Part shown: positions 1 to 64,000 of the stretch, one piece after another | How positions within the stretch are numbered: the stretch's first letter is position 1 | How the letters are laid out: every line of letters begins with the position of its first letter | Assembly (NCBI GenBank): GCA_043823745.1 | Contig: JBDRAN010000056.1 | Span: 5,144-69,143 of the forward strand | Direction of reading: 5' to 3' | DNA length: 64,000 nt | Source: Candidatus Omnitrophota bacterium | GTDB lineage: Bacteria > Omnitrophota > Gorgyraeia > Duberdicusellales > 4484-171 | The notes under the pieces: generated by a model | What the model saw: the letters and a program-made list of their open reading frames with translations, nothing else | The model's database searches: none | Told to the model about the DNA's origin: nothing | Program-made: the position numbers and the translations under genes

Positions 1-594
1 TTATCGTATTGTTCTGTGAAAAAATAGGCGACCGCGCGGTCATTATATGTCTGAGCTTCTTTGGGCTCTAGCGTTATCGCTTTGGTGAAATCAAGGATAG
101 CGTTCTCGTAGTTGCCCCCGTTGGCATAATCGAGCCCCCGGTTAGCGTAGGCTTTAAAATAGGCAGGGTCAAGCTTGATAGCTTTATCGTACATCACTAT
201 AGCTTTATCGGTTTTTTTCTCCTGGCTTAAGATGGTGCCGAAACCAAAATACACTTCCGCGTTGTTATTATCAAGCGACCATGCCTGGTTAAACTTTCTG
301 AGAGCAATCCGGGGGAAGCCACGACGATAATAGTTCCAGGCTCCTTTAAGATTCTGAGCAACGGCTGCTTTTATGCTACCTGCTTCTTCAATGAGAAGCT
401 TCATTACCTCTTTATCCATTTCTCTTTGGCTTCGTCCCATTTTTGAAGTCCCGTACATAGGCTCGATGCCTTCAAGTGTCATTTCCCATGTGGCATCATC
501 TTTGTTCGATACATCCCCATAGGTATTGTAGGCGCCCTGGGCGGTAAAAAGGAAGCAGAGGACAAGTAAAGCTCGCAAAATTTTTTTTCGCATA
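1..594 (-). CDS. Secreted TPR-repeat protein (signal peptide MRKKILRALLVLCFLFTAQG). The reading frame appears to shift by +1 near nt 289-300, so it may be frameshifted or a pseudogene.
   Basis: Minus-strand start at 594..592. The N-terminal frame hits TAA near 289. The TPR-like sequence (AYANRGLDYANGGNYENAILDFTKAITLEPKEAQTYNDRAVAYFF) continues in the adjacent frame down to the window edge. Confidence 0.45.
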
Positions 595-716
595 AACCCT
601 TTTTTATTGTCTGTCTAACACCGGCTTGATTCGCAACCGCAGCATATCTTTGTGTAAAAATAAAAAATACATAAGTAGAATAAAGTTTATTACTTTAAAC
701 CTAGGGAATATAATTA

Positions 717-872
717 CTATAGAAAAAATAATAATGATATAGTTCCTAATGCTATGCCGGCTATAGCGTACCCTTTTCCTTCAATAACCTCACCGGATTT
801 CAGGGTGATCATTTCAGCAAAAAGAGGAAAGGAGAAAGTGAGAAGAAAAAGGAAAATAACTATTTTTATCAT
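717..872 (-). CDS. Small hypothetical signal-peptide ORF (51 aa, MIKIVIFLFLLTFSFPLFAEMITLKSGEVIEGKGYAIAGIALG...).
   Basis: Manual translation of the minus strand. It is below the cutoff of the ORF track and has a hydrophobic N-terminus. Confidence 0.2.
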   Translation of the reverse strand: MIKIVIFLFLLTFSFPLFAEMITLKSGEVIEGKGYAIAGIALGTISLLFFL

Positions 873-1151
873 GTGCCCGTTCGCTTTATAGCACCGCTAA
901 CATCAAAATCACGATTTGACCCGATCCCAGGGGACCATGGTGCCTTACCTTTTCTAATATTTTCAATATATCATTCTTTTCGGAAAAGCGCAATTTCCCC
1001 CTTCTTTGATGTCAAGTATTAAAATAGCTTGTTCTATATAGCTTTCTGTTTATAATATCCCTGACGTGAATTACCACGAATTTGAGGAACGCTAATTTTC
1101 GCAAATGTTTTCACTAATCGCTATACGCTATTCGCTAAACGCTAGGTATAT

Positions 1152-2078
1152 ATGAACTATTTTTACGGTCCCGTTCCTTCCCGCAGGCTTGGATTTTCTT
1201 TGGGGGTTGATTTATTCCCCAAGAAAATCTGTTCATTTGATTGTGTCTATTGCCAGTTGGGAGTGGGCACCAAAAAAGTGAGACAACGCCGCAGTTATAT
1301 TGATTTGGAAGAATTTAAGCGGCAACTTACCGCTATCGTGAACCGCAAACTACACATTGACTACATTACAGTATCTGGATCAGGAGAGCCGACGCTACAC
1401 AGAAATCTTGACGGTATTATTGCACTCATTAAAAAGGTGACCAGAAACCAGTATCCGGTATGCGTGATCACGAATTCATTTTTGTTGTGTAAGAAAGCAG
1501 TGCGTAAGGAATTGGCTCAGGCAGATCTCATCATACCTTCGCTCGATGCGGCCTGCGAGCGTACCTTTTATAAAATAGATCGGCCGCTCTACGGGATAAC
1601 ACTTAAAAAAATCATCAAGGGACTTATTGCGTTGCGCAGAGAATTTCAAGGAAAGATTTGGCTTGAGATAATGCTGGTTGGCGGCATCAATGATTCATTG
1701 AAGGAAGCGCAACAGTTTAAGGCTTTAATCGCAAAAATAAAACCGGACAAAGCCCACCTTAATATCCCGGTGCGGCCATCCGGCGCAGCCATTGAGCTTT
1801 CTTCCGCCAATCGTGTAGCTATGATAAAAAAAATACTGGGGCCAAAGGCAGAAATTACCGGAAGCTTCGCTAAGCGCCGGCAGAAATATTTTTCCGGTAA
1901 CAGCAAAGAAGCTATCCTTAATTTTCTTACGCGCCGGCCGGCAAACCTTAAGGATTTATGCGCAGCCTTGGGGATCGGACTGCAGGAGGCGCGGCGTGCC
2001 TTAGGCGAGCTTACTTGTGATAAAAAGATAACGCAAACTGTATTACGCGGGAAAGGCTATTTTACTGTATGCTCTTGA
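1152..2078 (+). CDS. Radical SAM protein (CxxxCxxC = CSFDCVYC). The N-terminal motif GPVPSRRLGFSLGVDL is typical of COG0731-type Fe-S oxidoreductases.
   Basis: Cys triad near the N-terminus and a 308-aa ORF. Exact family not resolved. Confidence 0.75.
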   Translation: MNYFYGPVPSRRLGFSLGVDLFPKKICSFDCVYCQLGVGTKKVRQRRSYIDLEEFKRQLTAIVNRKLHIDYITVSGSGEPTLHRNLDGIIALIKKVTRNQYPVCVITNSFLLCKKAVRKELAQADLIIPSLDAACERTFYKIDRPLYGITLKKIIKGLIALRREFQGKIWLEIMLVGGINDSLKEAQQFKALIAKIKPDKAHLNIPVRPSGAAIELSSANRVAMIKKILGPKAEITGSFAKRRQKYFSGNSKEAILNFLTRRPANLKDLCAALGIGLQEARRALGELTCDKKITQTVLRGKGYFTVCS

Positions 2079-2090
2079 TGGTAAAACCGT

Positions 2091-2747
2091 ATGTCTTTTA
2101 TTTTTGATACTACAAAAAAAATAGTAAGCCAGCTTCCTAGCGGTGTGTCGCTGGTTGCCGCGACCAAAACGCGCGTTGTAGCCGAAATAGAGGAAGCGAT
2201 TGCCGCAGGGGTAGCTGCGATAGGAGAAAATTATGTGCAGGAGGCGCAAGAAAAGTTTAGCGTAATCGGTAATAAAGTGAAGTGGCACTTAATCGGACAT
2301 TTGCAGAAAAATAAAGCAAAGTTTGCGGTTAAGGTTTTTGATATGATCGAGACGCTTGATTCAGTCGAGCTTGCCGGCGCTCTAAATAAAGAATGTAAGA
2401 AAATAAACAAGATTATGCCGGTATTGATTGAGGTTAATTCTGCCTGCGAACCACAGAAAGCAGGGGTTCTTCCTGATCGCGTGCAAGACTTGTTGTGCGG
2501 GGTGGCTTGTTTTGGGAATATAAAAGTGATGGGTCTTATGACCATGGGGCCATTAATGGATGAGCCAGAAGTAATGCGGCCATTTTTTAAAAAAACCAAA
2601 GAAATTTTTGACGCGATACGCGCAGATTATCCCTCGAATGAGGAGTGGAAATATCTTTCCATGGGTATGAGCGATAGCTACAAGATCGCTATCGAAGAAG
2701 GTGCTAACATCGTGCGGGTAGGAACCGCCATCTTTGGAAGACGCTAA
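2091..2747 (+). CDS. yggS: YggS-family pyridoxal-phosphate homeostasis protein (alanine racemase N-terminal-like fold).
   Basis: VAATKT...GENYVQE...WHLIGHLQKNK pattern, 218 aa. Confidence 0.85.
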   Translation: MSFIFDTTKKIVSQLPSGVSLVAATKTRVVAEIEEAIAAGVAAIGENYVQEAQEKFSVIGNKVKWHLIGHLQKNKAKFAVKVFDMIETLDSVELAGALNKECKKINKIMPVLIEVNSACEPQKAGVLPDRVQDLLCGVACFGNIKVMGLMTMGPLMDEPEVMRPFFKKTKEIFDAIRADYPSNEEWKYLSMGMSDSYKIAIEEGANIVRVGTAIFGRR

Positions 2748-2901
2748 TCATCACTAGAAGGACCATGCAACCAAGTATTTGCTTTATTGTCGGTGGACTG
2801 TGGACTATGGACCGTGGACTTTCCCCCAAACGCTATACGGTGCGAAGCCGTGCAAAACCTCCCCGTCAGGGGATCCCCGAAGGGGACTATACGTTTAAAA
2901 T

Positions 2902-3237
2902 ATGTTTACGCGTATAAGATTTTTATTATTGGCTGTGTTTTTGTTCGTGGGGGGAGGGTGTGTCCAAATGGGAGATTACGTCGGCGTGCGGCATGGCTAT
3001 GTGACCGGCGGCATAAAACAAAGGTTTGGAGTCGGGGCCGATAAAAAGAATTATCTGGTAACCGATGGCGATGTAGTACTTATTGTCAATGATACCAAGA
3101 AAGCGGTTCAAGCAAAGCTTGGACTTCCTGATGTAATGAGTAAAAATATAGACGGTTATGATTGCTGGGAATATCGCGAGCGCAAACTCAAACTATACTT
3201 TAATGAAGATTCTTTGAGAAGTTGGGAAGTTCTGTAG
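2902..3237 (+). CDS. Hypothetical lipoprotein (lipobox FVGGGC).
   Basis: Signal peptide plus a Cys lipobox, 111 aa. Confidence 0.5.
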   Translation: MFTRIRFLLLAVFLFVGGGCVQMGDYVGVRHGYVTGGIKQRFGVGADKKNYLVTDGDVVLIVNDTKKAVQAKLGLPDVMSKNIDGYDCWEYRERKLKLYFNEDSLRSWEVL

Positions 3238-3326
3238 ATGCTGTAGGCTATCGGTGCCGATCCACAGGATTAAAAATACTCTACCTTTTGTATCTTTTAT
3301 CTAGCCTAAAACCTTTACCCTAGAGC

Positions 3327-4598
3327 CTACAGCTTCTTATTGAGTTCCCTCACAAAATTCTTTATTTCCCAGAATTCTTTAAATGTATGTTGCTGGAAAG
3401 AGCCGAAGATAGAATTGTTATGAAGAAGCGGTTCGTTGAACTCCTTGCCGTAATGTTCAAAGAGCGGCGTATCCGGAACGGGTGAGAATTCTGCCAGGGA
3501 TACCTTCAAGCCCAGCGCGATCAGGAAGAGCACATCTTCTTTTAACCGGACCAGATCTTGTCCGGGATAACCTAAAAGTAAATATACACTTGCCTCTCCG
3601 TTTTTAAAGCCACCTTGTTTTAGGTGAGCTGCGCCTTTTATTACGTCATGATGATCTATTTTGTCTCCCCAAAGTTTTTGTAACTCTGGGTCAAGTGTCT
3701 CAAGGCCAAAATGAGGATTGGTAAAACCTGATGTTTTTAAGAGGGAGGCTATCTCATCGTCGAGAAAGCGCATATGGAGAGCATTCGGCGTATGGAAGCG
3801 AATGCCAAGCTTTGCCGCGGTGATGTTTCGCAATAAGGATTTCGCGTAATCAGATTCATAGAGAAATGCGTCATCGTAGAGCACATAGTCACGCACCCCT
3901 TTTCTGCAATAGCCGCTGATATAATCGATTATTGAGGCCTGCGGCATTTGCAAAAAGGTGCCCGGGAAAAGTTTTCTTATTGCGCAGAAGCTGCAATTAA
4001 ATGGACACCCCCAGGAAGTTCTTAAGACCACATAGTCAAGTGTCTGGTAAAATTCTTCATAGCGGGGTAGTGTTGTGTAGAGGTCCCGTGGTTGACAGGT
4101 AATTCCCAGGTACGTGAAGAATTCTTCTATCTGGTTGTTCGCAAAAACACGGTCATATAAGGTGTTATGCGCCGCGTGGTCATTGCAGAGCGTTGCGTAG
4201 GTGCCGCCCAAAAGTATTTTTGCCGCCGGAAATTTTTCTTTTACCAGCCGTGCCGCTTCAATGATGCCGGGATACCAATAGGTCATCGATGAGGTAATAA
4301 GAATATAGTCGGGGTTTTTGCCCTCAAGGGCAGCCTTAAAAACATCACGATTGATGCCGTATCGTTTATAATGGCGGGGGATTGTCTTAAAGATTCCAGG
4401 CTTTTCTACAATCACGCAAGCGTATTTGCCTCTGCCGAAGTCGCCGGCGCTGGTCTTTTTATCGAGACAGTCAATATAATCAACATGGATGCCCTGGTTC
4501 TTTAAATACTCAAGAATCACTAAAAAACCGTAGGGTTTCAGCCAAAAATCATAGGCGGCAAAGTCGTATATCCAGGGGTTTATGGCGAGTATATTCAC
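3327..4598 (-). CDS. B12-binding-domain radical SAM protein (probable GTG start).
   Basis: N-terminal cobalamin-binding Rossmann-like region (ILITSSMTYW...ILLGG) followed by WGCPFNCSFC (CxxxCxxC). Confidence 0.8.
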   Translation of the reverse strand: MNILAINPWIYDFAAYDFWLKPYGFLVILEYLKNQGIHVDYIDCLDKKTSAGDFGRGKYACVIVEKPGIFKTIPRHYKRYGINRDVFKAALEGKNPDYILITSSMTYWYPGIIEAARLVKEKFPAAKILLGGTYATLCNDHAAHNTLYDRVFANNQIEEFFTYLGITCQPRDLYTTLPRYEEFYQTLDYVVLRTSWGCPFNCSFCAIRKLFPGTFLQMPQASIIDYISGYCRKGVRDYVLYDDAFLYESDYAKSLLRNITAAKLGIRFHTPNALHMRFLDDEIASLLKTSGFTNPHFGLETLDPELQKLWGDKIDHHDVIKGAAHLKQGGFKNGEASVYLLLGYPGQDLVRLKEDVLFLIALGLKVSLAEFSPVPDTPLFEHYGKEFNEPLLHNNSIFGSFQQHTFKEFWEIKNFVRELNKKL

Positions 4599-4750
4599 TA
4601 AATCATTATAGCAGATGTGGTATAATAAAAAAGCGGATAGCGGTTAGCGAATAGCGAATAGTAAAGAATGTGTAATTTTTCAATTTTTTAACTAACCGCT
4701 ATACGGTGCGAAGCCTCCCCGGAGGGGACTCAACACTCTACGCTATTCAT

Positions 4751-5737
4751 ATGGTAGAAGAACTTTTCGATAAGACAATTCGTGATCACCACATGCTTGC
4801 GCGTAAGGATCGAGTTATCCTTGGTGTCTCAGGGGGGCCTGACTCTGTGTGCATGCTCAAGCAGTTCGTGCGCATAAAGGGTGAATATAAATGTGCCCTG
4901 GTGTGCGCGCATTTTAATCATAGTTTAAGGCCCCAAGCTGATGCGGAGGAAGCGTTTGTCAAAGAGCTCTGCAAGGAACTCGGAGTTACGTTTACCAGCG
5001 AGAAAAAAGATGTGCAGAAGCTTTATCGAGGCGATTCATTAGAACAGTCAGCGAGGAATTTACGTTTTGATTTTTTTGTGCGTGTTGCTCACGAGCATAA
5101 GGCAAAAAAGCTTGCGCTCGCACATCATAAAGACGATGTGGTCGAAACAACTCTGATGCGTATTATTCGGGGTACCGCGCTTCGGGGGCTTCGCGGGATT
5201 CTACCTGTAACAAAGATACGTGGCCTTGCGGTAATCAGACCCCTTCTTGCTATCCGTAAAGACGAGATACTCCAGTGGCTTGAAATTCATAAGGTACCGT
5301 ATATGCTTGATGACAGTAACCTCGAAGATAAGTTTTTCAGAAATAAAATCAGGCTTAACCTGCTTCCCCAGCTTACGCAGTTTAACCCCAACATTAGCGG
5401 AGCTCTTTTTAACTTGGCGCGTCTGGCTGCGCTTGATTATGAGTGTATTCGTCGTTTCACCAAAGAAAAATATGAGCGTCTCAAAAAACAAAAAGGCCGC
5501 CACTATATTAAACTTTCTTTGGCGCAATTGGCCTCTGAGCCCGAGGCTATGCTGCTTAATATCATGCGGTTTGCCATCGAGGAGCTTAAGGGGGATACAC
5601 GTAAGCTCGAATTGCGGCATCTTGAAGAAATTATGGATTTAATCCGGCATAGACCCAACTATAGCATCGTCGATTTACCTGATTTAGAGGTAAAAAAAGA
5701 AGAGCATTGGCTTGTTATCAAGTCCTTGCTTTTTTAA
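4751..5737 (+). CDS. tilS: tRNA(Ile)-lysidine synthetase.
   Basis: PP-loop SGGPDS (VILGVSGGPDSVCML). The in-frame ORF opens at 4706; an ATG at 4751 is the preferred start. Confidence 0.8.
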   Translation: MVEELFDKTIRDHHMLARKDRVILGVSGGPDSVCMLKQFVRIKGEYKCALVCAHFNHSLRPQADAEEAFVKELCKELGVTFTSEKKDVQKLYRGDSLEQSARNLRFDFFVRVAHEHKAKKLALAHHKDDVVETTLMRIIRGTALRGLRGILPVTKIRGLAVIRPLLAIRKDEILQWLEIHKVPYMLDDSNLEDKFFRNKIRLNLLPQLTQFNPNISGALFNLARLAALDYECIRRFTKEKYERLKKQKGRHYIKLSLAQLASEPEAMLLNIMRFAIEELKGDTRKLELRHLEEIMDLIRHRPNYSIVDLPDLEVKKEEHWLVIKSLLF

Positions 5738-5832
5738 CATATTTGATTATAATACCTTCTACTTGCGTATACGTATCATGGCTCGATAGGTTTGCTTTTT
5801 CAATCCACCGATATATTGTCAAACTCCTTTAG

Positions 5833-7749
5833 ATGAACATGAAAAAAGATAAACAAAATAAGAAAATCCCTTCGAACTCCAATTTTTTAAGGGGGGTTTC
5901 TATCTTTTTCCTGTTTTTGCTTGGCCTTATGTGGCTCAGCGCTATCTTTTCGGTAAAACTTAATGTTAAAACCCTTGAGTATGGAGATTTTTATCGTCTC
6001 CTGGAAACCAATACTCAGAACGGATACCTGCAGTCGGCCAAAAAGGTCGAAAATCTCATTGAGGGTGAATTTAGCACTCAGGGTGCCACCAAGATCGGTG
6101 AAGGGCGTTACCAGGCCTTCAAGGTATATATTCCTGACGATGACAAGGATACGGTGGCGCTCTTGCGGAAAAACGTCGCACAGTTTGAGGTCGAGCCGCC
6201 ACGTACCTTTTGGGCAAATCTTATCTATTCACTGCCAATGCTTTTTATCCTTGCCTTAGTATTTTTTTCCTATTATCGGGGGAATCAGCTGGGCTCAAAG
6301 GTGTGGAGTTTTGGCCGGACGCGCGCGCAGATTATCGAGAAAGAAAAGTCGACGAAAGTAACGTTTAAGGATGTTGCCGGTATTGAAGAGGCAAAGGATG
6401 AATTGAAGGAAATTATTGATTTCTTACGTGATCCGAAAAGATTCCAGCGTCTCGGCGGAAGAATTCCGAAAGGGGTTCTCTTGGTTGGTCCTCCGGGTTG
6501 CGGAAAAACGCTTCTTGCGAAAGCTGTTGCCGGGGAGGCGGAAGTACCTTTTTTTAGCATCAGCGGTTCTGATTTTGTGGAGATGTTTGTTGGTGTGGGT
6601 GCTTCGCGGGTGCGTGATCTTTTTGAGCAGGCGAAAAAAGCTTCGAAAACAGGCGGCAAAGGGTGTATTGTTTTTATCGATGAGATCGATGCGGTCGGCC
6701 GTCAGCGCTTTTCCGGTATCGGCGGCGGCCATGATGAGCGGGAGCAAACGCTTAATCAACTTCTTGTGGAAATGGACGGTTTTCATAGCGATGAAGCAGT
6801 GATCGTATGCGCTGCGACTAACAGGCCCGACGTGCTTGATCCGGCGCTGCTGCGACCGGGCAGATTTGACCGGCATATTGTTATTTATCCGCCCGATATT
6901 AAGGGAAGGGAAGAGATCTTGAAGGTTCACACCCGTAAGATAAAGTTGGCCAAAGAAGTCGATCTTGCGGCGATTGCCAAGCAAACACCGGGTTTCTCCG
7001 GAGCCGATTTAGAGAATCTTTGTAATGAAGCGGCGCTGACGGCTGCGCGTCTTAATAAAGAAGCGGTGGAGCAACCGCAACTTGCTTCTTCAATCGAACG
7101 CGTGATGATGGGCCCCGAAAAAAAGAGTCGTGTCATGTCTGCGCATGAAAAGAAACTGACCGCGTACCATGAATCCGGTCACGCACTCCTTTCGCTTCTT
7201 ATTCCTGAAATAAATCCGATGACAAAGGTTTCGATTATTCCCCGCGGTATGGCCGGAGGGTATACGTTTGCGCCGCCGCAGGAAGACCGGCACTATCGTT
7301 CCCGGAAAGAGTTGTTAGGCGATATTACCATGGTGCTTGGGGGGAGAGTTGCCGAAGAATTTACCTTTGGAGATATTACGACCGGCGCGACCAAAGACCT
7401 TGAAGAAGTCACGCATATAGCGCGCCAGATGGTTTGTGATTATGGTATGAGCGAGCGCCTCGGAGCAAGGACTCTCGGTAAATCTCACGGCCCGCTTTTT
7501 TTAGGCCGTGATTTAGTTGAGGAAAAAGATTATAGTAACGAAACCGCTCGCATTATTGACGAAGAGGTAAAGCAGATCATTGACGCCTGTCTTTCCCGCG
7601 CGCGCCAGCTTATTCATGATAATGCGGGTAAGCTGAAACTGTTGGCGGATGCGTTGATTGAAAAAGAAGTGCTTGATGCCGAACGGGTAAAAGAAATTAT
7701 CGGATTAAACGCACCGAATAATGTTGCTCCCGGCACCGCAGCAGCTTGA
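5833..7749 (+). CDS. ftsH: ATP-dependent zinc metalloprotease FtsH.
   Basis: N-terminal TM segments, Walker [12 protein letters not shown] region, HESGHAL zinc site, 638 aa. Confidence 0.95.
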
Positions 7750-7767
7750 AGGCGCCCTGCGCCCGGT

Positions 7768-9009
7768 GTGTGCCCCCACGCTATTCTATACCACATGAGA
7801 ATAATTCCTCTCGAAATTCGTAACTCCGCTAACGCAGTTCATTTTTTTTCACGGATCAGCGCAAGCCAAGTAGGTGTCGGTATCCTTGTCCCCAAGAGTA
7901 TTCATCTGGTGTTTAGCATCGAGGATATAAGCTCATGGGAAGCAAATGTCATTAAACAGCATTTACTTTCTTTGGGCAGCGATTGCGCTATCGCTCGTGA
8001 TGCCCTTATCAAAAAGATAAAAACTTCTATTGTTATTTTTGGTAGTCTGACACAATTGCGCCGGTTGTGCCAGAAGCTGCACGATCAACCGTTTAATCTT
8101 AAAAAGATCGCCGCCCAGCTTACGGTTTGTTTGGATAATTGTTTACGTGATCGAGTAACGCTGAGCATTCGCGGGACAACGCTCACAATAAAAAAACCGA
8201 TTATCTGTGGGATTATCAACTTGACGTCGGACTCTTTTTCAGGGGACGGTTTATTGAAGGATCTGACCGGCGTTTCCGTTCAGGATGAGGCGCTCACCCA
8301 GGCCCGGGAAATGGTGGAGCAGGGAGCAACGATGCTTGATATTGGAGCGGAATCGAGCCGTCCGGGTTCGTTGCCGGTGCCCGAGAAAGAAGAACGCGCT
8401 CGGCTCCTGCCGATATTGCGACTCCTGCGCCGGGAATTTAAAAAAGTTCTTATTTCGGTGGATACCTATAAATATACGGTCGCGCGAGCGGCGATTGAGG
8501 AGGGCGTGGACATTATCAATGATATTACCGGCCTGCGGCATGCGCCGGGTATAGCCAAGCTCATCAGCCGCTATAAGACCGGCTGTGTTCTGATGCATAT
8601 GAAAGGCCGGCCTCGTTCGATGCAGCGCGCTCCGCGGTATAAGGATGTTATCGCCGACGTTGCTGATTTTTTTACCGAGCGAATCGCGTTTTGTGAGAAT
8701 TCAGGGATCCGTAGCGAGCAACTTATTCTTGATCCCGGTATAGGTTTTGGGAAACGCGTGGAGGATAATCTTCGGCTTATTAATGAATTGAGTGCGTTTA
8801 AAAAGTTCGGGAGGCCCATTTTCATTGGTATATCGCGTAAGTCATTTATCGGAAATATTCTCGGCATCCCCGTCAGCGAACGTCTTTCAGGGGCATTGGC
8901 AGCAACGGTGCTCGCCGTTGCGGCCGGCGCGCGCATTGTACGCGTGCATGATGTCCACGAGACGGTACAGGCGACTCGAATCTTTTCGGCGATAACAAAT
9001 GCGCAGTAA
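7768..9009 (+). CDS. folP: Dihydropteroate synthase with an uncharacterised N-terminal extension of about 145 aa.
   Basis: The DHPS signature GIINLTSDSFSGDG begins near residue 150, with the pterin-binding barrel following. The ORF stays open from a GTG directly after ftsH. Confidence 0.8.
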   Translation: MCPHAILYHMRIIPLEIRNSANAVHFFSRISASQVGVGILVPKSIHLVFSIEDISSWEANVIKQHLLSLGSDCAIARDALIKKIKTSIVIFGSLTQLRRLCQKLHDQPFNLKKIAAQLTVCLDNCLRDRVTLSIRGTTLTIKKPIICGIINLTSDSFSGDGLLKDLTGVSVQDEALTQAREMVEQGATMLDIGAESSRPGSLPVPEKEERARLLPILRLLRREFKKVLISVDTYKYTVARAAIEEGVDIINDITGLRHAPGIAKLISRYKTGCVLMHMKGRPRSMQRAPRYKDVIADVADFFTERIAFCENSGIRSEQLILDPGIGFGKRVEDNLRLINELSAFKKFGRPIFIGISRKSFIGNILGIPVSERLSGALAATVLAVAAGARIVRVHDVHETVQATRIFSAITNAQ

Positions 9010-9103
9010 TTAATGCAAACAGTAGGCCCTTTGGTGGCGTGGAAGACCATTGTTGAAACAGGAATGCTTTGGGCAGCGGTCAAATCTCAAGGGGTATAGA
9101 CCT

Positions 9104-9817
9104 ATGAAGCTCGGTGTAAACGTTGATCATGTCGCGACGCTGCGTCAGTCACGTGGAACGCTCTACCCTGATCCGGTTGTAGCTGCCATGCTCTGTGAGC
9201 ATGCGGGTTGCGATTCTGTTGTGGTCCATTTGCGTGAGGATCGCCGGCATATCCAGGATCGTGATGTCATGATGCTTGCGCGCGCTCTCACGGTTCCGAT
9301 TAATCTTGAAATGTCGGTTAATAAAAATATCGTGGACATTGCGGTTGCGGTCAAGCCGGCGCAGGCGACGCTGGTCCCTGAGCGCAGGCAGGAGTTAACG
9401 ACCGAAGGAGGCATTGATCTTATCATCCATTATAGAAAAGTAGCGAGTGCCGCTAGCCGCCTTAAGGCCGCCGGGATACAGGTAAGTTTATTTATTGATC
9501 CTGACCCTCGCCAAATTAAAAAGGCAAAGGAAATCGGCGCAGATTTACTTGAGCTTAATACCGGAAAATATTCTGAAGCGCACACGCCGCCCGCTGTTAG
9601 AAAAGAATTAAAGAAGATAAAAGATGCGGCGGGTCTGGCCAAGAAGCTTGGATTCTTTGTCGCGGCCGGCCACGGTATTGATTATGAGAATGTAAAAGCG
9701 ATCTTGAAAATTAAAGAGATCGGGGAGTTGAACATCGGTCACTCTATAATTTGCAGGGCAGTATTTGTGGGGATGGTTGCTGCGGTAGAGGAGATGCTAT
9801 CGTTGCTACAGAGGTAG
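9104..9817 (+). CDS. pdxJ: Pyridoxine 5'-phosphate synthase.
   Basis: KLGVNVDHVATLRQSRG...HLREDRRHI, with SD AAGGGG upstream of the ATG at 9104. Confidence 0.9.
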   Translation: MKLGVNVDHVATLRQSRGTLYPDPVVAAMLCEHAGCDSVVVHLREDRRHIQDRDVMMLARALTVPINLEMSVNKNIVDIAVAVKPAQATLVPERRQELTTEGGIDLIIHYRKVASAASRLKAAGIQVSLFIDPDPRQIKKAKEIGADLLELNTGKYSEAHTPPAVRKELKKIKDAAGLAKKLGFFVAAGHGIDYENVKAILKIKEIGELNIGHSIICRAVFVGMVAAVEEMLSLLQR

Positions 9818-9881
9818 AAGGCCACCGAATCACAAAGTCACAGGTGCCACGCCACACGCTACAAGCAAAGGGAGGTGAACG

Positions 9882-10361
9882 ATGGAGAAGAAAAAAGCAA
9901 TTAGTCTGGGTTTTGCCTTACTTCTTATTTTTGTGCTTATTGGTGTATTTATTCAAATAAGTATTTATGACTATATTGAGAAACAAAAAGAAGGGGATAA
10001 ACAACAAGTCGATTTAATTATTTCTGGAAAATTGCCTGAGAGTTTACGATGCGTTAAGGAGATAAAAATTAAAAATCAGGAATTATTAATTTCATTAGAC
10101 GATACTGCTTCTTTTAGCTATAGCGAGAGAATCTCGGGAAATCCAGTTGTTTTTAAGAGTAATGGTGAGTCACAATTACTCTATAGTTCATGCAGATACT
10201 CAAATAACGAAAGCTATTATAGAGAGAGCTTAAATTTAGTGTGGTTTGATGGGAGGAGTGCCAAATTTTTGACAACGGTAACGTATAGTGGGGATACAAA
10301 ACCAGTGGTTCATAAAAGAGAGTTCATAGTGAATGAACAATCTTTATCCGTCACAGAGTGA
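9882..10361 (+). CDS. Hypothetical secreted or membrane-anchored protein in an AT-rich insertion between pdxJ and acpS.
   Basis: Hydrophobic N-terminus and GC well below the flanks. Confidence 0.45.
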   Translation: MEKKKAISLGFALLLIFVLIGVFIQISIYDYIEKQKEGDKQQVDLIISGKLPESLRCVKEIKIKNQELLISLDDTASFSYSERISGNPVVFKSNGESQLLYSSCRYSNNESYYRESLNLVWFDGRSAKFLTTVTYSGDTKPVVHKREFIVNEQSLSVTE

Positions 10362-10514
10362 CGGAGTAGTTTAAATAATTGAGAACTTTAAAGAAATCTA
10401 AAAATATATAAAGTTCTCTGATTACACAGATTAAATATAGATTCCAGCGATTAAGAATATTAAAATCACTGTAATCATTTCATAATCCCTGTAATCAAAA
10501 GGTTTATAATTAAG

Positions 10515-10895
10515 ATGATAATCGGCATCGGCATCGACATGGTCAAAATCGAAAAAATCCAAAGCGCCATTGAGCGTTTGGGTGAGGCTTTCCTGGACCG
10601 CGTTTTTAACAAAGAAGAACTGGCGCCTATCGCCAAAGGTAAAATGTATTACCAGCGTCTGGCAGCGCGTTTCGCCGCTAAAGAAGCGGTCATAAAAGCG
10701 ATTTCGAAAGAAAAGCCGCTCGCTCTCAAAGACATCGTTATTTTAAATAAACCAAACGGCGCTCCGTATTGTAAGTTCAAGAAAAAAATGAATATTGAGA
10801 TTTTCCTTTCGATTACGCATCTTGAAGATTACGCGTCTGCCTGCGCGGTGGCCCAGAGAGAAACGCAGATTAGCGCAGAGGGAAGACGCAGATGA
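10515..10895 (+). CDS. acpS: Holo-[acyl-carrier-protein] synthase.
   Basis: MIIGIGIDMVKI...FAAKEAVIKA, 126 aa. Confidence 0.85.
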   Translation: MIIGIGIDMVKIEKIQSAIERLGEAFLDRVFNKEELAPIAKGKMYYQRLAARFAAKEAVIKAISKEKPLALKDIVILNKPNGAPYCKFKKKMNIEIFLSITHLEDYASACAVAQRETQISAEGRRR

Positions 10896-10908
10896 ACGCA
10901 GATAAAAA

Positions 10909-11766
10909 ATGAAGTTACCTACGCACTTATTTAAACGTAAGCCTGATACCCATAAAGGGGATTATGGCTATGTTTTGGTTATCGGCGGTTCACCGGGATT
11001 AACCGGCGCGGTGTGCTTATGTGCTAGTGCCGCCCTACGGATGGGTGCCGGTCTTGTGCGCGCGGCAGTACCGGGCTCGCTTACCGGCATTGTTGCGACA
11101 AAACTTACCGAAGTTATGACATTGTTGCTTCCTGAAATGCACCCGGGATATCTGTGTCCGGATGCGTTCGGTACAATAGAGCAGATGCTTTCTCGTGTCG
11201 ATGCTATCGCGCTTGGTTGCGGCGCTTCTTCCAATGAAGCTGCCCGGGTCTTAATGCTTAAAGTTATCAAAGAAGTCGATAAGCCTATTGTAGTTGATGC
11301 AGATGGTCTTAATGCTCTGTCTTCTGATACGTGTATTTTAGAGGCCCGTACAACAAAAAATCTCATCCTTACCCCTCATGCTCTTGAGTTTTCCCGGATT
11401 TCAGGGTATAGTATCGAGGATATAAAGAAGAATAGAAAAGCACTTGTCAAAGATTTCGCTCTTCGGTATAATCTAACCCTCGTTCTTAAGGGCCACCGGA
11501 CGCTGGTTAGTGATGGGAGAAAGCTCTTTGAAAATACGACCGGAAACCCCGGAATGGCAACGGCCGGAACAGGGGACGTATTAACCGGTATGATTGCGGG
11601 GCTTCTCGGTCAAGGGCTTATACCTTTTTGCGCGGCCCAGATCGGAGTATACCTGCATGGCTTAGCAAGCGATCTGGCCAGCCGCGAGAAAACCGAAATT
11701 TGTTTAATTGCTTCAGATATAATAGATTATTTACCAAAGGCCATAAAGAAAGCTAGTAGAGCGTAG
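10909..11766 (+). CDS. nnrD: ADP-dependent (S)-NAD(P)H-hydrate dehydratase (YjeF C-terminal domain).
   Basis: GDYGYVLVIGGSPGLTGA...GTGDVLTGMIAGLLGQG. Confidence 0.85.
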   Translation: MKLPTHLFKRKPDTHKGDYGYVLVIGGSPGLTGAVCLCASAALRMGAGLVRAAVPGSLTGIVATKLTEVMTLLLPEMHPGYLCPDAFGTIEQMLSRVDAIALGCGASSNEAARVLMLKVIKEVDKPIVVDADGLNALSSDTCILEARTTKNLILTPHALEFSRISGYSIEDIKKNRKALVKDFALRYNLTLVLKGHRTLVSDGRKLFENTTGNPGMATAGTGDVLTGMIAGLLGQGLIPFCAAQIGVYLHGLASDLASREKTEICLIASDIIDYLPKAIKKASRA

Positions 11767-12057
11767 GATAAAAGTTCATAGCTGATAGCTCATAAGCTCA
11801 TAGGAAGATTATTAGAATTTTCATTGATATATTCGCGGAAATTAGCGCTCTAAATTCGCGGTAATTCGCGAGTTGAGGAGGAGCTTTAGCGACGACGCTG
11901 GCGAATGAGTGAGCCGGCGGTATTGTTCTTTGTCTTTTTTTTACTTCGTTAGTTTCTCTCCGGGGTGACAACGAGCCGCGTTTGACATCACTGGTTGTGC
12001 TTACAGGCGAGTGCCATAAGGGGCGGAGCCCCTCTTGGGGAGGAGCGAAGCGACGAC

Positions 12058-12130
12058 GCTGGCGTAGCTCAGTTGGCAGAGCAGAGGTTTTGTAAACCTC
12101 AGGTTGGGGGTTCGATTCCTCTCGCCAGCT
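12058..12130 (+). tRNA. tRNA-Thr (anticodon UGU).
   Basis: Manual cloverleaf: acceptor GCTGGCG/CGCCAGC, D-arm GCTC..GAGC, anticodon arm GAGGT-TTTGTAA-ACCTC, T-loop TTCGATT. No encoded CCA. Confidence 0.8.
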
Positions 12131-12248
12131 TAATTTCAAAAACGAAGGACGCTCATCCACATACGTTCATTGGGACGTGGGACGTTCGTTTGCTGGCCGC
12201 TACGGGGTCGTTTTTATTTTCAATACGTCTATCTCACGGAATAATGAA

Positions 12249-12599
12249 ATGGAAATCTTAAAGAAATTATTCGAAATAGCGCTCATTCCCATTACTTATT
12301 TTGCTGGCGTGCAAAGAGGAAAATTTAATAAAAATAAAGAAAAGATAGTCTTGATTGCGCAGAATTACGTTAATCTTTTGCGACAACATAATTATGATGT
12401 ATATCAATACCCCGACGTTTTGCTTGCAGCGGGGATTCTTACTTTGTCTGAGATGAAAGATATTAACCAAGTAATAGATATTGTTGTAAGTAAATATGGA
12501 GTAGAGCACCCATTTAAAAACTATTCGGAAGTTTTAAAAAGTGACAATACTGTTTTAGACTTCTTTAAGAATTTGGTTAACAAATCAAGAGAAAATTAA
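12249..12599 (+). CDS. Hypothetical protein, first gene of the AT-rich island (a GTG at 12177 is an alternative start).
   Basis: ORF in a roughly 33% GC stretch immediately downstream of tRNA-Thr. Confidence 0.35.
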   Translation: MEILKKLFEIALIPITYFAGVQRGKFNKNKEKIVLIAQNYVNLLRQHNYDVYQYPDVLLAAGILTLSEMKDINQVIDIVVSKYGVEHPFKNYSEVLKSDNTVLDFFKNLVNKSREN

Positions 12600-12700
12600 C
12601 TTAAACCATAACTATATATTTTCTATTTTGGTCTGTTCGCGCGTGCTAATTTTGATTTATGAGGTTTATTGGAGATGCTGCATAACACATAAAAAGAAGA

Positions 12701-12940
12701 ATGAAAAAAGCTTTGTTGAATGAGCTAAAAATATTTGGTGTTTGGGTAGGAATATATTTAATACTAATGGTGATCCTTGTTTTTCTTGCTGTAATTAAAT
12801 TTCCATCAGAGCAATTTGTGAGAGGATTTTCCAGTATCTTGCCCATTGTTTTGATGCTATATTTACCGTATATTGTTATTAAGTGCGTAATCTTGCTTTG
12901 TAAATATTTGGCTAAAGGTCAAAATAAAAAGATATTATAA
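12701..12940 (+). CDS. Small membrane protein with two TM helices (hypothetical).
   Basis: 79-aa ORF with two hydrophobic helices, AT-rich. Confidence 0.35.
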   Translation: MKKALLNELKIFGVWVGIYLILMVILVFLAVIKFPSEQFVRGFSSILPIVLMLYLPYIVIKCVILLCKYLAKGQNKKIL

Positions 12941-12964
12941 GAATTCCATAGGTAAGCCAAAAAG

Positions 12965-13621
12965 ATGAATTTAACGGCAAAACTGAATCCTCAAGAAATT
13001 AGAGATTTATATTGGGAGAAAAAACATAGCGTGGAGGAGGTTGCAGAGAAATTAGGCATTTCTGTTTGGGCATTATATAATTTTATGAATAGAAATGGAA
13101 TCCCGAGGCGTTCTTTGACAGAGGCTAATTATATTGCTAATCGAGATAAACCACAATTTGCAATCAGAGACGATCTTAGCATTACAGAAGAAAAACTTAA
13201 AATAGCCGGTATTATGATGTATTGGGCTGAAGGAACTTTAAAAGGAAACTCGGTTGACTTTGTGAATAGTAATCCGGACATGGTAAGGATATTCCTAAAA
13301 TTCTTAAGAGCAATATGCGGGATAAAAGAGGAACGCTTAAGGGTCTATCTGTACGCGTATTCTTATCAAAGTATCGAAACGTTGAAACGCTATTGGGGTA
13401 AAGTAACAAATATTTCTTTGAGTCAATTTACTAAACCATACATCAGGGAAGGTAATTTGAATTTAAGTCAAAGAAAAATGCTTTATGGCTTAGTGCATAT
13501 TCGTTATAATGATAAACGTTTATTAAATCTGATTAAGGATTGGATAGCTGAGTATATAGAAGGGCAGGTTCCTGAGTGGTCAAAAGGGACAGACTGTGTA
13601 ATTAACGCAGCGCCCTGTTGA
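12965..13621 (+). CDS. Putative homing-endonuclease-like protein: N-terminal HTH plus a degenerate LAGLIDADG-like core (KIAGIMMYWAEGTL).
   Basis: HTH motif EIRDLYWEKKHSVEEVAEKLGISVWALYNFM. It is followed by a LAGLIDADG-like motif and an I-CreI-like secondary pattern. It ends 20 nt before the group I intron-like core. Confidence 0.45.
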   Translation: MNLTAKLNPQEIRDLYWEKKHSVEEVAEKLGISVWALYNFMNRNGIPRRSLTEANYIANRDKPQFAIRDDLSITEEKLKIAGIMMYWAEGTLKGNSVDFVNSNPDMVRIFLKFLRAICGIKEERLRVYLYAYSYQSIETLKRYWGKVTNISLSQFTKPYIREGNLNLSQRKMLYGLVHIRYNDKRLLNLIKDWIAEYIEGQVPEWSKGTDCVINAAPC

Positions 13622-13920
13622 AAAACAGGATGTAAAAGCGGGTGAATTCAGGGAAGCCCAGCACTAATTTAAAACTTTGAATTAGGTTAGTAAAATTAGT
13701 GCTGGGTAATCCTGAGCCAAGCTTTGGCATAACGCCAGAGAAGGTGCAGAGACTATTCCGTAAGGAAGTAGCTTCAGTTATTCTGGAGCGAAGCGCCCGC
13801 CGCCTAACGCCAGGTTATTAATGGCTATGGTGATGAGATAGTCCAAGCCTTAAGGTAACTTAAGGGACACTTGAAATCTGTTGCGCTTGCGCTTCGAGGG
13901 TTCAAATCCTTCCCTGCCCA
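13622..13920 (+). ncRNA. Group I intron-like ribozyme core (R element GGTGCAGAGACTATTCCG 13743-13760; S element AGATAGTCC 13836-13844; 14-bp hairpin 13657-13706). It runs into a tRNA-like 3' exon (T-arm GAGGG-TTCAAAT-CCTTC, acceptor 3' strand CCTGCCC, discriminator A at 13920).
   Basis: The P7 halves GACTA/TAGTC are complementary and sit in the classic R/S contexts. A sense-strand T-loop and acceptor follow. No 5' exon could be located. Confidence 0.4.
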
Positions 13921-14203
13921 TGTTTATTATTCTTAAGGTAGTGAAGGTTCTCCCGCCTCACAACAACGCCTAAAATTTTCTCTGAAAATTTTAGGCGTTC
14001 GGCGGGATCAATTCGACTACATGTTTTTTCTTCACCCTTGGCTTAAAAAAACATAAGTCTCATTGAAAATCCTTCCCTGCCCATGTTTTTTGATAAATTT
14101 GAAGAGCTATCAGCTCACAGCTTTCAGCCCTCAGCTTAAAGGATAAATTTATTTATGCTGATAGCTGAAGACTGATAGCTGAGAGCTGACATTTTTTTGA
14201 CTT

Positions 14204-14274
14204 GCGGGCGTAGTTCAATGGCAGAACACTAGCCTTCCAAGCTGGATATGTCGGTTCGATCCCGATCGCCCGCT
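14204..14274 (+). tRNA. tRNA-Gly (anticodon UCC).
   Basis: Acceptor GCGGGCG/CGCCCGC, anticodon loop CTTCCAA, T-loop TTCGATC. Confidence 0.85.
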
Positions 14275-14333
14275 TATAATGAGACTGTGATTTTTTAAGC
14301 CGTAGGTGAAGAAAAATCACATAGTCGAATTAT

Positions 14334-14408
14334 CCCCGTTTTTGCACCCGATAGATTCCCTCGCAATTTCTTGAAATTGCGAAAAGATCAATGGAGGCAA
14401 AAACGGGG
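14334..14408 (+). ncRNA. Copy A of a conserved hairpin element: outer stem CCCCGTTTTTGC/GCAAAAACGGGG, inner hairpin CGCAATTTC-tt-GAAATTGCG. It lies 17 nt upstream of the gpsA ATG.
   Basis: One of three copies (A, B, C). The outer stem covaries in copy C. Confidence 0.5.
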
Positions 14409-14424
14409 TCAATTCGTGTTAACA

Positions 14425-15429
14425 ATGAAAGAAAAAGTATCTATCTTAGGTGCAGGCGGTTGGGGGACGACGCTTGCGGTTGTTTTAGCGCAAAAAAAAG
14501 ACTTGGATGTCACCCTGTGGTCACCGTTTAAGGATCACGTTGATGAAATTAAAAGGGATCGTCAAAACAAGATTTTTCTTCCCGGAGTAGACATTCCGCC
14601 TTCCCTGAGTGTAACCGCCGATCTGCCGGCTGCATTGGTTGTGCCTGTTCTCATCGTTGCAATTCCTGTCGAATATTTGCGTCAGACACTCCAGAAAATA
14701 AAGCGCGTGCACGTTTCTGTTAAGGGAAAAATTTTTGTAAGCGTTATTAAGGGTATCGAAATTAAAAATTTAGTTCGTCCCAGCCAAATTCTAGCTGGGG
14801 AGCTGGGAATTTCTTTAAAACAAATTGCAGTACTTTCCGGCCCCACTATCGCTAAGGAAGTTGCTTCCGGTATCCCCTCGGTTGCAACAGTCGCGTCGCA
14901 CGTTACGGCGTATGCCGCCCGTATTCAGAAATTGTTCTCCGGCACAACGCTTCGCGTGTATACTCACAATGATGTTGTCGGCATTGAGACTGCAGGAGCG
15001 CTTAAGAATATTATTGCCATTGCCTGCGGCATCTCCGACGGATTAGGATTCGGAACCAATACTAAGTCAGCGCTTATATGCAGAGGCTTGAAGGAAATGA
15101 TACGGTTTGCCTCCGCCTTTAAGATCAAGCCTCCCGCGTTCCTGGGTATTAGCGGTATCGGCGATTTATGCACAACATGTTTTTCTTCCGCTTCGCGCAA
15201 TCGTTCACTGGGAGAAGCAATCGGCCGCGGCGCGGCACTTGCCGAAGTCTTAGGCAGCATGAAAACGGTCGCTGAGGGTGTCGGTACGACAAAAGCGGTA
15301 TACCGTTTAAGCAAAAAATATAGTATTGATATGCCCATTACCAGAGAAATATACGCGGTTCTCTATAACAAAAAAACGCCTCAGAAAGCGGTAAAAGATT
15401 TAATGGCTCGCCCCTTGAAGGCGGAATGA
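14425..15429 (+). CDS. gpsA: NAD(P)H-dependent glycerol-3-phosphate dehydrogenase.
   Basis: VSILGAGGWGTTLAVVLA Rossmann motif, 334 aa. The upstream extension of the track ORF lies inside element A. Confidence 0.9.
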   Translation: MKEKVSILGAGGWGTTLAVVLAQKKDLDVTLWSPFKDHVDEIKRDRQNKIFLPGVDIPPSLSVTADLPAALVVPVLIVAIPVEYLRQTLQKIKRVHVSVKGKIFVSVIKGIEIKNLVRPSQILAGELGISLKQIAVLSGPTIAKEVASGIPSVATVASHVTAYAARIQKLFSGTTLRVYTHNDVVGIETAGALKNIIAIACGISDGLGFGTNTKSALICRGLKEMIRFASAFKIKPPAFLGISGIGDLCTTCFSSASRNRSLGEAIGRGAALAEVLGSMKTVAEGVGTTKAVYRLSKKYSIDMPITREIYAVLYNKKTPQKAVKDLMARPLKAE

Positions 15430-15619
15430 GATCTTTTTTAAATAGGGTGGTGTGCGCTTGTTGATTTTATACCCCGCGCTAAGCACCCGGCACTTAATGG
15501 AATGGTGTCGGCGTCGCCCCTCTGGGCTATATACCTGGCGCTCAATGGAATGGCGCCAGTATCGCCCTTCTGGGCGAGAATTGAGCGGGTATGCGCGTTT
15601 CTCGCGCAAGGAGGTTCTT

Positions 15620-16066
15620 ATGAAGAGAGTATCGAGTTTTTTGGTTTGTTTGATTTGGTTTTTTTCGATCACAGGGTGTCAGAACACCAAGACACGCGCC
15701 GTTGAAGGTGCGGTTATTGGCGGTATTCTTGGAGCCGGCGCAGGATATGGTATAGGTCACGGTGGTCACCACGGCGGGGAAGGCGCGGCTATTGGCGCTG
15801 CCGCTGGAGCGCTTACGGGAGCGTTCGTGGGAAGTCAGATCGATAAGCCCCAATCAGAACAGTCCCAAGGAGCATCGGCAGCTAATCCTAATCAAATGAG
15901 TGTTCAGCAAGTCATAGATCTAAGTAAACAGGGTGTTCATGAGGATGTTATTGTTGATAGGATCCGGCTTTCGAATTCAAAATTTGCGCTCTCGCCGACT
16001 GATGTCACGTCTCTTGAACAGCAAGGAGTGAGCCAAAAGGTTATCGCGGTAATGCAGGGAGTGTAA
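15620..16066 (+). CDS. Glycine-zipper lipoprotein (lipobox ITGC; GxxxG-rich segment).
   Basis: GGAGG SD 8 nt upstream, followed by signal peptide plus Cys and AVIGGILGAGAGYGIGHGG. Confidence 0.55.
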   Translation: MKRVSSFLVCLIWFFSITGCQNTKTRAVEGAVIGGILGAGAGYGIGHGGHHGGEGAAIGAAAGALTGAFVGSQIDKPQSEQSQGASAANPNQMSVQQVIDLSKQGVHEDVIVDRIRLSNSKFALSPTDVTSLEQQGVSQKVIAVMQGV

Positions 16067-16106
16067 TTTGTTTTCGGCTACGCCGTGCCGCAGCCAAGGA
16101 GATAGT

Positions 16107-16496
16107 ATGAGTCTTACAGTTTCAGTGCATTCAAAAGAAGCAGGGGTCTATGTTGTCGTTCCTGATGGCGTCATTGATGCTCAGACGTGCGGTGTACTTG
16201 AGAGTACACTTAAACCGTTGCTTGTGTCCCCCACAAAAGCGGTCGTGCTTGATATGACCGCAGTTTCTTATATCAGCAGTCTTGGTTTAAGTGTTATTTT
16301 CAGAACAAAAGAGGCGCTTGAAAAAAATAAAGGCGCGTTACTTCTTACCAATCTTCAACCACAGATAACTAAGGTTTTCGAAGTCATAAGAGCGATCCCT
16401 GAGTACCTTTTTGCGACTATGGAGGAGACCGATACGTATCTTGACCGGTTTCTTGCCGAGATAGAGAAAAAAGAACCCGATCAGGGCAGCGCGTAG
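16107..16496 (+). CDS. STAS-domain anti-sigma-factor antagonist (SpoIIAA-like).
   Basis: VLDMTAVSYISSLGLSVIF pattern with the conserved Ser region. SD GGAGA upstream of the ATG at 16107. Confidence 0.75.
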   Translation: MSLTVSVHSKEAGVYVVVPDGVIDAQTCGVLESTLKPLLVSPTKAVVLDMTAVSYISSLGLSVIFRTKEALEKNKGALLLTNLQPQITKVFEVIRAIPEYLFATMEETDTYLDRFLAEIEKKEPDQGSA

Positions 16497-16579
16497 CTCT
16501 CATGATGAGAATTAGGCTCGACACCAGCCCCTTTGTGGCTGCTCTTGACGGAGTGTATTATCCATGGTAGGGTACCCTG

Positions 16580-16957
16580 ATGAATGAAACTAAAAAGAAA
16601 ATACTGGTGGTTGACGATGAGAAAGATACCGTATTGATGCTTACTAATATCCTGCGCCGCGCCCAATACGATACGCTTTCTGCTTCAAGCGGCAAAGAAG
16701 CTTTGACGCTCGCCCGAAGTTTCTCCCCGGACGTTATAATCCTTGATATTGTCTTGGGCGATATGGACGGCGGAGATGTGGCTTTTGAGCTTTCTCGCGA
16801 TCCCGCTACTGCCCACATCCCTATTATTTTTCTTACCGGCGTACTCTCTAAGGGCGAAGGTTCTAAAATCAAGACAAGCGGTAAGCGATATGTCTTGGCA
16901 AAGCCCACGACAGCAGAAGAGCTTTTTACCGTAATCAATAAAGTCTTGCCTGCGTAG
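16580..16957 (+). CDS. Stand-alone response-regulator receiver domain (CheY-like).
   Basis: KILVVDDE...ILDIVLGDMDG...KP pattern, 125 aa, no output domain. Confidence 0.85.
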   Translation: MNETKKKILVVDDEKDTVLMLTNILRRAQYDTLSASSGKEALTLARSFSPDVIILDIVLGDMDGGDVAFELSRDPATAHIPIIFLTGVLSKGEGSKIKTSGKRYVLAKPTTAEELFTVINKVLPA

Positions 16958-17361
16958 CCGATTCTTTTCGTAACATGCATCATGTTGTAATCTCCTTCAT
17001 AATTGCTTTGGCGAGTGCCACGATAGGGTTATTGCTTGTTCGATATCCTGCGTACGCCATCGAATTGCAGCGGAGATTTTACGCGAAAATAAACTGAAGG
17101 ATAGAGCCACTCTCGATGGAAGAAGAGTTACGTAATACCCGGGCCTTGGGGCTCTTTCTCATTGGTTTTGTGTGCGCGGCGGTTATCGCATCGGTACGTG
17201 TATGTATGTAATGAAAAAGGTGGCGGCATAGAATACATATCCCTAGCTTTTTAGCTCTTTAGTCGAAAATCTCCCTTTACAGCCTTTCAGAAAGCAACTA
17301 TAATAGCTTGAATATACAGGGTTTGGCCATTTTAAACAAAAATCCCCATGCTATATTTCAT

Positions 17362-17437
17362 CGGGGGGTAGCGCAGTCCGGCTTAGCGCACTTGAATGGG
17401 GTTCAAGGGGCCGAGAGTTCAAATCTCTCTCCCCCGA
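17362..17437 (+). tRNA. tRNA-Pro (anticodon GGG).
   Basis: Acceptor CGGGGGG/TCCCCCG, anticodon arm CTTGA-ATGGGGT-TCAAG, T-arm GAGAG-TTCAAAT-CTCTC. Confidence 0.8.
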
Positions 17438-17575
17438 TCATTTGTTTATTGAGTGAAGTGCCTGATTTAACTTTGAATCAGAGTGCGGCATAGTTCTTGA
17501 TTAGACTATTGATACGCCACAACGTATTATACGGTATTATCGGGGATAATATCTCGTAAGGCACGGAGGATAATA

Positions 17576-17926
17576 ATGGAGAAGTATGGCGGTTCAGAAC
17601 GAAGAAAATTTCCGCGGTTTAGCGCAAACTTTGTGGTGAGCTATCGTGTTAAGGAAGTTCCCGATGGGTATGATCTCTCGCAGACGAAAAATGTCAGCCA
17701 GGGGGGAATTCTCTTGACCACGAATCGTAAATTCGAAAAGGGAACTTTGCTTGCGATGAGTATTCGTTTTCCGTTTGTCGCCAAACGAATCGAGGTTACC
17801 GGTGAGGTAGTTGATTCCCGAGAAGTTGTGCGGGACCTTATTTACGAAACAAGGATTAATTTTCGTGATTTAGATACAGAATTCTTCAGAGAGCTTGGCG
17901 AATTTGTCCAGGGGCATTTAAAATAG
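17576..17926 (+). CDS. PilZ-domain (c-di-GMP binding) protein.
   Basis: RxxxR motif (ERRKFPR) and D/NxSxGG (NVSQGG). Confidence 0.7.
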   Translation: MEKYGGSERRKFPRFSANFVVSYRVKEVPDGYDLSQTKNVSQGGILLTTNRKFEKGTLLAMSIRFPFVAKRIEVTGEVVDSREVVRDLIYETRINFRDLDTEFFRELGEFVQGHLK

Positions 17927-17969
17927 ACCATATCCTTTCTCTCAATAATTCCATTAATGTGGGGGCATT

Positions 17970-19238
17970 ATGATTAAGCGTATAGGCATTATCGGTTTAG
18001 GCACGGTAGGGGAGGCTACGGTGCGGTCGCTCATGAAGTATTCATCCGTCATCGCAAATCGGACCTCACTTAAAATTGAAATCAAGGCGTTATGCGACTC
18101 CAAGGTAAAGAAGCGGTCGCTCGCCGCCAGATTTAGAATTCCTTTTACCAATGATCCCTCTCGTTTAATTAATGATCCCGATATAGATACCATTGTCGAG
18201 CTCATCGGCGGCATTAATCCCGCCAAGCAGCTTATTATGGATGCGTTGCGTTCTGGTAAGAACGTAGTTACCGCCAATAAGGCCCTGCTTGCTGAATGTG
18301 GTAAAGAGCTTTTTGCGTTAGCGGAACGAAAGAGAAAACGTATCGGCTTTGAAGCGTCCGCGTGCGGCGCAATACCGTTGATTGAAAGTATTTCTGACGG
18401 TTTGGTGGCGTGCCAGGTCCAGGAACTCTACGGGATTTTAAACGGAACGACTAACTACATTCTTTATAGAATGGGCAAGGAGCGGATGAGTTTTATCGCC
18501 GCGCTACGTGAAGCTCGTGCTCGCGGTTTTGCCGAACGCAACCCGTCTCTTGACATCGAAGGGGTTGATACGGTGCATAAGTTATGTATTTTGAGTTATC
18601 TTTGTTTTGGAATTTGGCCGAATCCGGCAAAGGTACACCGCGAAGGAATTTCGAATATCTCACTTCTTGATATTATCTATGCGGAAGAGCTTAATTACCG
18701 CATTAAGCTTCTGGCGATCGCTAAAAGAAAAGGGAACAGCCTTGATTTACGCGTTCATCCGACGCTGGTCTCTATGGATCATCCTATCTCGGAAGTTTCC
18801 TATGCCTACAATGCGGTCTCACTTGATACCGAGCCGGCAGGGAAACTCCTTTTTTATGGTCTCGGCGCCGGCGGCGGCCCTACGTCATCATCGGTAATCT
18901 CTGATATCGTAAGCATCTCGTTCTACGAGCGCGGGTTCCTGCGAAAAGAGGAAAATATTATCCTTAAGAATACCAGGAATATCTCAGCGCGGTATTATAT
19001 CCGTTTCATGGCGAAAGATAAACCGGGCGTTCTGGCTCAGATCTCTAAAGTCCTCGCTTCCTGCAGCATCAGTATTGCGTCGGTTACGCAGAAGGCCTGG
19101 GTAAAAGGGAGATTTGTTCCTATCGTGATGATTACCCATGAGGCAAAAGAGGATAATATGCAGCGTGCGTTCAAGCGGATTAACGAGCTGCCCGCGATTA
19201 AAACTCACTCTCAGCTGATCAGGATTGAAAATCTATGA
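17970..19238 (+). CDS. hom: Homoserine dehydrogenase with a C-terminal ACT domain.
   Basis: IGIIGLGTVGEA NAD-binding motif plus the catalytic domain, 422 aa. Confidence 0.9.
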   Translation: MIKRIGIIGLGTVGEATVRSLMKYSSVIANRTSLKIEIKALCDSKVKKRSLAARFRIPFTNDPSRLINDPDIDTIVELIGGINPAKQLIMDALRSGKNVVTANKALLAECGKELFALAERKRKRIGFEASACGAIPLIESISDGLVACQVQELYGILNGTTNYILYRMGKERMSFIAALREARARGFAERNPSLDIEGVDTVHKLCILSYLCFGIWPNPAKVHREGISNISLLDIIYAEELNYRIKLLAIAKRKGNSLDLRVHPTLVSMDHPISEVSYAYNAVSLDTEPAGKLLFYGLGAGGGPTSSSVISDIVSISFYERGFLRKEENIILKNTRNISARYYIRFMAKDKPGVLAQISKVLASCSISIASVTQKAWVKGRFVPIVMITHEAKEDNMQRAFKRINELPAIKTHSQLIRIENL

Positions 19239-20305
19239 AGCCATATCAAGGGCTTATTGAGCGTTACCAGCGTTATCTTCCGGTTACCGCGAAAACTCCG
19301 CGTATTACGCTTCTTGAGGGAAACACTCCGCTTATTGTTGCTCCGTGTATTGCGGCGGCAGTCGCGCCGCACTGTAGGGTTTATCTTAAGTATGAAGGGC
19401 TTAATCCGACGGGATCATTTAAGGATCGCGGTATGACCGTGGCGATTTCGAAAGCAAGAGAAAAAGGTGCGCGCGCGGTGATCTGTGCTTCAACCGGCAA
19501 CACCTCAGCGTCTGCCGCCGCGTACGCCGCGCGGGCAGGTATGAAATGTATCGTGATTATTCCCGAAGGAGCCATAGCGATGGGTAAACTTGCTCAGGCG
19601 CTTGTGCATGGCGCAACCGTGGTTGCGGTTCGAGGCAACTTCGATGATGCGTTACGTATCGTGCGTGAGATCTCGAGCGCTTCTGAGGTTGAGCTGGTGA
19701 ATTCGATTAATCCGTATCGCATCGAAGGTCAAAAAACCGCTTCATTTGAAATATGCGATTATCTGGCGCACGCGCCACATTTTCATGTTTTACCTGTAGG
19801 CAACGCCGGTAATATCACCGCTTACTGGAAAGGGTATAAAGAATATTATTCACATAAAAAAATACAACGGCTTCCCGTGATGCTTGGTTTTCAGGCCCAA
19901 GGCGCCGCCCCTCTTGTGCGCGGGAAACCGGTCAAACATCCTAAAACCATTGCTACCGCAATCAAGATCGGAAATCCCGCGAGTTGGGTTGCTGCGGCAC
20001 GCGCCCGCGATGAGTCAGGCGGCGCTATCGGCATGGTCAGCGACGCGCAGATACTTGCCGCCTATATGTTTTTGGCAAAAAAGGAAGGCGTATTTGTCGA
20101 GCCAGCCTCAGCTGCGTCGGTTGCCGGGCTCTTTAAGCTCTCGCGCGAAGGATTTTTCAAAAAGCACAAACAGAAAGAAATTACTATTGTTTGCACGCTT
20201 ACCGGCCACGGCCTCAAAGACCCACAGATTGCTATACAAAGCATACAAGCCCCCGCCGTTGTTAAGCCTACGCTTGACGCAGTCCTTAGGGCTGCAGGCC
20301 TCTGA
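19235..20305 (+). CDS. thrC: Threonine synthase.
   Basis: PLP-lysine motif SFKDRGMT, 356 aa. Overlaps the hom stop by 4 nt. Confidence 0.9.
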   Translation: MKPYQGLIERYQRYLPVTAKTPRITLLEGNTPLIVAPCIAAAVAPHCRVYLKYEGLNPTGSFKDRGMTVAISKAREKGARAVICASTGNTSASAAAYAARAGMKCIVIIPEGAIAMGKLAQALVHGATVVAVRGNFDDALRIVREISSASEVELVNSINPYRIEGQKTASFEICDYLAHAPHFHVLPVGNAGNITAYWKGYKEYYSHKKIQRLPVMLGFQAQGAAPLVRGKPVKHPKTIATAIKIGNPASWVAAARARDESGGAIGMVSDAQILAAYMFLAKKEGVFVEPASAASVAGLFKLSREGFFKKHKQKEITIVCTLTGHGLKDPQIAIQSIQAPAVVKPTLDAVLRAAGL

Positions 20306-20332
20306 TATGCACACAATGGTTTAAATAATTTT

Positions 20333-21967
20333 TTGAACTCATTACCAATTACGAACAACAAACTACTTTTTTTCATGAAAGGTTTCTACCAAAAATTTTC
20401 CGATATTCTAAGCCAGCTGGTTAAAGAACACTATGACATTATTCTTGAACCTCCACTCTGGGAGGTTCCGCAACGTCATGATTTTGGCGATCTTTCTTCT
20501 ATGGTTGCGCTGAAGCTTGCCTCAAGGCTTAAAAAAGATTCGATTGAGATCGCGACAACACTTAAGGTAGCCTTTGAGAAGGCAATTGGCTCTGACGCGA
20601 AGTCGATAGAGATTTTAAAGCCCGGCTTTATCAACGTTTTTATTTCCCATGAAGCGCTCATTAGTTCCCTGAATGAACTCCTTACCCAGCGCGATCGATT
20701 TTTTCGTAAAGATATCAGCCGTCGTGTGCTTCTGGAATTTGCAAGTGCAAATCCTACGGGGCCCCTATCCATCGCGCATGGCCGCCAGGCCGTCGTGGGG
20801 GATGTCATCGGTAATATCCTTAGCTTTTACGGAAACAACGTTGAGAAGGAATATTATGTTAACGATGAAGGAAAGCAAATTGTTCTTTTTGCCGCCTCCA
20901 TGGAGGAGCGTATTAAAGAAGCGCGTGGCGAACCGTTTCGGATTCCCGAAGACGGATATGTGGGCGAATACTTAAAAGATGTGGCAGCCGCGTATCTAGC
21001 GGAAGGCAAGGGAATGGGTATCCTTCAGTTTAGCCTTGCGTACATTCTTTCCTGGATACGTCAAGACTTAGATGCTCTGGGGATACATTTCGATAATTGG
21101 AAGAGTCAGAAAAAGCTCATTGATGATAAAAGAGTAGAAAGCGCGATCAATGAGCTTCGAGAAAAGGATTTGATTTATGAGCAGGAAGGTGTGTTGTGGT
21201 TTGCTTCAACAAAGTTCGGCGACGATAAAGACCGGGTTATTAAAAAAAGCGACGGCGAGTTGACGTATTTTGCTTCGGATATCGCCTATCACAGGGATAA
21301 ACTTGCGCGGCACTTCGACGCGCTTATTAATTTATGGGGACCGGATCATCATGGTTATATCGGGCGCGTCGAGGCAGCACTGCAAGCATTAGGATACCCG
21401 AAGGAGAAACTGGCAGTTATTATTATTCAGTTAGTCACCTTGACGACGAAAGAAAAAATGTCGAAACGCAGGGGTACCGCGATCCTGCTTTCTGACCTTG
21501 TGAGCGAGGTGGGTAAAGATGCCGCACGTTTCTATTATCTGCTGCGTCGCAACTCGTCACCGCTTGAATTTGACGTTGAGCTTGCTCAGGAAGCAACTTC
21601 CAACAACCCGTTGTATTACGTGCAATATGCCTGCGCGCGCATTGAGAGTATTTTTAAGAAAACCGACATCGCTGTTTCGGTTGAAAAGAGCGTGTTTCTT
21701 AAGGAAGATTCAGAGATTATCTATCTGCGCAGCATCTTACAGTTTTCCAATTGTCTTGATAAGGCGTATTACACCAGTGAGCCCGTTTTTATCGTTGAGT
21801 TCCTTAAATCTCTTGCCGGAGATTTTCATAAGTTTTACGAAAATACGCGGGTGCTTGGGGATGACCGCGAGGTTACCGCTGCCCGCTTGAATTTACTCGA
21901 AGCGACGCGTGTAATTTTGCATTGTGGTCTTGGTATCTTAGGTATTACGCCCGCCAAAGAGATGTAG
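20333..21967 (+). CDS. argS: Arginine--tRNA ligase.
   Basis: HIGH-like region SANPTGPLSIAHGR and a DALR anticodon-binding C-terminus. An alternative ATG lies at 20375. Confidence 0.9.
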   Translation: MNSLPITNNKLLFFMKGFYQKFSDILSQLVKEHYDIILEPPLWEVPQRHDFGDLSSMVALKLASRLKKDSIEIATTLKVAFEKAIGSDAKSIEILKPGFINVFISHEALISSLNELLTQRDRFFRKDISRRVLLEFASANPTGPLSIAHGRQAVVGDVIGNILSFYGNNVEKEYYVNDEGKQIVLFAASMEERIKEARGEPFRIPEDGYVGEYLKDVAAAYLAEGKGMGILQFSLAYILSWIRQDLDALGIHFDNWKSQKKLIDDKRVESAINELREKDLIYEQEGVLWFASTKFGDDKDRVIKKSDGELTYFASDIAYHRDKLARHFDALINLWGPDHHGYIGRVEAALQALGYPKEKLAVIIIQLVTLTTKEKMSKRRGTAILLSDLVSEVGKDAARFYYLLRRNSSPLEFDVELAQEATSNNPLYYVQYACARIESIFKKTDIAVSVEKSVFLKEDSEIIYLRSILQFSNCLDKAYYTSEPVFIVEFLKSLAGDFHKFYENTRVLGDDREVTAARLNLLEATRVILHCGLGILGITPAKEM

Positions 21968-23647
21968 ATGAAGCGAAAAAACTGGAATATTAGAGAATTA
22001 ACCCCTGCCGCCGCCGAGTATGCCCAGGCATGGGGGATTTCTTCCATCCTTGCCCAGATTTTTATTAATCGAAATGTTGATGCGTGTGATATCAAGAATT
22101 TCTTAAACCCCAGCCTTACTAATCTTCATGCTGCCGCGCTTTTGCCTGATATAGAAAAGGCGACAAGCCGTGTTCAGGAAGCGGTTCGCCGCCAAGAAAA
22201 AGTTCTTGTTTTCGGTGATTACGATGTCGATGGTCTTACATCGTTGGCTATCTTTTATGAATTCGCTAAGCTTAACCGTGATTTATTTTCATTTCATATC
22301 CCGCATCGCGTCAACGACGGGTATGGTCTCAACGAACCAGCGATCAAGAAGGCAAAAAAAAACGGCGTAAGCCTTATCATTGCGTTTGATTGTGGTACAG
22401 GAGCTGATCGCGAGATCGCCCGCGCCAAGGAGCTCGGGATCGATGTGATCGTTGTCGATCACCACCATCATAAAAGCGCCAATGGTGAGTCGGTTATGCC
22501 GTATGCATTGGTTAACCCCAAGCGCCCTGATTCAATCTATCCTTTCTCTGATTTAAGCAGTGGCGCGCTCTCGTTTAAGTTCTTGCAGGCTTTAACCGGC
22601 AAGCCCTGCGTCGAGGTGCTTGATTTGGTCGCACTTTCGCTTGTCTGCGATGTAGTGCCGCTTAAAGGAGAAAACAGAATTTTACTCAAAGAAGGCCTTC
22701 GCGCGCTGCGCGCGAGCACACGCCCTTCGATAAAAGCGCTTTGTCAGGTCAGTAGCGTACGACAGGGGAATATTGATACGTTTCATATCGGATTCGCACT
22801 CGGGCCCCGGCTGAACGCGTCAGGAAGGATCGCCTGCGCGCATGAAGCGCTTGATATCTTTTTAACGGATGATCACCAGGAGGCGCTGCGGATTGCCGAA
22901 AAACTTAAAGGCTACAACGTTAAGCGCCGGGATATCGAAGCCACCATTTTAAAAGAAGCCGATGCGATGGTGGAGCGGGAGTTCGCCAATGATTACGCGA
23001 TCGTGGTACATAACGATCATTGGCATCCGGGGGTGCTCGGTATTGTTGCCAGTCGCTTGACCGATAAATATTACCGGCCTTCTTTTGTAATTTCCTGCGA
23101 GGAGTCTGTCGGCCGCGGCTCGGGCCGTTCCATTCATAGCGTTCATCTTATGGAGATGCTTGCGCAGTGCTCGGAACTCCTGCAGGAGTATGGAGGTCAT
23201 CGTAAAGCCGCGGGCGTGCAACTTGCCAAAACAGACATTGAGCCGTTTCGTAAGCGTCTTAATACCCTGATTGCTGAGTCTGTGGCGCCTGAGGATCTTG
23301 TGCCGGTGCTTGCAATTGAGCTGCGCATTGATTTTTCCGATATTACGATGTCGCTGGTGGGGGAGTTAGAAGGCCTTGAGCCGTTTGGCGAGGATAATCC
23401 TAAACCGCTTTTTGCCAGTTTTGATGTGGCAAAGAAAACCGCTCCTAAAAAAACGGGGATAGGTTATTCGGTTTGGTTCACTCAAGGGGGGATTACCTAT
23501 GAAGGAATTGTGTACGATAAGAATATTTTAGAGATTATCGAGTTTTCTGATATGCTTGATATCGCGTATAGCTTGGAGCGTAACAGCTTCCACAATACCC
23601 CGAAGTTAGTTATCAGAGACGCGCGGTTTGCTTGTAGCGAAAGTTAG
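21968..23647 (+). CDS. recJ: Single-stranded-DNA-specific exonuclease RecJ.
   Basis: DHH motifs (FGDYDVDGLTS, VVDHHH) and a DHHA1 domain. Confidence 0.9.
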   Translation: MKRKNWNIRELTPAAAEYAQAWGISSILAQIFINRNVDACDIKNFLNPSLTNLHAAALLPDIEKATSRVQEAVRRQEKVLVFGDYDVDGLTSLAIFYEFAKLNRDLFSFHIPHRVNDGYGLNEPAIKKAKKNGVSLIIAFDCGTGADREIARAKELGIDVIVVDHHHHKSANGESVMPYALVNPKRPDSIYPFSDLSSGALSFKFLQALTGKPCVEVLDLVALSLVCDVVPLKGENRILLKEGLRALRASTRPSIKALCQVSSVRQGNIDTFHIGFALGPRLNASGRIACAHEALDIFLTDDHQEALRIAEKLKGYNVKRRDIEATILKEADAMVEREFANDYAIVVHNDHWHPGVLGIVASRLTDKYYRPSFVISCEESVGRGSGRSIHSVHLMEMLAQCSELLQEYGGHRKAAGVQLAKTDIEPFRKRLNTLIAESVAPEDLVPVLAIELRIDFSDITMSLVGELEGLEPFGEDNPKPLFASFDVAKKTAPKKTGIGYSVWFTQGGITYEGIVYDKNILEIIEFSDMLDIAYSLERNSFHNTPKLVIRDARFACSES

Positions 23648-23860
23648 TTTACCGGCCTTGATGCATTTGGTGCATACGAGAATCTTCTGAATCTTTCCAT
23701 TAACCAGAATCCTTCTTTTCTGTAAGTTCGGCGAAAATGTTCGTCTGGTTTTTCCGGTAATTTTCTTACCGACGCCGCCTTCCCGTTTTGCTTTACCTCG
23801 CCTGGCGATGGTGTTTCCAACAATCGAACCTTTGTGGCATATTGTGCATTTTCTACTCAT
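23606..23860 (-). CDS. rpmB: 50S ribosomal protein L28.
   Basis: MSRKCTICHKG...ILVCTKCIKAGK, with AGGAGG SD upstream on the minus strand. The 3' end overlaps recJ by 42 nt, convergently. Confidence 0.85.
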   Translation of the reverse strand: MSRKCTICHKGSIVGNTIARRGKAKREGGVGKKITGKTRRTFSPNLQKRRILVNGKIQKILVCTKCIKAGKLTFATSKPRVSDN

Positions 23861-23930
23861 GGGGTAAGCCTCCTAACGAAACGTACGTTTTTTTGCGCTT
23901 CCCGCGTGAAAAAACGTCTAGTTGAGTTAT

Positions 23931-24004
23931 CCCGTTTTTGCACCTGATAGGTTTCCCTCGCAATTTCGAGAAATTGCGAAAAAATCAATGGAGGCAAAAA
24001 CGGG
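23931..24004 (+). ncRNA. Copy B of the conserved hairpin element (outer stem CCCGTTTTTGC/GCAAAAACGGG).
   Basis: About 95% identical to copy A. Lies between rpmB (divergent) and a 720-nt non-coding stretch. Confidence 0.5.
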
Positions 24005-24687
24005 ACGGACTTCCGAAGCTGATTATTAACTTTCGTTTTTCGGAAGCTCTAAAATTACTATAATTATACCTAGCGAGCCCCATTCCTATGGGGCGAAGCA
24101 TCCCGACGAATACCTTAAAAATATGGAACAGATTTTTAAGAGTGTGTATGAGTCGGGATGTTAACAATATTCTAAACTATTGGGCGTTTGAAACTTATTG
24201 TTAGTGTTTCCTTTTCTGAAGTCCTAAAATTACTATAACTATACCTATAAAGCGATTATTGTCAAGTAAAATCTACCATTTTAGCGATTTTAGCGATTCA
24301 GGGGTTGATGGTGTCTCCTGAGACGGTAAAAATATACCTCACGCACGATTATTAAATAAATTACACCATCGCTAAAAAACTAATAAAATCAAGGCTGGAA
24401 ACGATTTCAAAGAACGCCGCCGGCCGTCTTGAAAAGGCGCGGGCAAGATGGTATCTTTAAGCTTGGATACAAAAGGTTCTTTCAAAAAACGTAATCCTAA
24501 TACCGATAAGAGCAAACTCCGCGAAAGCGGAGGGCGGTGCGCGTGTCGTCTGATGCGGCGCGTACCCACGAACCTGTATTTACCCTAAACCACAGGTGTG
24601 GTTTAGGGGCATGGTTTGTGGCAAAGCTACAAGAGCCTAATGCCCGCAAGGGCTACGGTAGTCAGCTGCCGAAGAGTGGATTTATTA

Positions 24688-24724
24688 AGAACCCATAGCG
24701 GCGAGCTATGGGTTCTTTATTTAT
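24688..24724 (+). terminator. Rho-independent terminator-like hairpin (AGAACCCATAGC-ggcg-AGCTATGGGTTCT followed by a T-rich tract).
   Basis: 12-bp stem followed by TTTATTT. It closes the 24005-24725 non-coding region. Confidence 0.5.
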
Positions 24725-24768
24725 AGAAGGTGTATGATGGGTGTGTACATAAAAAGGGGAGGTGTGTC

Positions 24769-25095
24769 ATGGTGAGAAAATCCGTGGTTATCATAGCGGC
24801 TCTGGTAATGACTGTTATTAGTTTCTCTGCGTATGCGGCTGATCAGAATGCGGCGACGAAACTGAGCCGTGGCCTCGTCAATGGCCTTACCGGCATTGTC
24901 GAAGTTCCCAAGCAGATTTATCTTGTATCAAAAGAACGCGAGCCGATTACCGGTATTACCTATGGCTTAGCCAAGGGTATTTGTTATGGTGTGTTGCGTA
25001 CCGCAACCGGGGTTTATGATATCGTTTCATTTCCGATCCCCCCATATAATAAACCCGTTATGGACCCTGAATTTGTATTTGAACAATGGGAATAA
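24769..25095 (+). CDS. Hypothetical secreted protein (signal peptide ...SFSAYAADQ).
   Basis: AGGGGAGG SD, then an ATG at 24769; 108 aa. Confidence 0.5.
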   Translation: MVRKSVVIIAALVMTVISFSAYAADQNAATKLSRGLVNGLTGIVEVPKQIYLVSKEREPITGITYGLAKGICYGVLRTATGVYDIVSFPIPPYNKPVMDPEFVFEQWE

Positions 25096-25127
25096 TAGAT
25101 CTCTGAATGAGATTGTTACCTTTACAT

Positions 25128-25166
25128 AAAGGTGGGCTTTACCCGGCCCACCTTTCTTTTTTTAGT
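25128..25166 (+). terminator. Rho-independent terminator (AAAGGTGGGC-tttacccg-GCCCACCTTT plus a T-run).
   Basis: Perfect 10-bp stem followed by CTTTTTTT. Confidence 0.7.
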
Positions 25167-25383
25167 GAGGTAGCTTTTTTCCAAGCGACCGAAGGGAGTG
25201 CCGGAAAAATGCGTAACCGAACTAATCCCGCCGGAATCAGTGAAAATTTACAAAGAAAATTTTCACTGTATGCTGTGAAGGCGGGATAGAGGGATAATAC
25301 CGCTTAAGAGTAGCTTTGTGCGGGCGACCGAAGAGATGACCGGAATAATGCGTAATCGATCCGGTCGGATTATAAAGCAGTTT

Positions 25384-26448
25384 TTACCATGTACTATTCG
25401 CGGGATTAGCGCTTTCTGCTTTTTTGAGATACCTGGTCCCCTCTTCTCGGTTCCCCAGCGCTAAATACGCCGTTCCGATGTTGTGGTAAATGGTAGGATT
25501 GTTGTGGTCCAGTTCCAGGGCCTTCAGATAGGCATCGCGTGCGGCTTGGTAATTTTTGAGGTTACCATAAACGCTACCAAGATTAATGTAGGCTTTGCTA
25601 TGGCGTGGATCAAGCGCGATGGTTGTATTGAAGTGATCGAGAGCTGCCTGGAAATCTCCCTTCGTCGCGTACACGGTTCCTAAACGATAGTGCGCTTCAG
25701 CATAATCAGGGTCGATCCTCAAACAATCCTCAAATAAGTTCTTCGCTTTCTCAAAGTCATTCGCTTTAAAGTGTGTTGAGCCTTCCTCGAGTAGCTTTTT
25801 TGCCAGGCGCTTGGTGTCGGTGCGAGAGGTTTGCTCAAGGCTTATGAGCGCTTCATCGGCTTTAATAATATATGGTTGCTGGTTGTTTTGTTTAAAAATA
25901 TCGCGCGCGGCTTTGAAAGCCTGATACGCGTCATCATCCCGCCTGATTTCTTTAAGGCATAATCCGCTGTTATATCGAGCCTCGCCAAAATTGGAATTGG
26001 CGGCGAATGCTTTTTCATACCAATACAGTGCTGTTTCGTATTTCTTTTGTTTCTGTGCGCAGAGAGCCATATTATAAAAGAGAATATCTTTTTTGGGGTA
26101 CGTATCAGTGATCAGGCTGCGTGCTTTCGCAAGGAGCTTGCGCGCGCCGGCGAATCTTTTTTTCTGTATCGCGATTGTCGCCAGATTAAGATAGCCTTCC
26201 GGCATCTCGGGCATCAACCTGATCGCTTCCTTGAATTCTTCTTCTGCTTTCCCAAATTCAATATCTTCGACATACTTATTGCCTTTATGGATATGTCGCT
26301 GGTAGAGCATATAGCGATCGGCTTCATCAACGACTTCAGCTTCTTGAGCGGCTTCGCTCCAGGGATATATTTCGGCAAAACATCTCCCATGCGAAGCAAT
26401 CAGCGTTATCAACGCACAAAGTAAATAAATTTTAATTTTATTTTTCAT
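25384..26448 (-). CDS. TPR-repeat protein with a signal peptide.
   Basis: Multiple 34-aa repeats with the W-LG-Y / A-F-A-P pattern. Confidence 0.75.
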   Translation of the reverse strand: MKNKIKIYLLCALITLIASHGRCFAEIYPWSEAAQEAEVVDEADRYMLYQRHIHKGNKYVEDIEFGKAEEEFKEAIRLMPEMPEGYLNLATIAIQKKRFAGARKLLAKARSLITDTYPKKDILFYNMALCAQKQKKYETALYWYEKAFAANSNFGEARYNSGLCLKEIRRDDDAYQAFKAARDIFKQNNQQPYIIKADEALISLEQTSRTDTKRLAKKLLEEGSTHFKANDFEKAKNLFEDCLRIDPDYAEAHYRLGTVYATKGDFQAALDHFNTTIALDPRHSKAYINLGSVYGNLKNYQAARDAYLKALELDHNNPTIYHNIGTAYLALGNREEGTRYLKKAESANPANSTW

Positions 26449-26532
26449 ATCGTCTTTCGTCCCAGCGAAGCGGTCGTCCCTCGTCCGAACGAGTCTGGCG
26501 CTCCTTGCGCCGTGCGAGCGGACGTCCTATGT

Positions 26533-28467
26533 CTATAACTCTTGCCTCAACTGCTTCTCTGCGTCCACTACGTCGCGATTGACCCGGCGTAAACAATGTG
26601 TAATTTTCATTTTGAGCGGTTCACTGATGATCTGGGAGGTAAGCATTTCGCGCAACACCTGGATGCTCATACGGAAATTCCGCACGATTTCGCCCTCGTC
26701 AACCCCGCATAGTTTCTCAAGGCGTTCAAAGCCGGCGCCGTCAAACCACGCCCCGGCTGCTTCTGATAGATAGAAATAAAACTTTTTACTTAATGGGAAG
26801 ATACGCATCCTGCGTTCTTCGCGATGGATATCGCCGACAAACTTATTTAAATCCTTTTTAAATCTTTTAGTGGGCTTGGACAACTGTGGTTTTCCCTCGC
26901 CTTTGCGCGGTTCATATACCATGGCGACGATAATAATAAAGAGGGCGCGCGCGTCAAGGCTTTCCCAAAAGCCGTTTTCGAAAAGCTCACCCATCTGCAA
27001 TTCAAAACTATACACTTTTGAGGCAAGATCCGCTTTCCAGGTTATTGAGCCGTCGGCGATATAGCGCAAGCTTTCAAGAAGGGTCATTTTCCGGCCCAGA
27101 AGATGCACCGCTTCTTTTTTCTCCCACGCGGTTGCCTGGTGGAAGTGAAATGAGCGGGGATAAATATCATAAATCTTGTCTCCCATTAGTTTATAGAGAT
27201 TCAATATAGTGGCATAGCGGGAATTGAGCTGGCTGGTGATCGGTTCATACGCGCCGTACATCATATTTTGTAGCGCCGCGATATCGCAGACTTGAGCGCT
27301 TGCCTTGATGATAACGTAACCTTCGGTATCGATGCCGCGCCTGCCCGCGCGGCCGGCCATCTGGTAGAGGTCGCGTACTTTAAGGTAGGCATGTCCGCGG
27401 CCGTAGAATTTGCTGACCGTGTCAAAGACTACGGTCCTTGCCGGCATATTGATACCCAGCGCGAATGTCTCGGTGGTGAAGATAAGCTTGATGAGCCCGC
27501 TTGCAAAAAGTTGTTCGATAATTTCTTTCAGAGTTGGAAGCAGGCCCGCGTGGTGATAGGCAATACCGCGTTTAACCAGTGAAAAGAGGAAGTCGGCGTG
27601 CCCGCTTGAAAGATTAAATTTAGCGGCCAAATCTTCAAAGAGTGCGACGACGCGCGTTCTTTCTTCGCCGGTTAAAAGATCTTGATAGGAAATTTCCTGG
27701 GCCAGTTCTTCGCAGCGCCTGCGCGAAAAAGCAAAATAGAGGCAGGGGATAGCGCTTCGTTTCTTTATGTAGTCGATGAGGGTGCCCATACGGTTATATT
27801 TAATACGGCTATAGACATGATAAGGAAGTTTATGCCGTTCGTCTGTACGCAGGACGTTCCCTTTTTTTAATTCATTAAAGTTCGCGAAGATTTCATTATT
27901 GCACTGGAACATGAAATGAAGCGGCACCGGACGGTTCTTCTCAATAATTACTTTTAAGGGGAAGGCATGCACTTTTTCTAACCAATCGGTAAATTCATTG
28001 ATATTGGGAAGCGTAGCCGAGAGCGCCAGCATTTTCATGGTGGGGGGAAGTAAAATAATCGCTTCTTCCCAGACCGTGCCGCGTTCGATATCATCAAGAT
28101 AATGGATCTCATCGAAGATCACCCATTCGCGATGGGCAAATTCTTCGGGGTTGACCATGATTGCGTTACGAAAAATCTCGGTGGTCATAATTAAAATCGG
28201 TGCGTCGCGATTGATACTGACATCACCGGTGAGGATGCCGGTGCTTTGCGGATATTTGCGGCAGAAGTCGCGGTATTTCTGGTTTGAAAGCGCCTTGATC
28301 GGTGCGGTATAGATAATTCCTTTATTATGGTTGATGCAGTCTTCGATAATGCGTTCGGCAATCAGCGTTTTTCCCGCGCCGGTGGGAGCGCTTACAATGA
28401 CCGAATGTCCGGTCGCCGCGGCGTGAATTGCTTCTTCCTGGAATTTGTCGAGATGAAAATCAGGCAT
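26533..28467 (-). CDS. Ski2/HelY-like DExH-box superfamily-2 helicase.
   Basis: APTGAGKTLIAE (motif I), IFDEIHYLDD (DEIH), SATLPN, HHAGL and QMAGRAGRRG. Confidence 0.85.
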   Translation of the reverse strand: MPDFHLDKFQEEAIHAAATGHSVIVSAPTGAGKTLIAERIIEDCINHNKGIIYTAPIKALSNQKYRDFCRKYPQSTGILTGDVSINRDAPILIMTTEIFRNAIMVNPEEFAHREWVIFDEIHYLDDIERGTVWEEAIILLPPTMKMLALSATLPNINEFTDWLEKVHAFPLKVIIEKNRPVPLHFMFQCNNEIFANFNELKKGNVLRTDERHKLPYHVYSRIKYNRMGTLIDYIKKRSAIPCLYFAFSRRRCEELAQEISYQDLLTGEERTRVVALFEDLAAKFNLSSGHADFLFSLVKRGIAYHHAGLLPTLKEIIEQLFASGLIKLIFTTETFALGINMPARTVVFDTVSKFYGRGHAYLKVRDLYQMAGRAGRRGIDTEGYVIIKASAQVCDIAALQNMMYGAYEPITSQLNSRYATILNLYKLMGDKIYDIYPRSFHFHQATAWEKKEAVHLLGRKMTLLESLRYIADGSITWKADLASKVYSFELQMGELFENGFWESLDARALFIIIVAMVYEPRKGEGKPQLSKPTKRFKKDLNKFVGDIHREERRMRIFPLSKKFYFYLSEAAGAWFDGAGFERLEKLCGVDEGEIVRNFRMSIQVLREMLTSQIISEPLKMKITHCLRRVNRDVVDAEKQLRQEL

Positions 28468-28646
28468 GGTTTCGATCGCTTACATAGATTTGGGAGTTGG
28501 CGCAATCAAAAATATTATACCAGAAATTGGTTGTCAGGCGGGCAAAACTTTTATTGTTAGGCCATTATTTGTATTGCATTTTTGCAAGAGGGGCAGAAAG
28601 CCGTGGTTGACAAAGAAAATGGGCGATGTTATTATCTTTTTACTTT

Positions 28647-28729
28647 GCCGGGGTGTTGGAATGGCAGACAATCCGGTCTCAAAAACCGGTAGGGGCAACC
28701 CTGTGCGGGTTCAAGTCCCGCCCCCGGCA
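28647..28729 (+). tRNA. tRNA-Leu (anticodon CAA), type II with a long variable arm.
   Basis: Acceptor GCCGGGG/CCCCGGC, anticodon arm CCGGT-CTCAAAA-ACCGG, T-arm GCGGG-TTCAAGT-CCCGC. Confidence 0.85.
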
Positions 28730-29118
28730 TTTTTATCGCTTTCAAACACGTCAGAGTCCCGAACAATCAGAGGTTTTTGTCCATCAACTGCCTAAGGATG
28801 CGTAATTGACAATGTAACTTTAAAATGATATAGTTTTCTGTCTTTTTTGGCGCTTTTGGTCTTTGGTTATTGATGTTTTGTTATTGGGGAATACCGTGCT
28901 AACCGGAAAAATGCAATTGAAAAGCCGAAAACTTTATGAATCAAAATAGTGTTCATAGTTATGCTAAACGCATATTGGATTAAAAGAGACAACATTTTTC
29001 CGGCATACCCCGCCGTTTCCCGAAATTTCCCGTTGAAATTTCGGCGGCGGCCCGTGCGCAGCCTACCCGCTAGGGTATTCGGGCAAAAAATGCCTGTCCC
29101 GTTTCCTCTATTTAAGTA

Positions 29119-29146
29119 TTAAGGTTCGGGACGTCCCGCACCTTAA
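29119..29146. promoter_or_regulatory. 28-bp near-perfect palindrome TTAAGGTTCGGGACGTCCCGCACCTTAA, nested in an outer inverted repeat (GTCCCGTT...AACGGGAC), about 60 nt upstream of tRNA-Ala.
   Basis: Direct reading. The GGGACG core recurs in the 45126-45240 repeats. Confidence 0.4.
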
Positions 29147-29204
29147 TATATTATTCTAGAGTAACGGGACTGAGAAGCGTGCATTTTTTGGGTTAAGCGG
29201 TGTT

Positions 29205-29277
29205 GGGGCCGTAGTACAGTTGGGAGTACGCTTGACTGGCAGTCAAGAGGTCGGGGGTTCAAATCCCCCCGGCTCCA
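29205..29277 (+). tRNA. tRNA-Ala (anticodon GGC) with a G3:U70 identity pair.
   Basis: Acceptor GGGGCCG/CGGCTCC, anticodon arm CTTGA-CTGGCAG-TCAAG, T-arm GGGGG-TTCAAAT-CCCCC. Confidence 0.85.
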
Positions 29278-29598
29278 TTTAATCGATAGGCAGAAATCCT
29301 CGGAGTTTCAATCCGAGGATGAAAGCGTGACGATTACCTCGAGAAATTCCGTAGGAATTTCCGAGACTAAGTCCCTGAAATTGCTGGCAATTTCTAGGGG
29401 TCCCGCGAGGTCGGCAAAATTATCCTGCTCGCAAAGCGAGCGTGAGAATTTTGCCGTATATGGCCGAGTAGGGATTATACAGAGACTCTGGGCTAAAACC
29501 CGGAGAAGTCCATTGAGCTATCAGCTCGCAGTCTTCAGCCATCAGCTTTTAAGCTGTAAGCTGACAGCTGACGACTGACAGCTGAAAGCTTAACTATC

Positions 29599-30453
29599 TT
29601 GCTTATCCTCGGTTGTCAAGTTTCCAGTGCAGGGAAAATCTATGAGGCGGTGGCGAGGGCAAAGAAGCTGGGTTGCAACACCATGCAGATCTTTGTCCGT
29701 AACCCCCGGCAATGGAGAAAGTCTTCGCTCGGCCCCGAAGACATCGCGCTCTTTAAGGAACGCGTTGCCCAAGAGCATATAAACCCCGTTATTGCCCACA
29801 TCCCGTATACGCTTAATCTTGCGTCCATCAAGCAGAGCTTTCATAAAGTAACAATCAGAGAGTTTATACAGGACCTTCTGGAGGCGCATAAGCTGGGTAT
29901 CCAGTTTTTAGTAACACATCCGGGTTCGCATAAGGGCGGCACCGAAGAGGAGGGCCTTGAAAAGATTTCGCAGGGTTTAAAGAAAATCCTTAAAGAAACT
30001 AAAAAAAATGCCTCAACGCAAATTTTGCTTGAGAACACCGCCGGAAGCGGCCGCTGGCTGGGGTATAAGTTTTCGCAACTACGCGTCATCTTTGAAGCGC
30101 TTAAATGGTCAGAGCGTCTGGGCTTATGTCTTGATACCGCGCATGCCTGGGCCGCCGGCTATAAAATAGATGAACGAGAGGGCGTTGAGGCGCTTGTTGC
30201 TGAAATCGACCGGGAAGTGGGACTTGACCGGCTTAAGGTGATTCATGTTAACGATACCAAGGATAAGCTTGATTCTCGCAGGGACCGTCATGCTGATATC
30301 GGCGCGGGGCAGATCGGTAAAAAAGGATTTTATTATATCGTCAATCACGCCAAACTCTCTCACGTTGCCTTTATTTTAGAAACACCGAAAGATAGCGACG
30401 AAGATGATATTCGTAATCTTGGTGTAATACGTAAATTGTATAGTGGCGGTTAA
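29599..30453 (+). CDS. nfo: Endonuclease IV (AP endonuclease family 2).
   Basis: Matches along its length to Nfo (QVSSAGKIYEAV...RNPRQW...HIPYTLNLAS...). A TTG start is inferred, so the exact start is uncertain. Confidence 0.8.
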   Translation: MLILGCQVSSAGKIYEAVARAKKLGCNTMQIFVRNPRQWRKSSLGPEDIALFKERVAQEHINPVIAHIPYTLNLASIKQSFHKVTIREFIQDLLEAHKLGIQFLVTHPGSHKGGTEEEGLEKISQGLKKILKETKKNASTQILLENTAGSGRWLGYKFSQLRVIFEALKWSERLGLCLDTAHAWAAGYKIDEREGVEALVAEIDREVGLDRLKVIHVNDTKDKLDSRRDRHADIGAGQIGKKGFYYIVNHAKLSHVAFILETPKDSDEDDIRNLGVIRKLYSGG

Positions 30454-30522
30454 AGAGCTTATCGATCAGGACCGTATTAGCGGTAATTCGCGTTTTTAAT
30501 TCGCGGTAATTAGCGTAAATCA

Positions 30523-32976
30523 ATGGAATACAACAAAACAATCGACAAAAAGTGGCAGGACTTCTGGGAACGCGAGCGCATCTTCAACACCGATGCGGCT
30601 ACTGCGCGCAATAAATATTATTGCCTGGTAATGTTTCCCTATCCGTCCGCAGCCTTGCATGTGGGCCATGCCCGCAACTACATTATTGGTGACGCGGTTA
30701 GCCGCTACAAGCGTATGAAAGGCTTTGACGTGCTTGCGCCCATGGGTTTTGACGCCTTCGGTCTTCCCGCGGAGAATGCCGCAATTAAAAGCGGGATCCA
30801 TCCCAAAACTTCAACGTTAAATAATATCGTTACCATGAAGAATCAACTTGCCTCCTGGGGTATTGGCTATGACTGGGAGCGCGAGGTCATTTCCTGTCTT
30901 CCCGAATATTACCAATGGACACAGTGGATCTTTTTAAAGCTCTACGAAAAGGGCCTTGCCTATAAAAAGAAAGCCGCCGTCAACTGGTGTTCTTCCTGCA
31001 TGACCGTACTTGCCAATGAGCAGGTGGTAAATGGCTCTTGCGAGCGCTGTGATACCAACGTTGTTGAGCGCGACCTTTCCCAGTGGTTTTTTAAGATCAC
31101 CGATTACGCGCACGTCTTGCTTGATGATATCAAGCTTCTGACTCGCTGGCCCGAGCGCGTTAAAACTATGCAGACGAATTGGATCGGTAGAAGCACCGGT
31201 GTGAACATTAATTTTAAGGTCGAGGGCAGTTCAAGCATACTTACTTGTTTCACCACGCGCGTTGATACTATTTTTGGCGTTACCTACATGGTGCTTGCTC
31301 CGGAGCATCCGGCAATTCCCGATTTAATTAAAGATAATTCTGATCGCGAAAAGATTTTAGCATGTATCGAAGCTGCCCGCGTGCAGGATAAAGCCGAGCG
31401 TTCCTCAGCCCAGGCTGCCAAGAACGGTATTTTTACCGGCCACTACGTAATAAATCCCGTAAATGGCGAGCGTGTTCCCTTATGGATCGCCAATTACGTT
31501 TTAATGGAGTACGGCACCGGCGCAGTTATGGCAGTGCCCGCTCACGATGAGCGCGATTTTCAGTTTGCCAAAAAATATAATCTTGGCCTAAAGGTCGTCA
31601 TTGATAATCCCAAACAACCGCTTCATGCCGCTTCAATGAGCGCTGCCTACGTTGATAGCGGTGTTATGGTAAACTCTAACCAATTTAACGGCATGACGAA
31701 TGGTGCAGCTATGGAGAAAATTGCCGACTGGATGGAAACAAAAAAAATCGGCGCTCGCTCGGTGCATTTTCGCCTGCGTGATTGGTTGATTTCCCGGCAG
31801 CGTTACTGGGGCGCGCCTATCCCGATTGTTTATTGTAAATCCTGCGGAGAGGTTCCGGTTCCTGAAAAAGATTTACCGGTCCTGCTGCCTGAGAACGTTG
31901 CTTTTAAGCCTACCGGCCGCTCTCCGCTTAATGATAGTCAGGATTTTCTTAATACCGCGTGTCCCCGTTGTGCCGGCGCTGCTACGCGCGAGACCGATAC
32001 CATGGATACGTTTGTTGATTCAAGTTGGTATTTTCTGCGCTATATTTCTCCTCACGATGCGCATCAGCCTTTTGAAAAGAGCCTGGTGAACAAATGGCTT
32101 CCGGTTGACCAATATATCGGAGGAGTAGAGCATGCGATTCTGCATCTTTTATATTCACGTTTTATCACCAAAGTTATCCATGATTTAAGGTACGTTGATT
32201 TTAAAGAGCCTTTTAGCGCGCTCTTTACCCAAGGCATGATTGTTAAATCCGGCGCCAAGATGTCCAAGTCAAAGGGTAACACCGTGGCACCCGACTATAT
32301 TATCGAGAAATACGGCGCTGACGTGATGCGGCTCTATATTCTTTTTATGGGCCCGCCGGAGAAAGATGCGGAGTGGCAGGACGAAGGCCTGCAGGGCGCC
32401 TGGCGCTTTATCCAGAGGGCGCTGCGCTGTGTGGATATGGTGCGCGATTATCGCGATATGCCTGCGGAGGGAGAGTTTAATAATTACGAAAAAGATTTAG
32501 TGCGTAAGATCCATTCAACGATTAAAGATGTAACCGAAGACCTTGAAGGCGCGTTTCAGTTTAACACTGCTATCTCGCGCATCATGGAGCTGGTTAATCA
32601 GATCTATAAAAGCATCAATGAAGGAACGTTACGCAAAGAGATCTTTAAAGAAGCAGTGGAAACGGTTTTTTTGCTTCTTTCTCCGTTTACTCCGCATATC
32701 TGTGAAGAGGTCAATGAAGCCCTGGGAAATCGCGGTTCGATCTTGCGTCGGTCCTGGCCAAGCTTTAAAGAAGAGCTTTTAAAAACAGAGGAAGTCGAAA
32801 TCGCCATCATGGTAAACGGTAAAGTGCGCGAGAAACTTATGATCAATGTCAGCTGGGGTAAAGACGAGATCGAGAACAAAGCGCTTAAGCTCGATAAGGT
32901 AAAAAACTTCCTTGGTGCTACTGTGCCCAAAAAGATCATCTACGTAGAAAAACGCATGCTTAATATAGTGGCATAA
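30523..32976 (+). CDS. leuS: Leucine--tRNA ligase.
   Basis: HVGHARNY (HIGH), the CP1 editing domain and KMSKS, 817 aa. Confidence 0.95.
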   Translation: MEYNKTIDKKWQDFWERERIFNTDAATARNKYYCLVMFPYPSAALHVGHARNYIIGDAVSRYKRMKGFDVLAPMGFDAFGLPAENAAIKSGIHPKTSTLNNIVTMKNQLASWGIGYDWEREVISCLPEYYQWTQWIFLKLYEKGLAYKKKAAVNWCSSCMTVLANEQVVNGSCERCDTNVVERDLSQWFFKITDYAHVLLDDIKLLTRWPERVKTMQTNWIGRSTGVNINFKVEGSSSILTCFTTRVDTIFGVTYMVLAPEHPAIPDLIKDNSDREKILACIEAARVQDKAERSSAQAAKNGIFTGHYVINPVNGERVPLWIANYVLMEYGTGAVMAVPAHDERDFQFAKKYNLGLKVVIDNPKQPLHAASMSAAYVDSGVMVNSNQFNGMTNGAAMEKIADWMETKKIGARSVHFRLRDWLISRQRYWGAPIPIVYCKSCGEVPVPEKDLPVLLPENVAFKPTGRSPLNDSQDFLNTACPRCAGAATRETDTMDTFVDSSWYFLRYISPHDAHQPFEKSLVNKWLPVDQYIGGVEHAILHLLYSRFITKVIHDLRYVDFKEPFSALFTQGMIVKSGAKMSKSKGNTVAPDYIIEKYGADVMRLYILFMGPPEKDAEWQDEGLQGAWRFIQRALRCVDMVRDYRDMPAEGEFNNYEKDLVRKIHSTIKDVTEDLEGAFQFNTAISRIMELVNQIYKSINEGTLRKEIFKEAVETVFLLLSPFTPHICEEVNEALGNRGSILRRSWPSFKEELLKTEEVEIAIMVNGKVREKLMINVSWGKDEIENKALKLDKVKNFLGATVPKKIIYVEKRMLNIVA

Positions 32977-33020
32977 GTTCAATGGCACCCCTTGCTCAAT
33001 ACGTTTTACTAATCACTTAT

Positions 33021-33215
33021 ATGCCAGAATACATTTGCCCTCATTGTAAAAATCCTATTTATGACGACGAGGCTACGTTGTGTCTTTATTGTGGTGAGAG
33101 TCTGGATCGGGCCATCGGCTTTATGGGAAGGATAAAGTACTCGAGGCCAAAAGTAATCGCTATCACCGTTACGCTCGCGGCGATATTGAGTTTTCTTCTG
33201 TTTGTGCTGAGGTGA
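33021..33215 (+). CDS. Small zinc-ribbon protein with a C-terminal TM helix (hypothetical).
   Basis: CPHC...CLYC followed by a hydrophobic tail. The track ORF begins at 32982. Confidence 0.35.
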   Translation: MPEYICPHCKNPIYDDEATLCLYCGESLDRAIGFMGRIKYSRPKVIAITVTLAAILSFLLFVLR

Positions 33216-33467
33216 TTTTTTCATAAGTTTGCCTTGGTAATTCCTGTGATATTTTAAGTCTTTCTTACTGGTGGAGGTGTGGTATAATCAATATGTAACG
33301 ATGCAGTAATCGTTTTTTAGGGTCCCTTATATGTGTTCAAACGGGTAATAAGGTATTTCAAAAAAGAGACGGAGGTGCTTTATAGGTAATGTAGGGTAAT
33401 GGTCACAGGGGTTCGTGTTAAAAGTTTCAGGTACGAGTAGGTGTAGCGAGAAAAATGGAGGTTTACA

Positions 33468-33674
33468 ATGCACACAGGAAAAATTAAAAAATTGGTTCTC
33501 GATAAAGGGTTTGGTTTTATAGCCGACGCTGACGGCACCGATGTGTTTTTTCACAAGAGCAATCTTGTGGAGATTACGTTTGAAACCTTGACCGGCGGGG
33601 AAGAAGTTACTTTTGAAGTTGAAAAAGGCCCCAAAGGGGCACGCGCGATTAACGTGACCCTTGTGAATAAATAG
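33468..33674 (+). CDS. cspA: Cold-shock protein (CspA family).
   Basis: KGFGFI RNP1 motif and VFFHKS, 68 aa, with a long 5' UTR. Confidence 0.9.
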   Translation: MHTGKIKKLVLDKGFGFIADADGTDVFFHKSNLVEITFETLTGGEEVTFEVEKGPKGARAINVTLVNK

Positions 33675-33689
33675 GTAGATTCGATCTTA

Positions 33690-33729
33690 AAATGTGTCCC
33701 TGCGCGTTTTTGCGTCGGGACACATTTTA
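33690..33729 (+). terminator. Long hairpin downstream of csp (AAAATGTGTCCC...GGGACACATTTT).
   Basis: Inverted repeat about 16 nt after the stop. It lacks a clean T-run. Confidence 0.45.
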
Positions 33730-34387
33730 GGTATAATCCAACTGTGTCCGACAGAAGAGCGCCTCAGTATTCTTCGCTAACGTAAAATATCTGCTCTCTT
33801 AATGGAAAAGCAGTATAGAATAAACCAACTGGAAATATTTTCTGAAAGGGGATCGTGACAATCTTGTTAACTATGCTTCCGGGCGCCTATCACCAAATGA
33901 GATAACGAAGATGTCCGGCTGTCCGTATACTGGAAAAATATTCTGCCCATCAGAAAATTTTTCCAGAACAGCTCGGACACGCCAGCTTCGCTGTCAGATT
34001 TTTCGGGAGCGTCTCGGCCAATAGGCTTTGCTGATTCCGCGTGAAAATTTTTAACAAAATTTTCACGCTATACAGGAATCGCGAAGGATTAATTCGGCAA
34101 CGCACTTTTGGTCTTTGAAAGTAAAATATTTTAGTCATTGCTCCGACTCACAAAGATGTTGTGAAATTCTCTTTGATAATTTCACAACGTTCGTCGGGGT
34201 TAATCCCCTACGGGGACAATTCAGCTAAGCCTTTTTATAAAGAAGCAAAAAGGCAAGCTTCATTGTTCGCACTATAATTTTTGATGCGTCTTGGAGACTT
34301 GTAAAAGTAGGGGTTTCATTGTCCCTTGCGCCTACATACCGGTTACATTTCCCTGAAATGTAACCGGAGCGCCTCGGGATTAATTCT

Positions 34388-34478
34388 CCCCATTTTGCAC
34401 CCGATAGGTTTCTTTCGCAATTTCCTCACCGCAGGGCGGCAAGGAAATTGTGAAAATATCAATGGAGGCAAAATGGGG
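34388..34478 (+). ncRNA. Copy C of the conserved hairpin element. The outer stem is CCCCATTTTGC/GCAAAATGGGG (compensatory changes relative to A and B) and the inner hairpin carries a 17-nt insertion.
   Basis: Two compensatory base-pair substitutions keep the outer stem intact, with a G:U wobble in the inner stem. It lies 17 nt upstream of the AAGGAG SD and ATG at 34495. Confidence 0.5.
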
Positions 34479-34494
34479 ATCATTAAGGAGTCAA

Positions 34495-35133
34495 ATGGAA
34501 AAACAGTCACCGATTGGGCCGGATATTGCGGGGTTAATTACTAAACTACAAGAGCAGATCACTTCGTTGGAAAGGAAGGTTGATGTTTTGATCAACCGTT
34601 CTTTATCAAAACCGGCTGAAAGTAAACCTGCCCCTCAGTCTTTTTCTAAGCCTCTTCCTCAGCCGGGAAATACGTTCGCTCAAGCCGTAGGACGGCACGA
34701 TAATCGTTTTCAGCCGCACACTCGGCCGGATAATCGCTTTCAGTCTCAGGCAGGAATAAGGCAGGACAATTACTTTCTGAATGGAAACAGGCAGGATAAT
34801 CGTTTTCAGACCGGTAGTCATGACAATCGTCAGAGAGAACGCATTCTGCATAAGGCTATTTGCGCCGAGTGTAAGAAAGAATGCGAAGTTCCTTTCAGGC
34901 CTATTGAGGGGCGTCCGATATACTGCCAGGGCTGCTTTGCGCGCCGTAAAGCCATAACCTCGTTTAAACCAAACTTTGACAAAAGGCCGCAGGAATTAAT
35001 TCCTGCTCGGACAACCCTTGTTGGTGTACCTTATGCCGGTAAATCGCAGACGAGTGAAAAGAAAAAGAGTGACACAAATAAAAAGCCTGCCGGAAAGAAA
35101 AAGACGGTTACCAAAAAGAAATTGAGAAAATAG
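34495..35133 (+). CDS. Hypothetical protein with five (H/P/Q)DNRFQ repeats, a C-terminal CxxC...CxxC zinc ribbon and a Lys-rich tail.
   Basis: AAGGAG SD 5 nt upstream. Repeats HDNRFQ, PDNRFQ, QDNYFL, QDNRFQ and HDNRQR; motif CAECKKEC...CQGC. Confidence 0.55.
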   Translation: MEKQSPIGPDIAGLITKLQEQITSLERKVDVLINRSLSKPAESKPAPQSFSKPLPQPGNTFAQAVGRHDNRFQPHTRPDNRFQSQAGIRQDNYFLNGNRQDNRFQTGSHDNRQRERILHKAICAECKKECEVPFRPIEGRPIYCQGCFARRKAITSFKPNFDKRPQELIPARTTLVGVPYAGKSQTSEKKKSDTNKKPAGKKKTVTKKKLRK

Positions 35134-35380
35134 GATGATGGGCGACCGAAGGATTTGATCTTCACGTTCCGTGGGAATGCTGCATTGGGCCGTATTACGT
35201 GTAGATTAATAAGCTACAAATCCCGGGAAAACAGCGCATGCCGGTTTTTAGCATTGGAGTGATGTAAGGAGGAGGCGACAATGGCAGATATGAGCAATAA
35301 ACCGGAATTTGAACACACAATAGAAGCAGAATAAAACTCAAAACGGGCAAGAGAGAATATTTTATCCCATCCGATATAGA

Positions 35381-36064
35381 ATGAAGAGTGTTTGTTTAAT
35401 AATTTCAATTCTCATGATCCCTTTCATCTGCTTTGCAGAAGAGCCTGCTATCGTCGATGTTGCCGCTCCCCGAATAATAAACAATAACGCGTATATTCTT
35501 TATGTTCCAGGCGGCATGAAAGCTGACCACAGGTATCCTTTGGTGGTGGCGCTTTCTCCAAATGCGCATGCTGAGTCTATGCTGGGAGCTTGGAAAGACG
35601 TATCGGAAAGATATAAGTGGATTATTCTTGCTTCACGGGAACATAAAAACGGAATGGATTTCAAGGTTATCGGTAGCGCTCTCTCAAGTACCATCAGGGC
35701 GGTGGTCGCGCGCTATCCTGTGGATGAGAAAAAGATCATCGCGACAGGTTTTTCCGGCGGAGGAATGTCAGCTCATTATCTTTCCATGGCATATCCAAAT
35801 TTGATATCGGCGGTCGTTGTTAATACCGCAATGATCAATGAATACTATTTCGGCGGTAAGCATTATGGTTATCCGAGGAACAAAATTGCAGTTTTTTTAG
35901 CCAGCCCAACTGATTTTCGGTACGAACAGATGAAGCTTGATCGTAATTTCCTGGAGCGCATTGGCTGGAAAACCAGATGGATTGAGTTTGAAGGAGGCCA
36001 CGCCATAGCGCCTGCTAAAGCTTATCAGGAAGCCGCGGTGTGGCTTATCGAGGAATTACATTAA
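35381..36064 (+). CDS. Secreted alpha/beta-hydrolase esterase (PHB-depolymerase-like).
   Basis: Signal peptide, GFSGGG (GxSxG) nucleophile elbow and a late His. Confidence 0.65.
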   Translation: MKSVCLIISILMIPFICFAEEPAIVDVAAPRIINNNAYILYVPGGMKADHRYPLVVALSPNAHAESMLGAWKDVSERYKWIILASREHKNGMDFKVIGSALSSTIRAVVARYPVDEKKIIATGFSGGGMSAHYLSMAYPNLISAVVVNTAMINEYYFGGKHYGYPRNKIAVFLASPTDFRYEQMKLDRNFLERIGWKTRWIEFEGGHAIAPAKAYQEAAVWLIEELH

Positions 36065-36122
36065 AGAATTCAGGTCTGATTTCAATTGATCGTGTTCTCG
36101 AGATCTGCACGAGGAGGTAGAG

Positions 36123-36566
36123 ATGAATGAAAAGACGCTTCGTATCGTTAGTTTTGCACTATTGGCCGACACTCTGGTCTATGGTGCTGTGGTTTTTTTA
36201 TTGCACAAAAATAATATACAACATTCTATGCACGGTACATCGCAATGGTATTTTGTGCTGGTGCCGGCTTTGGTAATCCTTTTTGGAGCGGGTAGTTTTA
36301 AAAAAATATTCTGGGATCTTCAGAAAAAGCAGGCAGCAATCGGGTCGCAGGAGATATTCTTTCGGAAAATTTATATCGTAACGATTATTACCTTAGGGAT
36401 GGTTGATTCCCTGGGCATTCTTGGCCTCATTATTTTTATCCTTACCGGGGCGATGAATTTACCCGTTCTTCTGCTCGTTCTTTCTTTCGCGGGAAAACTC
36501 ATTAATTTTCCTACAGGAGAATATATTAATAACAAAAAGCGTGAGCTTAATCTTCCCCCGCATTGA
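36123..36566 (+). CDS. Hypothetical membrane protein with four TM helices.
   Basis: Hydrophobicity pattern only. Confidence 0.4.
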   Translation: MNEKTLRIVSFALLADTLVYGAVVFLLHKNNIQHSMHGTSQWYFVLVPALVILFGAGSFKKIFWDLQKKQAAIGSQEIFFRKIYIVTIITLGMVDSLGILGLIIFILTGAMNLPVLLLVLSFAGKLINFPTGEYINNKKRELNLPPH

Positions 36567-36659
36567 TTTTTTGAAAAAGCTAGAATTTTAGATTTCAATG
36601 TGAAATGTTTTGATTCGTGGTAATTCGCGTCCCCATAAATCGTGTAAATTCGTGCTGTC

Positions 36660-36995
36660 ATGTTTACCCTCACCGCCCGCGAGCGTAAGGCGTTACTTTT
36701 TATCGCACTGGTGATCATCGTCGGCGCGGCTGTGCGATACTACTGGATTAAAACAAAAACAAACGCCCCAGTTTCTTACGTAGAGCGGCAGGCCGCACCC
36801 ACCACGCTTATTAATGTCAATAACGCGCACGCGGAAGATTTAGAAAAAATTCCCGGCATCGGACCGGAACTTGCCCGTCGTATCATTGCGTTTCGCGCTC
36901 AAAACGGCACATTCAAAACACTTTCAGATCTAACGAAGATAAAAGGTATTGGCGCTAAGAAAGTGAAGGCGATAGAGAAGTATATTGCTTTTTAG
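36660..36995 (+). CDS. comEA: Competence protein ComEA (helix-hairpin-helix DNA binding).
   Basis: Signal anchor plus (HhH)2 motifs IPGIGPELARRII and IKGIGAKKVKAI. Confidence 0.8.
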   Translation: MFTLTARERKALLFIALVIIVGAAVRYYWIKTKTNAPVSYVERQAAPTTLINVNNAHAEDLEKIPGIGPELARRIIAFRAQNGTFKTLSDLTKIKGIGAKKVKAIEKYIAF

Positions 36996-37109
36996 CTCTT
37001 GGTTTTGGCCAAAAGAAAAAGCCAAGCCACGGCCCTCTGGCCAGCAGCTTACAGCTATTAGCCATGACGACGGATACAAACGCTGGAGACTGAAAGCTTA
37101 TCCTTAAGT

Positions 37110-38537
37110 ATGTTACAAACAATCTTTAAGCCCCGTCACCTTAACCTCTGGCTTTTTATTGCAGTTGCTTGTGGTATTGTCCTTGCTTCATGGGTGAATT
37201 TTTTTTGGGTGTTTCTGTTTCTTGCACTCGCAGCTGTCTGTGCGGTTTTTTTCTTTCATAAAAAAAATCGTTTCATTGCCTCCGATATTTCTATCCTTTT
37301 TTTATTTGTAAGCCTCGGCGCTACGCTTGCAAGTGCGTCCTATCAGGATCCGGAGGCATTATTGGAACGCGCGCTTACCTATGAAGTCGCGGTAACTTCT
37401 TTGCCGCAAATCCAAGGCCCGCGCCATGTTTTTACCGCCACTGCTACTGCCTGCGGTATTCGTCTAGCCCGGCCGGTGCGCGTGGTTGATTATACCCGTT
37501 CCATGGAGTTTCGTGCGACCTATAAAGTTTTGGCGACCTTGCGTGCGCGTATCTATGAGGGGAATTCATTTTATACGTTGTGGATAAAGTCAAATGCTTC
37601 GCCTATTTCGCAACCAATGAACGTGGTTGATAGGTTTAACCAGAAAACAGCGCTTTATGTGCTTGATGTTTTTAAGAAAAACGTAAGCGAGGAAGGGTAT
37701 CGTTTTCTTTCCTCGGTATTTTTGGGCAGGCGCGAACTCTTTCGGGAGGGAGGCCGAATTTTTACTGATGCAGGTATCGCGCACCTGCTTGCTATCAGCG
37801 GTTCGAATATCGCGCTTACCGGCCTTGTTTTCTTTTTTATCGCGCGCATGTTTTATATGCCATACCGGCCGGCGATTATTACGTCCCTTATTTTTATCAT
37901 TATCTATACGGTTATCAGCGGCGCTAATCTTCCGACGGTACGCGCGACGCTGATGTACTCTATTTTTACCGCAGGGTTTTTTTTGCAACGTAAGATAAAC
38001 CCTTTTAATTCATTAGGCCTTGCGGGCCTGGTGTGCTTATTGCTGAATCCCGCCTCGCTGTACGACGTGGGGTTCCAGTTGTCGTTCCTCTCGGTTGGGT
38101 CGCTGATTGCCGGATTTAAAATCTTTCCTTTTCGTGCTACGCGTTTTGCGTTCATCAATGGTGCGGCCTATACTTTGTTTTCGTCGGTTTATGTTTCGAT
38201 TGTAATCCTACCCCTTGTTTCGCACTATTTTGGCAGGGTGTATTGCGCCGGGATTCTTTATAACGTGATCCTGATCCCTTTTTTCAGCGGTATTTTAATC
38301 ATTAATTTTCTGCTCTTGATTTTTTCTCCCTTTGCGCCTCTCGCGCAGGCTATCGGCGCGGTACTTTCGCTGCTTATATATGTATTCGATATTCTCGCTG
38401 CCCGCCTCGGGGGCTTGAGGTTCTCGTTTATTGATTTTACCTTTCCGTTGTGGTTGGTCACCGTATATTATGTGTTGCTTATTGTGTTTCTATGGTATTG
38501 GTATCGTTCTCCTCGCCATCGACAGCATGGCCTGTAG
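37110..38537 (+). CDS. comEC: ComEC/Rec2 competence channel protein, short form lacking the metallo-beta-lactamase domain.
   Basis: Competence domain GIAHLLAISGSNIALTG, multiple TM segments, 475 aa. Confidence 0.75.
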   Translation: MLQTIFKPRHLNLWLFIAVACGIVLASWVNFFWVFLFLALAAVCAVFFFHKKNRFIASDISILFLFVSLGATLASASYQDPEALLERALTYEVAVTSLPQIQGPRHVFTATATACGIRLARPVRVVDYTRSMEFRATYKVLATLRARIYEGNSFYTLWIKSNASPISQPMNVVDRFNQKTALYVLDVFKKNVSEEGYRFLSSVFLGRRELFREGGRIFTDAGIAHLLAISGSNIALTGLVFFFIARMFYMPYRPAIITSLIFIIIYTVISGANLPTVRATLMYSIFTAGFFLQRKINPFNSLGLAGLVCLLLNPASLYDVGFQLSFLSVGSLIAGFKIFPFRATRFAFINGAAYTLFSSVYVSIVILPLVSHYFGRVYCAGILYNVILIPFFSGILIINFLLLIFSPFAPLAQAIGAVLSLLIYVFDILAARLGGLRFSFIDFTFPLWLVTVYYVLLIVFLWYWYRSPRHRQHGL

Positions 38538-38550
38538 CTTTGACTTAAGG

Positions 38551-38756
38551 AAGTCAAACTACGGCCCTCTGGCCGGGGGCTTTGGCTATGTACCTCGCGC
38601 TTAAAGGTATTGCGCGAGCATTGCCCCTCTGGGCAAGAAGTCAAACTACGGCCCTCTGGCCGGTGGCTTTGGCTATGTACCTCGCGCTTAAAGGTATTGC
38701 GCGAGCATTGCCCCTCTGGGCAAGAAGTCAAACTACGGCCCTCTGGCCGGTAGCTC
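38551..38756. repeat. Tandem array of an 87-bp unit, about 2.4 copies. Each unit carries two CTCT-loop mini-hairpins (CGGCCCTCTGGCCG, GCCCCTCTGGGC) and a CGCGC...GCGCG hairpin.
   Basis: Units at 38551-38637, 38638-38724 and 38725-38756 differ at about 2 positions. Confidence 0.85.
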
Positions 38757-38878
38757 GGAGCTTATATCTGACAGTTCTTTATTTGGTTTGACAAAAAGCC
38801 TCGATTTTGATATAGTTTTTAAGATTTACCCCCCTGATACCCGCTCGTACGGCGTCACGAACGCATAGGCGGGAAGGA

Positions 38879-40429
38879 GTGATTATTACTATCATGAAAA
38901 AGAAAGTTTTTATCTTCTCGCTTTTATGTTTTTTTTGTTTAAACGCCTATTCGTTTTGGATCTGGTCTCCTAAAACCCAGAAGTGGAAAAATCCAAAATA
39001 TTCTCCGTTGGCAACTCCCTTTTTACAATTTAAAGAAGGTGAGAAGTATTTTGAGGCCAGCGAATATAAGGAAGCATCCGCTGCCTTTAAGAAGCTTCTT
39101 ATTCATTATCCTGATTCCCAGGAGGCCGCAGAATCTCAGTATTATCTTGGCCGATGCCTCGAGGAGATGGGCCAGCCATATCAGGCGTTTCTTGAGTATC
39201 AGAAAGTCATTGACTCATACCCAAACTCCAAGCGCATCAATGAGGCGGTAGAGCGGGAGTATAAAATTGGCGAATATTTCTTGAATCGCGAGTCAAAGCA
39301 ATGGATGGGTGTTACGTTGTATGATTTTGTAGAGCACCCATCGATTGAGATTTTTAAGAAGATTGTTGAGAAGGTCCCTTATTCGGCTCAAGCATCGCAG
39401 GCGGAATATAAATTAGGGCTGTTGCTTATGAAGTTGAGCCGTTTTGATGAAGCGCGAGAAACATTTCAGAAAGTTCTTGATAACTATCCTGATAGCGAAT
39501 GGGCAACGCCGTCGCGATATCAACTGGCAATCGCGACCTCTAAAGCTTCGCCCGGTGTGGGGTATGATTCAACGACGCTGCAGGAGGCTTCAAGGCGCCT
39601 GGATGAGTTTATTAAAAAGCATCCGGATGCTCAGATTTCCTCGCAGGCCGAAGAGCAATTAAAAGAGTTGCGCAATAAAGAAGCGAGGAAAAACTTCGAT
39701 ATTGCTAGTTTTTACGAAAACCAGGATAAATATGAGAGCGCGATTCTTTATTATAAAATGGTGTCCACGCGTTATCCGGACTCTGACTACAATCAGCCCG
39801 CGTTGGAAAAAATAAAAGAATTAAGTCCGCTAGCTGAAGGAAATCTTACTAAGAAAGAGTTTCTTGAGCAGGCGAAACAAGAAGAGCAGGAACGTATTCG
39901 GCAGGCCAAAGAAGCGAAAGCCGGCGAGCGATACCTCCAGAGAGAGAAAAAAAGAGTAGATGCCCTTGCGCGTAAGCACGCGATTATTCAAAAGAATAAA
40001 GAGGAAAAACAGAAAACGGTAGAAGAAAAGAAGGAAAAAAAGAAGAATGCAGCCCAGAAGAAAAAAGCGCTCAAAGCGCAGCAAACTCAGCAGAAGCTCG
40101 AAACGCGCGCCCGTAAGGAAAAAATAAAACAGGAGCTTGCCGCGCAAAAGAAAGCAGAAGCGCAAGGCGCGCTCCGCAAAAAGCGCGAGCGAAAAGAACT
40201 TAAACAGCTGGAAAAGGCTGTGGCAAGAAAAGCTTCACAAACAAAATCTAAGAAAAAGACAATATTTAATTTTTGGAAGTCATCGGTGCGGGAGCCTGCG
40301 ACAACAAACTTCGAGCCTGTGGCTGTCGATGTGGACGAGGCAGCCGCGCAAAAAACTCAAGCGTCAGAAAACGTATCTTCCGCAGAGCTCGCGGCAGGAC
40401 TACCGCAAGGCAGTGAGGTGGAAGAATGA
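38879..40429 (+). CDS. TPR lipoprotein similar to BamD/YfiO, with a C-terminal K/E-rich coiled-coil extension of about 200 aa.
   Basis: Signal peptide, then TPR repeats (YYLGRCLEEMGQPYQAFLEYQKVIDSYPNS...), then KKEKKK-rich low-complexity sequence. Confidence 0.6.
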   Translation: MIITIMKKKVFIFSLLCFFCLNAYSFWIWSPKTQKWKNPKYSPLATPFLQFKEGEKYFEASEYKEASAAFKKLLIHYPDSQEAAESQYYLGRCLEEMGQPYQAFLEYQKVIDSYPNSKRINEAVEREYKIGEYFLNRESKQWMGVTLYDFVEHPSIEIFKKIVEKVPYSAQASQAEYKLGLLLMKLSRFDEARETFQKVLDNYPDSEWATPSRYQLAIATSKASPGVGYDSTTLQEASRRLDEFIKKHPDAQISSQAEEQLKELRNKEARKNFDIASFYENQDKYESAILYYKMVSTRYPDSDYNQPALEKIKELSPLAEGNLTKKEFLEQAKQEEQERIRQAKEAKAGERYLQREKKRVDALARKHAIIQKNKEEKQKTVEEKKEKKKNAAQKKKALKAQQTQQKLETRARKEKIKQELAAQKKAEAQGALRKKRERKELKQLEKAVARKASQTKSKKKTIFNFWKSSVREPATTNFEPVAVDVDEAAAQKTQASENVSSAELAAGLPQGSEVEE

Positions 40430-40950
40430 CGAAGTGGCTGTGGGGTGTTGTATTGGTCGTAAGTCTTTCCGGGTGTGGATACACCACGAAAGGGTTCGTG
40501 TATGAACATGATCGGATTGTCGTTGTGCCGGCGGTCGATAAAATCAGCATTACCGCTGAAAACAGAAAATATTCCCAGTACCAAAGTTATCCCGTGCTGC
40601 TTGAGAAACGTTTTACGAGTGTGCTTGTCGGACGGTTTAACCGCGACGGCCATTTAAAAGTGACGAGTAATAAAGCTGACGCACTTCTCTTGGAATGTGT
40701 TATCACCGATTATCAAAAAGAAGCGGTGCGATATTCCGACAGCGATGACGTGAGAGAGCAGCGCCTGCGTCTGCATGTGCTGATGAAGTTATCGAATGCC
40801 CGGGGCGAGACGATAAAAGAGCGTGATGTGGTGGGCGAATCAAGTTTCTTTCTTGTCGGACCAAACCGCAAAAGCGAAGCGGTTGCCCAGGGTGAACTTA
40901 TCGATGACGCCGCCCGTAGAATCGTGGAAGCAGTTGTTGAAGAATGGTAA
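40426..40950 (+). CDS. lptE: LPS-assembly lipoprotein LptE-like (lipobox LSGCGY).
   Basis: Size, lipobox and position immediately upstream of holA, as in the conserved lptE-holA arrangement. Confidence 0.6.
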   Translation: MTKWLWGVVLVVSLSGCGYTTKGFVYEHDRIVVVPAVDKISITAENRKYSQYQSYPVLLEKRFTSVLVGRFNRDGHLKVTSNKADALLLECVITDYQKEAVRYSDSDDVREQRLRLHVLMKLSNARGETIKERDVVGESSFFLVGPNRKSEAVAQGELIDDAARRIVEAVVEEW

Positions 40951-41633
40951 CGCTTCAAGAGAGACTCTTTTTAATTACCGGCCCCCAATTCTCGCAACGC
41001 CAGCGAGCCCTCGAGGTTATAAAAAAGAAAGTCTTCAGAGATCTTTCCGCATTTAATCTTCTTACCTTTTACGCCGACGATATTGAACTTAACGATTTTA
41101 GCGAGAAGGTCCTGACTGTTTCTTTTGAGGGCGCACGGATTATTCTTATCAGAGACGCGTTACGTTTATCAGCCGAAGTCCGCCAATTTATTTTTGAGAA
41201 TATAAAGAAAATAATTCTTTCAAATTGTATCGCGCTTGAGGTGGAGAAAGAATATAAGCGGTTACAGGAAGAAAAAAAAATTACCACTGATACGCTGTTT
41301 GGTTTGTTCTTCGCGCAGGCCACGATTCTTAAAACGGCGCCCGCCCTCGATGAGCAGGTGACCTTTGAAACCTTCAAAACAAATCTCTTTCGTCGGGACC
41401 TTCCCGGCTCACTCTATGCGCTCCAGGCACTTTTTTCGCAGCGGACGCGCGATGACCGACTCGGGCTTCAGATTTTGGGCCTCTTAATCTCGGCAGGCGC
41501 TCAGGAACGTGACCCCGGGAAAAAGGAAAAAAAAATGATTTATTTGTGGGAAGCGGATAGGGCGATCAAGGAAAAGGGGATAGACTCGCAGACGGTTCTT
41601 TCCGTGGCCCTGACAAAGATACTTAACACATAA
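40944..41633 (+). CDS. holA: DNA polymerase III delta subunit (short).
   Basis: N-terminal LFLITGPQ...IILIRDA pattern, 229 aa. Confidence 0.65.
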   Translation: MVTLQERLFLITGPQFSQRQRALEVIKKKVFRDLSAFNLLTFYADDIELNDFSEKVLTVSFEGARIILIRDALRLSAEVRQFIFENIKKIILSNCIALEVEKEYKRLQEEKKITTDTLFGLFFAQATILKTAPALDEQVTFETFKTNLFRRDLPGSLYALQALFSQRTRDDRLGLQILGLLISAGAQERDPGKKEKKMIYLWEADRAIKEKGIDSQTVLSVALTKILNT

Positions 41634-41690
41634 AACCTTAGCAATGTTCCTGCCTGTAGGCAGGAACGCGTGAATGCTTTGAATTGATGG

Positions 41691-41960
41691 TTATGCTTTA
41701 GACTGGGTATTGAGGAGTTTCGTGAGACGACTTTTCTTACGTGACGCTTTTCTCGGGTGTATCAGATTCTTTGCGGCAGCTTTGTCTAATATGGTATAGA
41801 CTTCGCGTAACGCCTCGGCCTTTACCTTTGAGTCTTTTTCTTCCAGAGCTTTCTTGAATTTCTTGATTGCCGAGGTAATATTGGCTTTAAGGGAGAGATT
41901 TCTTTTGTGCCTCGTTGCGTTTTGACGTAAATCTTTTTTTGCTGCTTTTCTTTGGGGCAT
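41691..41960 (-). CDS. rpsT: 30S ribosomal protein S20.
   Basis: MPQRKAAKKDLRQNATRHKRN..., 89 aa. Confidence 0.9.
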   Translation of the reverse strand: MPQRKAAKKDLRQNATRHKRNLSLKANITSAIKKFKKALEEKDSKVKAEALREVYTILDKAAAKNLIHPRKASRKKSRLTKLLNTQSKA

Positions 41961-42169
41961 ATTTATCTCCTTTTTTCAACGCTAATTTTCACGAATTAAA
42001 GACGAATTCCCACGAATGAAAAGTGGTAATCCGTATCTACGGTACCGTAATAGAGTAAAATTTTATAGGAATAAGCTAAAAGTGTCAAGGGGTTTGTTGT
42101 GCTCTACAAGCTACAAGCCCCAGGTTTAAAGAGCAAAGGGTTTGCTGTTGAGGCTTGTACCTTGCGATT

Positions 42170-42274
42170 TGTAACCTGTGGCTTTGGCATAAGGTTGCCA
42201 AACCACGGCCCTCTGGCCTGTGGCTTTGGCTCATGGAACGAACCCACGGCCCTCTGGCCTGTGGCTTTGCAAAA
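42170..42274. repeat. Copies of the CCACGGCCCTCTGGCCTGTGGCTTTGG mini-hairpin repeat at about 40-bp spacing, upstream of murJ.
   Basis: Same CGGCCCTCTGGCC core as at 37029-37042 and 38551-38756. Confidence 0.8.
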
Positions 42275-43837
42275 ATGTTCAAAAAAGTCATAAAAAATAC
42301 AACTATTATCAGCGCGGGGACGCTTGCGTCACGGGTTCTGGGGTTTATCCGGGATATCTTGATCGCGCGCTTTTTCGGGACTTCGGATATTCTCGAGGCT
42401 TTTTTGGTGGCGTTTCGACTACCCAATATATTTCGCAGCATCTTTGCTGAAGGGTTCACCGACTCGGTGGCAACACCGGTGCTTTCGGAATATCAGAATG
42501 AGCGGGAGAAGCTTTTTGAGGTGGGCAATCATCTCTTGCTCATCTTTTCCATTGTTCTTTCCTGTTTTACAATACTTGGCATTGTTTTTAGCAAGTACCT
42601 TGTATTGGGATTTGCGCCCGGATATGCCGCAAATGTAGAAAAATTTACGCTTGCGGTCTCTTTTACGAAAATTACCTTTATATATCTTTTGTTGATCAGC
42701 CTCTCGAGTATTGCGGTTTCTATTCTCTATGCCCTCAAAAAATTCTTTGTACCCGCGATCAATCCTATATTTCTCAATGTTGTGTTTATTCCGGGGATAC
42801 TTCTGTTTGGTAATTCTTTAAAGACCTATATCCTTGTTATATGCGTGCTGGTGGCAGGGTTTTTTGAATTGCTTTTTCCCTGCGTAGCGCTCGCGCGATA
42901 CGGATTTGTTTTTACGTTCGTGCGCCAAATACGGGATATTCGCGTAAGCGTGGCTACGGCGTTTCGGGATCCTACGATACGCAGAATGCTGAAGTTATTT
43001 CTGCCGCGTGTCTGGTCAAGCGTCGTTTACCATCTGAACGTTTTTCTTGATACGGTATTCGCATCCTTAACATTCATTACCGGCGCCGGCGCGCTTGCCG
43101 GCATTTATTATGCTAACCGGCTCATCCAATTTCCGTTTGCATTGATCGCGCTTGCGATTGCTCCGGTGATCGTCGTTGACTTTTCTTCCTATCATAAGGA
43201 AGGAAACACTCAGGATTTTAAGAAACTTCTCGTTTTTTCATTTCAAAACATTGTTTTCTTTATCGTTCCTGTTTCGGTTGTTTTCGTTTGCATCCCCGAC
43301 ATTATTCTTGATGTCCTTTTTAAGCGCGGGGAGTTTGGCGTTTCATCTCTTGCGATTACGTCGTCGGTTCTTTTCTTCTATTCGTTCGGACTTTTTTTCT
43401 TCTGTCTCATAAAGCTTTTTGTTACTACGTTTTATTCACTTAAAGATACGGTGACTCCCGCGCGCACCGCTACGATCGCGCTTATTATCAACGGCGTCGC
43501 AAGCGCCATACTGATGTTTCCGCTTAAAATCGGCGGCGTGGCGCTTGGAACAAGTCTTGCCGCAATTGTTAACTGTATTCTTTTATACCGAGCTTTGACC
43601 AGGCGGCTTGGGGTGATTGACTGGGGGGATACCGGCAGCCAGTTTATTAAGATTTTAATGGTTAGTGTTCTTTTGGGGGCACTTTCCCGTTTCCTCTGGT
43701 TTATCTTTCCGTTTAATAAGTATTTACGCATTGTTTGTGTCGCCGCAATCTACGGATTTTTCTTTGTGGCAGCAGGCTACCTCTTCAAATTTAAGCAGAT
43801 TCTCTACTGCAAACAATGGATCTTAAAGAAAAGATAA
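42275..43837 (+). CDS. murJ: Lipid II flippase MurJ.
   Basis: Start MFKKVIKN...SRVLGFIRDILIARFFG with 14 TM segments. The upstream part of the track ORF is repeat sequence. Confidence 0.85.
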   Translation: MFKKVIKNTTIISAGTLASRVLGFIRDILIARFFGTSDILEAFLVAFRLPNIFRSIFAEGFTDSVATPVLSEYQNEREKLFEVGNHLLLIFSIVLSCFTILGIVFSKYLVLGFAPGYAANVEKFTLAVSFTKITFIYLLLISLSSIAVSILYALKKFFVPAINPIFLNVVFIPGILLFGNSLKTYILVICVLVAGFFELLFPCVALARYGFVFTFVRQIRDIRVSVATAFRDPTIRRMLKLFLPRVWSSVVYHLNVFLDTVFASLTFITGAGALAGIYYANRLIQFPFALIALAIAPVIVVDFSSYHKEGNTQDFKKLLVFSFQNIVFFIVPVSVVFVCIPDIILDVLFKRGEFGVSSLAITSSVLFFYSFGLFFFCLIKLFVTTFYSLKDTVTPARTATIALIINGVASAILMFPLKIGGVALGTSLAAIVNCILLYRALTRRLGVIDWGDTGSQFIKILMVSVLLGALSRFLWFIFPFNKYLRIVCVAAIYGFFFVAAGYLFKFKQILYCKQWILKKR

Positions 43838-45033
43838 AAACACTCCCCTCTGTATGCGGCGTCTATATCATGAAGGACGTCGTCGCCCAAACGCTCTATG
43901 TCGGCAAGGCTTCTTCGTTGCGTCGTCGTGTCACGAGCTATTTTTCTCCGAACGTTTCCATTAAAACCGGCCTTTTAGTCGATCATATCGCTGATATCGA
44001 ATATATCGAGTGCTCAAGCGAAGAACAGGCGCTTATTTTAGAGGCTGCGCTTATCAAGGAGCGTCAGCCCCGGTATAACGTCTTATTGCGAGACGACAAG
44101 AGCTATCCGTACGTGGAGATGACGTCTGAATTATTTCCTCGGATATTTGTGTCGCGGCCCCGGCGCAAAACTGTGGGTACTTTTTTTGGCCCGTATCCTG
44201 ACGTAACGAAGGTGCGTGCGGTGTTGGTGATGATACGTAAAATTTTTCCGTATCGATCATGTCGCGTAATGCCTAAAACCGCCTGTCTTTTTTATCACCT
44301 TAGATTATGCTGTGCGCCTTGTATCGGAAAAGTCAACATCACCGATTATGCGGCTATAACGGGTGGCGTTGCGCGGGTTTTGGCCGGAGAGCGCCGCGAG
44401 CTTACCGGGGAGTTGGAAAAGAAGATGATCGAGTTTTCAAGCCAACAGCGTTTCGAAGAAGCCAAATTTGTGCACGAGCAGTTGTTGGCACTTGCCGCAT
44501 TGTATCAGGGCCATGTCCTGACCCATGAGTTGATCGCCTTAAAGGAGGCGCTCGGGCTTTCCGTTGTGCCGCTGGTCATTGAGGCGTTTGATATTTCCTG
44601 TTTAAGCGGCTCGCATGCTACCGGGTCGCTGGTGGTATTTCGTGACGGTGTTCCCGATAAAAATAGCTACCGGCGTTATCGCATTAAAGAAGCCAAAGGC
44701 GTTGATGATTATGCGATGATGCGGGAGGTTGTCAGTCGCCGGTATCGGCGCCTGGTCGCGGAGAAAAAGCCGCTTCCCGACTTAATCATTATCGATGGAG
44801 GAAAGTCCCATGTTGAGGCTGTCGCTGGTGTGCTCGTAGCTGGAGCGCGTACGATTCCGCTTATCGGTATTGCCAAGCGTAATGAAGAGATCTGGTTTCC
44901 GCAGGCAAAAGCCCCACTCCTGATCCCGCGACGCGACGCGAGCCTGAAGCTTATTCAGCGGCTGCGTGATGAAGCGCACCGCTTTGCGCGAAAGTACCAT
45001 TTGTTATTGAGAAGGAAGAGATTTATAAAGTAA
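43816..45033 (+). CDS. uvrC: Excinuclease ABC subunit C-like protein, short (GIY-YIG plus central region; no C-terminal (HhH)2).
   Basis: GIY-YIG motif VCGVYIMKD...LYVGKA...YF...EYIE, 405 aa. Confidence 0.7.
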   Translation: MDLKEKIKTLPSVCGVYIMKDVVAQTLYVGKASSLRRRVTSYFSPNVSIKTGLLVDHIADIEYIECSSEEQALILEAALIKERQPRYNVLLRDDKSYPYVEMTSELFPRIFVSRPRRKTVGTFFGPYPDVTKVRAVLVMIRKIFPYRSCRVMPKTACLFYHLRLCCAPCIGKVNITDYAAITGGVARVLAGERRELTGELEKKMIEFSSQQRFEEAKFVHEQLLALAALYQGHVLTHELIALKEALGLSVVPLVIEAFDISCLSGSHATGSLVVFRDGVPDKNSYRRYRIKEAKGVDDYAMMREVVSRRYRRLVAEKKPLPDLIIIDGGKSHVEAVAGVLVAGARTIPLIGIAKRNEEIWFPQAKAPLLIPRRDASLKLIQRLRDEAHRFARKYHLLLRRKRFIK

Positions 45034-45125
45034 ATTAGTATCACGTCGTATGTATCATGTTTTTTTGAGATGTATTATTGATAAGATGTGTTCACGCTGT
45101 ATCATCTCGTCATGCGTTAAACGGT

Positions 45126-45240
45126 TGCGCAGCCCCTCGCGGGACGCACTGGTGTGCAGCCCCTCGTCGGGACGCACTGTCCACCAGGACGTCCTGCTGG
45201 ACTGGTGTGCAGCCCCCTTCGGGACGCGCTGGTGCGCAGC
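45126..45240. repeat. Tandem 27-28-bp repeats (about 3.3 copies) TGYGCAGCCCCTCGYCGGGACGCACTGG, interrupted by the palindrome CCAGGACGTCCTGG. The array is flanked by a TAAACGGTTGCG direct repeat.
   Basis: Direct reading. No spacers, so not CRISPR. Confidence 0.8.
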
Positions 45241-45440
45241 TCGTTACGTCATACGTATTAAACGGTTGCGTCAAAATACTATTAAAAATCAAGACGATCG
45301 ACGCTTGACGTAACCGATACGAGCTTCGCAACCGATAGACGCAACCCGTTACAACCAATAATAAGAACTGTAAACTTGATTCCAAGACTGTACATTTGAG
45401 ACTTGATACGTGATACTTGTTACGTGTGGCGGAGTAAACG

Positions 45441-45710
45441 GTGACTGATTTCGAAAAAAAAGTACTACGGGTTGTTTCTAAAATCCCGCTCGGTGAGGTG
45501 CGTAGTTATAAATGGGTCGCCGAGCGTTGTGGCTCACCCCGTGCCTGGCGGGCAGTGGCAAACGCTTTGCGTAAGAACCCTTTTGTGGTGTTCATTCCCT
45601 GCCACCGGGTTGTGAAATCATCCCGAATAACCGGGGGGTACGCTCTTGGCGGGGCGTTAAAAAAAGATTTAATAAAATTTGAACAAAAAATACGGGATAT
45701 GATACAATAA
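45441..45710 (+). CDS. MGMT-family protein (O6-methylguanine-DNA methyltransferase C-terminal DNA-binding domain only; active site PCHRV).
   Basis: YKWVAERCGSPRAWRAVANAL...IPCHRVV, 89 aa. Confidence 0.75.
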   Translation: MTDFEKKVLRVVSKIPLGEVRSYKWVAERCGSPRAWRAVANALRKNPFVVFIPCHRVVKSSRITGGYALGGALKKDLIKFEQKIRDMIQ

Positions 45711-45764
45711 ATAAGATTCAGAATATTATCAAAAAAAGTATATTTGTTAGACAGGGGGTACCCA

Positions 45765-46835
45765 ATGAAGCTTGATGACGCGCTCGAGACAATGATTGAA
45801 AAGAATATATCGGATTTATTTATCCGTACTAATAGCTGTCCGCGCGGCCGCATTGCCTCTCAGGTCGAGATACTGAATGATACGAGATTGAGTGAGGGGG
45901 ATGTCAAGAACTTCGTACAGGAGCTGATTGCGGGCCGCGACCCCAATGAGCTTACGGAAAAGAAGATGAGCGAATTCACGATTTGGTATCGTGATACCTG
46001 GCGTTTTCGCGTGGGCATTTTTTACCAGCGTAACACCCCGGCAGCGGTCATCAGAAAAATTGACCTTAAGATCCCGCCGTTTGAGAAGCTGAATCTTCCC
46101 GGCGCGGTGCTTGAGAAGTTCTGTCATGAGCGCAGAGGCATGGTGTTGCTTACCGGTATTACCGGCAGCGGTAAATCGACCACCATTGCCAGCATGATCG
46201 AGTATATCAATCAGACGCAGAAGCGGCATGTGATTACGATTGAAGAACCTATAGAATTTACCTTTGATGATAAGAAGTCTATTATTAATCAGCGCGAAAT
46301 CGGCGTTGACGTAGGAAGCTATAAAGATGCGTTGCGGCAATTCACCCTGCATTCGCCCGATGTTATTTATATCGGCAATATCCGTGACGCTGAAACCTGT
46401 TATGCCGCGATTACCGCCGCTGAAATGGGCGTTCTCGTTTTCTCGACCCTGCATACCGTGAATGCTGTCTCAACGATCGAACGCATGATTAATTTTTTCC
46501 CGCCGCACCAGCACACGCTTATCTTAAATCAGCTGGCATTTCTATTAAAAGGTGTTGTATCGCAGCGCTTGCTTCCGCGTTCTGACACGACGGGGCTGAT
46601 GCCGGCGTACGAAGTTATGGTTCTAAGTCCCTCAGTTTCACGTCTTATACGGGAGAATAAGCCCTGGGAAATACCAAAGTACATCTCAACCGGTGATGTG
46701 TACGGCATGATCAGTTTTCACCAGTGCCTGCTTTCGTTGGTAGGCTCGGGAAAGATTTCTCCTCAAACCGCCCTTGAGTACGCCGATAAGAGAGAAGAAC
46801 TCGAAATGGAATTGCGCAATAAAGGGCTGCTCTGA
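45765..46835 (+). CDS. pilT: Type IV pilus retraction ATPase PilT.
   Basis: Walker A GITGSGKSTT, Asp box, His box and the AIRNLIRE-like segment (LIRENK). Confidence 0.85.
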   Translation: MKLDDALETMIEKNISDLFIRTNSCPRGRIASQVEILNDTRLSEGDVKNFVQELIAGRDPNELTEKKMSEFTIWYRDTWRFRVGIFYQRNTPAAVIRKIDLKIPPFEKLNLPGAVLEKFCHERRGMVLLTGITGSGKSTTIASMIEYINQTQKRHVITIEEPIEFTFDDKKSIINQREIGVDVGSYKDALRQFTLHSPDVIYIGNIRDAETCYAAITAAEMGVLVFSTLHTVNAVSTIERMINFFPPHQHTLILNQLAFLLKGVVSQRLLPRSDTTGLMPAYEVMVLSPSVSRLIRENKPWEIPKYISTGDVYGMISFHQCLLSLVGSGKISPQTALEYADKREELEMELRNKGLL

Positions 46836-47032
46836 CCGCGTCCCTATAATCGACCGCGCTTAAAACAAACTTTGAAAATATACTATTATTGGGTGCTGAG
46901 CCGTAAACTATCTTTGCAAACACAAAGATTTTATAATTTGTTAGGAACAAATACTGTAGTATAAGCGCATTATATCGAAAGGCTTGCTGTATTGTGGTTC
47001 GTAGAGCCGGGTATTCCCGGTGTGGTGTTACC

Positions 47033-48130
47033 ATGGAAGAGATACGAAAGATTATTGAAGCCCTACAGGAAGAATTGAAAAATCTCGACAAGCTCCTTAG
47101 GCTTGCCGCCAAGCGTAGCAGGGTCAAGGTGTTGCAGGAGAAAATGGCTGCGCCTGATTTTTGGCAGGATTCCGGTCAAAGCGCAAAGGTTATCGAAGAA
47201 CTCAAGAGCTTAAAGAGTGACGTCGAAGACTGGGATTTATTGTCCGCGAAGGTCGATGAGCTTGGTGAACTTGTCGGTATCGCTGACGCCGCGTATGAAA
47301 AGGAAATGCGCAAGGAGCTTTTAGCCGTAACGCAGGCGCTTGAGAACTTGAAGCTTCGCGTGCTCTTTTGTTCTTCTTTTGATAATTCAAACGCGCTGGT
47401 TGAAATTAATTCCGGTGCCGGCGGGACCGAAGCCTGCGACTGGGCAAGTATGCTGTATCGGATGTACGTTCGCTGGACAGAGGAGAAAAAATTTAACGTT
47501 CGAGTGGTGACTGAAGTTAAAGGCGAAGAGGCGGGTATTAAAAATATAACATTTTTTGTTGAAGGCCGCCGCGCGTATGGGTTGTTGAAGGCCGAACGCG
47601 GAGTGCATCGGCTAGTGCGCGTTTCTCCTTTTGACGCCAATAAGCGTCGCCATACTTCATTTGCGTCGGTAGATGTGAGCCCCGAAATTGAAGATGTTGA
47701 TATTCAGATAAAACCGGAGGATTTAAAGATCGATACGTTTCGAGCCTCCGGCGCCGGAGGCCAACATGTAAATAAAACCGACTCAGCCGTGCGCATGACT
47801 CATATCCCGACCGGGATTATCGTGGGCTCGCAGAATGAGCGATCACAACACCAGAATCGTCAGACAGCGCTGCGAGCCTTAAAAACAAAACTTTATGAAT
47901 TAAAAGAAAAGGAGCGTAAAGAAGAGCTCGTCCAGATATCCGGGACCAAACAGAAGATAGAATGGGGTTCTCAAATCCGCTCCTATGTGCTCTACCCGTA
48001 TCTTTTAGTTAAGGACCATCGTACGGAATACCAGACGCATGACGCCTGGGGGGTACTTGACGGAAAGCTTGATGATTTTATGTACGCGTACCTGCGGCAT
48101 GAGGCAGGAGCGCGCGCATCGGGCGCCTAA
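47033..48130 (+). CDS. prfB: Peptide chain release factor 2, encoded without the usual programmed +1 frameshift.
   Basis: SGAGGTEACDWASMLYRMY, SPF tripeptide (RVSPFD), GGQ (SGAGGQHVNKTDSAVR), 365 aa, one continuous frame. Confidence 0.9.
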   Translation: MEEIRKIIEALQEELKNLDKLLRLAAKRSRVKVLQEKMAAPDFWQDSGQSAKVIEELKSLKSDVEDWDLLSAKVDELGELVGIADAAYEKEMRKELLAVTQALENLKLRVLFCSSFDNSNALVEINSGAGGTEACDWASMLYRMYVRWTEEKKFNVRVVTEVKGEEAGIKNITFFVEGRRAYGLLKAERGVHRLVRVSPFDANKRRHTSFASVDVSPEIEDVDIQIKPEDLKIDTFRASGAGGQHVNKTDSAVRMTHIPTGIIVGSQNERSQHQNRQTALRALKTKLYELKEKERKEELVQISGTKQKIEWGSQIRSYVLYPYLLVKDHRTEYQTHDAWGVLDGKLDDFMYAYLRHEAGARASGA

Positions 48131-48153
48131 GCGCCAAGGAGACAAATAAGACT

Positions 48154-51015
48154 ATGTTTAAGAACTTTTTTCTTGCCGGCTATCAGCGAAAGATCAACGT
48201 ACTCAAACCACCGGTTAACATTGTTCTCAATAAAGAATTACCGACACCCTCTCTGCGCGAGATTGTTCCGTTGGCGCGCCTGGTGGGCGCGGTTAATGGG
48301 TTTGAAGATGAACTTAAGGCGAAGCCGGACAGTTTTTTTAAGGAAAAGACCAATGAGTTTAAGAAGAAGATACAGGCCGAGATTGTTTCGGTCGAAAAAG
48401 AAAATTTGCGTGATGTGGTTAATAACGCGCTCTCAAGCGTCATGCCGTTTTATTTTGCTATGGTCCGGGAAGCAGCCCGGCGCACCATACGACTACGCCA
48501 TTTCGACGTACAAATTTTAGGCGGTATTATGCTTAATCGTAATAAGATCGCCGAGATGGTTACCGGTGAAGGAAAGACGCTGGCGGCGACGCTCCCGGCA
48601 TCTCTCAATGCCCTTGCCGGTCGCGGGGTGCACGTGGTTACGGTTAATGATTATCTTGCCAATCGTGATAGTGAATGGATGGGTCCCGTTTATGAGTTTT
48701 TGGGATTTTCCGTCGGTGTTATTCAGCAGGATATGGAAAAAGACGCACGTCATCAGGCGTATTCCTGTGATATTACCTATGGCACGAACAACGAGTTTGG
48801 CTTTGATTATCTGCGCGATAATATGGTTGCCAGTAAAGCGTCCATGGTGCAGCGCGGGCATTTCTTCGCAATTGTCGATGAAGTTGACTCGATTCTTGTC
48901 GATGAGGCGCGTACCCCACTCATTATCTCAGGCCCCGCCGAGGTTTCAGTTGATAAGTATTACCGCGCTGACCGCGCGATACGCCAGCTTAAAGTTAAAA
49001 GTGTCATTCAGAGCTTCGATAATAAAGATAATACGATTACCGTTAAAAATACCGATGGAAGCGAAGTGAGATTGCAACCGCAGGAGCTTGAAGAGAACTT
49101 TGATGCCGTCGTTGAAGAAAAGACCCACAATGCGTATCTGACTAATAGCGGCGAACATCGGTGCGAGAAGCTTTTGGGTGTCGCGAGCCTCGAAGAGCTT
49201 CCCGATAAATTTTCAAATCCATGGACTCATTACCTGACACAAGGGTTACGCGGCCACTATTTATTCCATGCCGAGCAAGAGTATATTGTGAAAGACGGTA
49301 AAGTTATTATTGTCGATGAATTCACGGGGCGTCTGATGCCCGGCAGGCGCTGGTCTGACGGGCTACACCAGGCGATTGAAGCAAAAGAGAACCTGCGTAT
49401 CCAGGAAGAAACGCAGACGCTGGCAACGGTTACGCTGCAGAATTATTTTCGTATGTACACAAAGCTTGCCGGCATGACCGGTACCGCGTATACCGAAGCC
49501 AATGAGTTTAGACATATTTATAATCTCGAAGTTGTGGCGATGCCTACCAATCGGGCCCTCATACGCCAGAATTTTCCTGACCGGATTTACAAAACCAAGA
49601 AGGGAAAATTTGAAGCGGTTATCGCGGAAATCGAGTCGCTTGCGGCCGCAAAAAGACCGACCCTGGTTGGCACTACCTCGATCGAAGATTCGGAAACTCT
49701 TTCGTTTCTCTTGCAGAAAAAAGGTATTGCTCATAATGTCCTTAATGCAAAATATCATGAGAAGGAAGCGCATATCGTCGCTCAGGCGGGGCGCCTTGGC
49801 CAGATCACTATCGCCACGAACATGGCCGGCCGCGGAACCGATATTATTTTGGGGGGTAATATTGATTTTTTTATTAAGGACCTCCTGAAGCGTAACAATA
49901 TCAATCCATATGATCTCGGTTATAAAGAAGAATATGAAAAGCTCTACGTGTCGAATAAAGAGAAATTTGACGCGGAGCATCGTCACGTTGTAGAGTTAGG
50001 AGGGATGCATATCCTTGGAACTCAGCGTCATGAAGCCAGGCGTATCGATAACCAGTTGCGAGGACGTTCCGGAAGGCAGGGCGATCCCGGCTCATCGCGC
50101 TTCTATGTTTCGCTTGAGGATGATCTAATGCGTCTTTTTGGCCTAGAGCGTATTTATGTTCTCATGGATCGTTTTGGTTTCCCGGAAAATACCGTGATTG
50201 AGCATCCGATCGTCAATCGTTCCCTTGAGATAGCGCAAAAACGCGTGGAGGCGCACAATTTTGAAATTAGAAAGCAGCTTTTGGAGTACGATAACGTGAT
50301 GAATAAACAGCGAGAAGTTATTTATGGTCAGCGTCAGGATATTTTGGAGAAGCCGAGCATCAAAGACGAAATTCTGGATATGATTAGTGAAGTTATCGAA
50401 AAAAATGTCCCTGTGTATTTTGAGGATGAGCGGAACCTTCTTGGTCTTACGCATTGGCTAAAACAGAAGTTTGACCTTGAGATCGTTTCGCATGCATTGA
50501 GCGATATCAATGTTGAGCAGGCACAAGAACTTATCGCGCAGAAGGTCGCGTCGGCATATGAAACGCGGGAGCAGGAATTTTCCTCCGCGGTAATGCGCGA
50601 GATGGAGCGTTCAGTTGCGCTTTCGGTGGTGGATAGCCGTTGGAAAGAGCATTTATTGGTCATGGACGCGCTCAAAGAGGGGATTGGTTTGCGTGGCTAT
50701 GCTCAGACTGATCCGTTGGTTGAATACCAGAAAGAAACGTATACCGCATTCAATGAGATGATTGCTTCTATCAAGGAAGGCATTGTTGATCTTATTTTTA
50801 AGATTCGTTTGGCCGCTCCCACAACCACAACGGTTTTTTCCGAAACACCCCAGAACCTAGTACATTCACAATACTCTCCGCTTGAAAAAGAAGCTTCTGC
50901 TAAGCCCTCCACGCCCGTTTCCGGATCCGCAACCCATACTGAGAAGAAAGTTGGTCGTAACGAACCATGTCCTTGTGGTAGCGGTAAGAAATACAAAAAG
51001 TGTTGTGGTCAATGA
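48154..51015 (+). CDS. secA: Preprotein translocase ATPase SecA.
   Basis: DEAD-like motor motifs and a C-terminal zinc finger CPCGSGKKYKKCCG, 953 aa. Confidence 0.95.
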   Translation: MFKNFFLAGYQRKINVLKPPVNIVLNKELPTPSLREIVPLARLVGAVNGFEDELKAKPDSFFKEKTNEFKKKIQAEIVSVEKENLRDVVNNALSSVMPFYFAMVREAARRTIRLRHFDVQILGGIMLNRNKIAEMVTGEGKTLAATLPASLNALAGRGVHVVTVNDYLANRDSEWMGPVYEFLGFSVGVIQQDMEKDARHQAYSCDITYGTNNEFGFDYLRDNMVASKASMVQRGHFFAIVDEVDSILVDEARTPLIISGPAEVSVDKYYRADRAIRQLKVKSVIQSFDNKDNTITVKNTDGSEVRLQPQELEENFDAVVEEKTHNAYLTNSGEHRCEKLLGVASLEELPDKFSNPWTHYLTQGLRGHYLFHAEQEYIVKDGKVIIVDEFTGRLMPGRRWSDGLHQAIEAKENLRIQEETQTLATVTLQNYFRMYTKLAGMTGTAYTEANEFRHIYNLEVVAMPTNRALIRQNFPDRIYKTKKGKFEAVIAEIESLAAAKRPTLVGTTSIEDSETLSFLLQKKGIAHNVLNAKYHEKEAHIVAQAGRLGQITIATNMAGRGTDIILGGNIDFFIKDLLKRNNINPYDLGYKEEYEKLYVSNKEKFDAEHRHVVELGGMHILGTQRHEARRIDNQLRGRSGRQGDPGSSRFYVSLEDDLMRLFGLERIYVLMDRFGFPENTVIEHPIVNRSLEIAQKRVEAHNFEIRKQLLEYDNVMNKQREVIYGQRQDILEKPSIKDEILDMISEVIEKNVPVYFEDERNLLGLTHWLKQKFDLEIVSHALSDINVEQAQELIAQKVASAYETREQEFSSAVMREMERSVALSVVDSRWKEHLLVMDALKEGIGLRGYAQTDPLVEYQKETYTAFNEMIASIKEGIVDLIFKIRLAAPTTTTVFSETPQNLVHSQYSPLEKEASAKPSTPVSGSATHTEKKVGRNEPCPCGSGKKYKKCCGQ

Positions 51016-51016
51016 T

Positions 51017-52498
51017 ATGCGTTGCGTAACTATCTCTCGGCCCGCGGGCGTTTTTTTTGCCGTCGCTATCTTTTCCGGTCTGATCAGCGCGCTCAGTTTT
51101 GACTTTTCCGGAGGGTGGTTTTTTGTATGGTTTTCGTTGGTGCCATTGCTCTGGATTATTGATACCGCGCCCTTTAAAGTTTCCTTTGTGGGGAGCCTGA
51201 TCTTTGGGTTTGTTTTTCATGTCGCGGTAATTTTCTGGGTTACCCGCGTAACGGTCCCGGGCGCCATCGTACTCTTTATCTACCTCACTCTTTATGGCGG
51301 ACTATTTTGTATTCTGGGCCGGTATTTTTTGAAAAGACCGTTTGCTCTTGTTACCGTACCTGCCGCCTGGGTTTTGCTTGAGTTCCTGCAGGAGAATATC
51401 TGGTGTGGGTTTGGCTGGGCCAATCTCGGATATTCGCAGTATCAGAATCTCTGGCTTGTTCAGCCAGCCGATATTTTTGGCGTCAAATGTGTTTCGTTCC
51501 TTATCGTTATGGCAAATGTTCTCATGTATGAGCGTATGCGCTCGCGCATACGATTCCGCCGCGCGCTCCCGGTGGTTTGCGTAATTATATTTTCTTGCTG
51601 CCTGTATTCGGCATTTCGGCGCGCTACGCCGGGAACCGTTCGCCCTCTTGATGTTACCGTGGTCCAACCCAATATTACGGAGGAGTATAAATGGGATGAG
51701 GGTCTGCAGGCGCAGGCCATCAGGAAACTGAGGCACTTGTCTGCGCAATCATCGGCATCGTCGCTTGTGATTTATCCTGAAGCAGCGTGGCCGCGCGTCG
51801 TGGATGAAAAAAATTTTAAGGAACTTGAAAGTTTTATTCAAGCCTCCGGCCGGTACAGCCTTATTGGCGCAGTTGCCAAACGGCGCAATGCGTTTTATAA
51901 TACTGCATTGTTCTTTGACGCTCGCGGCAGGCTCCTTGACTCGTATGATAAAATCAGGCTTGTGCCTTTCGGTGAGTATATTCCCTGGCGTAGGTTTCTT
52001 GGTTTTATCAGCGCGATAAATTCCTTAGGTGATTTAACCAGGGGAACGAGAGAGACAATTTTTAACTACCGTGGCGCGCGATTTTCGGTTCTTATCTGTT
52101 TTGAGGACGTTCTTCCGGTGTTCGCCGCCCGCTTCGCATCCGGAAATGATTTTCTGGTTAATATCACCAACGATGACTGGTTCGGCGGCCAGCCACAGGC
52201 GCGTCAGCACTACGGTATTATGATCTTTCGCGCTATTGAAAATAGAATTCCAATTGTTCGGGCCGCCAATACCGGTGTAAGCGGCTGGGTAACGTGCCGT
52301 GGCGAGGTTGAGGTTTTAAAAAAATCAGGAAGAGAGATATTAATCGATGGCACGCAGATGTTTACGATCTTGCTCAAGCGCCAACGCAGTTTCTATACCG
52401 CATTTCCTGAATTATTTCCATTCTTGTGCGGCATTGGATTGCTCATCGTACTGGCGCGGCTGAATACCGGCAGTCATCGCGCTAAAAAAGAGGGATGA
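51017..52498 (+). CDS. lnt: Apolipoprotein N-acyltransferase.
   Basis: N-terminal TM region plus a CN-hydrolase domain (...VLICFEDV...). The start is placed just after the secA stop. Confidence 0.8.
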   Translation: MRCVTISRPAGVFFAVAIFSGLISALSFDFSGGWFFVWFSLVPLLWIIDTAPFKVSFVGSLIFGFVFHVAVIFWVTRVTVPGAIVLFIYLTLYGGLFCILGRYFLKRPFALVTVPAAWVLLEFLQENIWCGFGWANLGYSQYQNLWLVQPADIFGVKCVSFLIVMANVLMYERMRSRIRFRRALPVVCVIIFSCCLYSAFRRATPGTVRPLDVTVVQPNITEEYKWDEGLQAQAIRKLRHLSAQSSASSLVIYPEAAWPRVVDEKNFKELESFIQASGRYSLIGAVAKRRNAFYNTALFFDARGRLLDSYDKIRLVPFGEYIPWRRFLGFISAINSLGDLTRGTRETIFNYRGARFSVLICFEDVLPVFAARFASGNDFLVNITNDDWFGGQPQARQHYGIMIFRAIENRIPIVRAANTGVSGWVTCRGEVEVLKKSGREILIDGTQMFTILLKRQRSFYTAFPELFPFLCGIGLLIVLARLNTGSHRAKKEG

Positions 52499-52552
52499 TT
52501 TGTAAAATATAGGATACCGGTGCGTGCGTTGGCGTAAACCGGCAACGCGGAT

Positions 52553-53059
52553 GTGGAGGAGGGAGCCGCCATGAAGACTGAACTACTCACGGTCACCGTA
52601 AAAAACCCCGAGAATCTCAATATTATTATCGGGCAGTCTCACTTTATTAAAACGGTTGAGGATGTTCATGAGACCATCGTTACGACGGTGCCTGCGGCGA
52701 AATTCGGTTTCGCGTTTTGCGAATCGTCCGGCAAATGTTTGGTGCGTGTAACCGGTAACGATCAGGAGCTTCAGCACCTTGCGGCTTCCAATGCTCAAAC
52801 CATCGGATGCGGCCATAGCTTTTTTCTCATTATAAAAGACGCATTCCCGATCAATATTCTTAATCAGATCAAAAATATTCCCGAAGTCTGCCGGATTTTT
52901 TGCGCGACAGCAAATCCTGTTGAAGTAATCGTCGCCGTAACCGGCCAGGGAAAAGGTATTATGGGGGTTATTGACGGCTCATCACCCGCAGGCATTGAGG
53001 GCCCTGCGGATGTTATCTGGAGGAAGGAATTTTTAAGGAAAATCGGATATAAATTATAA
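52553..53059 (+). CDS. Conserved hypothetical protein, possibly from the 'adenosine-specific kinase' (PF04008-like) family.
   Basis: Family call from memory only, 160-168 aa. Confidence 0.35.
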   Translation: MEEGAAMKTELLTVTVKNPENLNIIIGQSHFIKTVEDVHETIVTTVPAAKFGFAFCESSGKCLVRVTGNDQELQHLAASNAQTIGCGHSFFLIIKDAFPINILNQIKNIPEVCRIFCATANPVEVIVAVTGQGKGIMGVIDGSSPAGIEGPADVIWRKEFLRKIGYKL

Positions 53060-53063
53060 ATTC

Positions 53064-54014
53064 GTGCAGGTCGCTATGGATAAGGAACAAAAAAAGATCA
53101 TACAACGAAAACTCGGATTTTCAGCCCTGCGGCTTTTTGTGTTTATTAATGGGCTGCTTCCGTTGCACTTCAGCTATATCCTGGGTAGCTTTTTGGGAAG
53201 GCTTGCCTATGTATGCGTCGGTCGGCATCGCCGCGTTGCCTTAGAGGGTCTTGCGGTCGCGTTTCCCCGGGCTAGCCTCGCTCAGAAGAGAAAAATAGCC
53301 CGCGATTTTTTTATCTTTCTAGCCCAAGGGGCGCTTGAAATGTTTTATTTCCTGCGTAATCCTTCCGCGCTCACCCAGGTGACAATTAAAGGAAAAGAAC
53401 ATTTAGATCAAGCCCTGGCACAAGGCTCCGGGGTTATCATGGTAACCGGGCATATCGGTAATTTTCCTCTTATGAGCCTTAAGCTTGTCCAGGCCGGATA
53501 TACCGTCAACTTTATTACCGCGCGCATGCGCGATGAGCAGGCGGGTAATTATCTTTATACGTTGCGTTCGAACTCAGGCGTCAAAACCATTTTTTCTCAG
53601 CCGCGCCGGGAATGCGTTCTTGAGATTACCAAGGCGCTTCGCGATAATGAGATTGTAATTATGCAAATGGATCAAAATTTCGGCACGGGCGGCGTATGGG
53701 TAAAGTTTTTCGGCACGCTCGCCGCAACACCGACAGGACCCGTAACGCTTGGATTGCGCACTCATGCCGCGGTCGTTCCCGCTTATATTTATCGGGAAGG
53801 AGAAGGAAAGCACAGCGTAAGGATTTTCCCTCAAGAAAAACTTGTTTGCCTGGAAGATAAAGATGAAACCGTTCTGCGAAATGTGGCGCAGCTTACGCGT
53901 ATTATCGAGACGTGGGTCAGGGAATATCCTGCGCAGTGGGGATGGATACATCGGCGTTGGAAAAGCCGCCCTTCGGACAAAATAGCGCGCGCAAAATTCA
54001 AAATAGAGTCATAG
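53064..54014 (+). CDS. Lipid A biosynthesis (Kdo2-lipid IVA) acyltransferase, LpxL/LpxM family.
   Basis: N-terminal TM anchor, VIMVTGHIGNF acyltransferase block, 316 aa, in an lnt/lpx neighbourhood. Confidence 0.7.
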   Translation: MQVAMDKEQKKIIQRKLGFSALRLFVFINGLLPLHFSYILGSFLGRLAYVCVGRHRRVALEGLAVAFPRASLAQKRKIARDFFIFLAQGALEMFYFLRNPSALTQVTIKGKEHLDQALAQGSGVIMVTGHIGNFPLMSLKLVQAGYTVNFITARMRDEQAGNYLYTLRSNSGVKTIFSQPRRECVLEITKALRDNEIVIMQMDQNFGTGGVWVKFFGTLAATPTGPVTLGLRTHAAVVPAYIYREGEGKHSVRIFPQEKLVCLEDKDETVLRNVAQLTRIIETWVREYPAQWGWIHRRWKSRPSDKIARAKFKIES

Positions 54015-54185
54015 GCACCCCGCCAAGGGCACTGTTATCAGTTTATGTGCGGTTTGTCATGCGTCGTGTGCGCCTGGCTGCGGAATAATTCGTATTTCAA
54101 GTTTATCAGAAAGATATTGCAATAATTTTTCCCTCTGATACAATTTTTTTAAGTATAATAATGGTAACGTATGTGACAATGAAGA

Positions 54186-55160
54186 GTGCACGGGATGAAA
54201 AATAAATATTCTATCGGTATTGGGCTTAATCTTTTTGACGCGCGCGCAATTCTTTTGCGCGACGATCGTAAGGTTATTATCGAAATAGAAAAGAAGCGCG
54301 AGCACGTGAACGCTAACGAAACTATCGCAGTCTTACTCGATCTCTTTGAGGGCATCGTCTCCAAGGCTAAGCAGTACAAAGAGTGCATTGAGGGCGTAGG
54401 GCTCGCACTCGGTGGTATCGTCGATAACACAAAGGGGGTAGTACATTGGCCCCAGAAACATAACTCCTCGTATACCTATATATCGGTCCCCCTTAAAACC
54501 TACCTCGAAAAGAAGTTTGGTTTTCCCGTAACGCTTGAGAACGATGCTAATGGCTGTGCCTGGGCTGAGTATACCAGTCATTTTCCTAAAAGTAGAAATT
54601 TGGTGTATATGTTCTCCGGGGTTGGCTGTGGTATTGTTGTTGACGGGCATCTGTATAGGGGTAAAAACGGCGGGGCAGGGGAGCTTTTTATCAATCAGCA
54701 AAAAATGATGAGCTCAAGCTTGGGTGAGTTCAAATTCTTACGTCAGTGGCCGGTCGATTTAGGTATGGTCAAGCGCGCCAAGGAATTGATATCGCGGGGT
54801 AGAGTGAGCTCTTTAATTAAAAAAATAACGTCAACCGGAGATTTGGCGCTGGCCGATATTTTCGCCGAAGGCGCGAAGAAGGATAAACTTTCCCGGGAGG
54901 TTCTTAAGGAAGCAGCGTTTTCGTTAGGCGTCAAAATTGCATTTCTGACAAATCTTCTTAACCCCGAAGTCGTCGTTATCGGCGGTGGACTTGAGGCAGC
55001 CGGCGAAGTATTCTTAGATGAATGTTCCGATACGGTTAAAAGTTTTGCTTTTAGCGAAATGCGCAGCAATTTAAAGATTGTGGCATCGCAGACCGGTAAG
55101 AACGCAACATCGTTGGGTGCCGCAGCGATTATTTTTAGAGAAAAATCTTTACAAGAATAG
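54186..55160 (+). CDS. ROK-family sugar kinase or regulator.
   Basis: ROK signature LENDANGCAWAE and a Gly-rich ATP-binding region. Confidence 0.8.
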   Translation: MHGMKNKYSIGIGLNLFDARAILLRDDRKVIIEIEKKREHVNANETIAVLLDLFEGIVSKAKQYKECIEGVGLALGGIVDNTKGVVHWPQKHNSSYTYISVPLKTYLEKKFGFPVTLENDANGCAWAEYTSHFPKSRNLVYMFSGVGCGIVVDGHLYRGKNGGAGELFINQQKMMSSSLGEFKFLRQWPVDLGMVKRAKELISRGRVSSLIKKITSTGDLALADIFAEGAKKDKLSREVLKEAAFSLGVKIAFLTNLLNPEVVVIGGGLEAAGEVFLDECSDTVKSFAFSEMRSNLKIVASQTGKNATSLGAAAIIFREKSLQE

Positions 55161-55194
55161 TTTCTATGTTATAATACAGAAAAAGGGAGGTGGT

Positions 55195-56373
55195 ATGGAT
55201 AAGTCCAAGATAATTCCTATCATTCTACTTGTTATCATTTTGGTTGTTGGGTATTTTGCTTTTACTTTTTATACCGCGAATAAAGCGTTGACCGATGAAA
55301 AGCTTAAATTGGAGGACACAAACAAACGTCTCTTCCAAGAAAGAAGCGATTTTGAGAGCCGCGCTGTAAAGCTGGACGCTGAGAACAGAGAACTTGCTGC
55401 CAAGCAGGAAGAAGTTCAAAGAGAATTAACGCGCGTCGAAAGTGAACGCGCTACGCTTCAGAAGAAATATGATGATGTCTCCCAGCAGCGCGATGCGCTC
55501 GTTGAGAAACTAAAATCAAAGTCAACCGTTACGGCAACCGATAGGCCTGAGTCTCCTGATGCGGGGATGCCTTCCGTGCCAAACTCTGATGAATACTGGA
55601 TCGATTTCGTGAAGACGAAAGCCAAGCTTGAGGCACAGGTCGATTCTTTGAATAAGGACATGCTAGACGCTAAGAATAAATTGGCAGGGATGGATAAAGA
55701 GGCCAAAGAATTAAGCATTAAGATCGATGAGCTTACGAAAGAAAAAGAGCGTCTTGCGAATGATATCAGTTTCAAGGAAAGGACGTTAAGCATTATGAGT
55801 CGCGATCTGGTGACCGAACGCGAAGGAAGAAAGATTGCGATTGAAGAGCTTAATAAGCTTCGCTCAGAAAATGTAACCTTAAAGCGCGAGCTGATCATGG
55901 GCAATAAAGAGAAGATGCAGCTGCAGACCGCGATGAAGGATACGCTTGAGAAGAAAGATTCGCTTGAGAAGCGCATCGGAGAGATAGACCGGGTATTGCG
56001 CGAAAAAGCAATTACGCTTGAGGAACTTCAGGAGCAGATGAAAACCGCAGTAAAAGGCGGTAAAGCAGTTATTGCGCGTGAGTCTGCGTCCGTTGAGCTT
56101 CCACCGATCGTAGTTAAGCCCGGCGTCGCCTCAGGTTTACGAGGCATCAAGGGTGAGACGATTGCGGTTAACGAAGAAGAGAAATTTATTATTGTTAACC
56201 TCGGAGAAGCGTCAGGAGTAAGACCGGGAGTCCAAATGGCAGTCTTGCGCGGTGACAGAGAAATCGGTACTGTTGAAATCATCGAGACGCGTAGAGATAT
56301 TTCGGCCGCTGACATTAGAGAGGTTGTTTCAGGCTTTACGATTCAAAAAGGCGATCTCGTTGTTAGTAAATAA
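55195..56373 (+). CDS. Membrane-anchored coiled-coil protein with a C-terminal beta-rich domain (hypothetical).
   Basis: GGGAGG SD, one TM helix, about 280 aa of heptad-rich sequence. Confidence 0.55.
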   Translation: MDKSKIIPIILLVIILVVGYFAFTFYTANKALTDEKLKLEDTNKRLFQERSDFESRAVKLDAENRELAAKQEEVQRELTRVESERATLQKKYDDVSQQRDALVEKLKSKSTVTATDRPESPDAGMPSVPNSDEYWIDFVKTKAKLEAQVDSLNKDMLDAKNKLAGMDKEAKELSIKIDELTKEKERLANDISFKERTLSIMSRDLVTEREGRKIAIEELNKLRSENVTLKRELIMGNKEKMQLQTAMKDTLEKKDSLEKRIGEIDRVLREKAITLEELQEQMKTAVKGGKAVIARESASVELPPIVVKPGVASGLRGIKGETIAVNEEEKFIIVNLGEASGVRPGVQMAVLRGDREIGTVEIIETRRDISAADIREVVSGFTIQKGDLVVSK

Positions 56374-56435
56374 TAACGCTCGCGGGTTTTTAGCCTCAGG
56401 GCAGCATAGAAAATAATACTCGGGCTAAACGTGAG

Positions 56436-57461
56436 TTGACAACTATTAGCGGGGCATGCTACGTGTCCTCTTCCAATAAAATAACCATCAAAGAAGTCGC
56501 TCAGCGTGCCGGCGTTTCTATCGCAACGGTATCTCGTTACCTCAATAATCCTTCCTCACTCAAAGAAGAAAACCGCCGTAAAGTAGAAAAAATCGCTAAG
56601 GAAGCTAATTATCAACCCCTCATGTATGCCCGCCGGCTTGCCGGGGGAAAGCTTAATACGTTTGGCTTGGTTATTCCCGGCTATGAGGATATATTCTATT
56701 CTTTTTACGCTCTAGAAATTATCCGCGGCGTAGGGATGGCACTGGACAAAGAAGATCTTGATCTGCACTTGCATATTTACAGCGGTAAAGATACCTTTAA
56801 GACCTCATTAATCGACGGCGCAATCTTTGCCGATATTATCGGCAACGAGAAGCAAGTGGCGCGTCTTGTTAAAGAAGAATTCCCCGTAGTTGTTATAAAC
56901 CACGCGATAGAGGATCCCGAGATCAGCTCTGTTGCGATTAATAATTTTAAGGGGGCATACGAAGCGACTGAATTTTTGATACATCATGGCCATAAAATTG
57001 TAGCGCATCTTGCCGGCGACCAGCGTGTGCAGTGTGCCAGTGACCGTCTCCAGGGTTACAAGGCGGCGCTCAAAAAAGGCAATATTGATTTACACAACGA
57101 CTACATTAAGGTGACCAATTTTTCCCGTAAAGAAGCACGGGAGAAGCTTGAGGAGCTCTTTAGCCTTAAAAATCCTCCCACCGCAATTTTCTGCTGTAGC
57201 GATGAAGTAGCGAGCGAGGTTCTCGCGTATGCGGAAGAGAAGCGTATCAATATTCCTAAAGACCTAAGCGTTGTCGGCTTTGATGATAATCCGCATTGTC
57301 TCTATGGGAACTTGATGCTTACGACCGTCAGACAGCCTGTTTTAAAAATGGCATCGTTGGGAGTGGAAATCTTACGCGATATAGTCAAGAAAAAGAAAAC
57401 TCCGCAGAAAATTACTCTTGAAACGGAGCTTATCGTTCGAGACACGGTTAATTTCTTATAA
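56436..57461 (+). CDS. LacI-family transcriptional regulator (a GTG start at 56463 is possible).
   Basis: HTH ITIKEVAQRAGVSIATVSRYLN plus a periplasmic-binding-fold domain. Confidence 0.8.
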   Translation: MTTISGACYVSSSNKITIKEVAQRAGVSIATVSRYLNNPSSLKEENRRKVEKIAKEANYQPLMYARRLAGGKLNTFGLVIPGYEDIFYSFYALEIIRGVGMALDKEDLDLHLHIYSGKDTFKTSLIDGAIFADIIGNEKQVARLVKEEFPVVVINHAIEDPEISSVAINNFKGAYEATEFLIHHGHKIVAHLAGDQRVQCASDRLQGYKAALKKGNIDLHNDYIKVTNFSRKEAREKLEELFSLKNPPTAIFCCSDEVASEVLAYAEEKRINIPKDLSVVGFDDNPHCLYGNLMLTTVRQPVLKMASLGVEILRDIVKKKKTPQKITLETELIVRDTVNFL

Positions 57462-57504
57462 CAATATATTGTAGTGGCCGTCACGCGACACACAATATAT
57501 GGTA
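57461..57504. promoter_or_regulatory. Two NrdR boxes: ACAATATATTGT (57461-57472) and ACACAATATATGGT (57489-57503). They sit just upstream of and abutting the nrdJ promoter.
   Basis: Tandem palindromes of the known NrdR consensus (acaCwAtATaTwGtgt), spaced about 28 bp apart, upstream of a ribonucleotide reductase gene. Confidence 0.7.
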
Positions 57505-57510
57505 TTTTTC

Positions 57511-57539
57511 TTGACAGAAATTCACCTACGTGGTATAAA
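57511..57539 (+). promoter_or_regulatory. Sigma70-type promoter for nrdJ: TTGACA, 17-nt spacer, TATAAA.
   Basis: -35 at 57511-57516 and -10 at 57534-57539, about 70 nt upstream of the ATG. Confidence 0.6.
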
Positions 57540-57609
57540 AAAGCGTTCCGTATTTTTCGCTTATAAAATTTTCTAAACTTCTTCATAAAGCGCGAAAGGA
57601 AGGTCGAAC

Positions 57610-59913
57610 ATGGATGAGAAACTAAATTTTTCCTCAAACGCCCTCATTGTTTTAAAAAAACGGTATCTTAAGAAAGATGAAAATGGAACAGTTGTAGAAA
57701 ATCCACGGCAACTGGTCGAGCGTGTCGCTGAAGCGATTGCATCCGTTGAGCGCCGCTACGGCGTCGATAAGGCAAAGATCGAGGCAATCAAAAAAAGTTT
57801 TTTTGATATTATCTCGAATCTTGAATTCTCTCCTAATTCTCCGACCTTAATGAATGCCGGCAAGGATCTCGGGCAACTTTCAGCTTGTTTTGTGGTCCCG
57901 GTTGAAGATTCTATGGAGTCAATCTTCGACGCGATTAAGGCAACGGCGTTGATCCATAAGACCGGTGGCGGCACGGGCTTTAGCTTTTCGCGACTTCGCC
58001 CGCATACCAGTATTGTGAAGTCTACCGGAGGAGTTGCGTCAGGCCCGGTATCGTTCATGAAAGTATTTGACGCCGCGACACAGGCGGTCAAGCAGGGTGG
58101 AGCGCGTCGAGGCGCTAACATGGGGATCCTGCGTGTCGATCATCCGGATATCCTGGAATTTATTAAGTGCAAAGAGAAGGAAGGGGAAATTTCAAATTTT
58201 AATATTTCAATCGCCCTGACCGATGAGTTTATGGATCGAGTGCTTAAAGAAGAAGAATATAGTCTTATCGATCCACATACGAGGTTAGCCGTAGAAAAAA
58301 TGAACGCGCCGGAGGTGTTCAATCTCATCGCATCCTACGCGCATAAGAACGGCGAGCCGGGGATTGTTTTTATTGATAGGATCAATCAGGGTAACCCTAC
58401 GCCACAGATAGGTGCTATCGAAAGCACCAATCCCTGCGGAGAACAGCCGTTGCTTCCTTATGAGTCCTGCAACTTAGGTTCTATTAATCTGGCAAAAATG
58501 CTTAAAAGCACCGAGAAAGGCTTTGAGGTTGACTGGGGTAATTTAAAACGCGTTACGACGCTCGCCACGCATTTTCTTGATAATGTTATCGATGCCAACA
58601 AATTCCCGCTCCCGCAGATCAAAGAGAATACCTTAAAGACACGTAAAATCGGCCTCGGTCTTATGGGGTGGGCTACGATGCTTGGGTATCTTGGTATTCC
58701 CTATGATAGTGACGAAGCGATTGAGCTGGCCAAGAAAGTTGCTGATTTTATTTATACCTGCGCCAAGGAAGAATCAATCCGCTTAGCGCGTGATCGTGGT
58801 GTATTCTCTGCCTGGAAGGGGAGTCTGTGGCAAGAAAGGAATATTAAGATACGTAACGCTACGTTGACAACAGTGGCCCCTACCGGCACTATCAGTATCA
58901 TTGCAGGCCCTACGTCGTCGGGAATTGAACCAAATTTCGCTCTTTGTTTCTTCCGTAATGTGCTTGACGGAGAAAAACTTGTTGAGGCTGACCCCGCGTT
59001 TGAATACATAGCAAAGAAACAGGGGTTTTATTCGCAAGAGCTGATGCAAAAGATTGCGTCGGGAGAGAGTATCCAGAATATGGAGGAAATTCCCGAGAGC
59101 GTGAAAAGAGTGTTTAAGACCGCCATGGAAATTTCTTCGTTCTGGCACATCAAACAACAGGCAGTGTTCCAAGAATACACCGATAACGCGGTTTCAAAGA
59201 CCATTAATCTTCCGAATACTGCGACCGTTGAGGACGTGAAGGAAGCGTATTTGCTGTCCTATAAATTGGGGTGTAAAGGCATTACGGTTTATCGCGATGG
59301 TTCGCGTGACGTCCAGGTGCTCACGGTTGACGCTAAGAAAAAGAATGAGCAAGCACCTGAGGTGTTATCTCAAATTCTTCCAAACTCTCAATTTGTCTCT
59401 TTTCCGCGCCCGCGGCCCGAAGTAATTCTGGGAACTACCACGAAGGTTACAACCGGTTGCGGCAATCTGTATATTACGATTAACCATGACGAAGAAGGTA
59501 GTCTTTTTGAGGTTTTTACCCAGATGGGCAAAGCTGGCGGATGCGCGGCAAGCCAGCTCGAAGCACTCGGTCGTCTTATTTCGTTATCGTTACGCGGCGG
59601 CATTGATATAAAGGTTGTGGTAGAACAGCTCAAGGGTATTCGTTGTCCGTCGCCAAGCTGGGCTAACGGAAAAAAGATTTTTTCCTGCGCTGATGCGATC
59701 GCGCGAGTTCTTGAAAAGCGTGGGGTTGATCAGAAAGAGATGGTACAGGCGGGTGTGCCCGCGCGGCAGGAAGAAAAAGTTTTGGTAAAAAAGATTACCG
59801 GCAATAGCACCGGGTTTAATAATATCGTCGGCGTTTGTCCCGAATGCGGCTTCGCGCTCAGGCATCAGGAAGGCTGCGTGTTGTGTGACGCGTGCGGATA
59901 TTCAAAGTGTTAA
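57610..59913 (+). CDS. nrdJ: Class II (adenosylcobalamin-dependent) ribonucleotide reductase with a C-terminal zinc ribbon.
   Basis: NPCGEQPL catalytic motif and a C-terminal CPECG...CVLCDACG cysteine cluster, 767 aa. Confidence 0.9.
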   Translation: MDEKLNFSSNALIVLKKRYLKKDENGTVVENPRQLVERVAEAIASVERRYGVDKAKIEAIKKSFFDIISNLEFSPNSPTLMNAGKDLGQLSACFVVPVEDSMESIFDAIKATALIHKTGGGTGFSFSRLRPHTSIVKSTGGVASGPVSFMKVFDAATQAVKQGGARRGANMGILRVDHPDILEFIKCKEKEGEISNFNISIALTDEFMDRVLKEEEYSLIDPHTRLAVEKMNAPEVFNLIASYAHKNGEPGIVFIDRINQGNPTPQIGAIESTNPCGEQPLLPYESCNLGSINLAKMLKSTEKGFEVDWGNLKRVTTLATHFLDNVIDANKFPLPQIKENTLKTRKIGLGLMGWATMLGYLGIPYDSDEAIELAKKVADFIYTCAKEESIRLARDRGVFSAWKGSLWQERNIKIRNATLTTVAPTGTISIIAGPTSSGIEPNFALCFFRNVLDGEKLVEADPAFEYIAKKQGFYSQELMQKIASGESIQNMEEIPESVKRVFKTAMEISSFWHIKQQAVFQEYTDNAVSKTINLPNTATVEDVKEAYLLSYKLGCKGITVYRDGSRDVQVLTVDAKKKNEQAPEVLSQILPNSQFVSFPRPRPEVILGTTTKVTTGCGNLYITINHDEEGSLFEVFTQMGKAGGCAASQLEALGRLISLSLRGGIDIKVVVEQLKGIRCPSPSWANGKKIFSCADAIARVLEKRGVDQKEMVQAGVPARQEEKVLVKKITGNSTGFNNIVGVCPECGFALRHQEGCVLCDACGYSKC

Positions 59914-60031
59914 TGCTCAGATAATCACAGATTGAAAACACAGATTAGCGTGGACGCATACGTTTGGTCATATCTGTGGCGATCTGTGATTTTTTATCTG
60001 CGCTCACCTGTGTAAAAAAGAAAGGAAAACG

Positions 60032-60832
60032 ATGATCAAAGTGGTTCTGTTGCGGCACGGGGAAAGTGTCTGGAATGTAGAGAACAGATTCACCGGCTGG
60101 ACCGATGTTGGGCTTTCGGAAAAGGGGGCCAAAGAGGCGCATGCTGCTGCTTGGTGGCTCACCAAGGAAGGTTTTATCTTTGATGTCGCTTACACGTCGG
60201 TCTTAAAGCGCGCGATTAAAACTCTCTGGATGGTCTTAGAGGATATGGATCTTATGTGGATTCCGGTCTACAATTCCTGGCGCCTCAATGAACGTCATTA
60301 TGGAGCGCTGCAGGGGTTAAATAAAATGGAGATGGTAGAAAAATATGGTGACCAACAAGTGCTCGTATGGCGGCGAAGTTACGATACACAGCCGCCCGTG
60401 CTCTCGACTCATGACGAACGGTCCCCGTCGCGCGATCCACGCTATAAAGATTTAAAAAAGGAAGAACTCCCGCTTACTGAGTGTCTTAAGGATACGGTAG
60501 CGCGGTTTCTACCCTATTGGCACGGGACTATCGCGCCGGCGATAAAAGAGGGTAAACGCGTTGTTATCGCCGCGCACGGAAATTCCTTACGGGCACTGGT
60601 TAAATACTTGGATAATATGTCGGATAACGATATTGTGCAGCTTAATATTCCTACCGGCATTCCACTGGTCTATGAGCTTGACGATAATCTGAAGCCTTTG
60701 AAGCACTATTATTTGGGCGATCCTGAAGCTATCAAGAAAGCAGTAGAGTCGGTGGCAAACCAGACCAAAAAGAAAGAGGTAGCGGAAAAGAAAATAAAGC
60801 AACAAAGAAAGAAGAAACGAAAAAAGAAATAA
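60032..60832 (+). CDS. gpmA: 2,3-bisphosphoglycerate-dependent phosphoglycerate mutase with a Lys-rich C-terminal tail.
   Basis: [14 protein letters not shown] and the histidine phosphatase fold. Tail [21 protein letters not shown]. Confidence 0.9.
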
Positions 60833-60940
60833 CATTTACTTACGAGTTGGTTTCCCATTATGTCGCTTTTTGAGGCTTGTGATAAAAGCTTTCGGAAAGC
60901 GACATTTGTTTTTTTGGCTCCGTGTGATACAATTGCCCGT

Positions 60941-62785
60941 ATGAAAAAGTATGACTGTATTATTATCGGAGCCGGCCACGCCGGCATTGAGGCTGCCGCA
61001 GCCAGCGCGCGGCTTGGCGCTTGTGTGCTTCTGGTCACCCTCTCGCTTGATACGATCGGAAAACTTTCCTGTAACCCTGCCATCGGAGGCGTCGCTAAGG
61101 GCCACTTGGTGAGGGAGGTAGACGCGCTCGGGGGGCTTATCGGAAAGATCACGGACACCTGCGGTCTTAATTACCGTATTTTGAATAAAAGTAAGGGCAA
61201 AGCGGTCTGGGCGACACGGGCACAGGTAGATATGGTCCAGTATTCTTTGATTGCGCGAAAGTTCCTCGAGCAAATCCCGGGTCTTGAAATTCTTGAAACA
61301 AAAATAAATAAAATTGTCGTAAAGAATAAAAAGGTTTGCGGCGTTGAGACGAACTTTGGAGAAGTGATTGCCTCAAAAGCAGTTATTGTGTGCGCCGGAA
61401 CATTTTTAAAAAGCATCATACATATCGGTATGCAGAGTTTCTCAGGCGGCCGCCTCGCCGAAGGCTCAAGTGATGAGCTTTTTGACAGTCTTAAAAAATG
61501 CGGTCATCACCTGCATCATTTTAAAACCGGAACTTGTGCGCGTCTTGACGGGCGCAGCCTTGATTATTCCGGGATGATACCGCAAGGTCCTGACTATGAA
61601 ACTCAGCCTTTTTCTTTTCTGAACGAAAAGCTTCCCGAAGACCAGCGTAATTGTTTTATCACCTATACCAACGCGAAAACGCATCGTATCATTCTTAAGA
61701 ACCTGAAACGATCGCCGCTCTACACGGGTAAAATAAAGGCTCACGGAGTGCGTTATTGCCCGTCACTTGAAGACAAAATCGTAAAGTTTCGCGATCATGA
61801 CCGCCACCAGATTTTTATCGAGCCCTGCGGACGGGAGAGTATCGAAATTTACCCAAACGGACTTTCAACGTCACTTCCTTTTGATGTGCAACTTGATTTT
61901 ATTCGCAGCATTGAAGGCCTGGCGCGTGCCCGGATGCTCAAGCCCGGCTACGGTATTGAACATGGGTGCATTGACGCCCGCGAGCTGGGCCAGACGTTAG
62001 AATCAAAACGTGCCCGCGGACTTTATTTCGCGGGTCAGGTTAACGGTACGACCGGTTATGAGGAGGCAGCAGCTCAGGGCTGCGTCGCCGGGATTAATGC
62101 AGCCTTGATGGTTAAACACAGGAAACCTTTTATTCTTCGCCGGCAGGATGCGTTTACCGGGGTGTTGATTGATGATCTCACCCTGAAAGGAACTGATGAG
62201 CCGTATCGCATGTTTACGTCACGGTCTGAATTTAGACTTACCCTCAGAGAAAGTAATGCTGATGTCCGCCTTGGGCCTTTAGCGTGGCAGCTTGGGTTAA
62301 TAAGCAATGATGTCTTTGAGCGTGTGAAGCAAAAGAAAGACCAGATCGCCCGGGAGCTCGCACGGTTGCGCGCGACGCGCGTTGTTATCGACGGAGCAAA
62401 GCGTTCGCTCCATGATTTTTTCAAACGTCCGCAGACTCAATACGAGGACCTTTCAAAATATTGTCCGGCTGCCACCCCAAGCTCTTCGGTGAGGCGTGAA
62501 GTTGAGATTGAAGTAAAATACGAGGGTTTTTTGCGCCGCGAAGCAATATGGCTTGGTGAGCTAAAAAACCTTGATAAGATAAAAATACCCCGCATTAATT
62601 ATAAAGAAATTTCTTCCCTGTCGCGGGAGGTCGTGGAAAAACTTACGCGTTACAAGCCGCATACGCTCGCCCAGGCTCTCGCAATCAGTGGTATTACGCC
62701 GGCCGCAATCGTGTCGCTGTATATGTTCATACGTACCCGGCAGCAGCGGAGTAAGGGCTTACATATGGGGATACGAGAGGGCTGA
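60941..62785 (+). CDS. mnmG: tRNA uridine-5-carboxymethylaminomethyl modification enzyme MnmG (GidA).
   Basis: FAD motif DCIIIGAGHAGIEAA, 614 aa from the ATG at 60941. Confidence 0.9.
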   Translation: MKKYDCIIIGAGHAGIEAAAASARLGACVLLVTLSLDTIGKLSCNPAIGGVAKGHLVREVDALGGLIGKITDTCGLNYRILNKSKGKAVWATRAQVDMVQYSLIARKFLEQIPGLEILETKINKIVVKNKKVCGVETNFGEVIASKAVIVCAGTFLKSIIHIGMQSFSGGRLAEGSSDELFDSLKKCGHHLHHFKTGTCARLDGRSLDYSGMIPQGPDYETQPFSFLNEKLPEDQRNCFITYTNAKTHRIILKNLKRSPLYTGKIKAHGVRYCPSLEDKIVKFRDHDRHQIFIEPCGRESIEIYPNGLSTSLPFDVQLDFIRSIEGLARARMLKPGYGIEHGCIDARELGQTLESKRARGLYFAGQVNGTTGYEEAAAQGCVAGINAALMVKHRKPFILRRQDAFTGVLIDDLTLKGTDEPYRMFTSRSEFRLTLRESNADVRLGPLAWQLGLISNDVFERVKQKKDQIARELARLRATRVVIDGAKRSLHDFFKRPQTQYEDLSKYCPAATPSSSVRREVEIEVKYEGFLRREAIWLGELKNLDKIKIPRINYKEISSLSREVVEKLTRYKPHTLAQALAISGITPAAIVSLYMFIRTRQQRSKGLHMGIREG

Positions 62786-62810
62786 GATTGCCCTATAAGG
62801 GGGGGGTGGT

Positions 62811-63083
62811 ATGAGTCTTAAAATATTTTTTGCCGCTTTTAGCACTATCTTTATTGCTGAGTTATTTGATAAAACCGAGCTTGCAGTGCTTTCTCTTTCC
62901 GCTAAAGAAAAAAGCAAAATGTCAGTCTTCCTGGGTGCGATGGCGGCATTTTTCCTAGCGACGCTGCTGGCGGTTCTCTTCGGCCATCTTCTTGAGCGTT
63001 TTGTTAATCCTAAGGTTATGCGTTACGTGAGCGCCGGAATATTTTTTATAGCGGGGGCGTTGATATTATTCGATAAGCTTTGA
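62811..63083 (+). CDS. UPF0016 (GDT1/TMEM165) family membrane protein, single-repeat half-size form.
   Basis: E-x-x-D-K-T motif (ELFDKTE) in the first TM helix, 90 aa with three TM helices. Confidence 0.6.
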   Translation: MSLKIFFAAFSTIFIAELFDKTELAVLSLSAKEKSKMSVFLGAMAAFFLATLLAVLFGHLLERFVNPKVMRYVSAGIFFIAGALILFDKL

Positions 63084-63155
63084 ACGCGAATTGACACCAA
63101 GAGCACGATGACACAGCTTTGCAATAACTGTAATCTTTCCCTCATCGTTGTAATC

Positions 63156-64000
63156 TTAACCAAGGCGGGAGACGATGAAATCGGCAAAGCGTTCTGTGGC
63201 ATGTGCTGAGCCGATAGTTTCCCTAAGATTCGCGAGTTCTTTTTTAACGGCAGCGTAGGTGTGCGTATCGCTTAATGTCGCGACGGCCGTATGAGCAAGA
63301 GCTTCAGATGTTGCGGTATCCTGCAGGAATTCTTCAATTATTTTTTTCTTAGCCAGTATATTAACCATCCCGATAAAATCTGTTTTAACCATTCTTCGCA
63401 GAATACTCCAGGTGAGTGCGTTAACCTTATAGAGTATCACAAAGGGGACCTCCAATAATGCGATCTCAACCGTTGCGGTTCCTGATGAGGTGATAATGAA
63501 GGCTGATTCGCCGATGGCTTCGTAGGAATGCTCGATGACCGCGATCGAGGGGTTAAAGCGAGCGTAGTATTCAAGAGGTATGTTGAGCGGCCGGATGATG
63601 CGAAAGGTATACCCCGGTAAGCGCGCGCGTATCAAGGGTACAGCCTCAAGCATTACCGGTAGATGTCGTTTTATTTCATTCTCACGTGACCCCGGTAAGA
63701 GGGAGATGACATTTTTCTTTGAGAATTTTTTTTGCGGTATTATTTCTAAGAGCGGATGACCGAAATATCGCGCTACGATCCCTTCCTTTTTGTAGAATTC
63801 TTCTTCGAACGTAAAGATAACCACCATTTCTTTGACGTAGCGCCGGATGAGCTCTATCCGGCCCTTACGCCAGGCCCAGACTTGCGGGCTAATGTAATAG
63901 TAGAGCGGGTATCTGTTGTTCAAGGTTTTAGCGAGACGTAAATTGAAGTCAGGAAAATCAATAGGGATTACAAGGTCGGGCTTTATCCGGTCAATTTCTT
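63156..64000 (-). CDS. lpxB: Lipid-A-disaccharide synthase LpxB (the 5' end runs off the window).
   Basis: IDFPDFNLRLAK...YYISPQVWAWR signature. The ORF stays open to nt 64000 on the minus strand. Confidence 0.85.
   Translation of the reverse strand, partial: EIDRIKPDLVIPIDFPDFNLRLAKTLNNRYPLYYYISPQVWAWRKGRIELIRRYVKEMVVIFTFEEEFYKKEGIVARYFGHPLLEIIPQKKFSKKNVISLLPGSRENEIKRHLPVMLEAVPLIRARLPGYTFRIIRPLNIPLEYYARFNPSIAVIEHSYEAIGESAFIITSSGTATVEIALLEVPFVILYKVNALTWSILRRMVKTDFIGMVNILAKKKIIEEFLQDTATSEALAHTAVATLSDTHTYAAVKKELANLRETIGSAHATERFADFIVSRLG

Follow-up and report, generated by a model that had tools for sequence, protein, structure and literature searches.

The locus described here is a Thr-Tyr-Gly tRNA operon in a Candidatus Omnitrophota MAG, located within a 64,000-nt stretch of DNA that is referred to below as the window. 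The features of the operon are listed in Table 1. The gene order acpS-carbK-Thr-ORF-Tyr-Gly is syntenic throughout the phylum Omnitrophota, and the tRNA-Thr gene is 100% identical in the nearest relative (locus L081). As proposed in an original prediction made from the DNA sequence, the region following tRNA-Thr is AT-rich (29-38% GC in 300-nt windows from 12200 to 13700 versus ~43-55% in the flanks) and contains three ORFs, all of them present on the plus strand, with ORF1 beginning 47 nt past tRNA-Thr when read from its GTG start. The predicted island ended at 13621, which is the ORF3 stop codon and lies inside the intron of a split tRNA-Tyr gene that the prediction had missed.

Table 1. Coordinates of features at the tRNA operon (positions in the window).
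Feature	Coordinates	Strand	Size	Remarks
Exact 16-mer AGCGACGACGCTGGCG	11888..11903	+	16 nt	Again at 12049-12064; repeat search, blastn self-match
tRNA-Thr(UGU)	12058..12130	+		Operon gene 1; ARAGORN; Rfam tRNA 67.5 bits
Lineage-specific AT-rich insert with ORF1 and ORF2	12131..12964	+		32% GC
ORF1, GTG start	12177-12599	+	140 aa	
ORF1, ATG start	12249-12599	+	116 aa	
ORF2	12701-12940	+	79 aa	Two hydrophobic segments
Possible decayed orphan copy of tRNA-Tyr 5' half (TTCCATAGGTAAGCCAAAAAG)	12943..12961	+		By eye only, weak
ORF3	12965-13621	+	218 aa	
tRNA-Tyr(GUA) 5' exon	13562..13597	+	36 nt	3' end ...CAGACTGT
Group I intron	13598..13873	+	276 nt	No internal ORF; Rfam RF00028
tRNA-Tyr(GUA) 3' exon	13874..13920	+	47 nt	Long variable arm; CCA not encoded
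Direct repeat, copy 1	13904..13928	+	25 nt	Copy 2 at 14067-14091
tRNA-Gly(UCC)	14204..14274	+		Operon gene 3; ARAGORN and Rfam

Ends of the tRNA-Thr and tRNA-Tyr genes are duplicated at this locus. The predicted upstream duplicate of the tRNA-Thr 5' end has an exact 16-nt core, and its upstream copy is an orphan in which 9 nt of leader are followed by the 5'-terminal 7 nt of tRNA-Thr; by our own arithmetic the expected chance count of exact 16-nt repeats in 2.7 kb is ~0.001. The 25-nt direct repeat comprises the last 17 nt of tRNA-Tyr and 8 nt of 3' flank (96% identity, 163-nt spacing), with the second copy constituting an orphan tRNA-Tyr 3' end. The possible decayed copy of the tRNA-Tyr 5' half is situated directly 5' of the ORF3 ATG. 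Duplications of tRNA ends such as these point to past rearrangements at tRNA genes, in agreement with the original prediction. The locus does not have the makeup of a tRNA-integrated genomic island, as Pfam searches found no integrase among the ORFs and the tRNA-Tyr 3'-end repeat bounds only 138 nt of non-coding DNA. A promoter and terminator scan of 11700-14450 gave counts no higher than in shuffles and was thus uninformative. An element of ~110 nt that is repeated upstream of tRNA genes in L081 is absent from the window.

ORF1 and ORF2 belong to a later, lineage-specific AT-rich insertion that lies outside of the conserved element. In L081 the insert is absent and 236 unrelated nt occupy the same spot, and no homologue of either ORF was detected by tblastn in 81 related loci. 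These are the longest two ORFs in 12131-12964 and both exceed what is found in 1000 dinucleotide shuffles (P 0.001 and 0.007). ORF1 matches itself alone among 5.8 billion proteins, while ORF2 has no match in that collection and is not a called gene there. Neither has a significant match in Pfam, PHROG, NCBIfam or PADLOC, the nearest being a faint PADLOC match of ORF2 to 2TM-TIR (E 0.033). By these comparisons ORF1 and ORF2 are lineage-specific orphans.

A tRNA-Tyr gene split by a group I intron

[quoted passage not shown] The intron matches Rfam RF00028 over the full length of the model (positions 1-253), scoring 87.7 bits where the gathering threshold is 50 (E 7e-22), and ARAGORN in intron mode reports the unspliced sequence as tRNA-Tyr, i(37,276). 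When the intron is removed in silico, ARAGORN recognises the product as a canonical class II tRNA-Tyr that has the long variable arm and reads GUA at the anticodon, and the spliced sequence is identical to the gene in intron-free relatives. The P1 helix pairs exon CUGU with intron GCAG and places a U.G wobble at the 5' splice site; this wobble is invariant in 34 of 34 introns. Every aligned intron ends in ...TG ahead of AAATCTG, so the terminal G is present, and the insertion site is common to all 35 introns for which it was compared. RNAalifold analysis of 34 introns returned 61 consensus pairs, 36 of which exhibit compensatory double changes, and the covarying helices correspond by position to P2-P6, P8 and P9. 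Rfam RF00028 scores in 17 related loci range from 75 to 99 bits. From these features the intron is predicted to be self-splicing, and splicing must remove it if a normal tRNA-Tyr is to be made. Four additional “intron” calls made by ARAGORN (tRNA-Arg in L054 and in L128, tRNA-Ile in L156 and a 373-nt insert in L041) fall below the Rfam gathering threshold and were rejected.

Known bacterial tRNA group I introns reside in cyanobacterial tRNA-Leu(UAA) and tRNA-fMet and in tRNA-Ile(CAU) of Azoarcus, Acidovorax and Burkholderia (PMC8450103, PMC3984707). The tRNA-Tyr intron resembles these in being small, predicted to self-splice, located in the anticodon loop, built on an RF00028 core and missed by default tRNA finders, but it differs in its host gene, tRNA-Tyr(GUA), and in its host phyla, Omnitrophota and Patescibacteria. 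A literature search on bacterial tRNA-Tyr group I introns yielded no description of this intron; the sole related statement is a general one that group I introns occur in some CPR tRNAs (PMC8172020). Because it carries the intron, the tRNA-Tyr gene is invisible to default tRNA finders. This applies to many Omnitrophota and some Patescibacteria genomes, which will wrongly seem to lack tRNA-Tyr.

The ORF3 protein family

ORF3 encodes an N-terminal HTH (residues ~9-58) followed by a conserved alpha/beta domain of ~140 aa (residues ~70-200). Family alignments identify E89, G90, N101, H178, R180, Y181 and D183 as invariant. Codons 200-211 are the tRNA-Tyr 5' exon itself, and the stop codon (13619-13621) is located 24 nt inside the intron. 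The suggestion that the gene might be intron-borne thus does not hold, as ORF3 begins upstream of the 5' exon, runs through it and stops only within the intron. We collected 623 homologues, and the family occurs in more than 565 species genomes of Omnitrophota and Patescibacteria. Grouping at 50% identity (E<=1e-30) gives about 118 clusters, and identity between the two phyla is 45-65%. ORF3 represents a large, unnamed family that combines an HTH with a novel alpha/beta domain, and our literature search found nothing specific on it. The dN/dS of ORF3 versus L081 is 0.12, and the family bears the signature of purifying selection. A pseudogene also occurs; in L036 there is a stop codon at the invariant Y86.

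Members of the family adjoin tRNA genes without exception. All 80 loci have the 3' end of the ORF adjoining or overlapping the 5' end of a tRNA gene. The distance is no more than ~15 nt in 77 of them, two have the ORF 43-58 nt upstream, and in one, L029, the end of the contig leaves the tRNA-Tyr 5' exon visible solely as the translated tail of the ORF. The adjoining gene is tRNA-Tyr in most loci and tRNA-Thr in seven, the spacer occupied can be Thr-Tyr, Tyr-Thr or the region upstream of Thr, and the C-terminal tails of the homologues are tRNA exon translated in differing frames. Distant viral homologues on IMG/VR contigs are located within phage tRNA arrays in ten of ten cases, while tblastn with ORF3 against 50,697 GenBank phage records recovered no homologue. 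Rfam detected no group I intron in the two viral loci scanned, L202 and L203; ARAGORN called one intron-like tRNA in L203, which is unverified.

Low GC content turned out to be a property of the family. In 78 of 81 loci the GC content of the ORF3 homologue is ~10 points lower than that of its flanks, with hosts ranging from 29 to 67% GC. The original prediction had named a composition shared across the clade as evidence against its island, and for the ORF3 portion such sharing is what we observe. Recent transfer of the whole island as the cause of the AT-richness was rejected because low GC is family-wide in ORF3. The suggested comparison with sister genomes gave a divided result, as ORF3 is patchily present in many genomes while ORF1 and ORF2 are confined to the lineage of the window.

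The predicted HTH is supported by HMM matches. It matches DNA-binding modules of phage homing and HNH endonucleases (phrog_8446, E 1.3e-8), with weak matches to HTH_7 (the resolvase HTH) and to a transposase HTH. In Pfam, PHROG and PDB sequence searches only HTH families matched, with no match for the C-terminal domain, and no recognised catalytic (nuclease) motif was found in ORF3. Two AlphaFold models have pLDDT values of 83 and 91, and the latter, a model of the domain, has the order alpha-(short beta hairpin)-alpha-beta-alpha-beta-beta-alpha. Foldseek searches of PDB and BFVD gave no significant match for either model; the best PDB matches of the domain model are to OmpA-like proteins (TM 0.4, E 3e-3).

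The description of ORF3 as LAGLIDADG-like found no significant support from HMM, PDB profile or fold searches. No LAGLIDADG Pfam family was matched by ORF3 (E<=1) or by 16 further relatives, and none was among the top Pfam families of 28 diverse ORF3 members at E<=10. An hhalign comparison with I-CreI gave a probability of 0.09. In the Foldseek search the intein homing-endonuclease domain 7qss ranked 40th (E 0.18, TM 0.40), and four phage models labelled LAGLIDADG were among the weak BFVD matches (E 0.013-0.38). The LAGLIDADG fold has the order alpha-beta-beta-alpha-beta-beta-alpha, which the ORF3 domain model resembles in topology only. The invariant E-G that ends the first helix of the ORF3 domain resembles the end of a LAGLIDADG motif, but the spacing differs.

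Exchange of ORF3 and state of the tRNA-Tyr anticodon stem

ORF3 and the intron co-occur. Syntenic Omnitrophota loci include 33 with both, seven with the ORF only, eight with the intron only and 39 with neither (Fisher p 6e-10, odds ratio 23, statistics that ignore phylogeny and combine two locus sets sampled by different rules). Loci of differing state are intermingled in clusters defined by carbK identity of 70% or more. In the two mixed low-GC clusters the ratio of intron-bearing to intron-free loci is 10:0 when the ORF is present and 8:21 when it is not. The ORF and intron are just 36 nt apart, and this physical proximity could by itself account for part of the association.

The anticodon stem-loop of tRNA-Tyr also varies with the presence of the ORF. 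Genes without either ORF or intron keep the stem-loop CAGACTGTAAATCTG in 37 of 39 loci, with NCAGA-CTGTAAA-TCTGN as the consensus stem. All seven ORF-bearing, intron-free Omnitrophota loci deviate from this stem (p 7e-7, phylogeny ignored), a comparison confounded by five of the seven being high-GC (61-64%). Thus, in every ORF-bearing Omnitrophota locus the anticodon stem-loop is either split by the intron or mutated. The sole high-GC locus that is free of the ORF, L142, has a deviant stem as well. In L145 the ORF is located upstream of tRNA-Thr and has lost its HxRY motif, and this locus is therefore weak evidence. An exception is found in Patescibacteria, where L076 has an intact ORF beside an intron-free tRNA-Tyr with the consensus stem.

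Synonymous divergence indicates that ORF3 is exchanged between lineages. Between the window and L081 the dS of ORF3 is 0.50, while acpS, carbK and gpsA are saturated (pS 0.73-0.83). The pairs L008/L010 and L020/L021 exhibit the same pattern; over the three pairs ORF3 dS is 0.33-0.70 compared with values from 1.1 to saturation in the flanks, which is approximately three to seven times lower. In other comparisons, as with L014, the pattern is reversed and ORF3 divergence exceeds that of the flanks. For the ORF3-tRNA-Tyr block as a whole, synonymous divergence is roughly a fifth of that in the flanks. Low divergence of ORF3 relative to its flanks points to horizontal replacement. The high-identity block shared by the window and L081 extends over exactly 12961-13931, which covers ORF3, the whole tRNA-Tyr gene and its intron, and on these comparisons ORF3 and the split tRNA-Tyr gene have evidently been exchanged horizontally as a block. 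The predicted horizontal acquisition is accordingly borne out for ORF3, which is exchanged and intron-associated, but not for ORF1 and ORF2 as parts of the same cassette. Identity of ORF3 also tracks identity of the host carbK (Spearman 0.50, moderate), and much of its inheritance is therefore vertical.

Exact orphan copies of the tRNA-Tyr 5' end are found directly before the ORF start in L033 (36 nt), L007 (26 nt) and L081 (25 nt), and the end of the L033 copy coincides exactly with the splice site. An upstream repeat is lacking in most loci, where tRNA-Thr and the ORF start are separated by only 5-20 nt.

Proposed collaborative homing and competing explanations

The best explanation of this tRNA operon is that it bears two linked selfish elements together with one unrelated insert. 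We interpret ORF3 as a free-standing homing-endonuclease-like gene, representing a new protein family, that is paired with the ORF-less intron, and we give this reading a probability of roughly 0.55. Traits expected of a collaborative pair are present, namely an ORF-less intron, an adjoining free-standing gene and joint inheritance. According to this model ORF3 would be a site-specific DNA endonuclease in which the HTH aids DNA binding and cutting is the task of the C-terminal domain. Its target would be the DNA of the intact tRNA-Tyr anticodon stem-loop, CAGACTGT|AAATCTG, which coincides with the intron insertion site (DNA of an intact tRNA-Tyr gene is, for example, GGGACAGACTGTAAATCTGTTGC). 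A genome carrying ORF3 would be immune because the intron interrupts its own target or, in a minority of cases, the target is mutated. In a naive genome, the break would be repaired from a donor that has both ORF3 and intron, with the conserved flanking tRNA sequences serving as homology arms, so that gene and intron would be copied together. The orphan pieces of tRNA-Tyr 5' end that precede ORF3 in some relatives may be scars of imprecise repair.

Four other explanations have been weighed against this model. One unlikely alternative is that ORF3, as a DNA-binding regulator or housekeeping factor of the tRNA operon, was inherited vertically and lost many times, with its link to the intron reflecting shared ancestry and 36-nt linkage. 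The HTH, the phylum-wide synteny, the moderate correlation with carbK and the 45-65% identity between phyla are all compatible with such a factor, but it would not be expected to have synonymous divergence three- to sevenfold below the flanks in three independent pairs and above them elsewhere, nor to come and go inside clusters of at least 70% carbK identity. Its location in differing tRNA spacers and in phage tRNA arrays, the orphan exon copies that flank it and a GC content consistently 10 points under that of the host also argue against this. Less probable still is that ORF3 is no DNA endonuclease at all and instead functions as a maturase, a cofactor that helps the tRNA-Tyr intron fold. 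A maturase would account for the intron being present in 33 of 40 ORF-bearing but only 8 of 47 ORF-free Omnitrophota loci, for purifying selection (dN/dS ~0.1) and for an ORF that is co-oriented with the pre-tRNA and overlaps it. However, most Patescibacteria homologues are well conserved beside intron-free tRNA-Tyr or tRNA-Thr, all ten viral homologues are in tRNA arrays, two of which (L202 and L203) are without an Rfam group I intron, and eight loci retain the intron with no ORF. Moreover, the HTH resembles DNA-binding modules of phage endonucleases, and a maturase leaves unexplained the mutated anticodon stems of ORF-bearing, intron-free loci.

We consider it equally improbable that ORF3 encodes a site-specific recombinase or integrase of very small size whose element enters the tRNA 5' half carrying its own copy, such that the orphan and functional copies represent attL and attR. 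This is suggested by the 25-36-nt direct repeats of the tRNA-Tyr 5' end that flank the ORF in L033, L007 and L081, by the constant placement at tRNA 5' ends and by the weak resolvase- and transposase-HTH matches. Against it, Pfam and Foldseek detected no catalytic domain of a serine or tyrosine recombinase or of a transposase, most loci have a gap of 5-20 nt rather than an upstream repeat, the block exchanged between the window and L081 spans the whole tRNA-Tyr and intron beyond the ORF, and the association of ORF with intron is left unexplained. There is very little probability that the three ORFs are a single recently acquired cassette beside tRNA-Thr, such as the defence or addiction module that the original prediction had offered. 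Uniformly low GC over 12177-13621, a shared strand, proximity to the tRNA and the faint 2TM-TIR match of ORF2 are in its favour. Yet 81 other ORF3 loci, including the closest relative, are without ORF1 and ORF2, so that ORF3 alone is conserved and its family extends to hundreds of genomes, and the low GC is a family-wide property of ORF3. PADLOC assigned nothing to ORF1 or ORF3, none of the Pfam and PHROG searches gave a significant match, there is no integrase, and ORF1 and ORF2 do not co-occur with ORF3 elsewhere.

A broader version of the collaborative homing model is more tentative, and we regard it as somewhat short of an even chance. In this version the family would constitute unrecognised homing endonucleases with a new catalytic fold (an HTH plus the “YWAEG ... 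HxRYxD” domain) that specialise in tRNA genes of Omnitrophota, Patescibacteria and jumbo phages, and Omnitrophota would exhibit chromosomal collaborative homing with an undescribed tRNA-Tyr intron. Expression of ORF3 would then be tied to pre-tRNA processing; its stop codon lies beyond the RNase P site and its expression would thus depend on how the tRNA precursor is processed.

To our knowledge, collaborative homing, in which an ORF-less intron is partnered by a neighbouring free-standing endonuclease gene, has been documented in phages only. The examples are F-CphI beside the ORF-less psbA group I intron of cyanophage S-PM2 (PMC3984707, PMC2988022; F-CphI, PMC6083498) and MobE with the nrd intron of phage Aeh1 (PMC3984707, PMC2988022). 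As in these systems, the proposed ORF3 target is the intron insertion site, the intron would give immunity and the elements are co-inherited. Unlike them, ORF3 resides in a cellular Omnitrophota chromosome and not a phage, would target a tRNA gene and not a protein-coding one, runs across the 5' exon to a stop within the intron, and is without an HNH or Endo VII (DHHRN) motif. T4 SegB is a free-standing GIY-YIG homing endonuclease whose gene separates tRNA-Arg from tRNA-Ile in the tRNA cluster of T4 (PMC2988022, Table 1). ORF3 is likewise a free-standing mobile gene between tRNA genes, its viral relatives occur in phage tRNA arrays, and a conserved tRNA region is proposed to provide both target and homology. 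In contrast to SegB, the ORF3 family has no GIY-YIG motif, is mainly cellular, is present in hundreds of genomes and is associated with an intron. The I-Ssp6803I system is similar in that a bacterial tRNA has an anticodon-loop group I intron and the endonuclease targets DNA of the anticodon region, as proposed for ORF3, but I-Ssp6803I is intron-encoded and its host is tRNA-fMet, while ORF3 lies outside the intron of tRNA-Tyr. I-Ssp6803I is a PD-(D/E)XK enzyme, and Foldseek gave no PD-(D/E)XK fold match for ORF3.

Judged by its sequence and context, the ORF3 family comprises mobile tRNA-adjoining genes that most likely encode a new kind of DNA-cutting homing enzyme. If the ORF3 protein does cut DNA it would represent a new nuclease family with a long, conserved and predictable target, which would be relevant to enzymology and might serve as a tool. 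The family also links two phyla of ultra-small cells with the tRNA arrays of jumbo phages, which hints at routes of gene flow. Finally, the four ORF/intron states, the target variants and the putative repair scars present across dozens of bacterial lineages form a natural series that bears on the origin of mobile introns.

A split tRNA-Tyr gene beside ORF3

The feature at this locus is a mobile gene, ORF3, together with an intron-split tRNA-Tyr gene, and not the AT-rich island of three acquired genes that the original prediction described. The AT-rich stretch itself is real (29-38% GC between 12200 and 13700 versus about 43-55% on either side, in 300-nt windows), as are the three plus-strand ORFs beside tRNA-Thr(UGU) and the duplicated tRNA 5' end. 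That prediction overlooked the split tRNA-Tyr and the group I intron downstream of ORF3, which make the locus a Thr-Tyr-Gly tRNA operon. ARAGORN detects the split tRNA only after splicing or in intron mode, i(37,276), and the predicted spliced sequence is exactly that of intron-free relatives.

Features of the tRNA operon and neighboring regions (window positions)
Feature	Position	Remark
pdxJ	9050-9817	
Second AT-rich patch	9800-10505	31-39% GC
159-aa ORF	9882-10361	N-terminal hydrophobic segment, no Pfam match
acpS	10515-10895	
Heptamer-like repeat runs	11766-11800 and 14100-14195	AGCTGAT, AGCTCAT, AGCTGAG
Duplicated motif, exact core (AGCGACGACGCTGGCG)	11888-11903 and 12049-12064	16 nt
tRNA-Thr(UGU)	12058-12130	
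ORF1	12177-12599	
ORF2	12701-12940	
ORF3	12965-13621	
tRNA-Tyr(GUA) exons	13562-13597 and 13874-13920	canonical class II once 13598-13873 removed
Group I intron	about 13588-13865	full length; Rfam, 87.7 bits, E 7e-22
25-nt direct repeat	13904-13928 and 14067-14091	96% identity
Perfect 16-bp hairpin	13965-13999	
51-nt inverted repeat	14003-14053 and 14288-14338	80% complementary
tRNA-Gly(UCC)	14204-14274	

One insertion site is common to 35 tRNA-Tyr introns of 181-373 nt, with the upstream exon ending in ...CAGACTGT, the intron in ...TG and the downstream exon starting with AAATCTG. Alignment of 34 of these introns yields 61 consensus pairs, including P1, and 36 of the pairs carry compensatory changes while the U.G pair at the splice site is invariant. 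A further 17 loci have group I introns confirmed by Rfam. We found no description of a group I intron in a bacterial tRNA-Tyr in the searchable literature, which does contain a general remark on group I introns in some CPR tRNAs (PMC8172020).

The tRNA-Tyr 5' exon lies wholly within the ORF3 reading frame, with codon 200 beginning exactly at the first tRNA base. ORF3 is not intron-borne, as had been suggested, since it begins upstream of the 5' exon and stops 24 nt inside the intron. This stop lies within intron P1, and the predicted RNase P site (13561/13562) is 57 nt upstream of it; consequently, pre-tRNA 5' processing or splicing would leave a stop-less ORF3 mRNA, which could limit protein expression. 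In homologues, the stop codon can precede the tRNA start by up to about 60 nt or fall as far as 222 nt into the tRNA or intron; most commonly it is a few nt from the tRNA start or inside the tRNA. The variable C-termini (GQVPEWSKGTDC, WAGTQVAKGDRL and others) are the tRNA exon translated in differing frames.

A hypothetical protein from a Candidatus Omnitrophota MAG matches ORF3 at 100% identity. The predicted HTH of ORF3 (residues ~9-58) stands, with weak Pfam HTH matches and with matches to the segments that bind DNA in phage HNH/homing endonuclease families (phrog_8446, E 1.3e-8). A conserved domain follows (residues ~70-200), in which E89, G90, N101, H178, R180, Y181 and D183 are invariant in both Omnitrophota and Patescibacteria. 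Searches with 45 members gave no Pfam, NCBIfam, PHROG or PDB sequence match to this domain, and a confident AlphaFold model (pLDDT 90.7, pTM 0.85) gave no significant structural match (best PDB E 3e-3, TM 0.4). The proposed LAGLIDADG relationship is therefore unsupported; a loosely similar topology and a handful of weak matches are all that remains.

The ORF3 family and its tRNA association

The family is large, comprising 623 homologues at E<=1e-3 (none named) and relatives in more than 565 genomes scanned at one genome per species; a profile search recovered 118 clusters (50% identity) at E<=1e-30 and 1775 at E<=1e-10. The best 80 relatives belong to Omnitrophota (55-67% identity) or Patescibacteria (41-52%). 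The ORF 3' end adjoins or overlaps a tRNA 5' end in all 80 loci, with a distance of at most about 15 nt in 77; the ORF is 58 nt upstream in L076 and 43 nt upstream in L079, and the L029 contig stops at the tRNA-Tyr 5' exon. Most loci have Tyr(GUA) as the adjoining tRNA, and seven have Thr. The ORF in typical Omnitrophota loci begins 5-20 nt past tRNA-Thr and thus exactly fills the Thr-Tyr spacer.

In L145 (603-1160) and L077, the tRNA downstream of the family member is tRNA-Thr(UGU) and not tRNA-Tyr; the HxRY motif is no longer present in the L145 copy, and the neighboring tRNA-Tyr has a C32-to-T change in its anticodon loop. A Thr-ORF-Tyr(intron)-Gly locus occurs on two separate contigs of a single MAG (JAZDFW01); the ORF3 copies are 56% and 60% identical to that of the window, which reflects either a bin of two mixed strains or a duplicated locus.

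IMG/VR contigs of 11-498 kb yielded ten distant homologues (25-33% identity), which have the motifs GCMLYWAEG, F.NSD and YG in common. All ten lie inside phage tRNA gene arrays; for example, one stop codon is 2 nt ahead of tRNA-Cys (L202), and another homologue sits in a 24-tRNA array (L203). Several jumbo-phage arrays have adjacent duplicate tRNAs beside the ORF (tRNA-Cys in L202, tRNA-Asn in L204 and tRNA-Glu in L205, each twice), which recall the orphan tRNA copies of the bacterial loci.

Mobility and proposed target

A metagenome-contig pattern scan for Thr-Tyr junctions with a spacing of at most 31 nt returned 120 loci, about 47 of which have the Omnitrophota synteny acpS-carbK-Thr-Tyr-Gly...gpsA...Pro-PilZ-hom without the ORF. 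The syntenic loci include 33 with both ORF and intron, 7 with the ORF only, 8 with the intron only and 39 with neither. The resulting association (odds ratio 23, p 6e-10) is uncorrected for phylogeny and could be inflated by close physical linkage. ORF3 is patchy among relatives, and the four states are intermixed inside clusters of at least 70% carbK identity.

The strongest evidence for mobility comes from synonymous divergence. Between the window and L081, its nearest relative, ORF3 has pS 0.36 and dS 0.50 and is under purifying selection (dN/dS 0.12), whereas acpS, carbK and gpsA are saturated (pS 0.73-0.83). The high-identity block in this pair (12961-13931) is exactly ORF3 plus the split tRNA-Tyr. 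The same pattern recurs in L008/L010 and L020/L021, and in L014 ORF3 is far more divergent than host distance predicts. An L036 homologue (4013-4700) beside an intron-containing tRNA-Tyr has an in-frame stop at invariant Y86 (the YWAEG Tyr) and is likely a pseudogene; its contig also has masked N runs. In 78 of 81 loci, across hosts of 29 to 67% GC, the GC content of ORF3 is about 10 points lower than that of its flanks, so AT-richness is a family trait and not a mark of recent arrival. ORF3 identity correlates moderately with host identity (Spearman 0.50). Together these results suggest that ORF3 has been resident for a long time, with repeated exchange and loss.

Evidence points to the tRNA-Tyr anticodon stem-loop as the target. 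NCAGA-CTGTAAA-TCTGN is kept in 37/39 tRNA-Tyr genes lacking both intron and ORF, and intron-bearing genes have the identical sequence interrupted after CTGT. Stems or loops are altered in all seven loci with the ORF and no intron; five of these are high-GC, and the sole high-GC ORF-free locus also deviates. Across both mixed low-GC clusters, every ORF is accompanied by the intron (10:0), and 8 of 29 ORF-free loci contain the intron. This pattern is that expected if the ORF3 product cuts intact anticodon-region DNA, with the intron, or a target mutation, conferring immunity on the ORF3-bearing genome; the conserved tRNAs on either side would act as homology arms. The Patescibacteria locus L076 is an exception, and L145 is weak evidence for the pattern, its ORF being divergent and upstream of tRNA-Thr. 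Orphan copies of the tRNA-Tyr 5' end directly precede the ORF in L033 (36 nt, terminating exactly at the splice site), L007 (26 nt) and L081 (25 nt), and a decayed remnant may be present in the window at 12943-12961.

These data show the split tRNA, the intron, the family with its tRNA association, and the patchiness, horizontal exchange and purifying selection of ORF3, whereas nuclease activity, the target site and immunity through the intron are inferred. On that reading, ORF3 and the intron would fit collaborative homing, in which a free-standing endonuclease gene is paired with an ORF-less intron, as defined for phages (PMC3984707, PMC2988022, PMC6083498); the ORF3 system differs in residing in bacterial chromosomes at a tRNA gene. 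ORF3 could instead be a maturase or a regulator of the tRNA operon, but both are disfavored by the viral homologues among phage tRNA genes, a position resembling that of T4 SegB, which is a free-standing endonuclease of the GIY-YIG type whose gene is inserted between those of tRNAs (PMC2988022). A mini-integrase is another, unlikely alternative. The reading of ORF1-ORF2-ORF3 as a three-gene defense cassette was not borne out: a mobile, intron-associated element survives from the horizontal cassette originally predicted, but not a three-gene unit, as ORF1 and ORF2 have no counterparts in 81 related loci.

Lineage-specific insertions and repeats

ORF1 and ORF2 are also absent from L081, whose ORF3 is 89% identical, and they belong to a lineage-specific insertion (12131-12964) outside the conserved element. 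Among 5.8 billion proteins, ORF1 matched only itself and ORF2 had no match. Both are longer than ORFs of shuffled controls, and thus at least ORF1 is probably coding. The second AT-rich patch, between pdxJ and acpS, is another such insertion, given a corresponding gap of only about 100 nt in L081. An ~110-nt element, not found in the window, has 84% identical copies in L081 (2079-2189 and 3337-3448) before an orphan tRNA-Tyr fragment and tRNA-Gly, and may be a repeated promoter or leader module.

The 25-nt direct repeat combines the terminal 17 nt of tRNA-Tyr with 8 nt of the flank downstream, its copies separated by 138 nt holding the hairpin. It has the appearance of an orphan tRNA-Tyr 3' end and may be the scar that a block insertion left on its right-hand side. 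The 51-nt inverted repeat encloses this orphan end and tRNA-Gly, around which it could form a long processing stem. The heptamer-like runs flank the tRNA cluster and are partly each other's inverted repeats.

Follow-up and report, generated by a model that had tools for sequence, protein, structure and literature searches.

A complete tRNA-Tyr(GUA) gene lies at positions 13562–13920 of the window (i.e. the whole stretch of 64,000 nucleotides analyzed, from a Candidatus Omnitrophota MAG; all features described here are on its + strand), with its anticodon positions 35 and 36 parted by a group I intron that holds no ORF. Overlapping the 5′ end of this gene is a 218-aa ORF (12965–13621), which encodes a helix-turn-helix (HTH) and LAGLIDADG-like protein and is a putative free-standing homing endonuclease gene. 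Based on comparisons with related loci, we consider it reasonably probable that this homing-endonuclease-like gene and the ORF-less intron in tRNA-Tyr together form a co-mobile cassette.

The 5′ exon of the tRNA gene (13562–13597) provides the acceptor strand GGGCAGG, the D-arm, the 5′ strand of the anticodon stem, and C32, U33, G34, and U35. It is 100% identical between the window and a related locus, L222, and its last base, U13597, is the conserved splice-site U of the RF00028 alignment. The 3′ exon (13874–13920) carries A36, A37, and A38, the 3′ strand of the anticodon stem, a long variable arm, the T-arm, CCTGCCC, and A73, with no CCA encoded. An earlier reading made from the sequence only had recognized this second half, and direct reading agrees with its T-arm GAGGG-TTCAAAT-CCTTC, acceptor strand CCTGCCC, and discriminator A13920. 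That sequence-only reading had found no 5′ half in continuity, but GGGCAGG is present at 13562 and the full 5′ exon (13562–13597) abuts the intron. Splicing in silico between U13597 and A13874 yields an 83-nt tRNA that ARAGORN labels Tyr(gta) and that aligns without gaps to the intact tRNA-Tyr gene of L101 (83/83 nt, 90% identity). The architecture is that of class II, with a long variable arm UGCGCUUGCGCUUC and discriminator A13920 seen by direct reading. The idea of a group I intron interrupting a tRNA gene is thus borne out by the RF00028 match and the spliced tRNA-Tyr, while that of a remnant, a tRNA-like fragment, or a distant 5′ exon fails, since the product is a complete tRNA-Tyr(GUA), gapless against uninterrupted genes.

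Under the rules that a U precedes the 5′ splice site and a G precedes the 3′ splice site, this junction is the only conforming one among the normal-loop (83-nt) junctions accepted by ARAGORN. Junctions that would give Ser(UGA), Ser(GGA), Phe, or Leu anticodons were discarded, as they break the splice-site rules or produce abnormal loops. The Ser, Phe, and Asp labels returned by ARAGORN at some related loci are artefacts that stem from where it places the intron. When run on the window in default mode, ARAGORN does not report the tRNA-Tyr at 13562–13920. The window also repeats 22 nt of the tRNA 3′ end in direct orientation. The array neighbors are tRNA-Thr(TGT) upstream (12058–12130; ARAGORN, and Rfam tRNA at 67.5 bits) and tRNA-Gly(TCC) downstream (14204–14274; ARAGORN and Rfam). 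Thr-Tyr-Gly is the commonest layout among loci sampled from the tRNA side (61 loci), with a median Thr-to-Tyr spacer of 51 nt among the intronless loci of that sample, and tRNA-Thr/tRNA-Tyr/tRNA-Gly is the ancestral array.

The intron itself spans 13598–13873 (276 nt). The covariance-model search suggested by the sequence-only reading returned a full-length RF00028 match (13588–13865, model positions 1–253, E = 5e-21) of 87.7 bits, well above the gathering score of 50; across the related loci tested, scores range from 45.6 to 113 bits. P1 is formed by the exon bases CUGU (13594–13597) and the internal guide GCAG (13607–13610), with a wobble between U13597 and G13607, and is followed by P2 (13614–13629, GAAA loop), P3 (13638–13644 with 13794–13800), P4 (13648–13653 with 13710–13715), an extended P5 (13657–13670 with 13693–13706), P6 (13716–13745), P7 (13751–13755 with 13839–13843), P8 (approximately 13803–13831), P9 (13848–13865), and the terminal G, or omega-G, at 13873. 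Direct reading confirms the core elements first proposed from the letters. Specifically, the R element at 13743–13760 reads GGTGCAGAGACTATTCCG and corresponds to J6/7 plus the 5′ strand of P7, the S element at 13836–13844 reads AGATAGTCC and corresponds to J8/7 plus the 3′ strand of P7, the GACTA/TAGTC halves of P7 form a pairing that is invariant in 38 related introns, and the 14-bp perfect hairpin at 13657–13706, first taken for a peripheral stem, is the extended P5. An additional element of ~36 nt, located between P7 and P3′ (13756–13791), is shared with L009 and L013 and absent from most relatives; it sits where IA introns have P7.1/P7.2.

Among the 38 related introns, 94.1% of cells in the P3–P9 core, including the P3/P7 pseudoknot, are paired, compared with 33–52% when partners are slid. 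Compensatory changes on both sides are found in 36/58 pairs, and none of 500 shuffles reached the observed pairing score. Being invariant, P7 is silent on covariation either way. The pairing of exon CUGU with guide GCAG is present in 38/38 intron sequences, while the P1 extension pair covaries (G-C 14, A-U 12, C-G 3, G-U 3, U-A 2), and all 39 of 39 introns have the same insertion site and terminal G. In most members, the 3′ exon and the guide region show no evident P10 pairing. These patterns indicate that the ribozyme core is under clear structural selection, and the pre-tRNA is therefore expected to self-splice, with CUGU/GCAG in P1 and terminal G13873 as the predicted determinants.

The ORF begins 633 nt ahead of the first intron base, and its conserved core covers residues 1 to ~200 (12965–13564). 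It had been described as ending 20 nt upstream of the element, which does not hold: its last 60 nt (13562–13621) are shared with the 5′ exon, P1, and the P2 loop, and the TGA stop codon falls within that loop. Residues 202–218 are incidental read-through into the tRNA and intron. In the AlphaFold model of the protein (pLDDT 84) this tail is disordered, and homologues have C-terminal tails that translate the 5′ half of tRNA-Tyr, with three frames in use. We had considered the tRNA overlap as a conserved peptide, a candidate that was dropped given the three frames used across loci and the disordered tail.

The N-terminal HTH noted from the sequence (residues ~9–59; 12989–13141), a DNA-binding module, is weak in the protein of the window and clear across the family, with Pfam matches in family members to HTH_23 (3e-07) and HTH_7 (2e-06). 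It is also matched by DNA-binding modules of PHROG "HNH endonucleases" (phrog_8446, 1.2e-08; phrog_7545, 5.5e-10) and, among PDB profiles, by transposase-type domains (Sleeping Beauty PAI subdomain and IS5376 transposase). The C-terminal part (residues ~73–201; 13181–13567) appears to be a single LAGLIDADG-like domain. The motif KIAGIMMYWAEGTL, pointed out in the sequence-only reading, is confirmed there as almost invariant across the family, i.e. (L/M)85-Y-W-A-E89-G90 at 13217–13234, with M at position 85 in the window, and a second conserved motif reads N101-S-[ND]-P. E89-G90 is invariant in an alignment that includes members down at about 25% identity. With hhalign, LYWAEGT aligns to LYVAEGD, the catalytic motif of I-DmoI, at E = 0.004 and low probability, using a manually entered template sequence; the same tool gave no meaningful match to I-CreI.

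In 64 member scans (36 + 28, with the window ORF included in both sets), Pfam LAGLIDADG_1/2/3, Hom_end, and LAGLIDADG_WhiA gave no match at E ≤ 1, and 0/64 is formally the outcome that the sequence-only reading had named as speaking against itself. Searches of the ORF and two small upstream ORFs with Pfam, NCBIfam, and PADLOC returned a weak HTH only, with no LAGLIDADG or defense family, and PDB sequence and profile searches with the ORF returned HTH proteins only. Foldseek against the PDB found nothing significant (top match an OmpA-like protein, E = 5e-03), and tblastn against the 50,697 annotated phage genomes of INPHARED found no ORF match, hence no source annotation. The secondary-structure order of the ORF model is alpha-beta-alpha-beta-alpha-beta-beta-alpha, which departs from the canonical LAGLIDADG order of alpha-beta-beta-alpha-beta-beta-alpha. 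We describe the product as combining an HTH of phage homing-endonuclease type with one putative, divergent LAGLIDADG-like domain bearing an invariant acidic residue, E89.

A total of 623 homologues of the ORF were found, and they define an unannotated family of ~200 aa that adjoins tRNA genes in Omnitrophota, Patescibacteria, other uncultured bacteria, and phage tRNA arrays. Among 80 loci chosen by protein alone, the core ends 1–76 nt ahead of a same-strand tRNA in 77, and in the remaining 3 the ORF lies 10–25 nt downstream of tRNA-Arg; the chance expectation of such proximity is about 0.5% per locus. Similarly, tRNA genes are found no more than 400 nt away from 20/21 viral homologues. At least 10 tRNA species adjoin family members, and the ORF always shares the strand of the tRNA whose 5′ end it adjoins.

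The ORF is also strongly linked to the intron. In the tRNA-side sample, 4 loci have both, none has the ORF only, 2 have the intron only, and 106 have neither (Fisher P = 2.4e-06), an association that may partly reflect shared ancestry as the 106 empty loci may be largely from other phyla. Both are present in 30/30 loci of the set L001–L030. Among the ORF-bearing tRNA-Tyr loci L031–L067, 5/37 were counted as intron-split, vs. 1/95 complete Patescibacteria genomes in a recent survey (P = 0.007; Nakagawa et al. 2026, mSystems, PMC13011429). L032 was found to be split in addition to the 5 counted, and 31/37 of these loci abut an intron-less tRNA, as do all of L068–L080 and most viral loci. Introns without the ORF occur in L155 and L165, and the viral contig L221 presents an independent pairing of the ORF with an intron-split tRNA-fMet.

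Judged by its low GC, decayed copies, duplicated tRNA segment, and low synonymous divergence, the ORF behaves as mobile DNA. Its GC is 0.34, vs. 0.47 for the flanking genes. Between the window and L222, the ORF has 88% protein identity and a third-position identity of 0.80, the latter partly inflated by the AT bias of the ORF, compared with 68% and 72.5% protein identity and third-position identities of 0.48 and 0.42 for the flanking genes, and the similarity between the two loci stops at the tRNA 3′ end. By this measure, the cassette is younger than its chromosomal flanks. An exact copy of tRNA nucleotides 1–25 is found 7–10 nt upstream of the ATG in L222 and L009, and its junction, at tRNA position 25/26, and the intron site at 35/36 are 10 nt apart. 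This duplication is restricted to the sub-lineage of the window (2 loci), with the window itself having no copy, and nothing above shuffled controls was found upstream of the ORF in all other loci. Decay is visible as well: the ORF of L032 has a premature stop within LYWAEG, that of L200 has an in-frame deletion of residues ~72–153, and the place of the ORF is taken by a spacer in L165 (183 nt, non-coding) and in L155 (12 nt).

A co-mobile cassette could work as follows. Break repair would copy the ORF into alleles that do not have it, and because only 36 nt separate the gene from the start of the intron, the intron would travel along. This could occur through simple co-conversion, or through true "collaborative homing," whereby the intron would split the recognition site and shield the chromosome that carries it. 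The cassette would bring its own copy of the tRNA 5′ segment, such that insertion would leave a working tRNA. Intact tRNA-Tyr genes are found at most ORF-bearing loci of Patescibacteria and at least 1 Omnitrophota-labelled locus (L033), so the intron is not universally required for self-immunity. The ORF is presumably co-transcribed with the tRNA array, because most loci have no room for a promoter or terminator of its own; a scan for promoters and terminators gave background values (8 promoter-like sites vs. 6.9 expected).

The same locus could be read in other ways. One is that a small insertion element targets tRNA genes and the ORF encodes its recombinase or transposase, with the tRNA duplications being att-like or target-duplication sites as opposed to products of double-strand-break repair. 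The HTH does resemble transposase and resolvase families (HTH_23, HTH_7, HTH_Tnp_1, and the Sleeping Beauty PAI subdomain), the ORF in L222 and L009 lies between direct copies of 25 nt from the tRNA 5′ segment, and the window has the 22-nt repeat of the tRNA 3′ end. However, no catalytic domain of a transposase, integrase, or serine/tyrosine recombinase was found using Pfam, NCBIfam, PHROGs, and a fold search, terminal inverted repeats were not noticed beside the ORF, the direct repeats are absent from most lineages, and the putative catalytic domain of 130 aa appears to be matched best by LAGLIDADG folds, all of which leaves such an element unlikely.

We regard as improbable a host-domesticated DNA-binding protein like WhiA, a regulator with a degenerate LAGLIDADG domain and an HTH; the protein would regulate or organize the tRNA operon and be vertically inherited, with the intron as an unrelated resident. 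Vertical inheritance sits poorly with an ORF whose synonymous divergence is far below that of the flanking genes and whose GC is foreign to its surroundings, even though the family is strongly conserved (60–70% identity across Omnitrophota), always lies on the same strand as the tRNA it abuts at the 5′ end, and includes regulator types among the HTH families it matches. Furthermore, among introns with the same P6a extension there are loci with and without the ORF, beside deleted and stop-containing copies, and homologues have 10 or more different tRNAs as neighbors and also occur in phage tRNA arrays. The acidic residue is invariant in the ORF family; WhiA-type degenerate domains are not known to carry it.

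Organellar group I introns have established LAGLIDADG maturases, and the tight co-occurrence of ORF and intron in Omnitrophota-type loci would fit a maturase that aids folding and splicing of the tRNA-Tyr intron. We find this very improbable: most members abut intron-less tRNAs (31/37 in L031–L067, all of L068–L080, and most viral loci), introns persist without the ORF in L155 and L165, and the compact, strongly covarying core is typical of self-sufficient tRNA introns. Lastly, the original proposal, i.e. that the intron of a tRNA-like gene with a distant, degenerate, or lost 5′ exon encodes its own LAGLIDADG homing endonuclease, rightly listed a group I intron, a tRNA 3′ half, and an adjoining LAGLIDADG-like ORF, yet it is already refuted by the coordinates and deserves almost no credence, as the 5′ exon is contiguous (13562–13597), the ORF lies 5′ of exon 1 and begins 633 nt ahead of an intron that has no ORF, the spliced product is a normal tRNA-Tyr, and purifying structural selection on the core opposes a remnant.

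Beyond the co-mobile cassette at this locus, we tentatively raise a broader possibility, namely that the family is a widespread, unrecognized clade of tRNA-specialized, single-domain LAGLIDADG-like free-standing homing endonucleases. These would insert in the 5′ part of tRNA genes together with a replacement 5′ segment and would act in trans to mobilize group I introns that have no ORF (in tRNA-Tyr among Omnitrophota and Patescibacteria, and in the tRNA-fMet of a phage contig). Bacterial tRNA group I introns seldom carry an endonuclease gene and, because such genes are almost never carried, PMC13011429 concluded that these introns rarely move. The locus in the window and about a hundred related ones present an endonuclease-like gene just outside the tRNA, intron-linked and apparently younger than the surrounding chromosome. 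If the ORF product is active, it would be the missing mobility engine for bacterial tRNA introns, it would widen the range of collaborative homing, known from phage protein-coding genes, to tRNA genes on the chromosomes of uncultured phyla, and it would represent a new, sequence-divergent branch of the LAGLIDADG superfamily. The clade reading, if true, would explain the spread of "endonuclease-less" tRNA introns and overturn the inference of immobility. As rare-cutting nucleases, enzymes of this kind have practical interest. There is also a consequence for annotation: standard tRNA finders miss this tRNA-Tyr, and such genomes would seem to have none because ARAGORN in default mode misses the intron-split gene.

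The closest introns described are those of Patescibacteria tRNAs, which occur at position 35/36 with a mean of 257 bp and include one in tRNA-Tyr(GUA) (GCA_016699995.1); 25/28 introns at 35/36 are IA, and self-splicing was demonstrated in vitro for Asn and Asp introns (PMC13011429). That survey sought endonuclease genes only inside introns (12/333), with adjacent free-standing genes being outside its scope, and inferred limited mobility; its Omnitrophota entry is a tRNA-fMet IC3 intron. The present intron is similar in its anticodon-loop site at 35/36 and its compact, ORF-less size class, and differs in its host phylum, Omnitrophota, and in its tRNA, which is that for Tyr in dozens of genomes.

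I-Ssp6803I is an intron-encoded PD-(D/E)XK endonuclease of the cyanobacterial tRNA-fMet intron (Bonocora and Shub 2001, cited in PMC3984707). The likeness is that this endonuclease targets a tRNA anticodon region and mobilizes a tRNA group I intron. By contrast, I-Ssp6803I is encoded inside the intron and has another nuclease fold, while the present gene lies outside.

The tRNA clusters of T-even phages contain SegB, a GIY-YIG homing endonuclease that is free-standing (Brok-Volchanskaya 2008; Chihara et al. 2026, PMC13096335). It stands beside tRNA-Tyr, cuts within tRNA genes, and is widely co-localized with many tRNA isotypes (PMC13096335). The shared feature is a free-standing gene by tRNA-Tyr, which in the present family overlaps tRNA-Tyr, the 3′ end of the ORF lying over the 5′ end of the tRNA gene; the resemblance is functional and positional only. 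Unlike SegB, the present protein has no GIY-YIG domain (none in the ORF family with Pfam, NCBIfam, and PHROGs), and its family is mainly chromosomal, in Omnitrophota and Patescibacteria, far closer to the tRNA (1–76 nt), and linked to a tRNA intron. The family also differs from LAGLIDADG enzymes, having the motif LYWAEG in place of LAGLIDADG, a single domain with an N-terminal HTH, and no HMM-level similarity to I-CreI, I-DmoI, I-CeuI, or WhiA.

Collaborative homing is exemplified by F-CphI and the psbA intron, and by mobE and I-TevIII. As in these pairs, an ORF-less intron is found here with a free-standing endonuclease-like gene within tens of bases, and the two are co-inherited yet separable, as intron-only and ORF-only loci exist. 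The arrangement of such a pair is thus seen in an ORF beside an ORF-less intron, in their association (P = 2.4e-06), and in a cassette that appears younger than its flanks. What sets the present system apart is its protein family, its presumed target, which is a tRNA gene in bacterial chromosomes as opposed to a phage protein-coding gene, and the overlap of the gene with the tRNA, with a duplicated tRNA 5′ segment bracketing the gene in close relatives.

The tRNA-Tyr(GUA) gene of the window is complete at 13562–13920 (+) and is interrupted by a 276-nt intron (13598–13873) between anticodon positions 35 and 36. Direct reading recovers all the strings picked out by the sequence-only reading—i.e. 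GGTGCAGAGACTATTCCG (13743–13760), AGATAGTCC (13836–13844), the T-arm, CCTGCCC, and A13920—and also the 5′ exon which that reading had reported as not found: GGGCAGG lies at 13562, and the contiguous stretch 13562–13597 supplies the acceptor strand, the D-arm, the 5′ strand of the anticodon stem, and C-U-G-U. We spliced all combinations of nearby junctions in silico and passed the products to ARAGORN. Among the accepted junctions with a normal 7-nt anticodon loop and an 83-nt product, U13597|A13874 is the only one that combines a final U in the 5′ exon with a final G in the intron, and U13597 is independently the conserved splice-site U of the group I model in the Rfam alignment. The 83-nt product is called tRNA-Tyr(gta), carries the long variable arm and discriminator A73 typical of bacterial tRNA-Tyr, and aligns over 83/83 nt, with 0 gaps and 90% identity, to an uninterrupted metagenomic tRNA-Tyr gene (L101), which leaves no place for a missing exon or a remnant. 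ARAGORN in default mode calls no tRNA at 13562–13920. In intron mode, several orthologues from Omnitrophota and relatives (L001–L030) are mislabelled Ser, Phe, or Asp because the intron is placed differently. Under routine annotation, genomes of this clade will thus seem to lack tRNA-Tyr.

The covariance model RF00028 matches 13588–13865 over its full length (87.7 bits, gathering score 50, E = 5e-21), a significant match that bears out the proposed group I intron, and related loci tested score 45.6–113 bits. All 39 same-site introns gathered from related loci are preceded by ...CUGU and have a terminal G followed by AAAUC or AAACC. We aligned 38 of them to an explicit P1–P9 model, including the P3/P7 pseudoknot. 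Paired cells amount to 94.1%, compared with 33–52% when partners are slid by 1–3 columns; 36 of 58 pairs show compensatory changes, and none of 500 shuffles reaches the observed structure score. P1 (exon CUGU with guide GCAG) and P7 (GACUA with UAGUC) are invariant in these 38 introns, and the adjoining P1 pair, formed by intron base 1 and the base preceding GCAG, covaries (G-C 14, A-U 12, C-G 3, G-U 3, U-A 2; 5 mismatches). The perfect 14-bp hairpin at 13657–13670/13693–13706, suggested earlier to be a peripheral stem, is present and proves to be an extended P5, common to the window and two related introns (L004 and L009). An element of ~36 nt lies between P7 and P3′ (13756–13791), with similar ones in L009 and L013. 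No ORF occurs within 13598–13873. This is, as such, a structurally conserved, ORF-less group I intron in tRNA-Tyr; judged from its sequence, it looks like a functional ribozyme, and splicing is predicted.

The 218-aa ORF (12965–13621, +) starts 597 nt upstream of exon 1, outside the intron, and is therefore not intron-encoded as first proposed; what stands of that proposal is a group I intron in a tRNA gene beside a LAGLIDADG-like ORF. The last 60 nt of the ORF cross the 5′ exon and P1, with the TGA stop in the P2 loop. Conservation among homologues stops at about W193-I-x-E-Y197, and their C-terminal tails (GQVPEWSKGTDC, WAGTQVAKGDRL, and GRYPSGQRGQTV) are the tRNA-Tyr 5′ half in three different reading frames. 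Since, in addition, residues 202–218 are disordered in the AlphaFold model (mean pLDDT 84), the overlap between ORF and tRNA is geometric rather than coding.

The identical database protein, from a Candidatus Omnitrophota MAG, is annotated as a "hypothetical protein", and the search yielded 623 homologues. An N-terminal HTH is sub-threshold in the window protein in a Pfam scan and is detected in relatives (HTH_23, 3e-07; HTH_7, 2e-06), where it matches the DNA-binding modules of phage "HNH endonucleases" phrog_8446 and phrog_7545 (1e-08 to 5e-10) in 17/28 and 14/28 members, respectively. The C-terminal ~130 residues have no curated-family match in Pfam, NCBIfam, PHROGs, or PADLOC, and no sequence match in the PDB; LAGLIDADG HMMs do not match the ORF, a result that formally counts against the class first proposed for it. 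With hhalign, the LYWAEGT of the family is set on the second motif of I-DmoI, LYVAEGD (E = 0.004, low probability, with an approximate template sequence). Residues Y86, E89, G90, N101, W144, and G175 do not vary across an alignment whose members go down to ~25% identity. A divergent LAGLIDADG-like domain with its acidic residue preserved is thus plausible.

The family abuts tRNA genes. Among 80 loci chosen by protein alone, with one genome per species, the conserved core ends 1–76 nt (mostly 6–25 nt) 5′ of the first base of a same-strand tRNA in 77, and the stop codon falls between 44 nt before and 107 nt after that base. Two of these are exceptions in appearance only and still conform: the L024 contig breaks off within the intron, and the L032 sequence contains masked N-runs. 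The remaining 3 (L068:3740–4390, L071:985–1635, and L072:3803–4441) lie 10–25 nt downstream of tRNA-Arg(CCT). Even a generous estimate puts the chance of such proximity at 0.55% per locus. L001–L030 show tRNA-Thr(TGT), the ORF, and a split tRNA-Tyr, followed by tRNA-Gly(TCC) where the contig is long enough; L031–L067, mostly Patescibacteria, have the ORF and a tRNA-Tyr that is split in 6 and intact in 31; and L068–L080 carry homologues beside Arg, Lys, Val, Trp, Ser, and Gln tRNAs. The tRNA-Arg(CCT) sub-family, from Margulisiibacteriota and unclassified MAGs, precedes a shikimate-kinase-like gene. On IMG/VR viral contigs, 20 of 21 homologues are ≤400 nt from tRNA genes, often within arrays of up to 27 tRNAs. 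At many loci the start codon is merely 7–20 nt past tRNA-Thr, which leaves no space for a promoter or terminator of its own; we therefore infer that the ORF is co-transcribed with the tRNA array.

Other features occur in the window. The tRNA-Tyr 3′ end plus 5–8 nt beyond it is directly repeated at 13904–13928 and 14067–14091 (22 nt exact, 25 nt at 96%, 163 nt apart), either an att-like repeat or a 3′ end left over from a tRNA copy that was replaced; it is missing from L222, the closest relative of the window. A 51-nt inverted repeat (14003–14053/14288–14338, 80% complementary), possibly MITE-like or a repeat element, flanks tRNA-Gly(TCC) at 14204–14274, and a perfect 16-bp hairpin (13965–13999) lies just upstream. 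Two small ORFs of 32% GC between tRNA-Thr and the ORF, of 117 aa (12246–12599) and 79 aa (12701–12940, probably membrane-spanning), have no family match. Both are absent from L222, where the distance from tRNA-Thr to the ORF is 271 nt compared with 834 nt in the window, and so resemble an additional insertion at this hotspot. A c-di-GMP-I riboswitch aptamer is found at 24598–24673 (+; RF01051, 40.6 bits against a gathering score of 35).

Several lines of evidence indicate that the ORF is compositionally foreign and mobile. Its GC content is 33.8%, compared with 46–48% in the window and flanking genes. We also scanned metagenomes with a 31-nt Omnitrophota-type tRNA-Tyr 5′ exon, blind to ORF and intron. 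The 120 loci recovered show an ancestral layout of Thr, a spacer (median 51 nt), Tyr, and then Gly, with neither ORF nor intron in 106, both in 4, the intron only in 2, the ORF only in 0, and 8 undetermined. Decay is also seen: a copy at L032:4013–4660 has a premature stop in place of the Y of LYWAEG, and in L200 (Thr–Tyr spacer 383 nt) an in-frame deletion of residues ~72–153 removes the putative catalytic core and keeps the HTH and C-terminus. Of two introns without the ORF, L165 has an AT-rich, non-coding spacer of 183 nt and L155 a clean one of 12 nt; both share a distinctive P6a extension with ORF-bearing L003, L005, and L016, so ORF presence varies among close intron relatives.

Comparison with L222 points to recent movement. 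The flanking Carb_kinase and GpsA genes are 68% and 72.5% identical in amino acids, and their third-position identity, counted where the residue is conserved, is 0.48 and 0.42, whereas the ORF reaches 88% and 0.80, the latter raised somewhat by AT bias, which cannot explain all of it. Identity is 100% in the 5′ exon, 81.6% in the intron, and 93.6% in the 3′ exon, and the Tyr–Gly spacer cannot be aligned (46.6%). The ORF–tRNA–intron block is therefore much younger than the surrounding chromosomes. In L222 (2192–2216) and L009 (3953–3981), the closest relatives of the window, an exact extra copy of tRNA-Tyr nt 1–25 (GGGCAGGTTCCTGAGTGGTCAAAAG) lies 7–10 nt upstream of the ATG and departs from the tRNA exactly past position 25, while the functional 5′ end is still at the ORF 3′ end. 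This looks like insertion of the ORF with a fresh tRNA 5′ segment at tRNA position 25/26; the footprint is absent from the window itself and from other lineages.

ORF and intron are separable, given the introns of L155 and L165 and the ORFs without introns at most Patescibacteria loci and L033. Their association is significant in the tRNA-side sample (Fisher P = 2.4e-06), where the 106 empty loci may largely be other phyla, and shared ancestry may contribute to it. The tRNA-Tyr is split in 5/37 ORF-bearing loci of L031–L067 (L032 was added afterwards), compared with such an intron in 1/95 complete Patescibacteria genomes surveyed (PMC13011429; P = 0.007). In L221, an IMG/VR viral contig, a 169-aa homologue has its stop at 4510 and a tRNA-fMet-like gene begins at ~4524, interrupted at 33/34 by a group I intron (RF00028, 65 bits; region 4001–4797). 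A second split tRNA, tRNA-Lys(UUU)-like, follows 1 kb downstream (5520–5790; RF00028, 67 bits) in a putative phage tRNA array. A 2014 review knew phage introns only from protein-coding genes.

The ORF protein, a predicted endonuclease, would cut tRNA-gene DNA, and repair of the break would copy the ORF into empty alleles, and the intron, which lies 36 nt from it, would travel with it by co-conversion. A second possibility is that the intron splits a recognition site spanning about tRNA positions 20–40 and so shields its carrier. A typical LAGLIDADG site is ~20 bp, and the duplication junction (25/26) and the intron site (35/36), 10 nt apart, both fit one such site. ORF-bearing loci without an intron favour the simpler co-conversion, or lineage-specific target preferences. 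More speculatively, at loci whose stop codon lies inside the tRNA, RNase P processing would strip it from the message and may hold expression low.

The literature we searched, not exhaustively, holds no description of this ORF family, of its nearly constant placement against the 5′ ends of tRNA genes in bacterial chromosomes, or of its linkage to ORF-less tRNA introns. The proposed mechanism gives a concrete, testable account of the spread of endonuclease-less tRNA introns, and the ORF would represent a new family of selfish genes that target tRNAs. Among known systems, phage protein-coding genes provide established cases of collaborative or trans homing driven by free-standing endonucleases (PMC3984707). 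SegB, a free-standing GIY-YIG enzyme beside a phage tRNA-Tyr, cuts tRNA genes and co-localises widely with tRNAs (PMC13096335). The window intron is of the same kind as the ORF-less introns of ~250 nt at the 35/36 site described in 2026 from Patescibacteria, with one tRNA-Tyr example and self-splicing demonstrated for Asn and Asp introns (PMC13011429), but it comes from another phylum.

Follow-up and report, generated by a model that had tools for sequence, protein, structure and literature searches.

Three copies of an undescribed hairpin repeat are present in a 64-kb stretch of a Candidatus Omnitrophota MAG (hereafter the window). They belong to a sequence family that folds as a hairpin, has changed on both sides of its stem, is present in a lineage-specific manner, and shares its slots with unrelated hairpins. 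The explanation that we place first, and about which we are evenly divided, is that the element is a small REP/MITE-like family of non-coding palindromic repeats of a narrow Omnitrophota lineage, housed in AT-rich inverted-repeat slots. This is backed by five copies in three genomes, stability of the fold on either strand, and two-sided changes, as well as by lineage-specific presence, expanded spacers, shared slots, and unrelated downstream genes. Against it stand the absence of a target-site duplication, the absence of a transposase in the 64 kb, and a low copy number. The first-pass annotation had proposed three copies, which were found at the following positions:

14334-14409, plus strand: copy A, ending 16 nt 5' of the gpsA ATG at 14425 (covariance model score 87.9 bits)
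23930-24005, plus strand: copy B, 70 nt upstream of the rpmB start codon at 23860, minus strand (90.8 bits)
34387-34479, plus strand: copy C, with a 17-nt apical extension (99.6 bits)

The ends first given for the element were too short, as the helices of copies A and C run further outward. The helix of copy A reaches 14326-14416 via CGAATT/AATTCG, with 20-nt arms (14326-14345 / 14397-14416) that are 90% complementary, and that of copy C reaches 34380-34486 via TTAAT/ATTAA, with 19-nt arms (34380-34398 / 34468-34486); copy C is followed by a Shine-Dalgarno sequence, AAGGAG, and by the start codon (ATG, 34495) of the gene for a CxxC-x17-CxxC protein. The element is 74-91 nt long, and all five known copies are intergenic.

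The shared blocks TTTTGCACCYGATAGRTT and ATCAATGGAGGCAAAA have exactly three occurrences apiece in the window, against 0.25 and 0.86 expected from shuffling, and a repeat search of the window groups the element copies into families D4 and D9. A covariance model, a check that had been suggested earlier, was trained on five copies, the three in the window and two from other MAGs; with it the window copies score 88-100 bits (E 1e-19 to 1e-22), and the next match reaches 14.5 bits (E 0.36). From the outside inward, the element consists of a G/C clamp (TCCCG...CGGGA), a T5/A5 tract, an asymmetric invariant middle, an AATTTC/GAAATT inner stem, and a variable tip. Every copy forms a single long, imperfect hairpin, at -32 to -49 kcal/mol (z -5.5 to -9) for those in the window. 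The plus strands of A, B, and C fold at -36.9, -31.8, and -49.0 kcal/mol, with 0 of 200 shuffles as good, and the minus strand is as stable (-38.4, -32.9, and -49.5 kcal/mol, respectively).

The outer stem is CCCCGTTTTTGC/GCAAAAACGGGG in copy A and CCCGTTTTTGC/GCAAAAACGGG in copy B; comparison of these with the copy C stem, CCCCATTTTGC/GCAAAATGGGG, shows that the change reported on both arms of copy C is real, and the 17-nt insertion reported in the same copy is likewise present, adding a CCGC/GCGG hairpin and one G·U pair. In the five-copy alignment, two-sided changes affect three pairs and pairing holds in 96.6% of cells, a level matched by only 7 of 500 shuffles, with slid controls 41-57% paired; the two copies from other MAGs contribute a further two-sided change as well as some G·U pairs. 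The earlier claim of selection on structure stands insofar as the hairpin is kept by two-sided changes while its apical length varies, although RNA and single-stranded DNA are not separable with five copies. The covariation may also have arisen because copies inserted into TCCCG...CGGGA hairpins that already existed and differed from one another. In all five copies, from three genomes, the middle blocks ACCYGATAGRTT and ATCAATGGAGGCAAAA are without variation, while the clamp and tip vary and remain paired. A middle more conserved than the ends is the opposite of what is expected of a transposase-bound terminal inverted repeat, and so speaks against a palindromic repeat of that kind.

Anchor-pattern searches for exact matches in GTDB, metagenomes, and viral sequences, to which plasmid and phage searches were added, yielded only two more copies, L001 and L002, both in other Omnitrophota MAGs. 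Across the three genomes the copies are 80-94% identical, which may mean strong purifying selection and would then weigh against the palindromic-repeat reading. Copy density is 3 in the 64 kb of the window and a single copy in 11 kb of L016; L014 and the window are 100% identical. The genes 3' of the five copies are functionally unrelated: gpsA, the CxxC zinc-ribbon gene, a gene for a 467-aa protein with a resemblance to class II aldolases, and, about 260 nt off, a sigma-factor-like gene whose product is without a Pfam match on record. The surroundings of the window copies contain these further features:

14287-14333, plus strand: hairpin 1 (GTGATTTTTT...AAAAATCAC) and linker TAGTCGAATTAT, 5' of copy A
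23885-23930, plus strand: paralogous hairpin 1 (ACGTTTTTTT...AAAAAACGT) and linker CTAGTTGAGTTAT, 5' of copy B
24238-24265, minus strand: sigma-70-like promoter TTGACA-16-TATAGT, reading towards rpmB and conserved in relatives
34321-34386, plus strand: upstream stem-loop of the copy C leader, comprising CCCTTGCGCC, a variable hairpin (34339-34367), and GCGCCTCGGGATTAATTC

Hairpin 1, its linker, and copy A together make up a module of two hairpins that is inserted in the spacer from tRNA-Gly to gpsA, which is 151 nt long in the window. The same spacer is 15-25 nt in L011/L012, L003, and L013 (the last having the closest GpsA, 72% identical), 112 nt in L009/L010, where an unrelated nested hairpin fills it, and 130 nt in L007, where hairpin 1 and the linker are as in the window and the second hairpin is different. 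The element was not found 5' of gpsA in L003, L007, L009, L011, L012, or L013 (GpsA 67-72% identical); at this site two relatives have unrelated long hairpins and three lineages have no hairpin. An embedded ATG and SD-like GGAGG had been noted in the element. The ATG is out of frame in copy A, opens a 13-codon ORF in copy B, and is in frame in copy C, and the GGAGG of copy A is 29 nt away from the start of gpsA; neither is therefore a conserved start or Shine-Dalgarno site.

At the second site, the start codon of rpmB, a minus-strand gene, is at 23860, which places copy B upstream of the gene and not downstream, and what had been described as a 720-nt non-coding region holds the conserved rpmB promoter and a c-di-GMP-I riboswitch. 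The promoter is 5-40 nt from rpmB in L004, L011, and L012, beside whose rpmB genes the element was not found, compared with about 370 nt in the window, where the intervening DNA consists of hairpins, copy B included. Because copy B lies between the minus-strand promoter and rpmB, transcription through it is probably antisense, as part of the leader of rpmB. At the third site, the spacer between cspA and the zinc-ribbon gene is 820 nt in the window versus 320 nt in L015, in which neither leader nor element was found. The copy C leader occurs twice in L002, once with the element (79% identity to the window over 192 nt, with a different downstream gene) and once, 5' of ilvD, with a short hairpin instead (a 7-bp stem, TCCCGAC-TGGC-GTCGGGA). 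In L016 a leader of this type with yet another hairpin precedes the gene for a sigma-factor-like protein.

Equivalent slots in other genomes or at other loci hold unrelated hairpins or are empty. The slots are flanked by short AT-rich inverted repeats (GAATTAT...AATTC, TTAATTC...ATTAA) and either adjoin tRNA 3' ends or sit directly upstream of ribosome-binding sites. Unrelated nested hairpins with TCCCG...CGGGA clamps lie at 13951-14007, 24101-24158, and 29097-29170, and two of these belong to the following features:

13929-14066, minus strand: inverted two-hairpin module (AATGAGACT, hairpin 1, TAGTCGAATTGA), repeats D13 and I10
29097-29170, minus strand: possible distant relative of the element, sub-threshold only (14.5 bits, E 0.36)

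The second slot of the 138-nt module at 13929-14066 is occupied by the nested hairpin TCCCGCC...GGCGGGA at 13951-14007, and on either side of the module the tRNA-Tyr 3' end recurs as a 25-nt direct repeat (13904 and 14067); tRNA 3'-end duplications at 136-209 nt spacing also occur in L007 and L011. The hairpin at 29097-29170 has the clamp CCCGTT/AACGGG in common with the element, carries a 3' block AATAGAGGAAACGGG, and differs in its interior.

It is possible, although clearly less probable than a palindromic repeat, that the element is a functional structured RNA domain, such as the site of an RNA-binding protein or of RNase III, acquired by several 5' leaders and under selection for its structure and for the sequence of its asymmetric middle. 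The invariant middle flanked by a clamp and tip that vary yet pair would suit such a domain. So would the placement of the copies: A, C, L001, and L002 have the same orientation as the gene that follows, the distance from the end of the element to a start codon is 16-22 nt in A, C, and L002, and RNA folds of the A and C contexts leave the start region unpaired right after the hairpin. The variable hairpin of the leader 5' of copy C also shows compensatory changes between the window and L002. However, copy B is antisense with respect to the conserved promoter of rpmB, the fold is equally good on the two strands, orthologous sites in relatives are without the element, the downstream genes are unrelated, and only three two-sided changes are seen, some of which may stem from different host hairpins. 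On the plus strand, G·T pairs occupy 9 cells versus 3 for A·C; this excess hints at a strand-specific constraint, favoring an RNA domain over a palindromic repeat, but counted as independent events it is roughly 6-7 versus 2 and not significant.

A recombination or transposition hairpin of single-stranded DNA, in which the folded strand is recognized by a structure-specific recombinase of the HUH/Y1 or tyrosine type, is unlikely. Such an enzyme would explain why different hairpins replace one another at one slot, and the conserved asymmetric bases, the variable tip length, and the tRNA 3'-end duplication around the module by tRNA-Tyr, with its counterparts in L007 and L011, are all in keeping with it. 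All three window copies lie on one strand, which is in its favor, but this has a chance of one in four; the window is without a recombinase or transposase gene, GTTRRRY/RYYYAAC core sites are lacking in its three copies, and the flanking genes are housekeeping genes in conserved synteny. We also consider it unlikely that either the hairpins are interchangeable cassettes, with unrelated long nested hairpins, the element included, being exchanged at fixed AT-rich inverted-repeat slots next to tRNA 3' ends and ribosome-binding sites by an undescribed hairpin-specific single-strand recombination system, or the invariant asymmetric middle docks a dedicated RNA-binding protein controlling many unrelated Omnitrophota mRNAs. 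A duplex operator for a dimeric regulator is very improbable despite the palindromic cores GCAATTTC...GAAATTGC and TTTTTGC...GCAAAAA, since in a 74-91 bp palindrome whose center varies in length (4-nt loop versus 17-nt insert) the half-site spacing would shift, the arms change together, which is not needed in a duplex site, and the conserved asymmetry misfits a symmetric dimer.

Comparison with known classes gave no assignment. As the first-pass annotation suspected, no Rfam 15 family reaches its gathering threshold at any copy; in E-value mode, only eukaryotic miRNA precursors (17-28 bits, cut-offs 59-150) and Hammerhead_HH9 (17.5 bits, cut-off 52) appear, as long-hairpin look-alikes. A riboswitch or gene-specific leader is not supported, given the absence of the element at orthologous sites in relatives, the unrelated downstream genes, the probable antisense transcription of copy B, an internal ATG whose frame is not conserved, and equal folding of the two strands; an intrinsic terminator is rejected by the lack of a terminator-like site called at any copy (tails TCAATTCG, ACGGACTT, and ATCATTAA). 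As in MITEs, terminal inverted repeats are present (perfect 11-12 bp arms; 19-20 nt and about 90% complementary with flanks). No fixed-length target-site duplication is consistent across the flanks of the five copies (A TAT/TCA, B TAT/ACG, C TTC/ATC, L001 TAT/ATA outside CCC...GGG arms, L002 TCG/CTC outside TCCTG...CAGGG arms), where an AT-rich inverted flank recurs instead. No transposase, integrase, or HUH/RAYT gene was found in the 64-kb window, nor a Y1_Tnp-type protein among 30 ORFs scanned in Pfam and genes named from synteny.

Correia elements (NEMIS, in Neisseria) and ERIC/IRU sequences of enterobacteria are dispersed intergenic imperfect palindromes of about 70-150 nt, often near gene starts, that are co-transcribed as long hairpins, with RNase III cutting or altered mRNA stability possible. 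Among relatives they are present or absent at orthologous sites, which may also hold for the element. Compared by description, the element resembles them as a dispersed intergenic palindrome, but it has no TA target duplication, no identified promoter or IHF-site features, no sequence similarity to them, a far lower copy number in the sequence at hand, and a middle more conserved than its termini. Like REP/BIME sequences, it is a GC-clamped imperfect intergenic palindrome with compensatory stem changes, and REPs are thought to be handled as single-stranded hairpins. REPs, however, are 20-40 nt, mostly 3' of genes, present in hundreds per genome, and clustered around a RAYT gene, with a GTAG-type head, whereas the element has units of 74-91 nt upstream of genes at 3 copies per 64 kb, with neither a RAYT nor another Y1_Tnp-type protein among the window ORFs scanned and the genes named from synteny, and this class was rejected. 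Integron attC sites (57-141 nt) are also imperfect palindromes whose strand folds, with conserved unpaired bases and a variable terminal structure; they too were rejected, since the termini, CCCGTTTTTGC / GCAAAAACGGG on both strands, contain no RYYYAAC / GTTRRRY (R''/R') core sites, no cassette array or intI is nearby, and the neighbors (tRNA-Gly/gpsA, recJ/rpmB, cspA/zinc-ribbon gene) are syntenic housekeeping genes.

Under the palindromic-repeat explanation, copies would arise by insertion or replacement at the slots instead of being inherited vertically as a conserved regulator. Their co-transcription within UTRs, in the form of stable hairpins, is probable, with A and C presumably in the sense and B in the antisense orientation. 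Any effect would be generic: a very stable 5'-proximal stem that leaves the start region unpaired could insulate or stabilize the downstream mRNA, or the stem could instead be a double-strand processing site. Known 5' stabilizer stem-loops, such as the ompA leader hairpin, are gene-specific and short. The element resembles them as a stable hairpin just 5' of an accessible ribosome-binding site and differs in being a family of 74-91 nt repeats whose internal sequence is invariant. If tRNA and mRNA were co-transcribed, processing would leave an exposed 5' end that such a hairpin could protect.

To our knowledge, Omnitrophota are uncultivated and their non-coding DNA is almost uncharacterized. 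If transcribed, the hairpins would be a natural experiment on stable 5' structures and mRNA fate in this phylum; if mobile as hairpins, they would indicate an undescribed mobilization system. The element is a useful annotation item for which a covariance model is now available, and it cautions against taking a palindromic repeat for a riboswitch on the strength of a few "compensatory" changes. The intergenic regions of the window are enlarged by several hairpin-repeat families, the element and several other small ones, hard by tRNA genes and start codons, and one such family is nearly unchanged in three genomes.

The element is real and reproducible, occurring three times in the window, always on the plus strand, and the positions given in the first-pass annotation proved exact:

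14334-14409, plus strand: copy A
23930-24005, plus strand: copy B
34387-34479, plus strand: copy C

Two of its blocks, TTTTGCACCYGATAGRTT and ATCAATGGAGGCAAAA, are each found three times in the 64 kb, only within these copies, and a repeat search of the window recovers the element as families D4 and D9. Folding makes each copy a single long imperfect hairpin:

Parts of the hairpin, from the base to the apex
Outer stem: 11-12 bp in all three window copies
2x2 internal loop: between outer stem and middle helix
Short interrupted middle helix: formed by both invariant blocks
3x3 internal loop: between middle helix and inner stem
Inner stem, CGCAATTTC/GAAATTGCG: 9-10 bp
Apex: a 17-nt additional hairpin in C, a 4-nt loop in the other two copies

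The helix continues into the flanks of A (CGAATT/AATTCG) and C (TTAAT/ATTAA). Predicted energies are -36.9, -31.8 and -49.0 kcal/mol for A, B and C (z-scores -6.2, -5.5 and -8.9). Folding is just as favorable for the reverse complements (-38.4, -32.9 and -49.5 kcal/mol), and a choice of strand by fold energy was rejected, the two differing by at most 1.5 kcal/mol.

An exact-pattern scan of GTDB with two conserved anchors, taking one genome per species, added only two copies, each from an Omnitrophota MAG (L001, JAQTOI010000004.1; L002, JAQUOR010000051.1). No copy was found in two metagenome scans with different anchors or in a viral scan, and blastn against plasmids and phages gave no match to the element. 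A covariance model, the route to further members suggested in the first-pass annotation, was built from the alignment of the five copies; beyond these it found no member in the window, in L001 or L002, or in roughly 150 kb of DNA from Omnitrophota relatives, whether with filters off (window, L001, L002, L007, L009, L013, L015-L017) or with default filters (L003-L006, L008, L010-L012, L014). A look-up of the zinc-ribbon protein encoded next to copy C led only to L014, a 5.7-kb re-assembly of part of the window with 100% identity. The earlier impression that this is no known riboswitch or leader held against Rfam, where no match exceeded the threshold in gathering or E-value mode and the element is not assigned; a literature search on palindromic or intergenic repeats in Omnitrophota found no paper. 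The element is undescribed.

Standard pairs fill 96.6% of the pair cells when all five copies are taken together, against 41-57% in slid controls. Three outer-stem pairs show two-sided changes, a result matched by 7 of 500 shuffles. The L002 copy has CCTG/CAGG in place of CCCG/CGGG, the outer clamp (TCCCG...CGGGA) of the L001 copy holds one G·U pair, and a single additional C distinguishing A and B is paired by a single additional G. This outer-stem covariation could come in part from a core, TTTTTGC...GCAAAAA, lying inside different pre-existing TCCCG...CGGGA hairpins. The window has further nested hairpins, at 24101-24158 and 29097-29170, which share this clamp and whose interiors are unrelated. 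Plus-strand cells include nine G·T against three A·C, or about 6-7 against 2 independent events, a difference that is not significant. Conservation peaks in the asymmetric middle blocks, while clamp and tip are variable. GpsA and the zinc-ribbon protein each have a 100% identical counterpart in a Candidatus Omnitrophota MAG, and the closest non-identical GpsA among 5.8 billion proteins has only 72% identity; if the three element-bearing genomes were as distant as such GpsA relatives (about 70% amino acid identity), the 80-94% identity of the element would mean strong selection or horizontal transfer.

Copy C lies sense to the zinc-ribbon gene, in a leader that it shares with the L002 copy. In both, a different stem-loop stands upstream (CCCTTGCGCC, a variable hairpin, GCGCYTCGGGATTAATTC) and ATTAAGGAG and a start codon follow, and the genes differ, the one in L002 encoding a 467-aa aldolase-like protein. 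The ilvD gene of L002 has the same leader, with a short hairpin, TCCCGAC-TGGC-GTCGGGA, where the element would be. In L016 a similar series of GGGAATTAATTCC, hairpin and AAATTAAGG stands before the gene of a sigma-factor-like protein. A start-region pattern, GGGAWTTAATTY, variable hairpin, AATTAAGGAG and ATG, recurs in these three genomes before unrelated genes:

Window, 34377-34495: zinc-ribbon protein
L002, 100-233 and 1762-1820: aldolase-like protein and ilvD
L016, 1563-1650: sigma-factor-like protein

Three of the four start regions are preceded by a CCCTTGCGCC...GCGCYTCGGG stem around a variable hairpin with compensatory changes. In predicted RNA folds the start regions in contexts A and C are unpaired right after the hairpin. 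The roughly 600 nt from the cspA terminator to the copy-C leader (33730-34320) hold no ORF, and L015 has 500 nt less in the orthologous cspA spacer. This stretch contains AT-cored hairpins (33930-33966, 34039-34068, 34158-34190) and partial GGATTAATTC motif repeats (34086, 34197).

Copy A, sense to gpsA, forms hairpin 2 in a module that separates tRNA-Gly from gpsA and reads AATGAGACT, hairpin 1, TAGTCGAATTAT, hairpin 2. This spacer varies among the related contigs:

Spacer between tRNA-Gly and gpsA
L011 and L012: 15 nt
L003: 23 nt
L013: 25 nt
L009 and L010: 112 nt, an unrelated nested hairpin
L007: 130 nt; hairpin 1 and linker about 85% identical to the window, hairpin 2 different (ACCCTTGACAT...ATGTCAAGGGT)

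No Shine-Dalgarno sequence precedes gpsA (start 14425) in the window or in L003, L007, L009, L011 or L013, and the gene directly follows tRNA-Gly, down to 15-25 nt, which suggests a tRNA-mRNA co-transcript with SD-independent initiation. An inverted copy of the module (13929-14066) holds another nested hairpin, TCCCGCC...GGCGGGA. It fills the 138 nt between two copies of a 25-nt tRNA-Tyr 3' end (13904-13928 and 14067-14091). Duplicated 3' ends of tRNA-Tyr and of a second tRNA, spaced 136-209 nt, were seen in several Omnitrophota (L007 8047/8187/8323 and 14067/14213; L011 12720/12929). Together with the module lying in between, these duplications suggest small insertions targeting tRNA 3' ends.

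The tRNA-Tyr itself is a type II tRNA whose anticodon loop is interrupted by a group I intron (87.7 bits; Rfam match 13588-13865). The gene spans 13562-13920, with exons at 13562-13597 and 13874-13920; splicing after U 13597 and G 13873 gives tRNA-Tyr(GUA) in ARAGORN, and L007 has the same intron-bearing tRNA at 7693-8066. Inverted arrays of a 7-nt unit (approximately CAGCTNN) adjoin tRNA-Gly (14104-14180) and tRNA-Ala (29515-29593). The second array may break assemblies, as the contig L014 begins a short way upstream of it.

Copy B is preceded by its own hairpin 1 and linker. The minus strand has a strong sigma-70-like promoter of rpmB at 24265-24238, TTGACA-16-TATAGT. In L004, L011 and L012 its homologue and the rpmB start are 5-40 nt apart, while in the window the interval is about 370 nt long and takes in copy B, hairpins and a 58-nt duplication. 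Lying between this promoter and rpmB, copy B is most likely transcribed antisense. Through the 58-nt direct repeat (24015-24072 and 24190-24247, 78% identity) the -10 side of the promoter region is present twice. Nearby, a c-di-GMP-I riboswitch (24598-24673, plus strand; 40.6 bits against a cut-off of 35) stands ahead of a terminator-like hairpin (24687-24717) and then the gene for a 121-aa protein, which has a hydrophobic stretch near its N-terminus and matches nothing in Pfam; by eye, similar sequence occupies the equivalent place in L004, L011 and L012. The 3' ends of recJ (plus) and rpmB (minus) overlap convergently by about 40 nt (23606-23647), as also called in L011 and L012.

The element is most likely ordinary in kind, and we give an even chance to its being a lineage-restricted palindromic repeat of the REP, MITE, Correia or ERIC kind. 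This fits its lineage-specific presence, the expanded intergenic regions, the interchangeable hairpins at the same slots of AT-rich inverted repeats, the equal folding of both strands, the probably antisense copy and the other hairpin repeat families in the window. Such a repeat would be carried in UTRs, where its hairpin may have a generic effect on mRNA stability or processing. It is no textbook member of any of these families: its copies lack a consistent target duplication, copy number is low, and the asymmetric middle is better conserved than the ends. The 64-kb window contains no transposase, integrase or HUH gene. That conserved middle, a mild G·U excess and the position next to start codons leave some room for a functional, protein-bound RNA domain, which we consider possible but doubtful, or a hairpin acting in single-stranded DNA as a recombination site, which is improbable; a duplex operator is very improbable. 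All these readings are based on five copies of DNA sequence.

A riboswitch or gene-specific leader failed the main test, since the element is not kept at orthologous sites and adjoins unrelated genes. No sigma-70-like promoter lies in or at it on either strand (visual inspection showed no properly spaced partner for the hexamers TTGCAC and TAGRTT), and no terminator-like site coincides with it, the hairpin having no T-run after it. The ATG that the first-pass annotation saw embedded in its 3' half could not be upheld as a start or small ORF, with A out of frame, B opening 13 codons and C in frame. By-eye comparison gave no match to the K-turn, 11-nt receptor or attC core consensus.

Small repeat families built on CGGCCCTCTGGCC / CGCCCCTCTGGGC hairpins lie at 15478-15575, 37016-37056, 38531-38762 and 42175-42273; with them belongs an intergenic 87-nt tandem repeat of 99% identity at 38550-38723.
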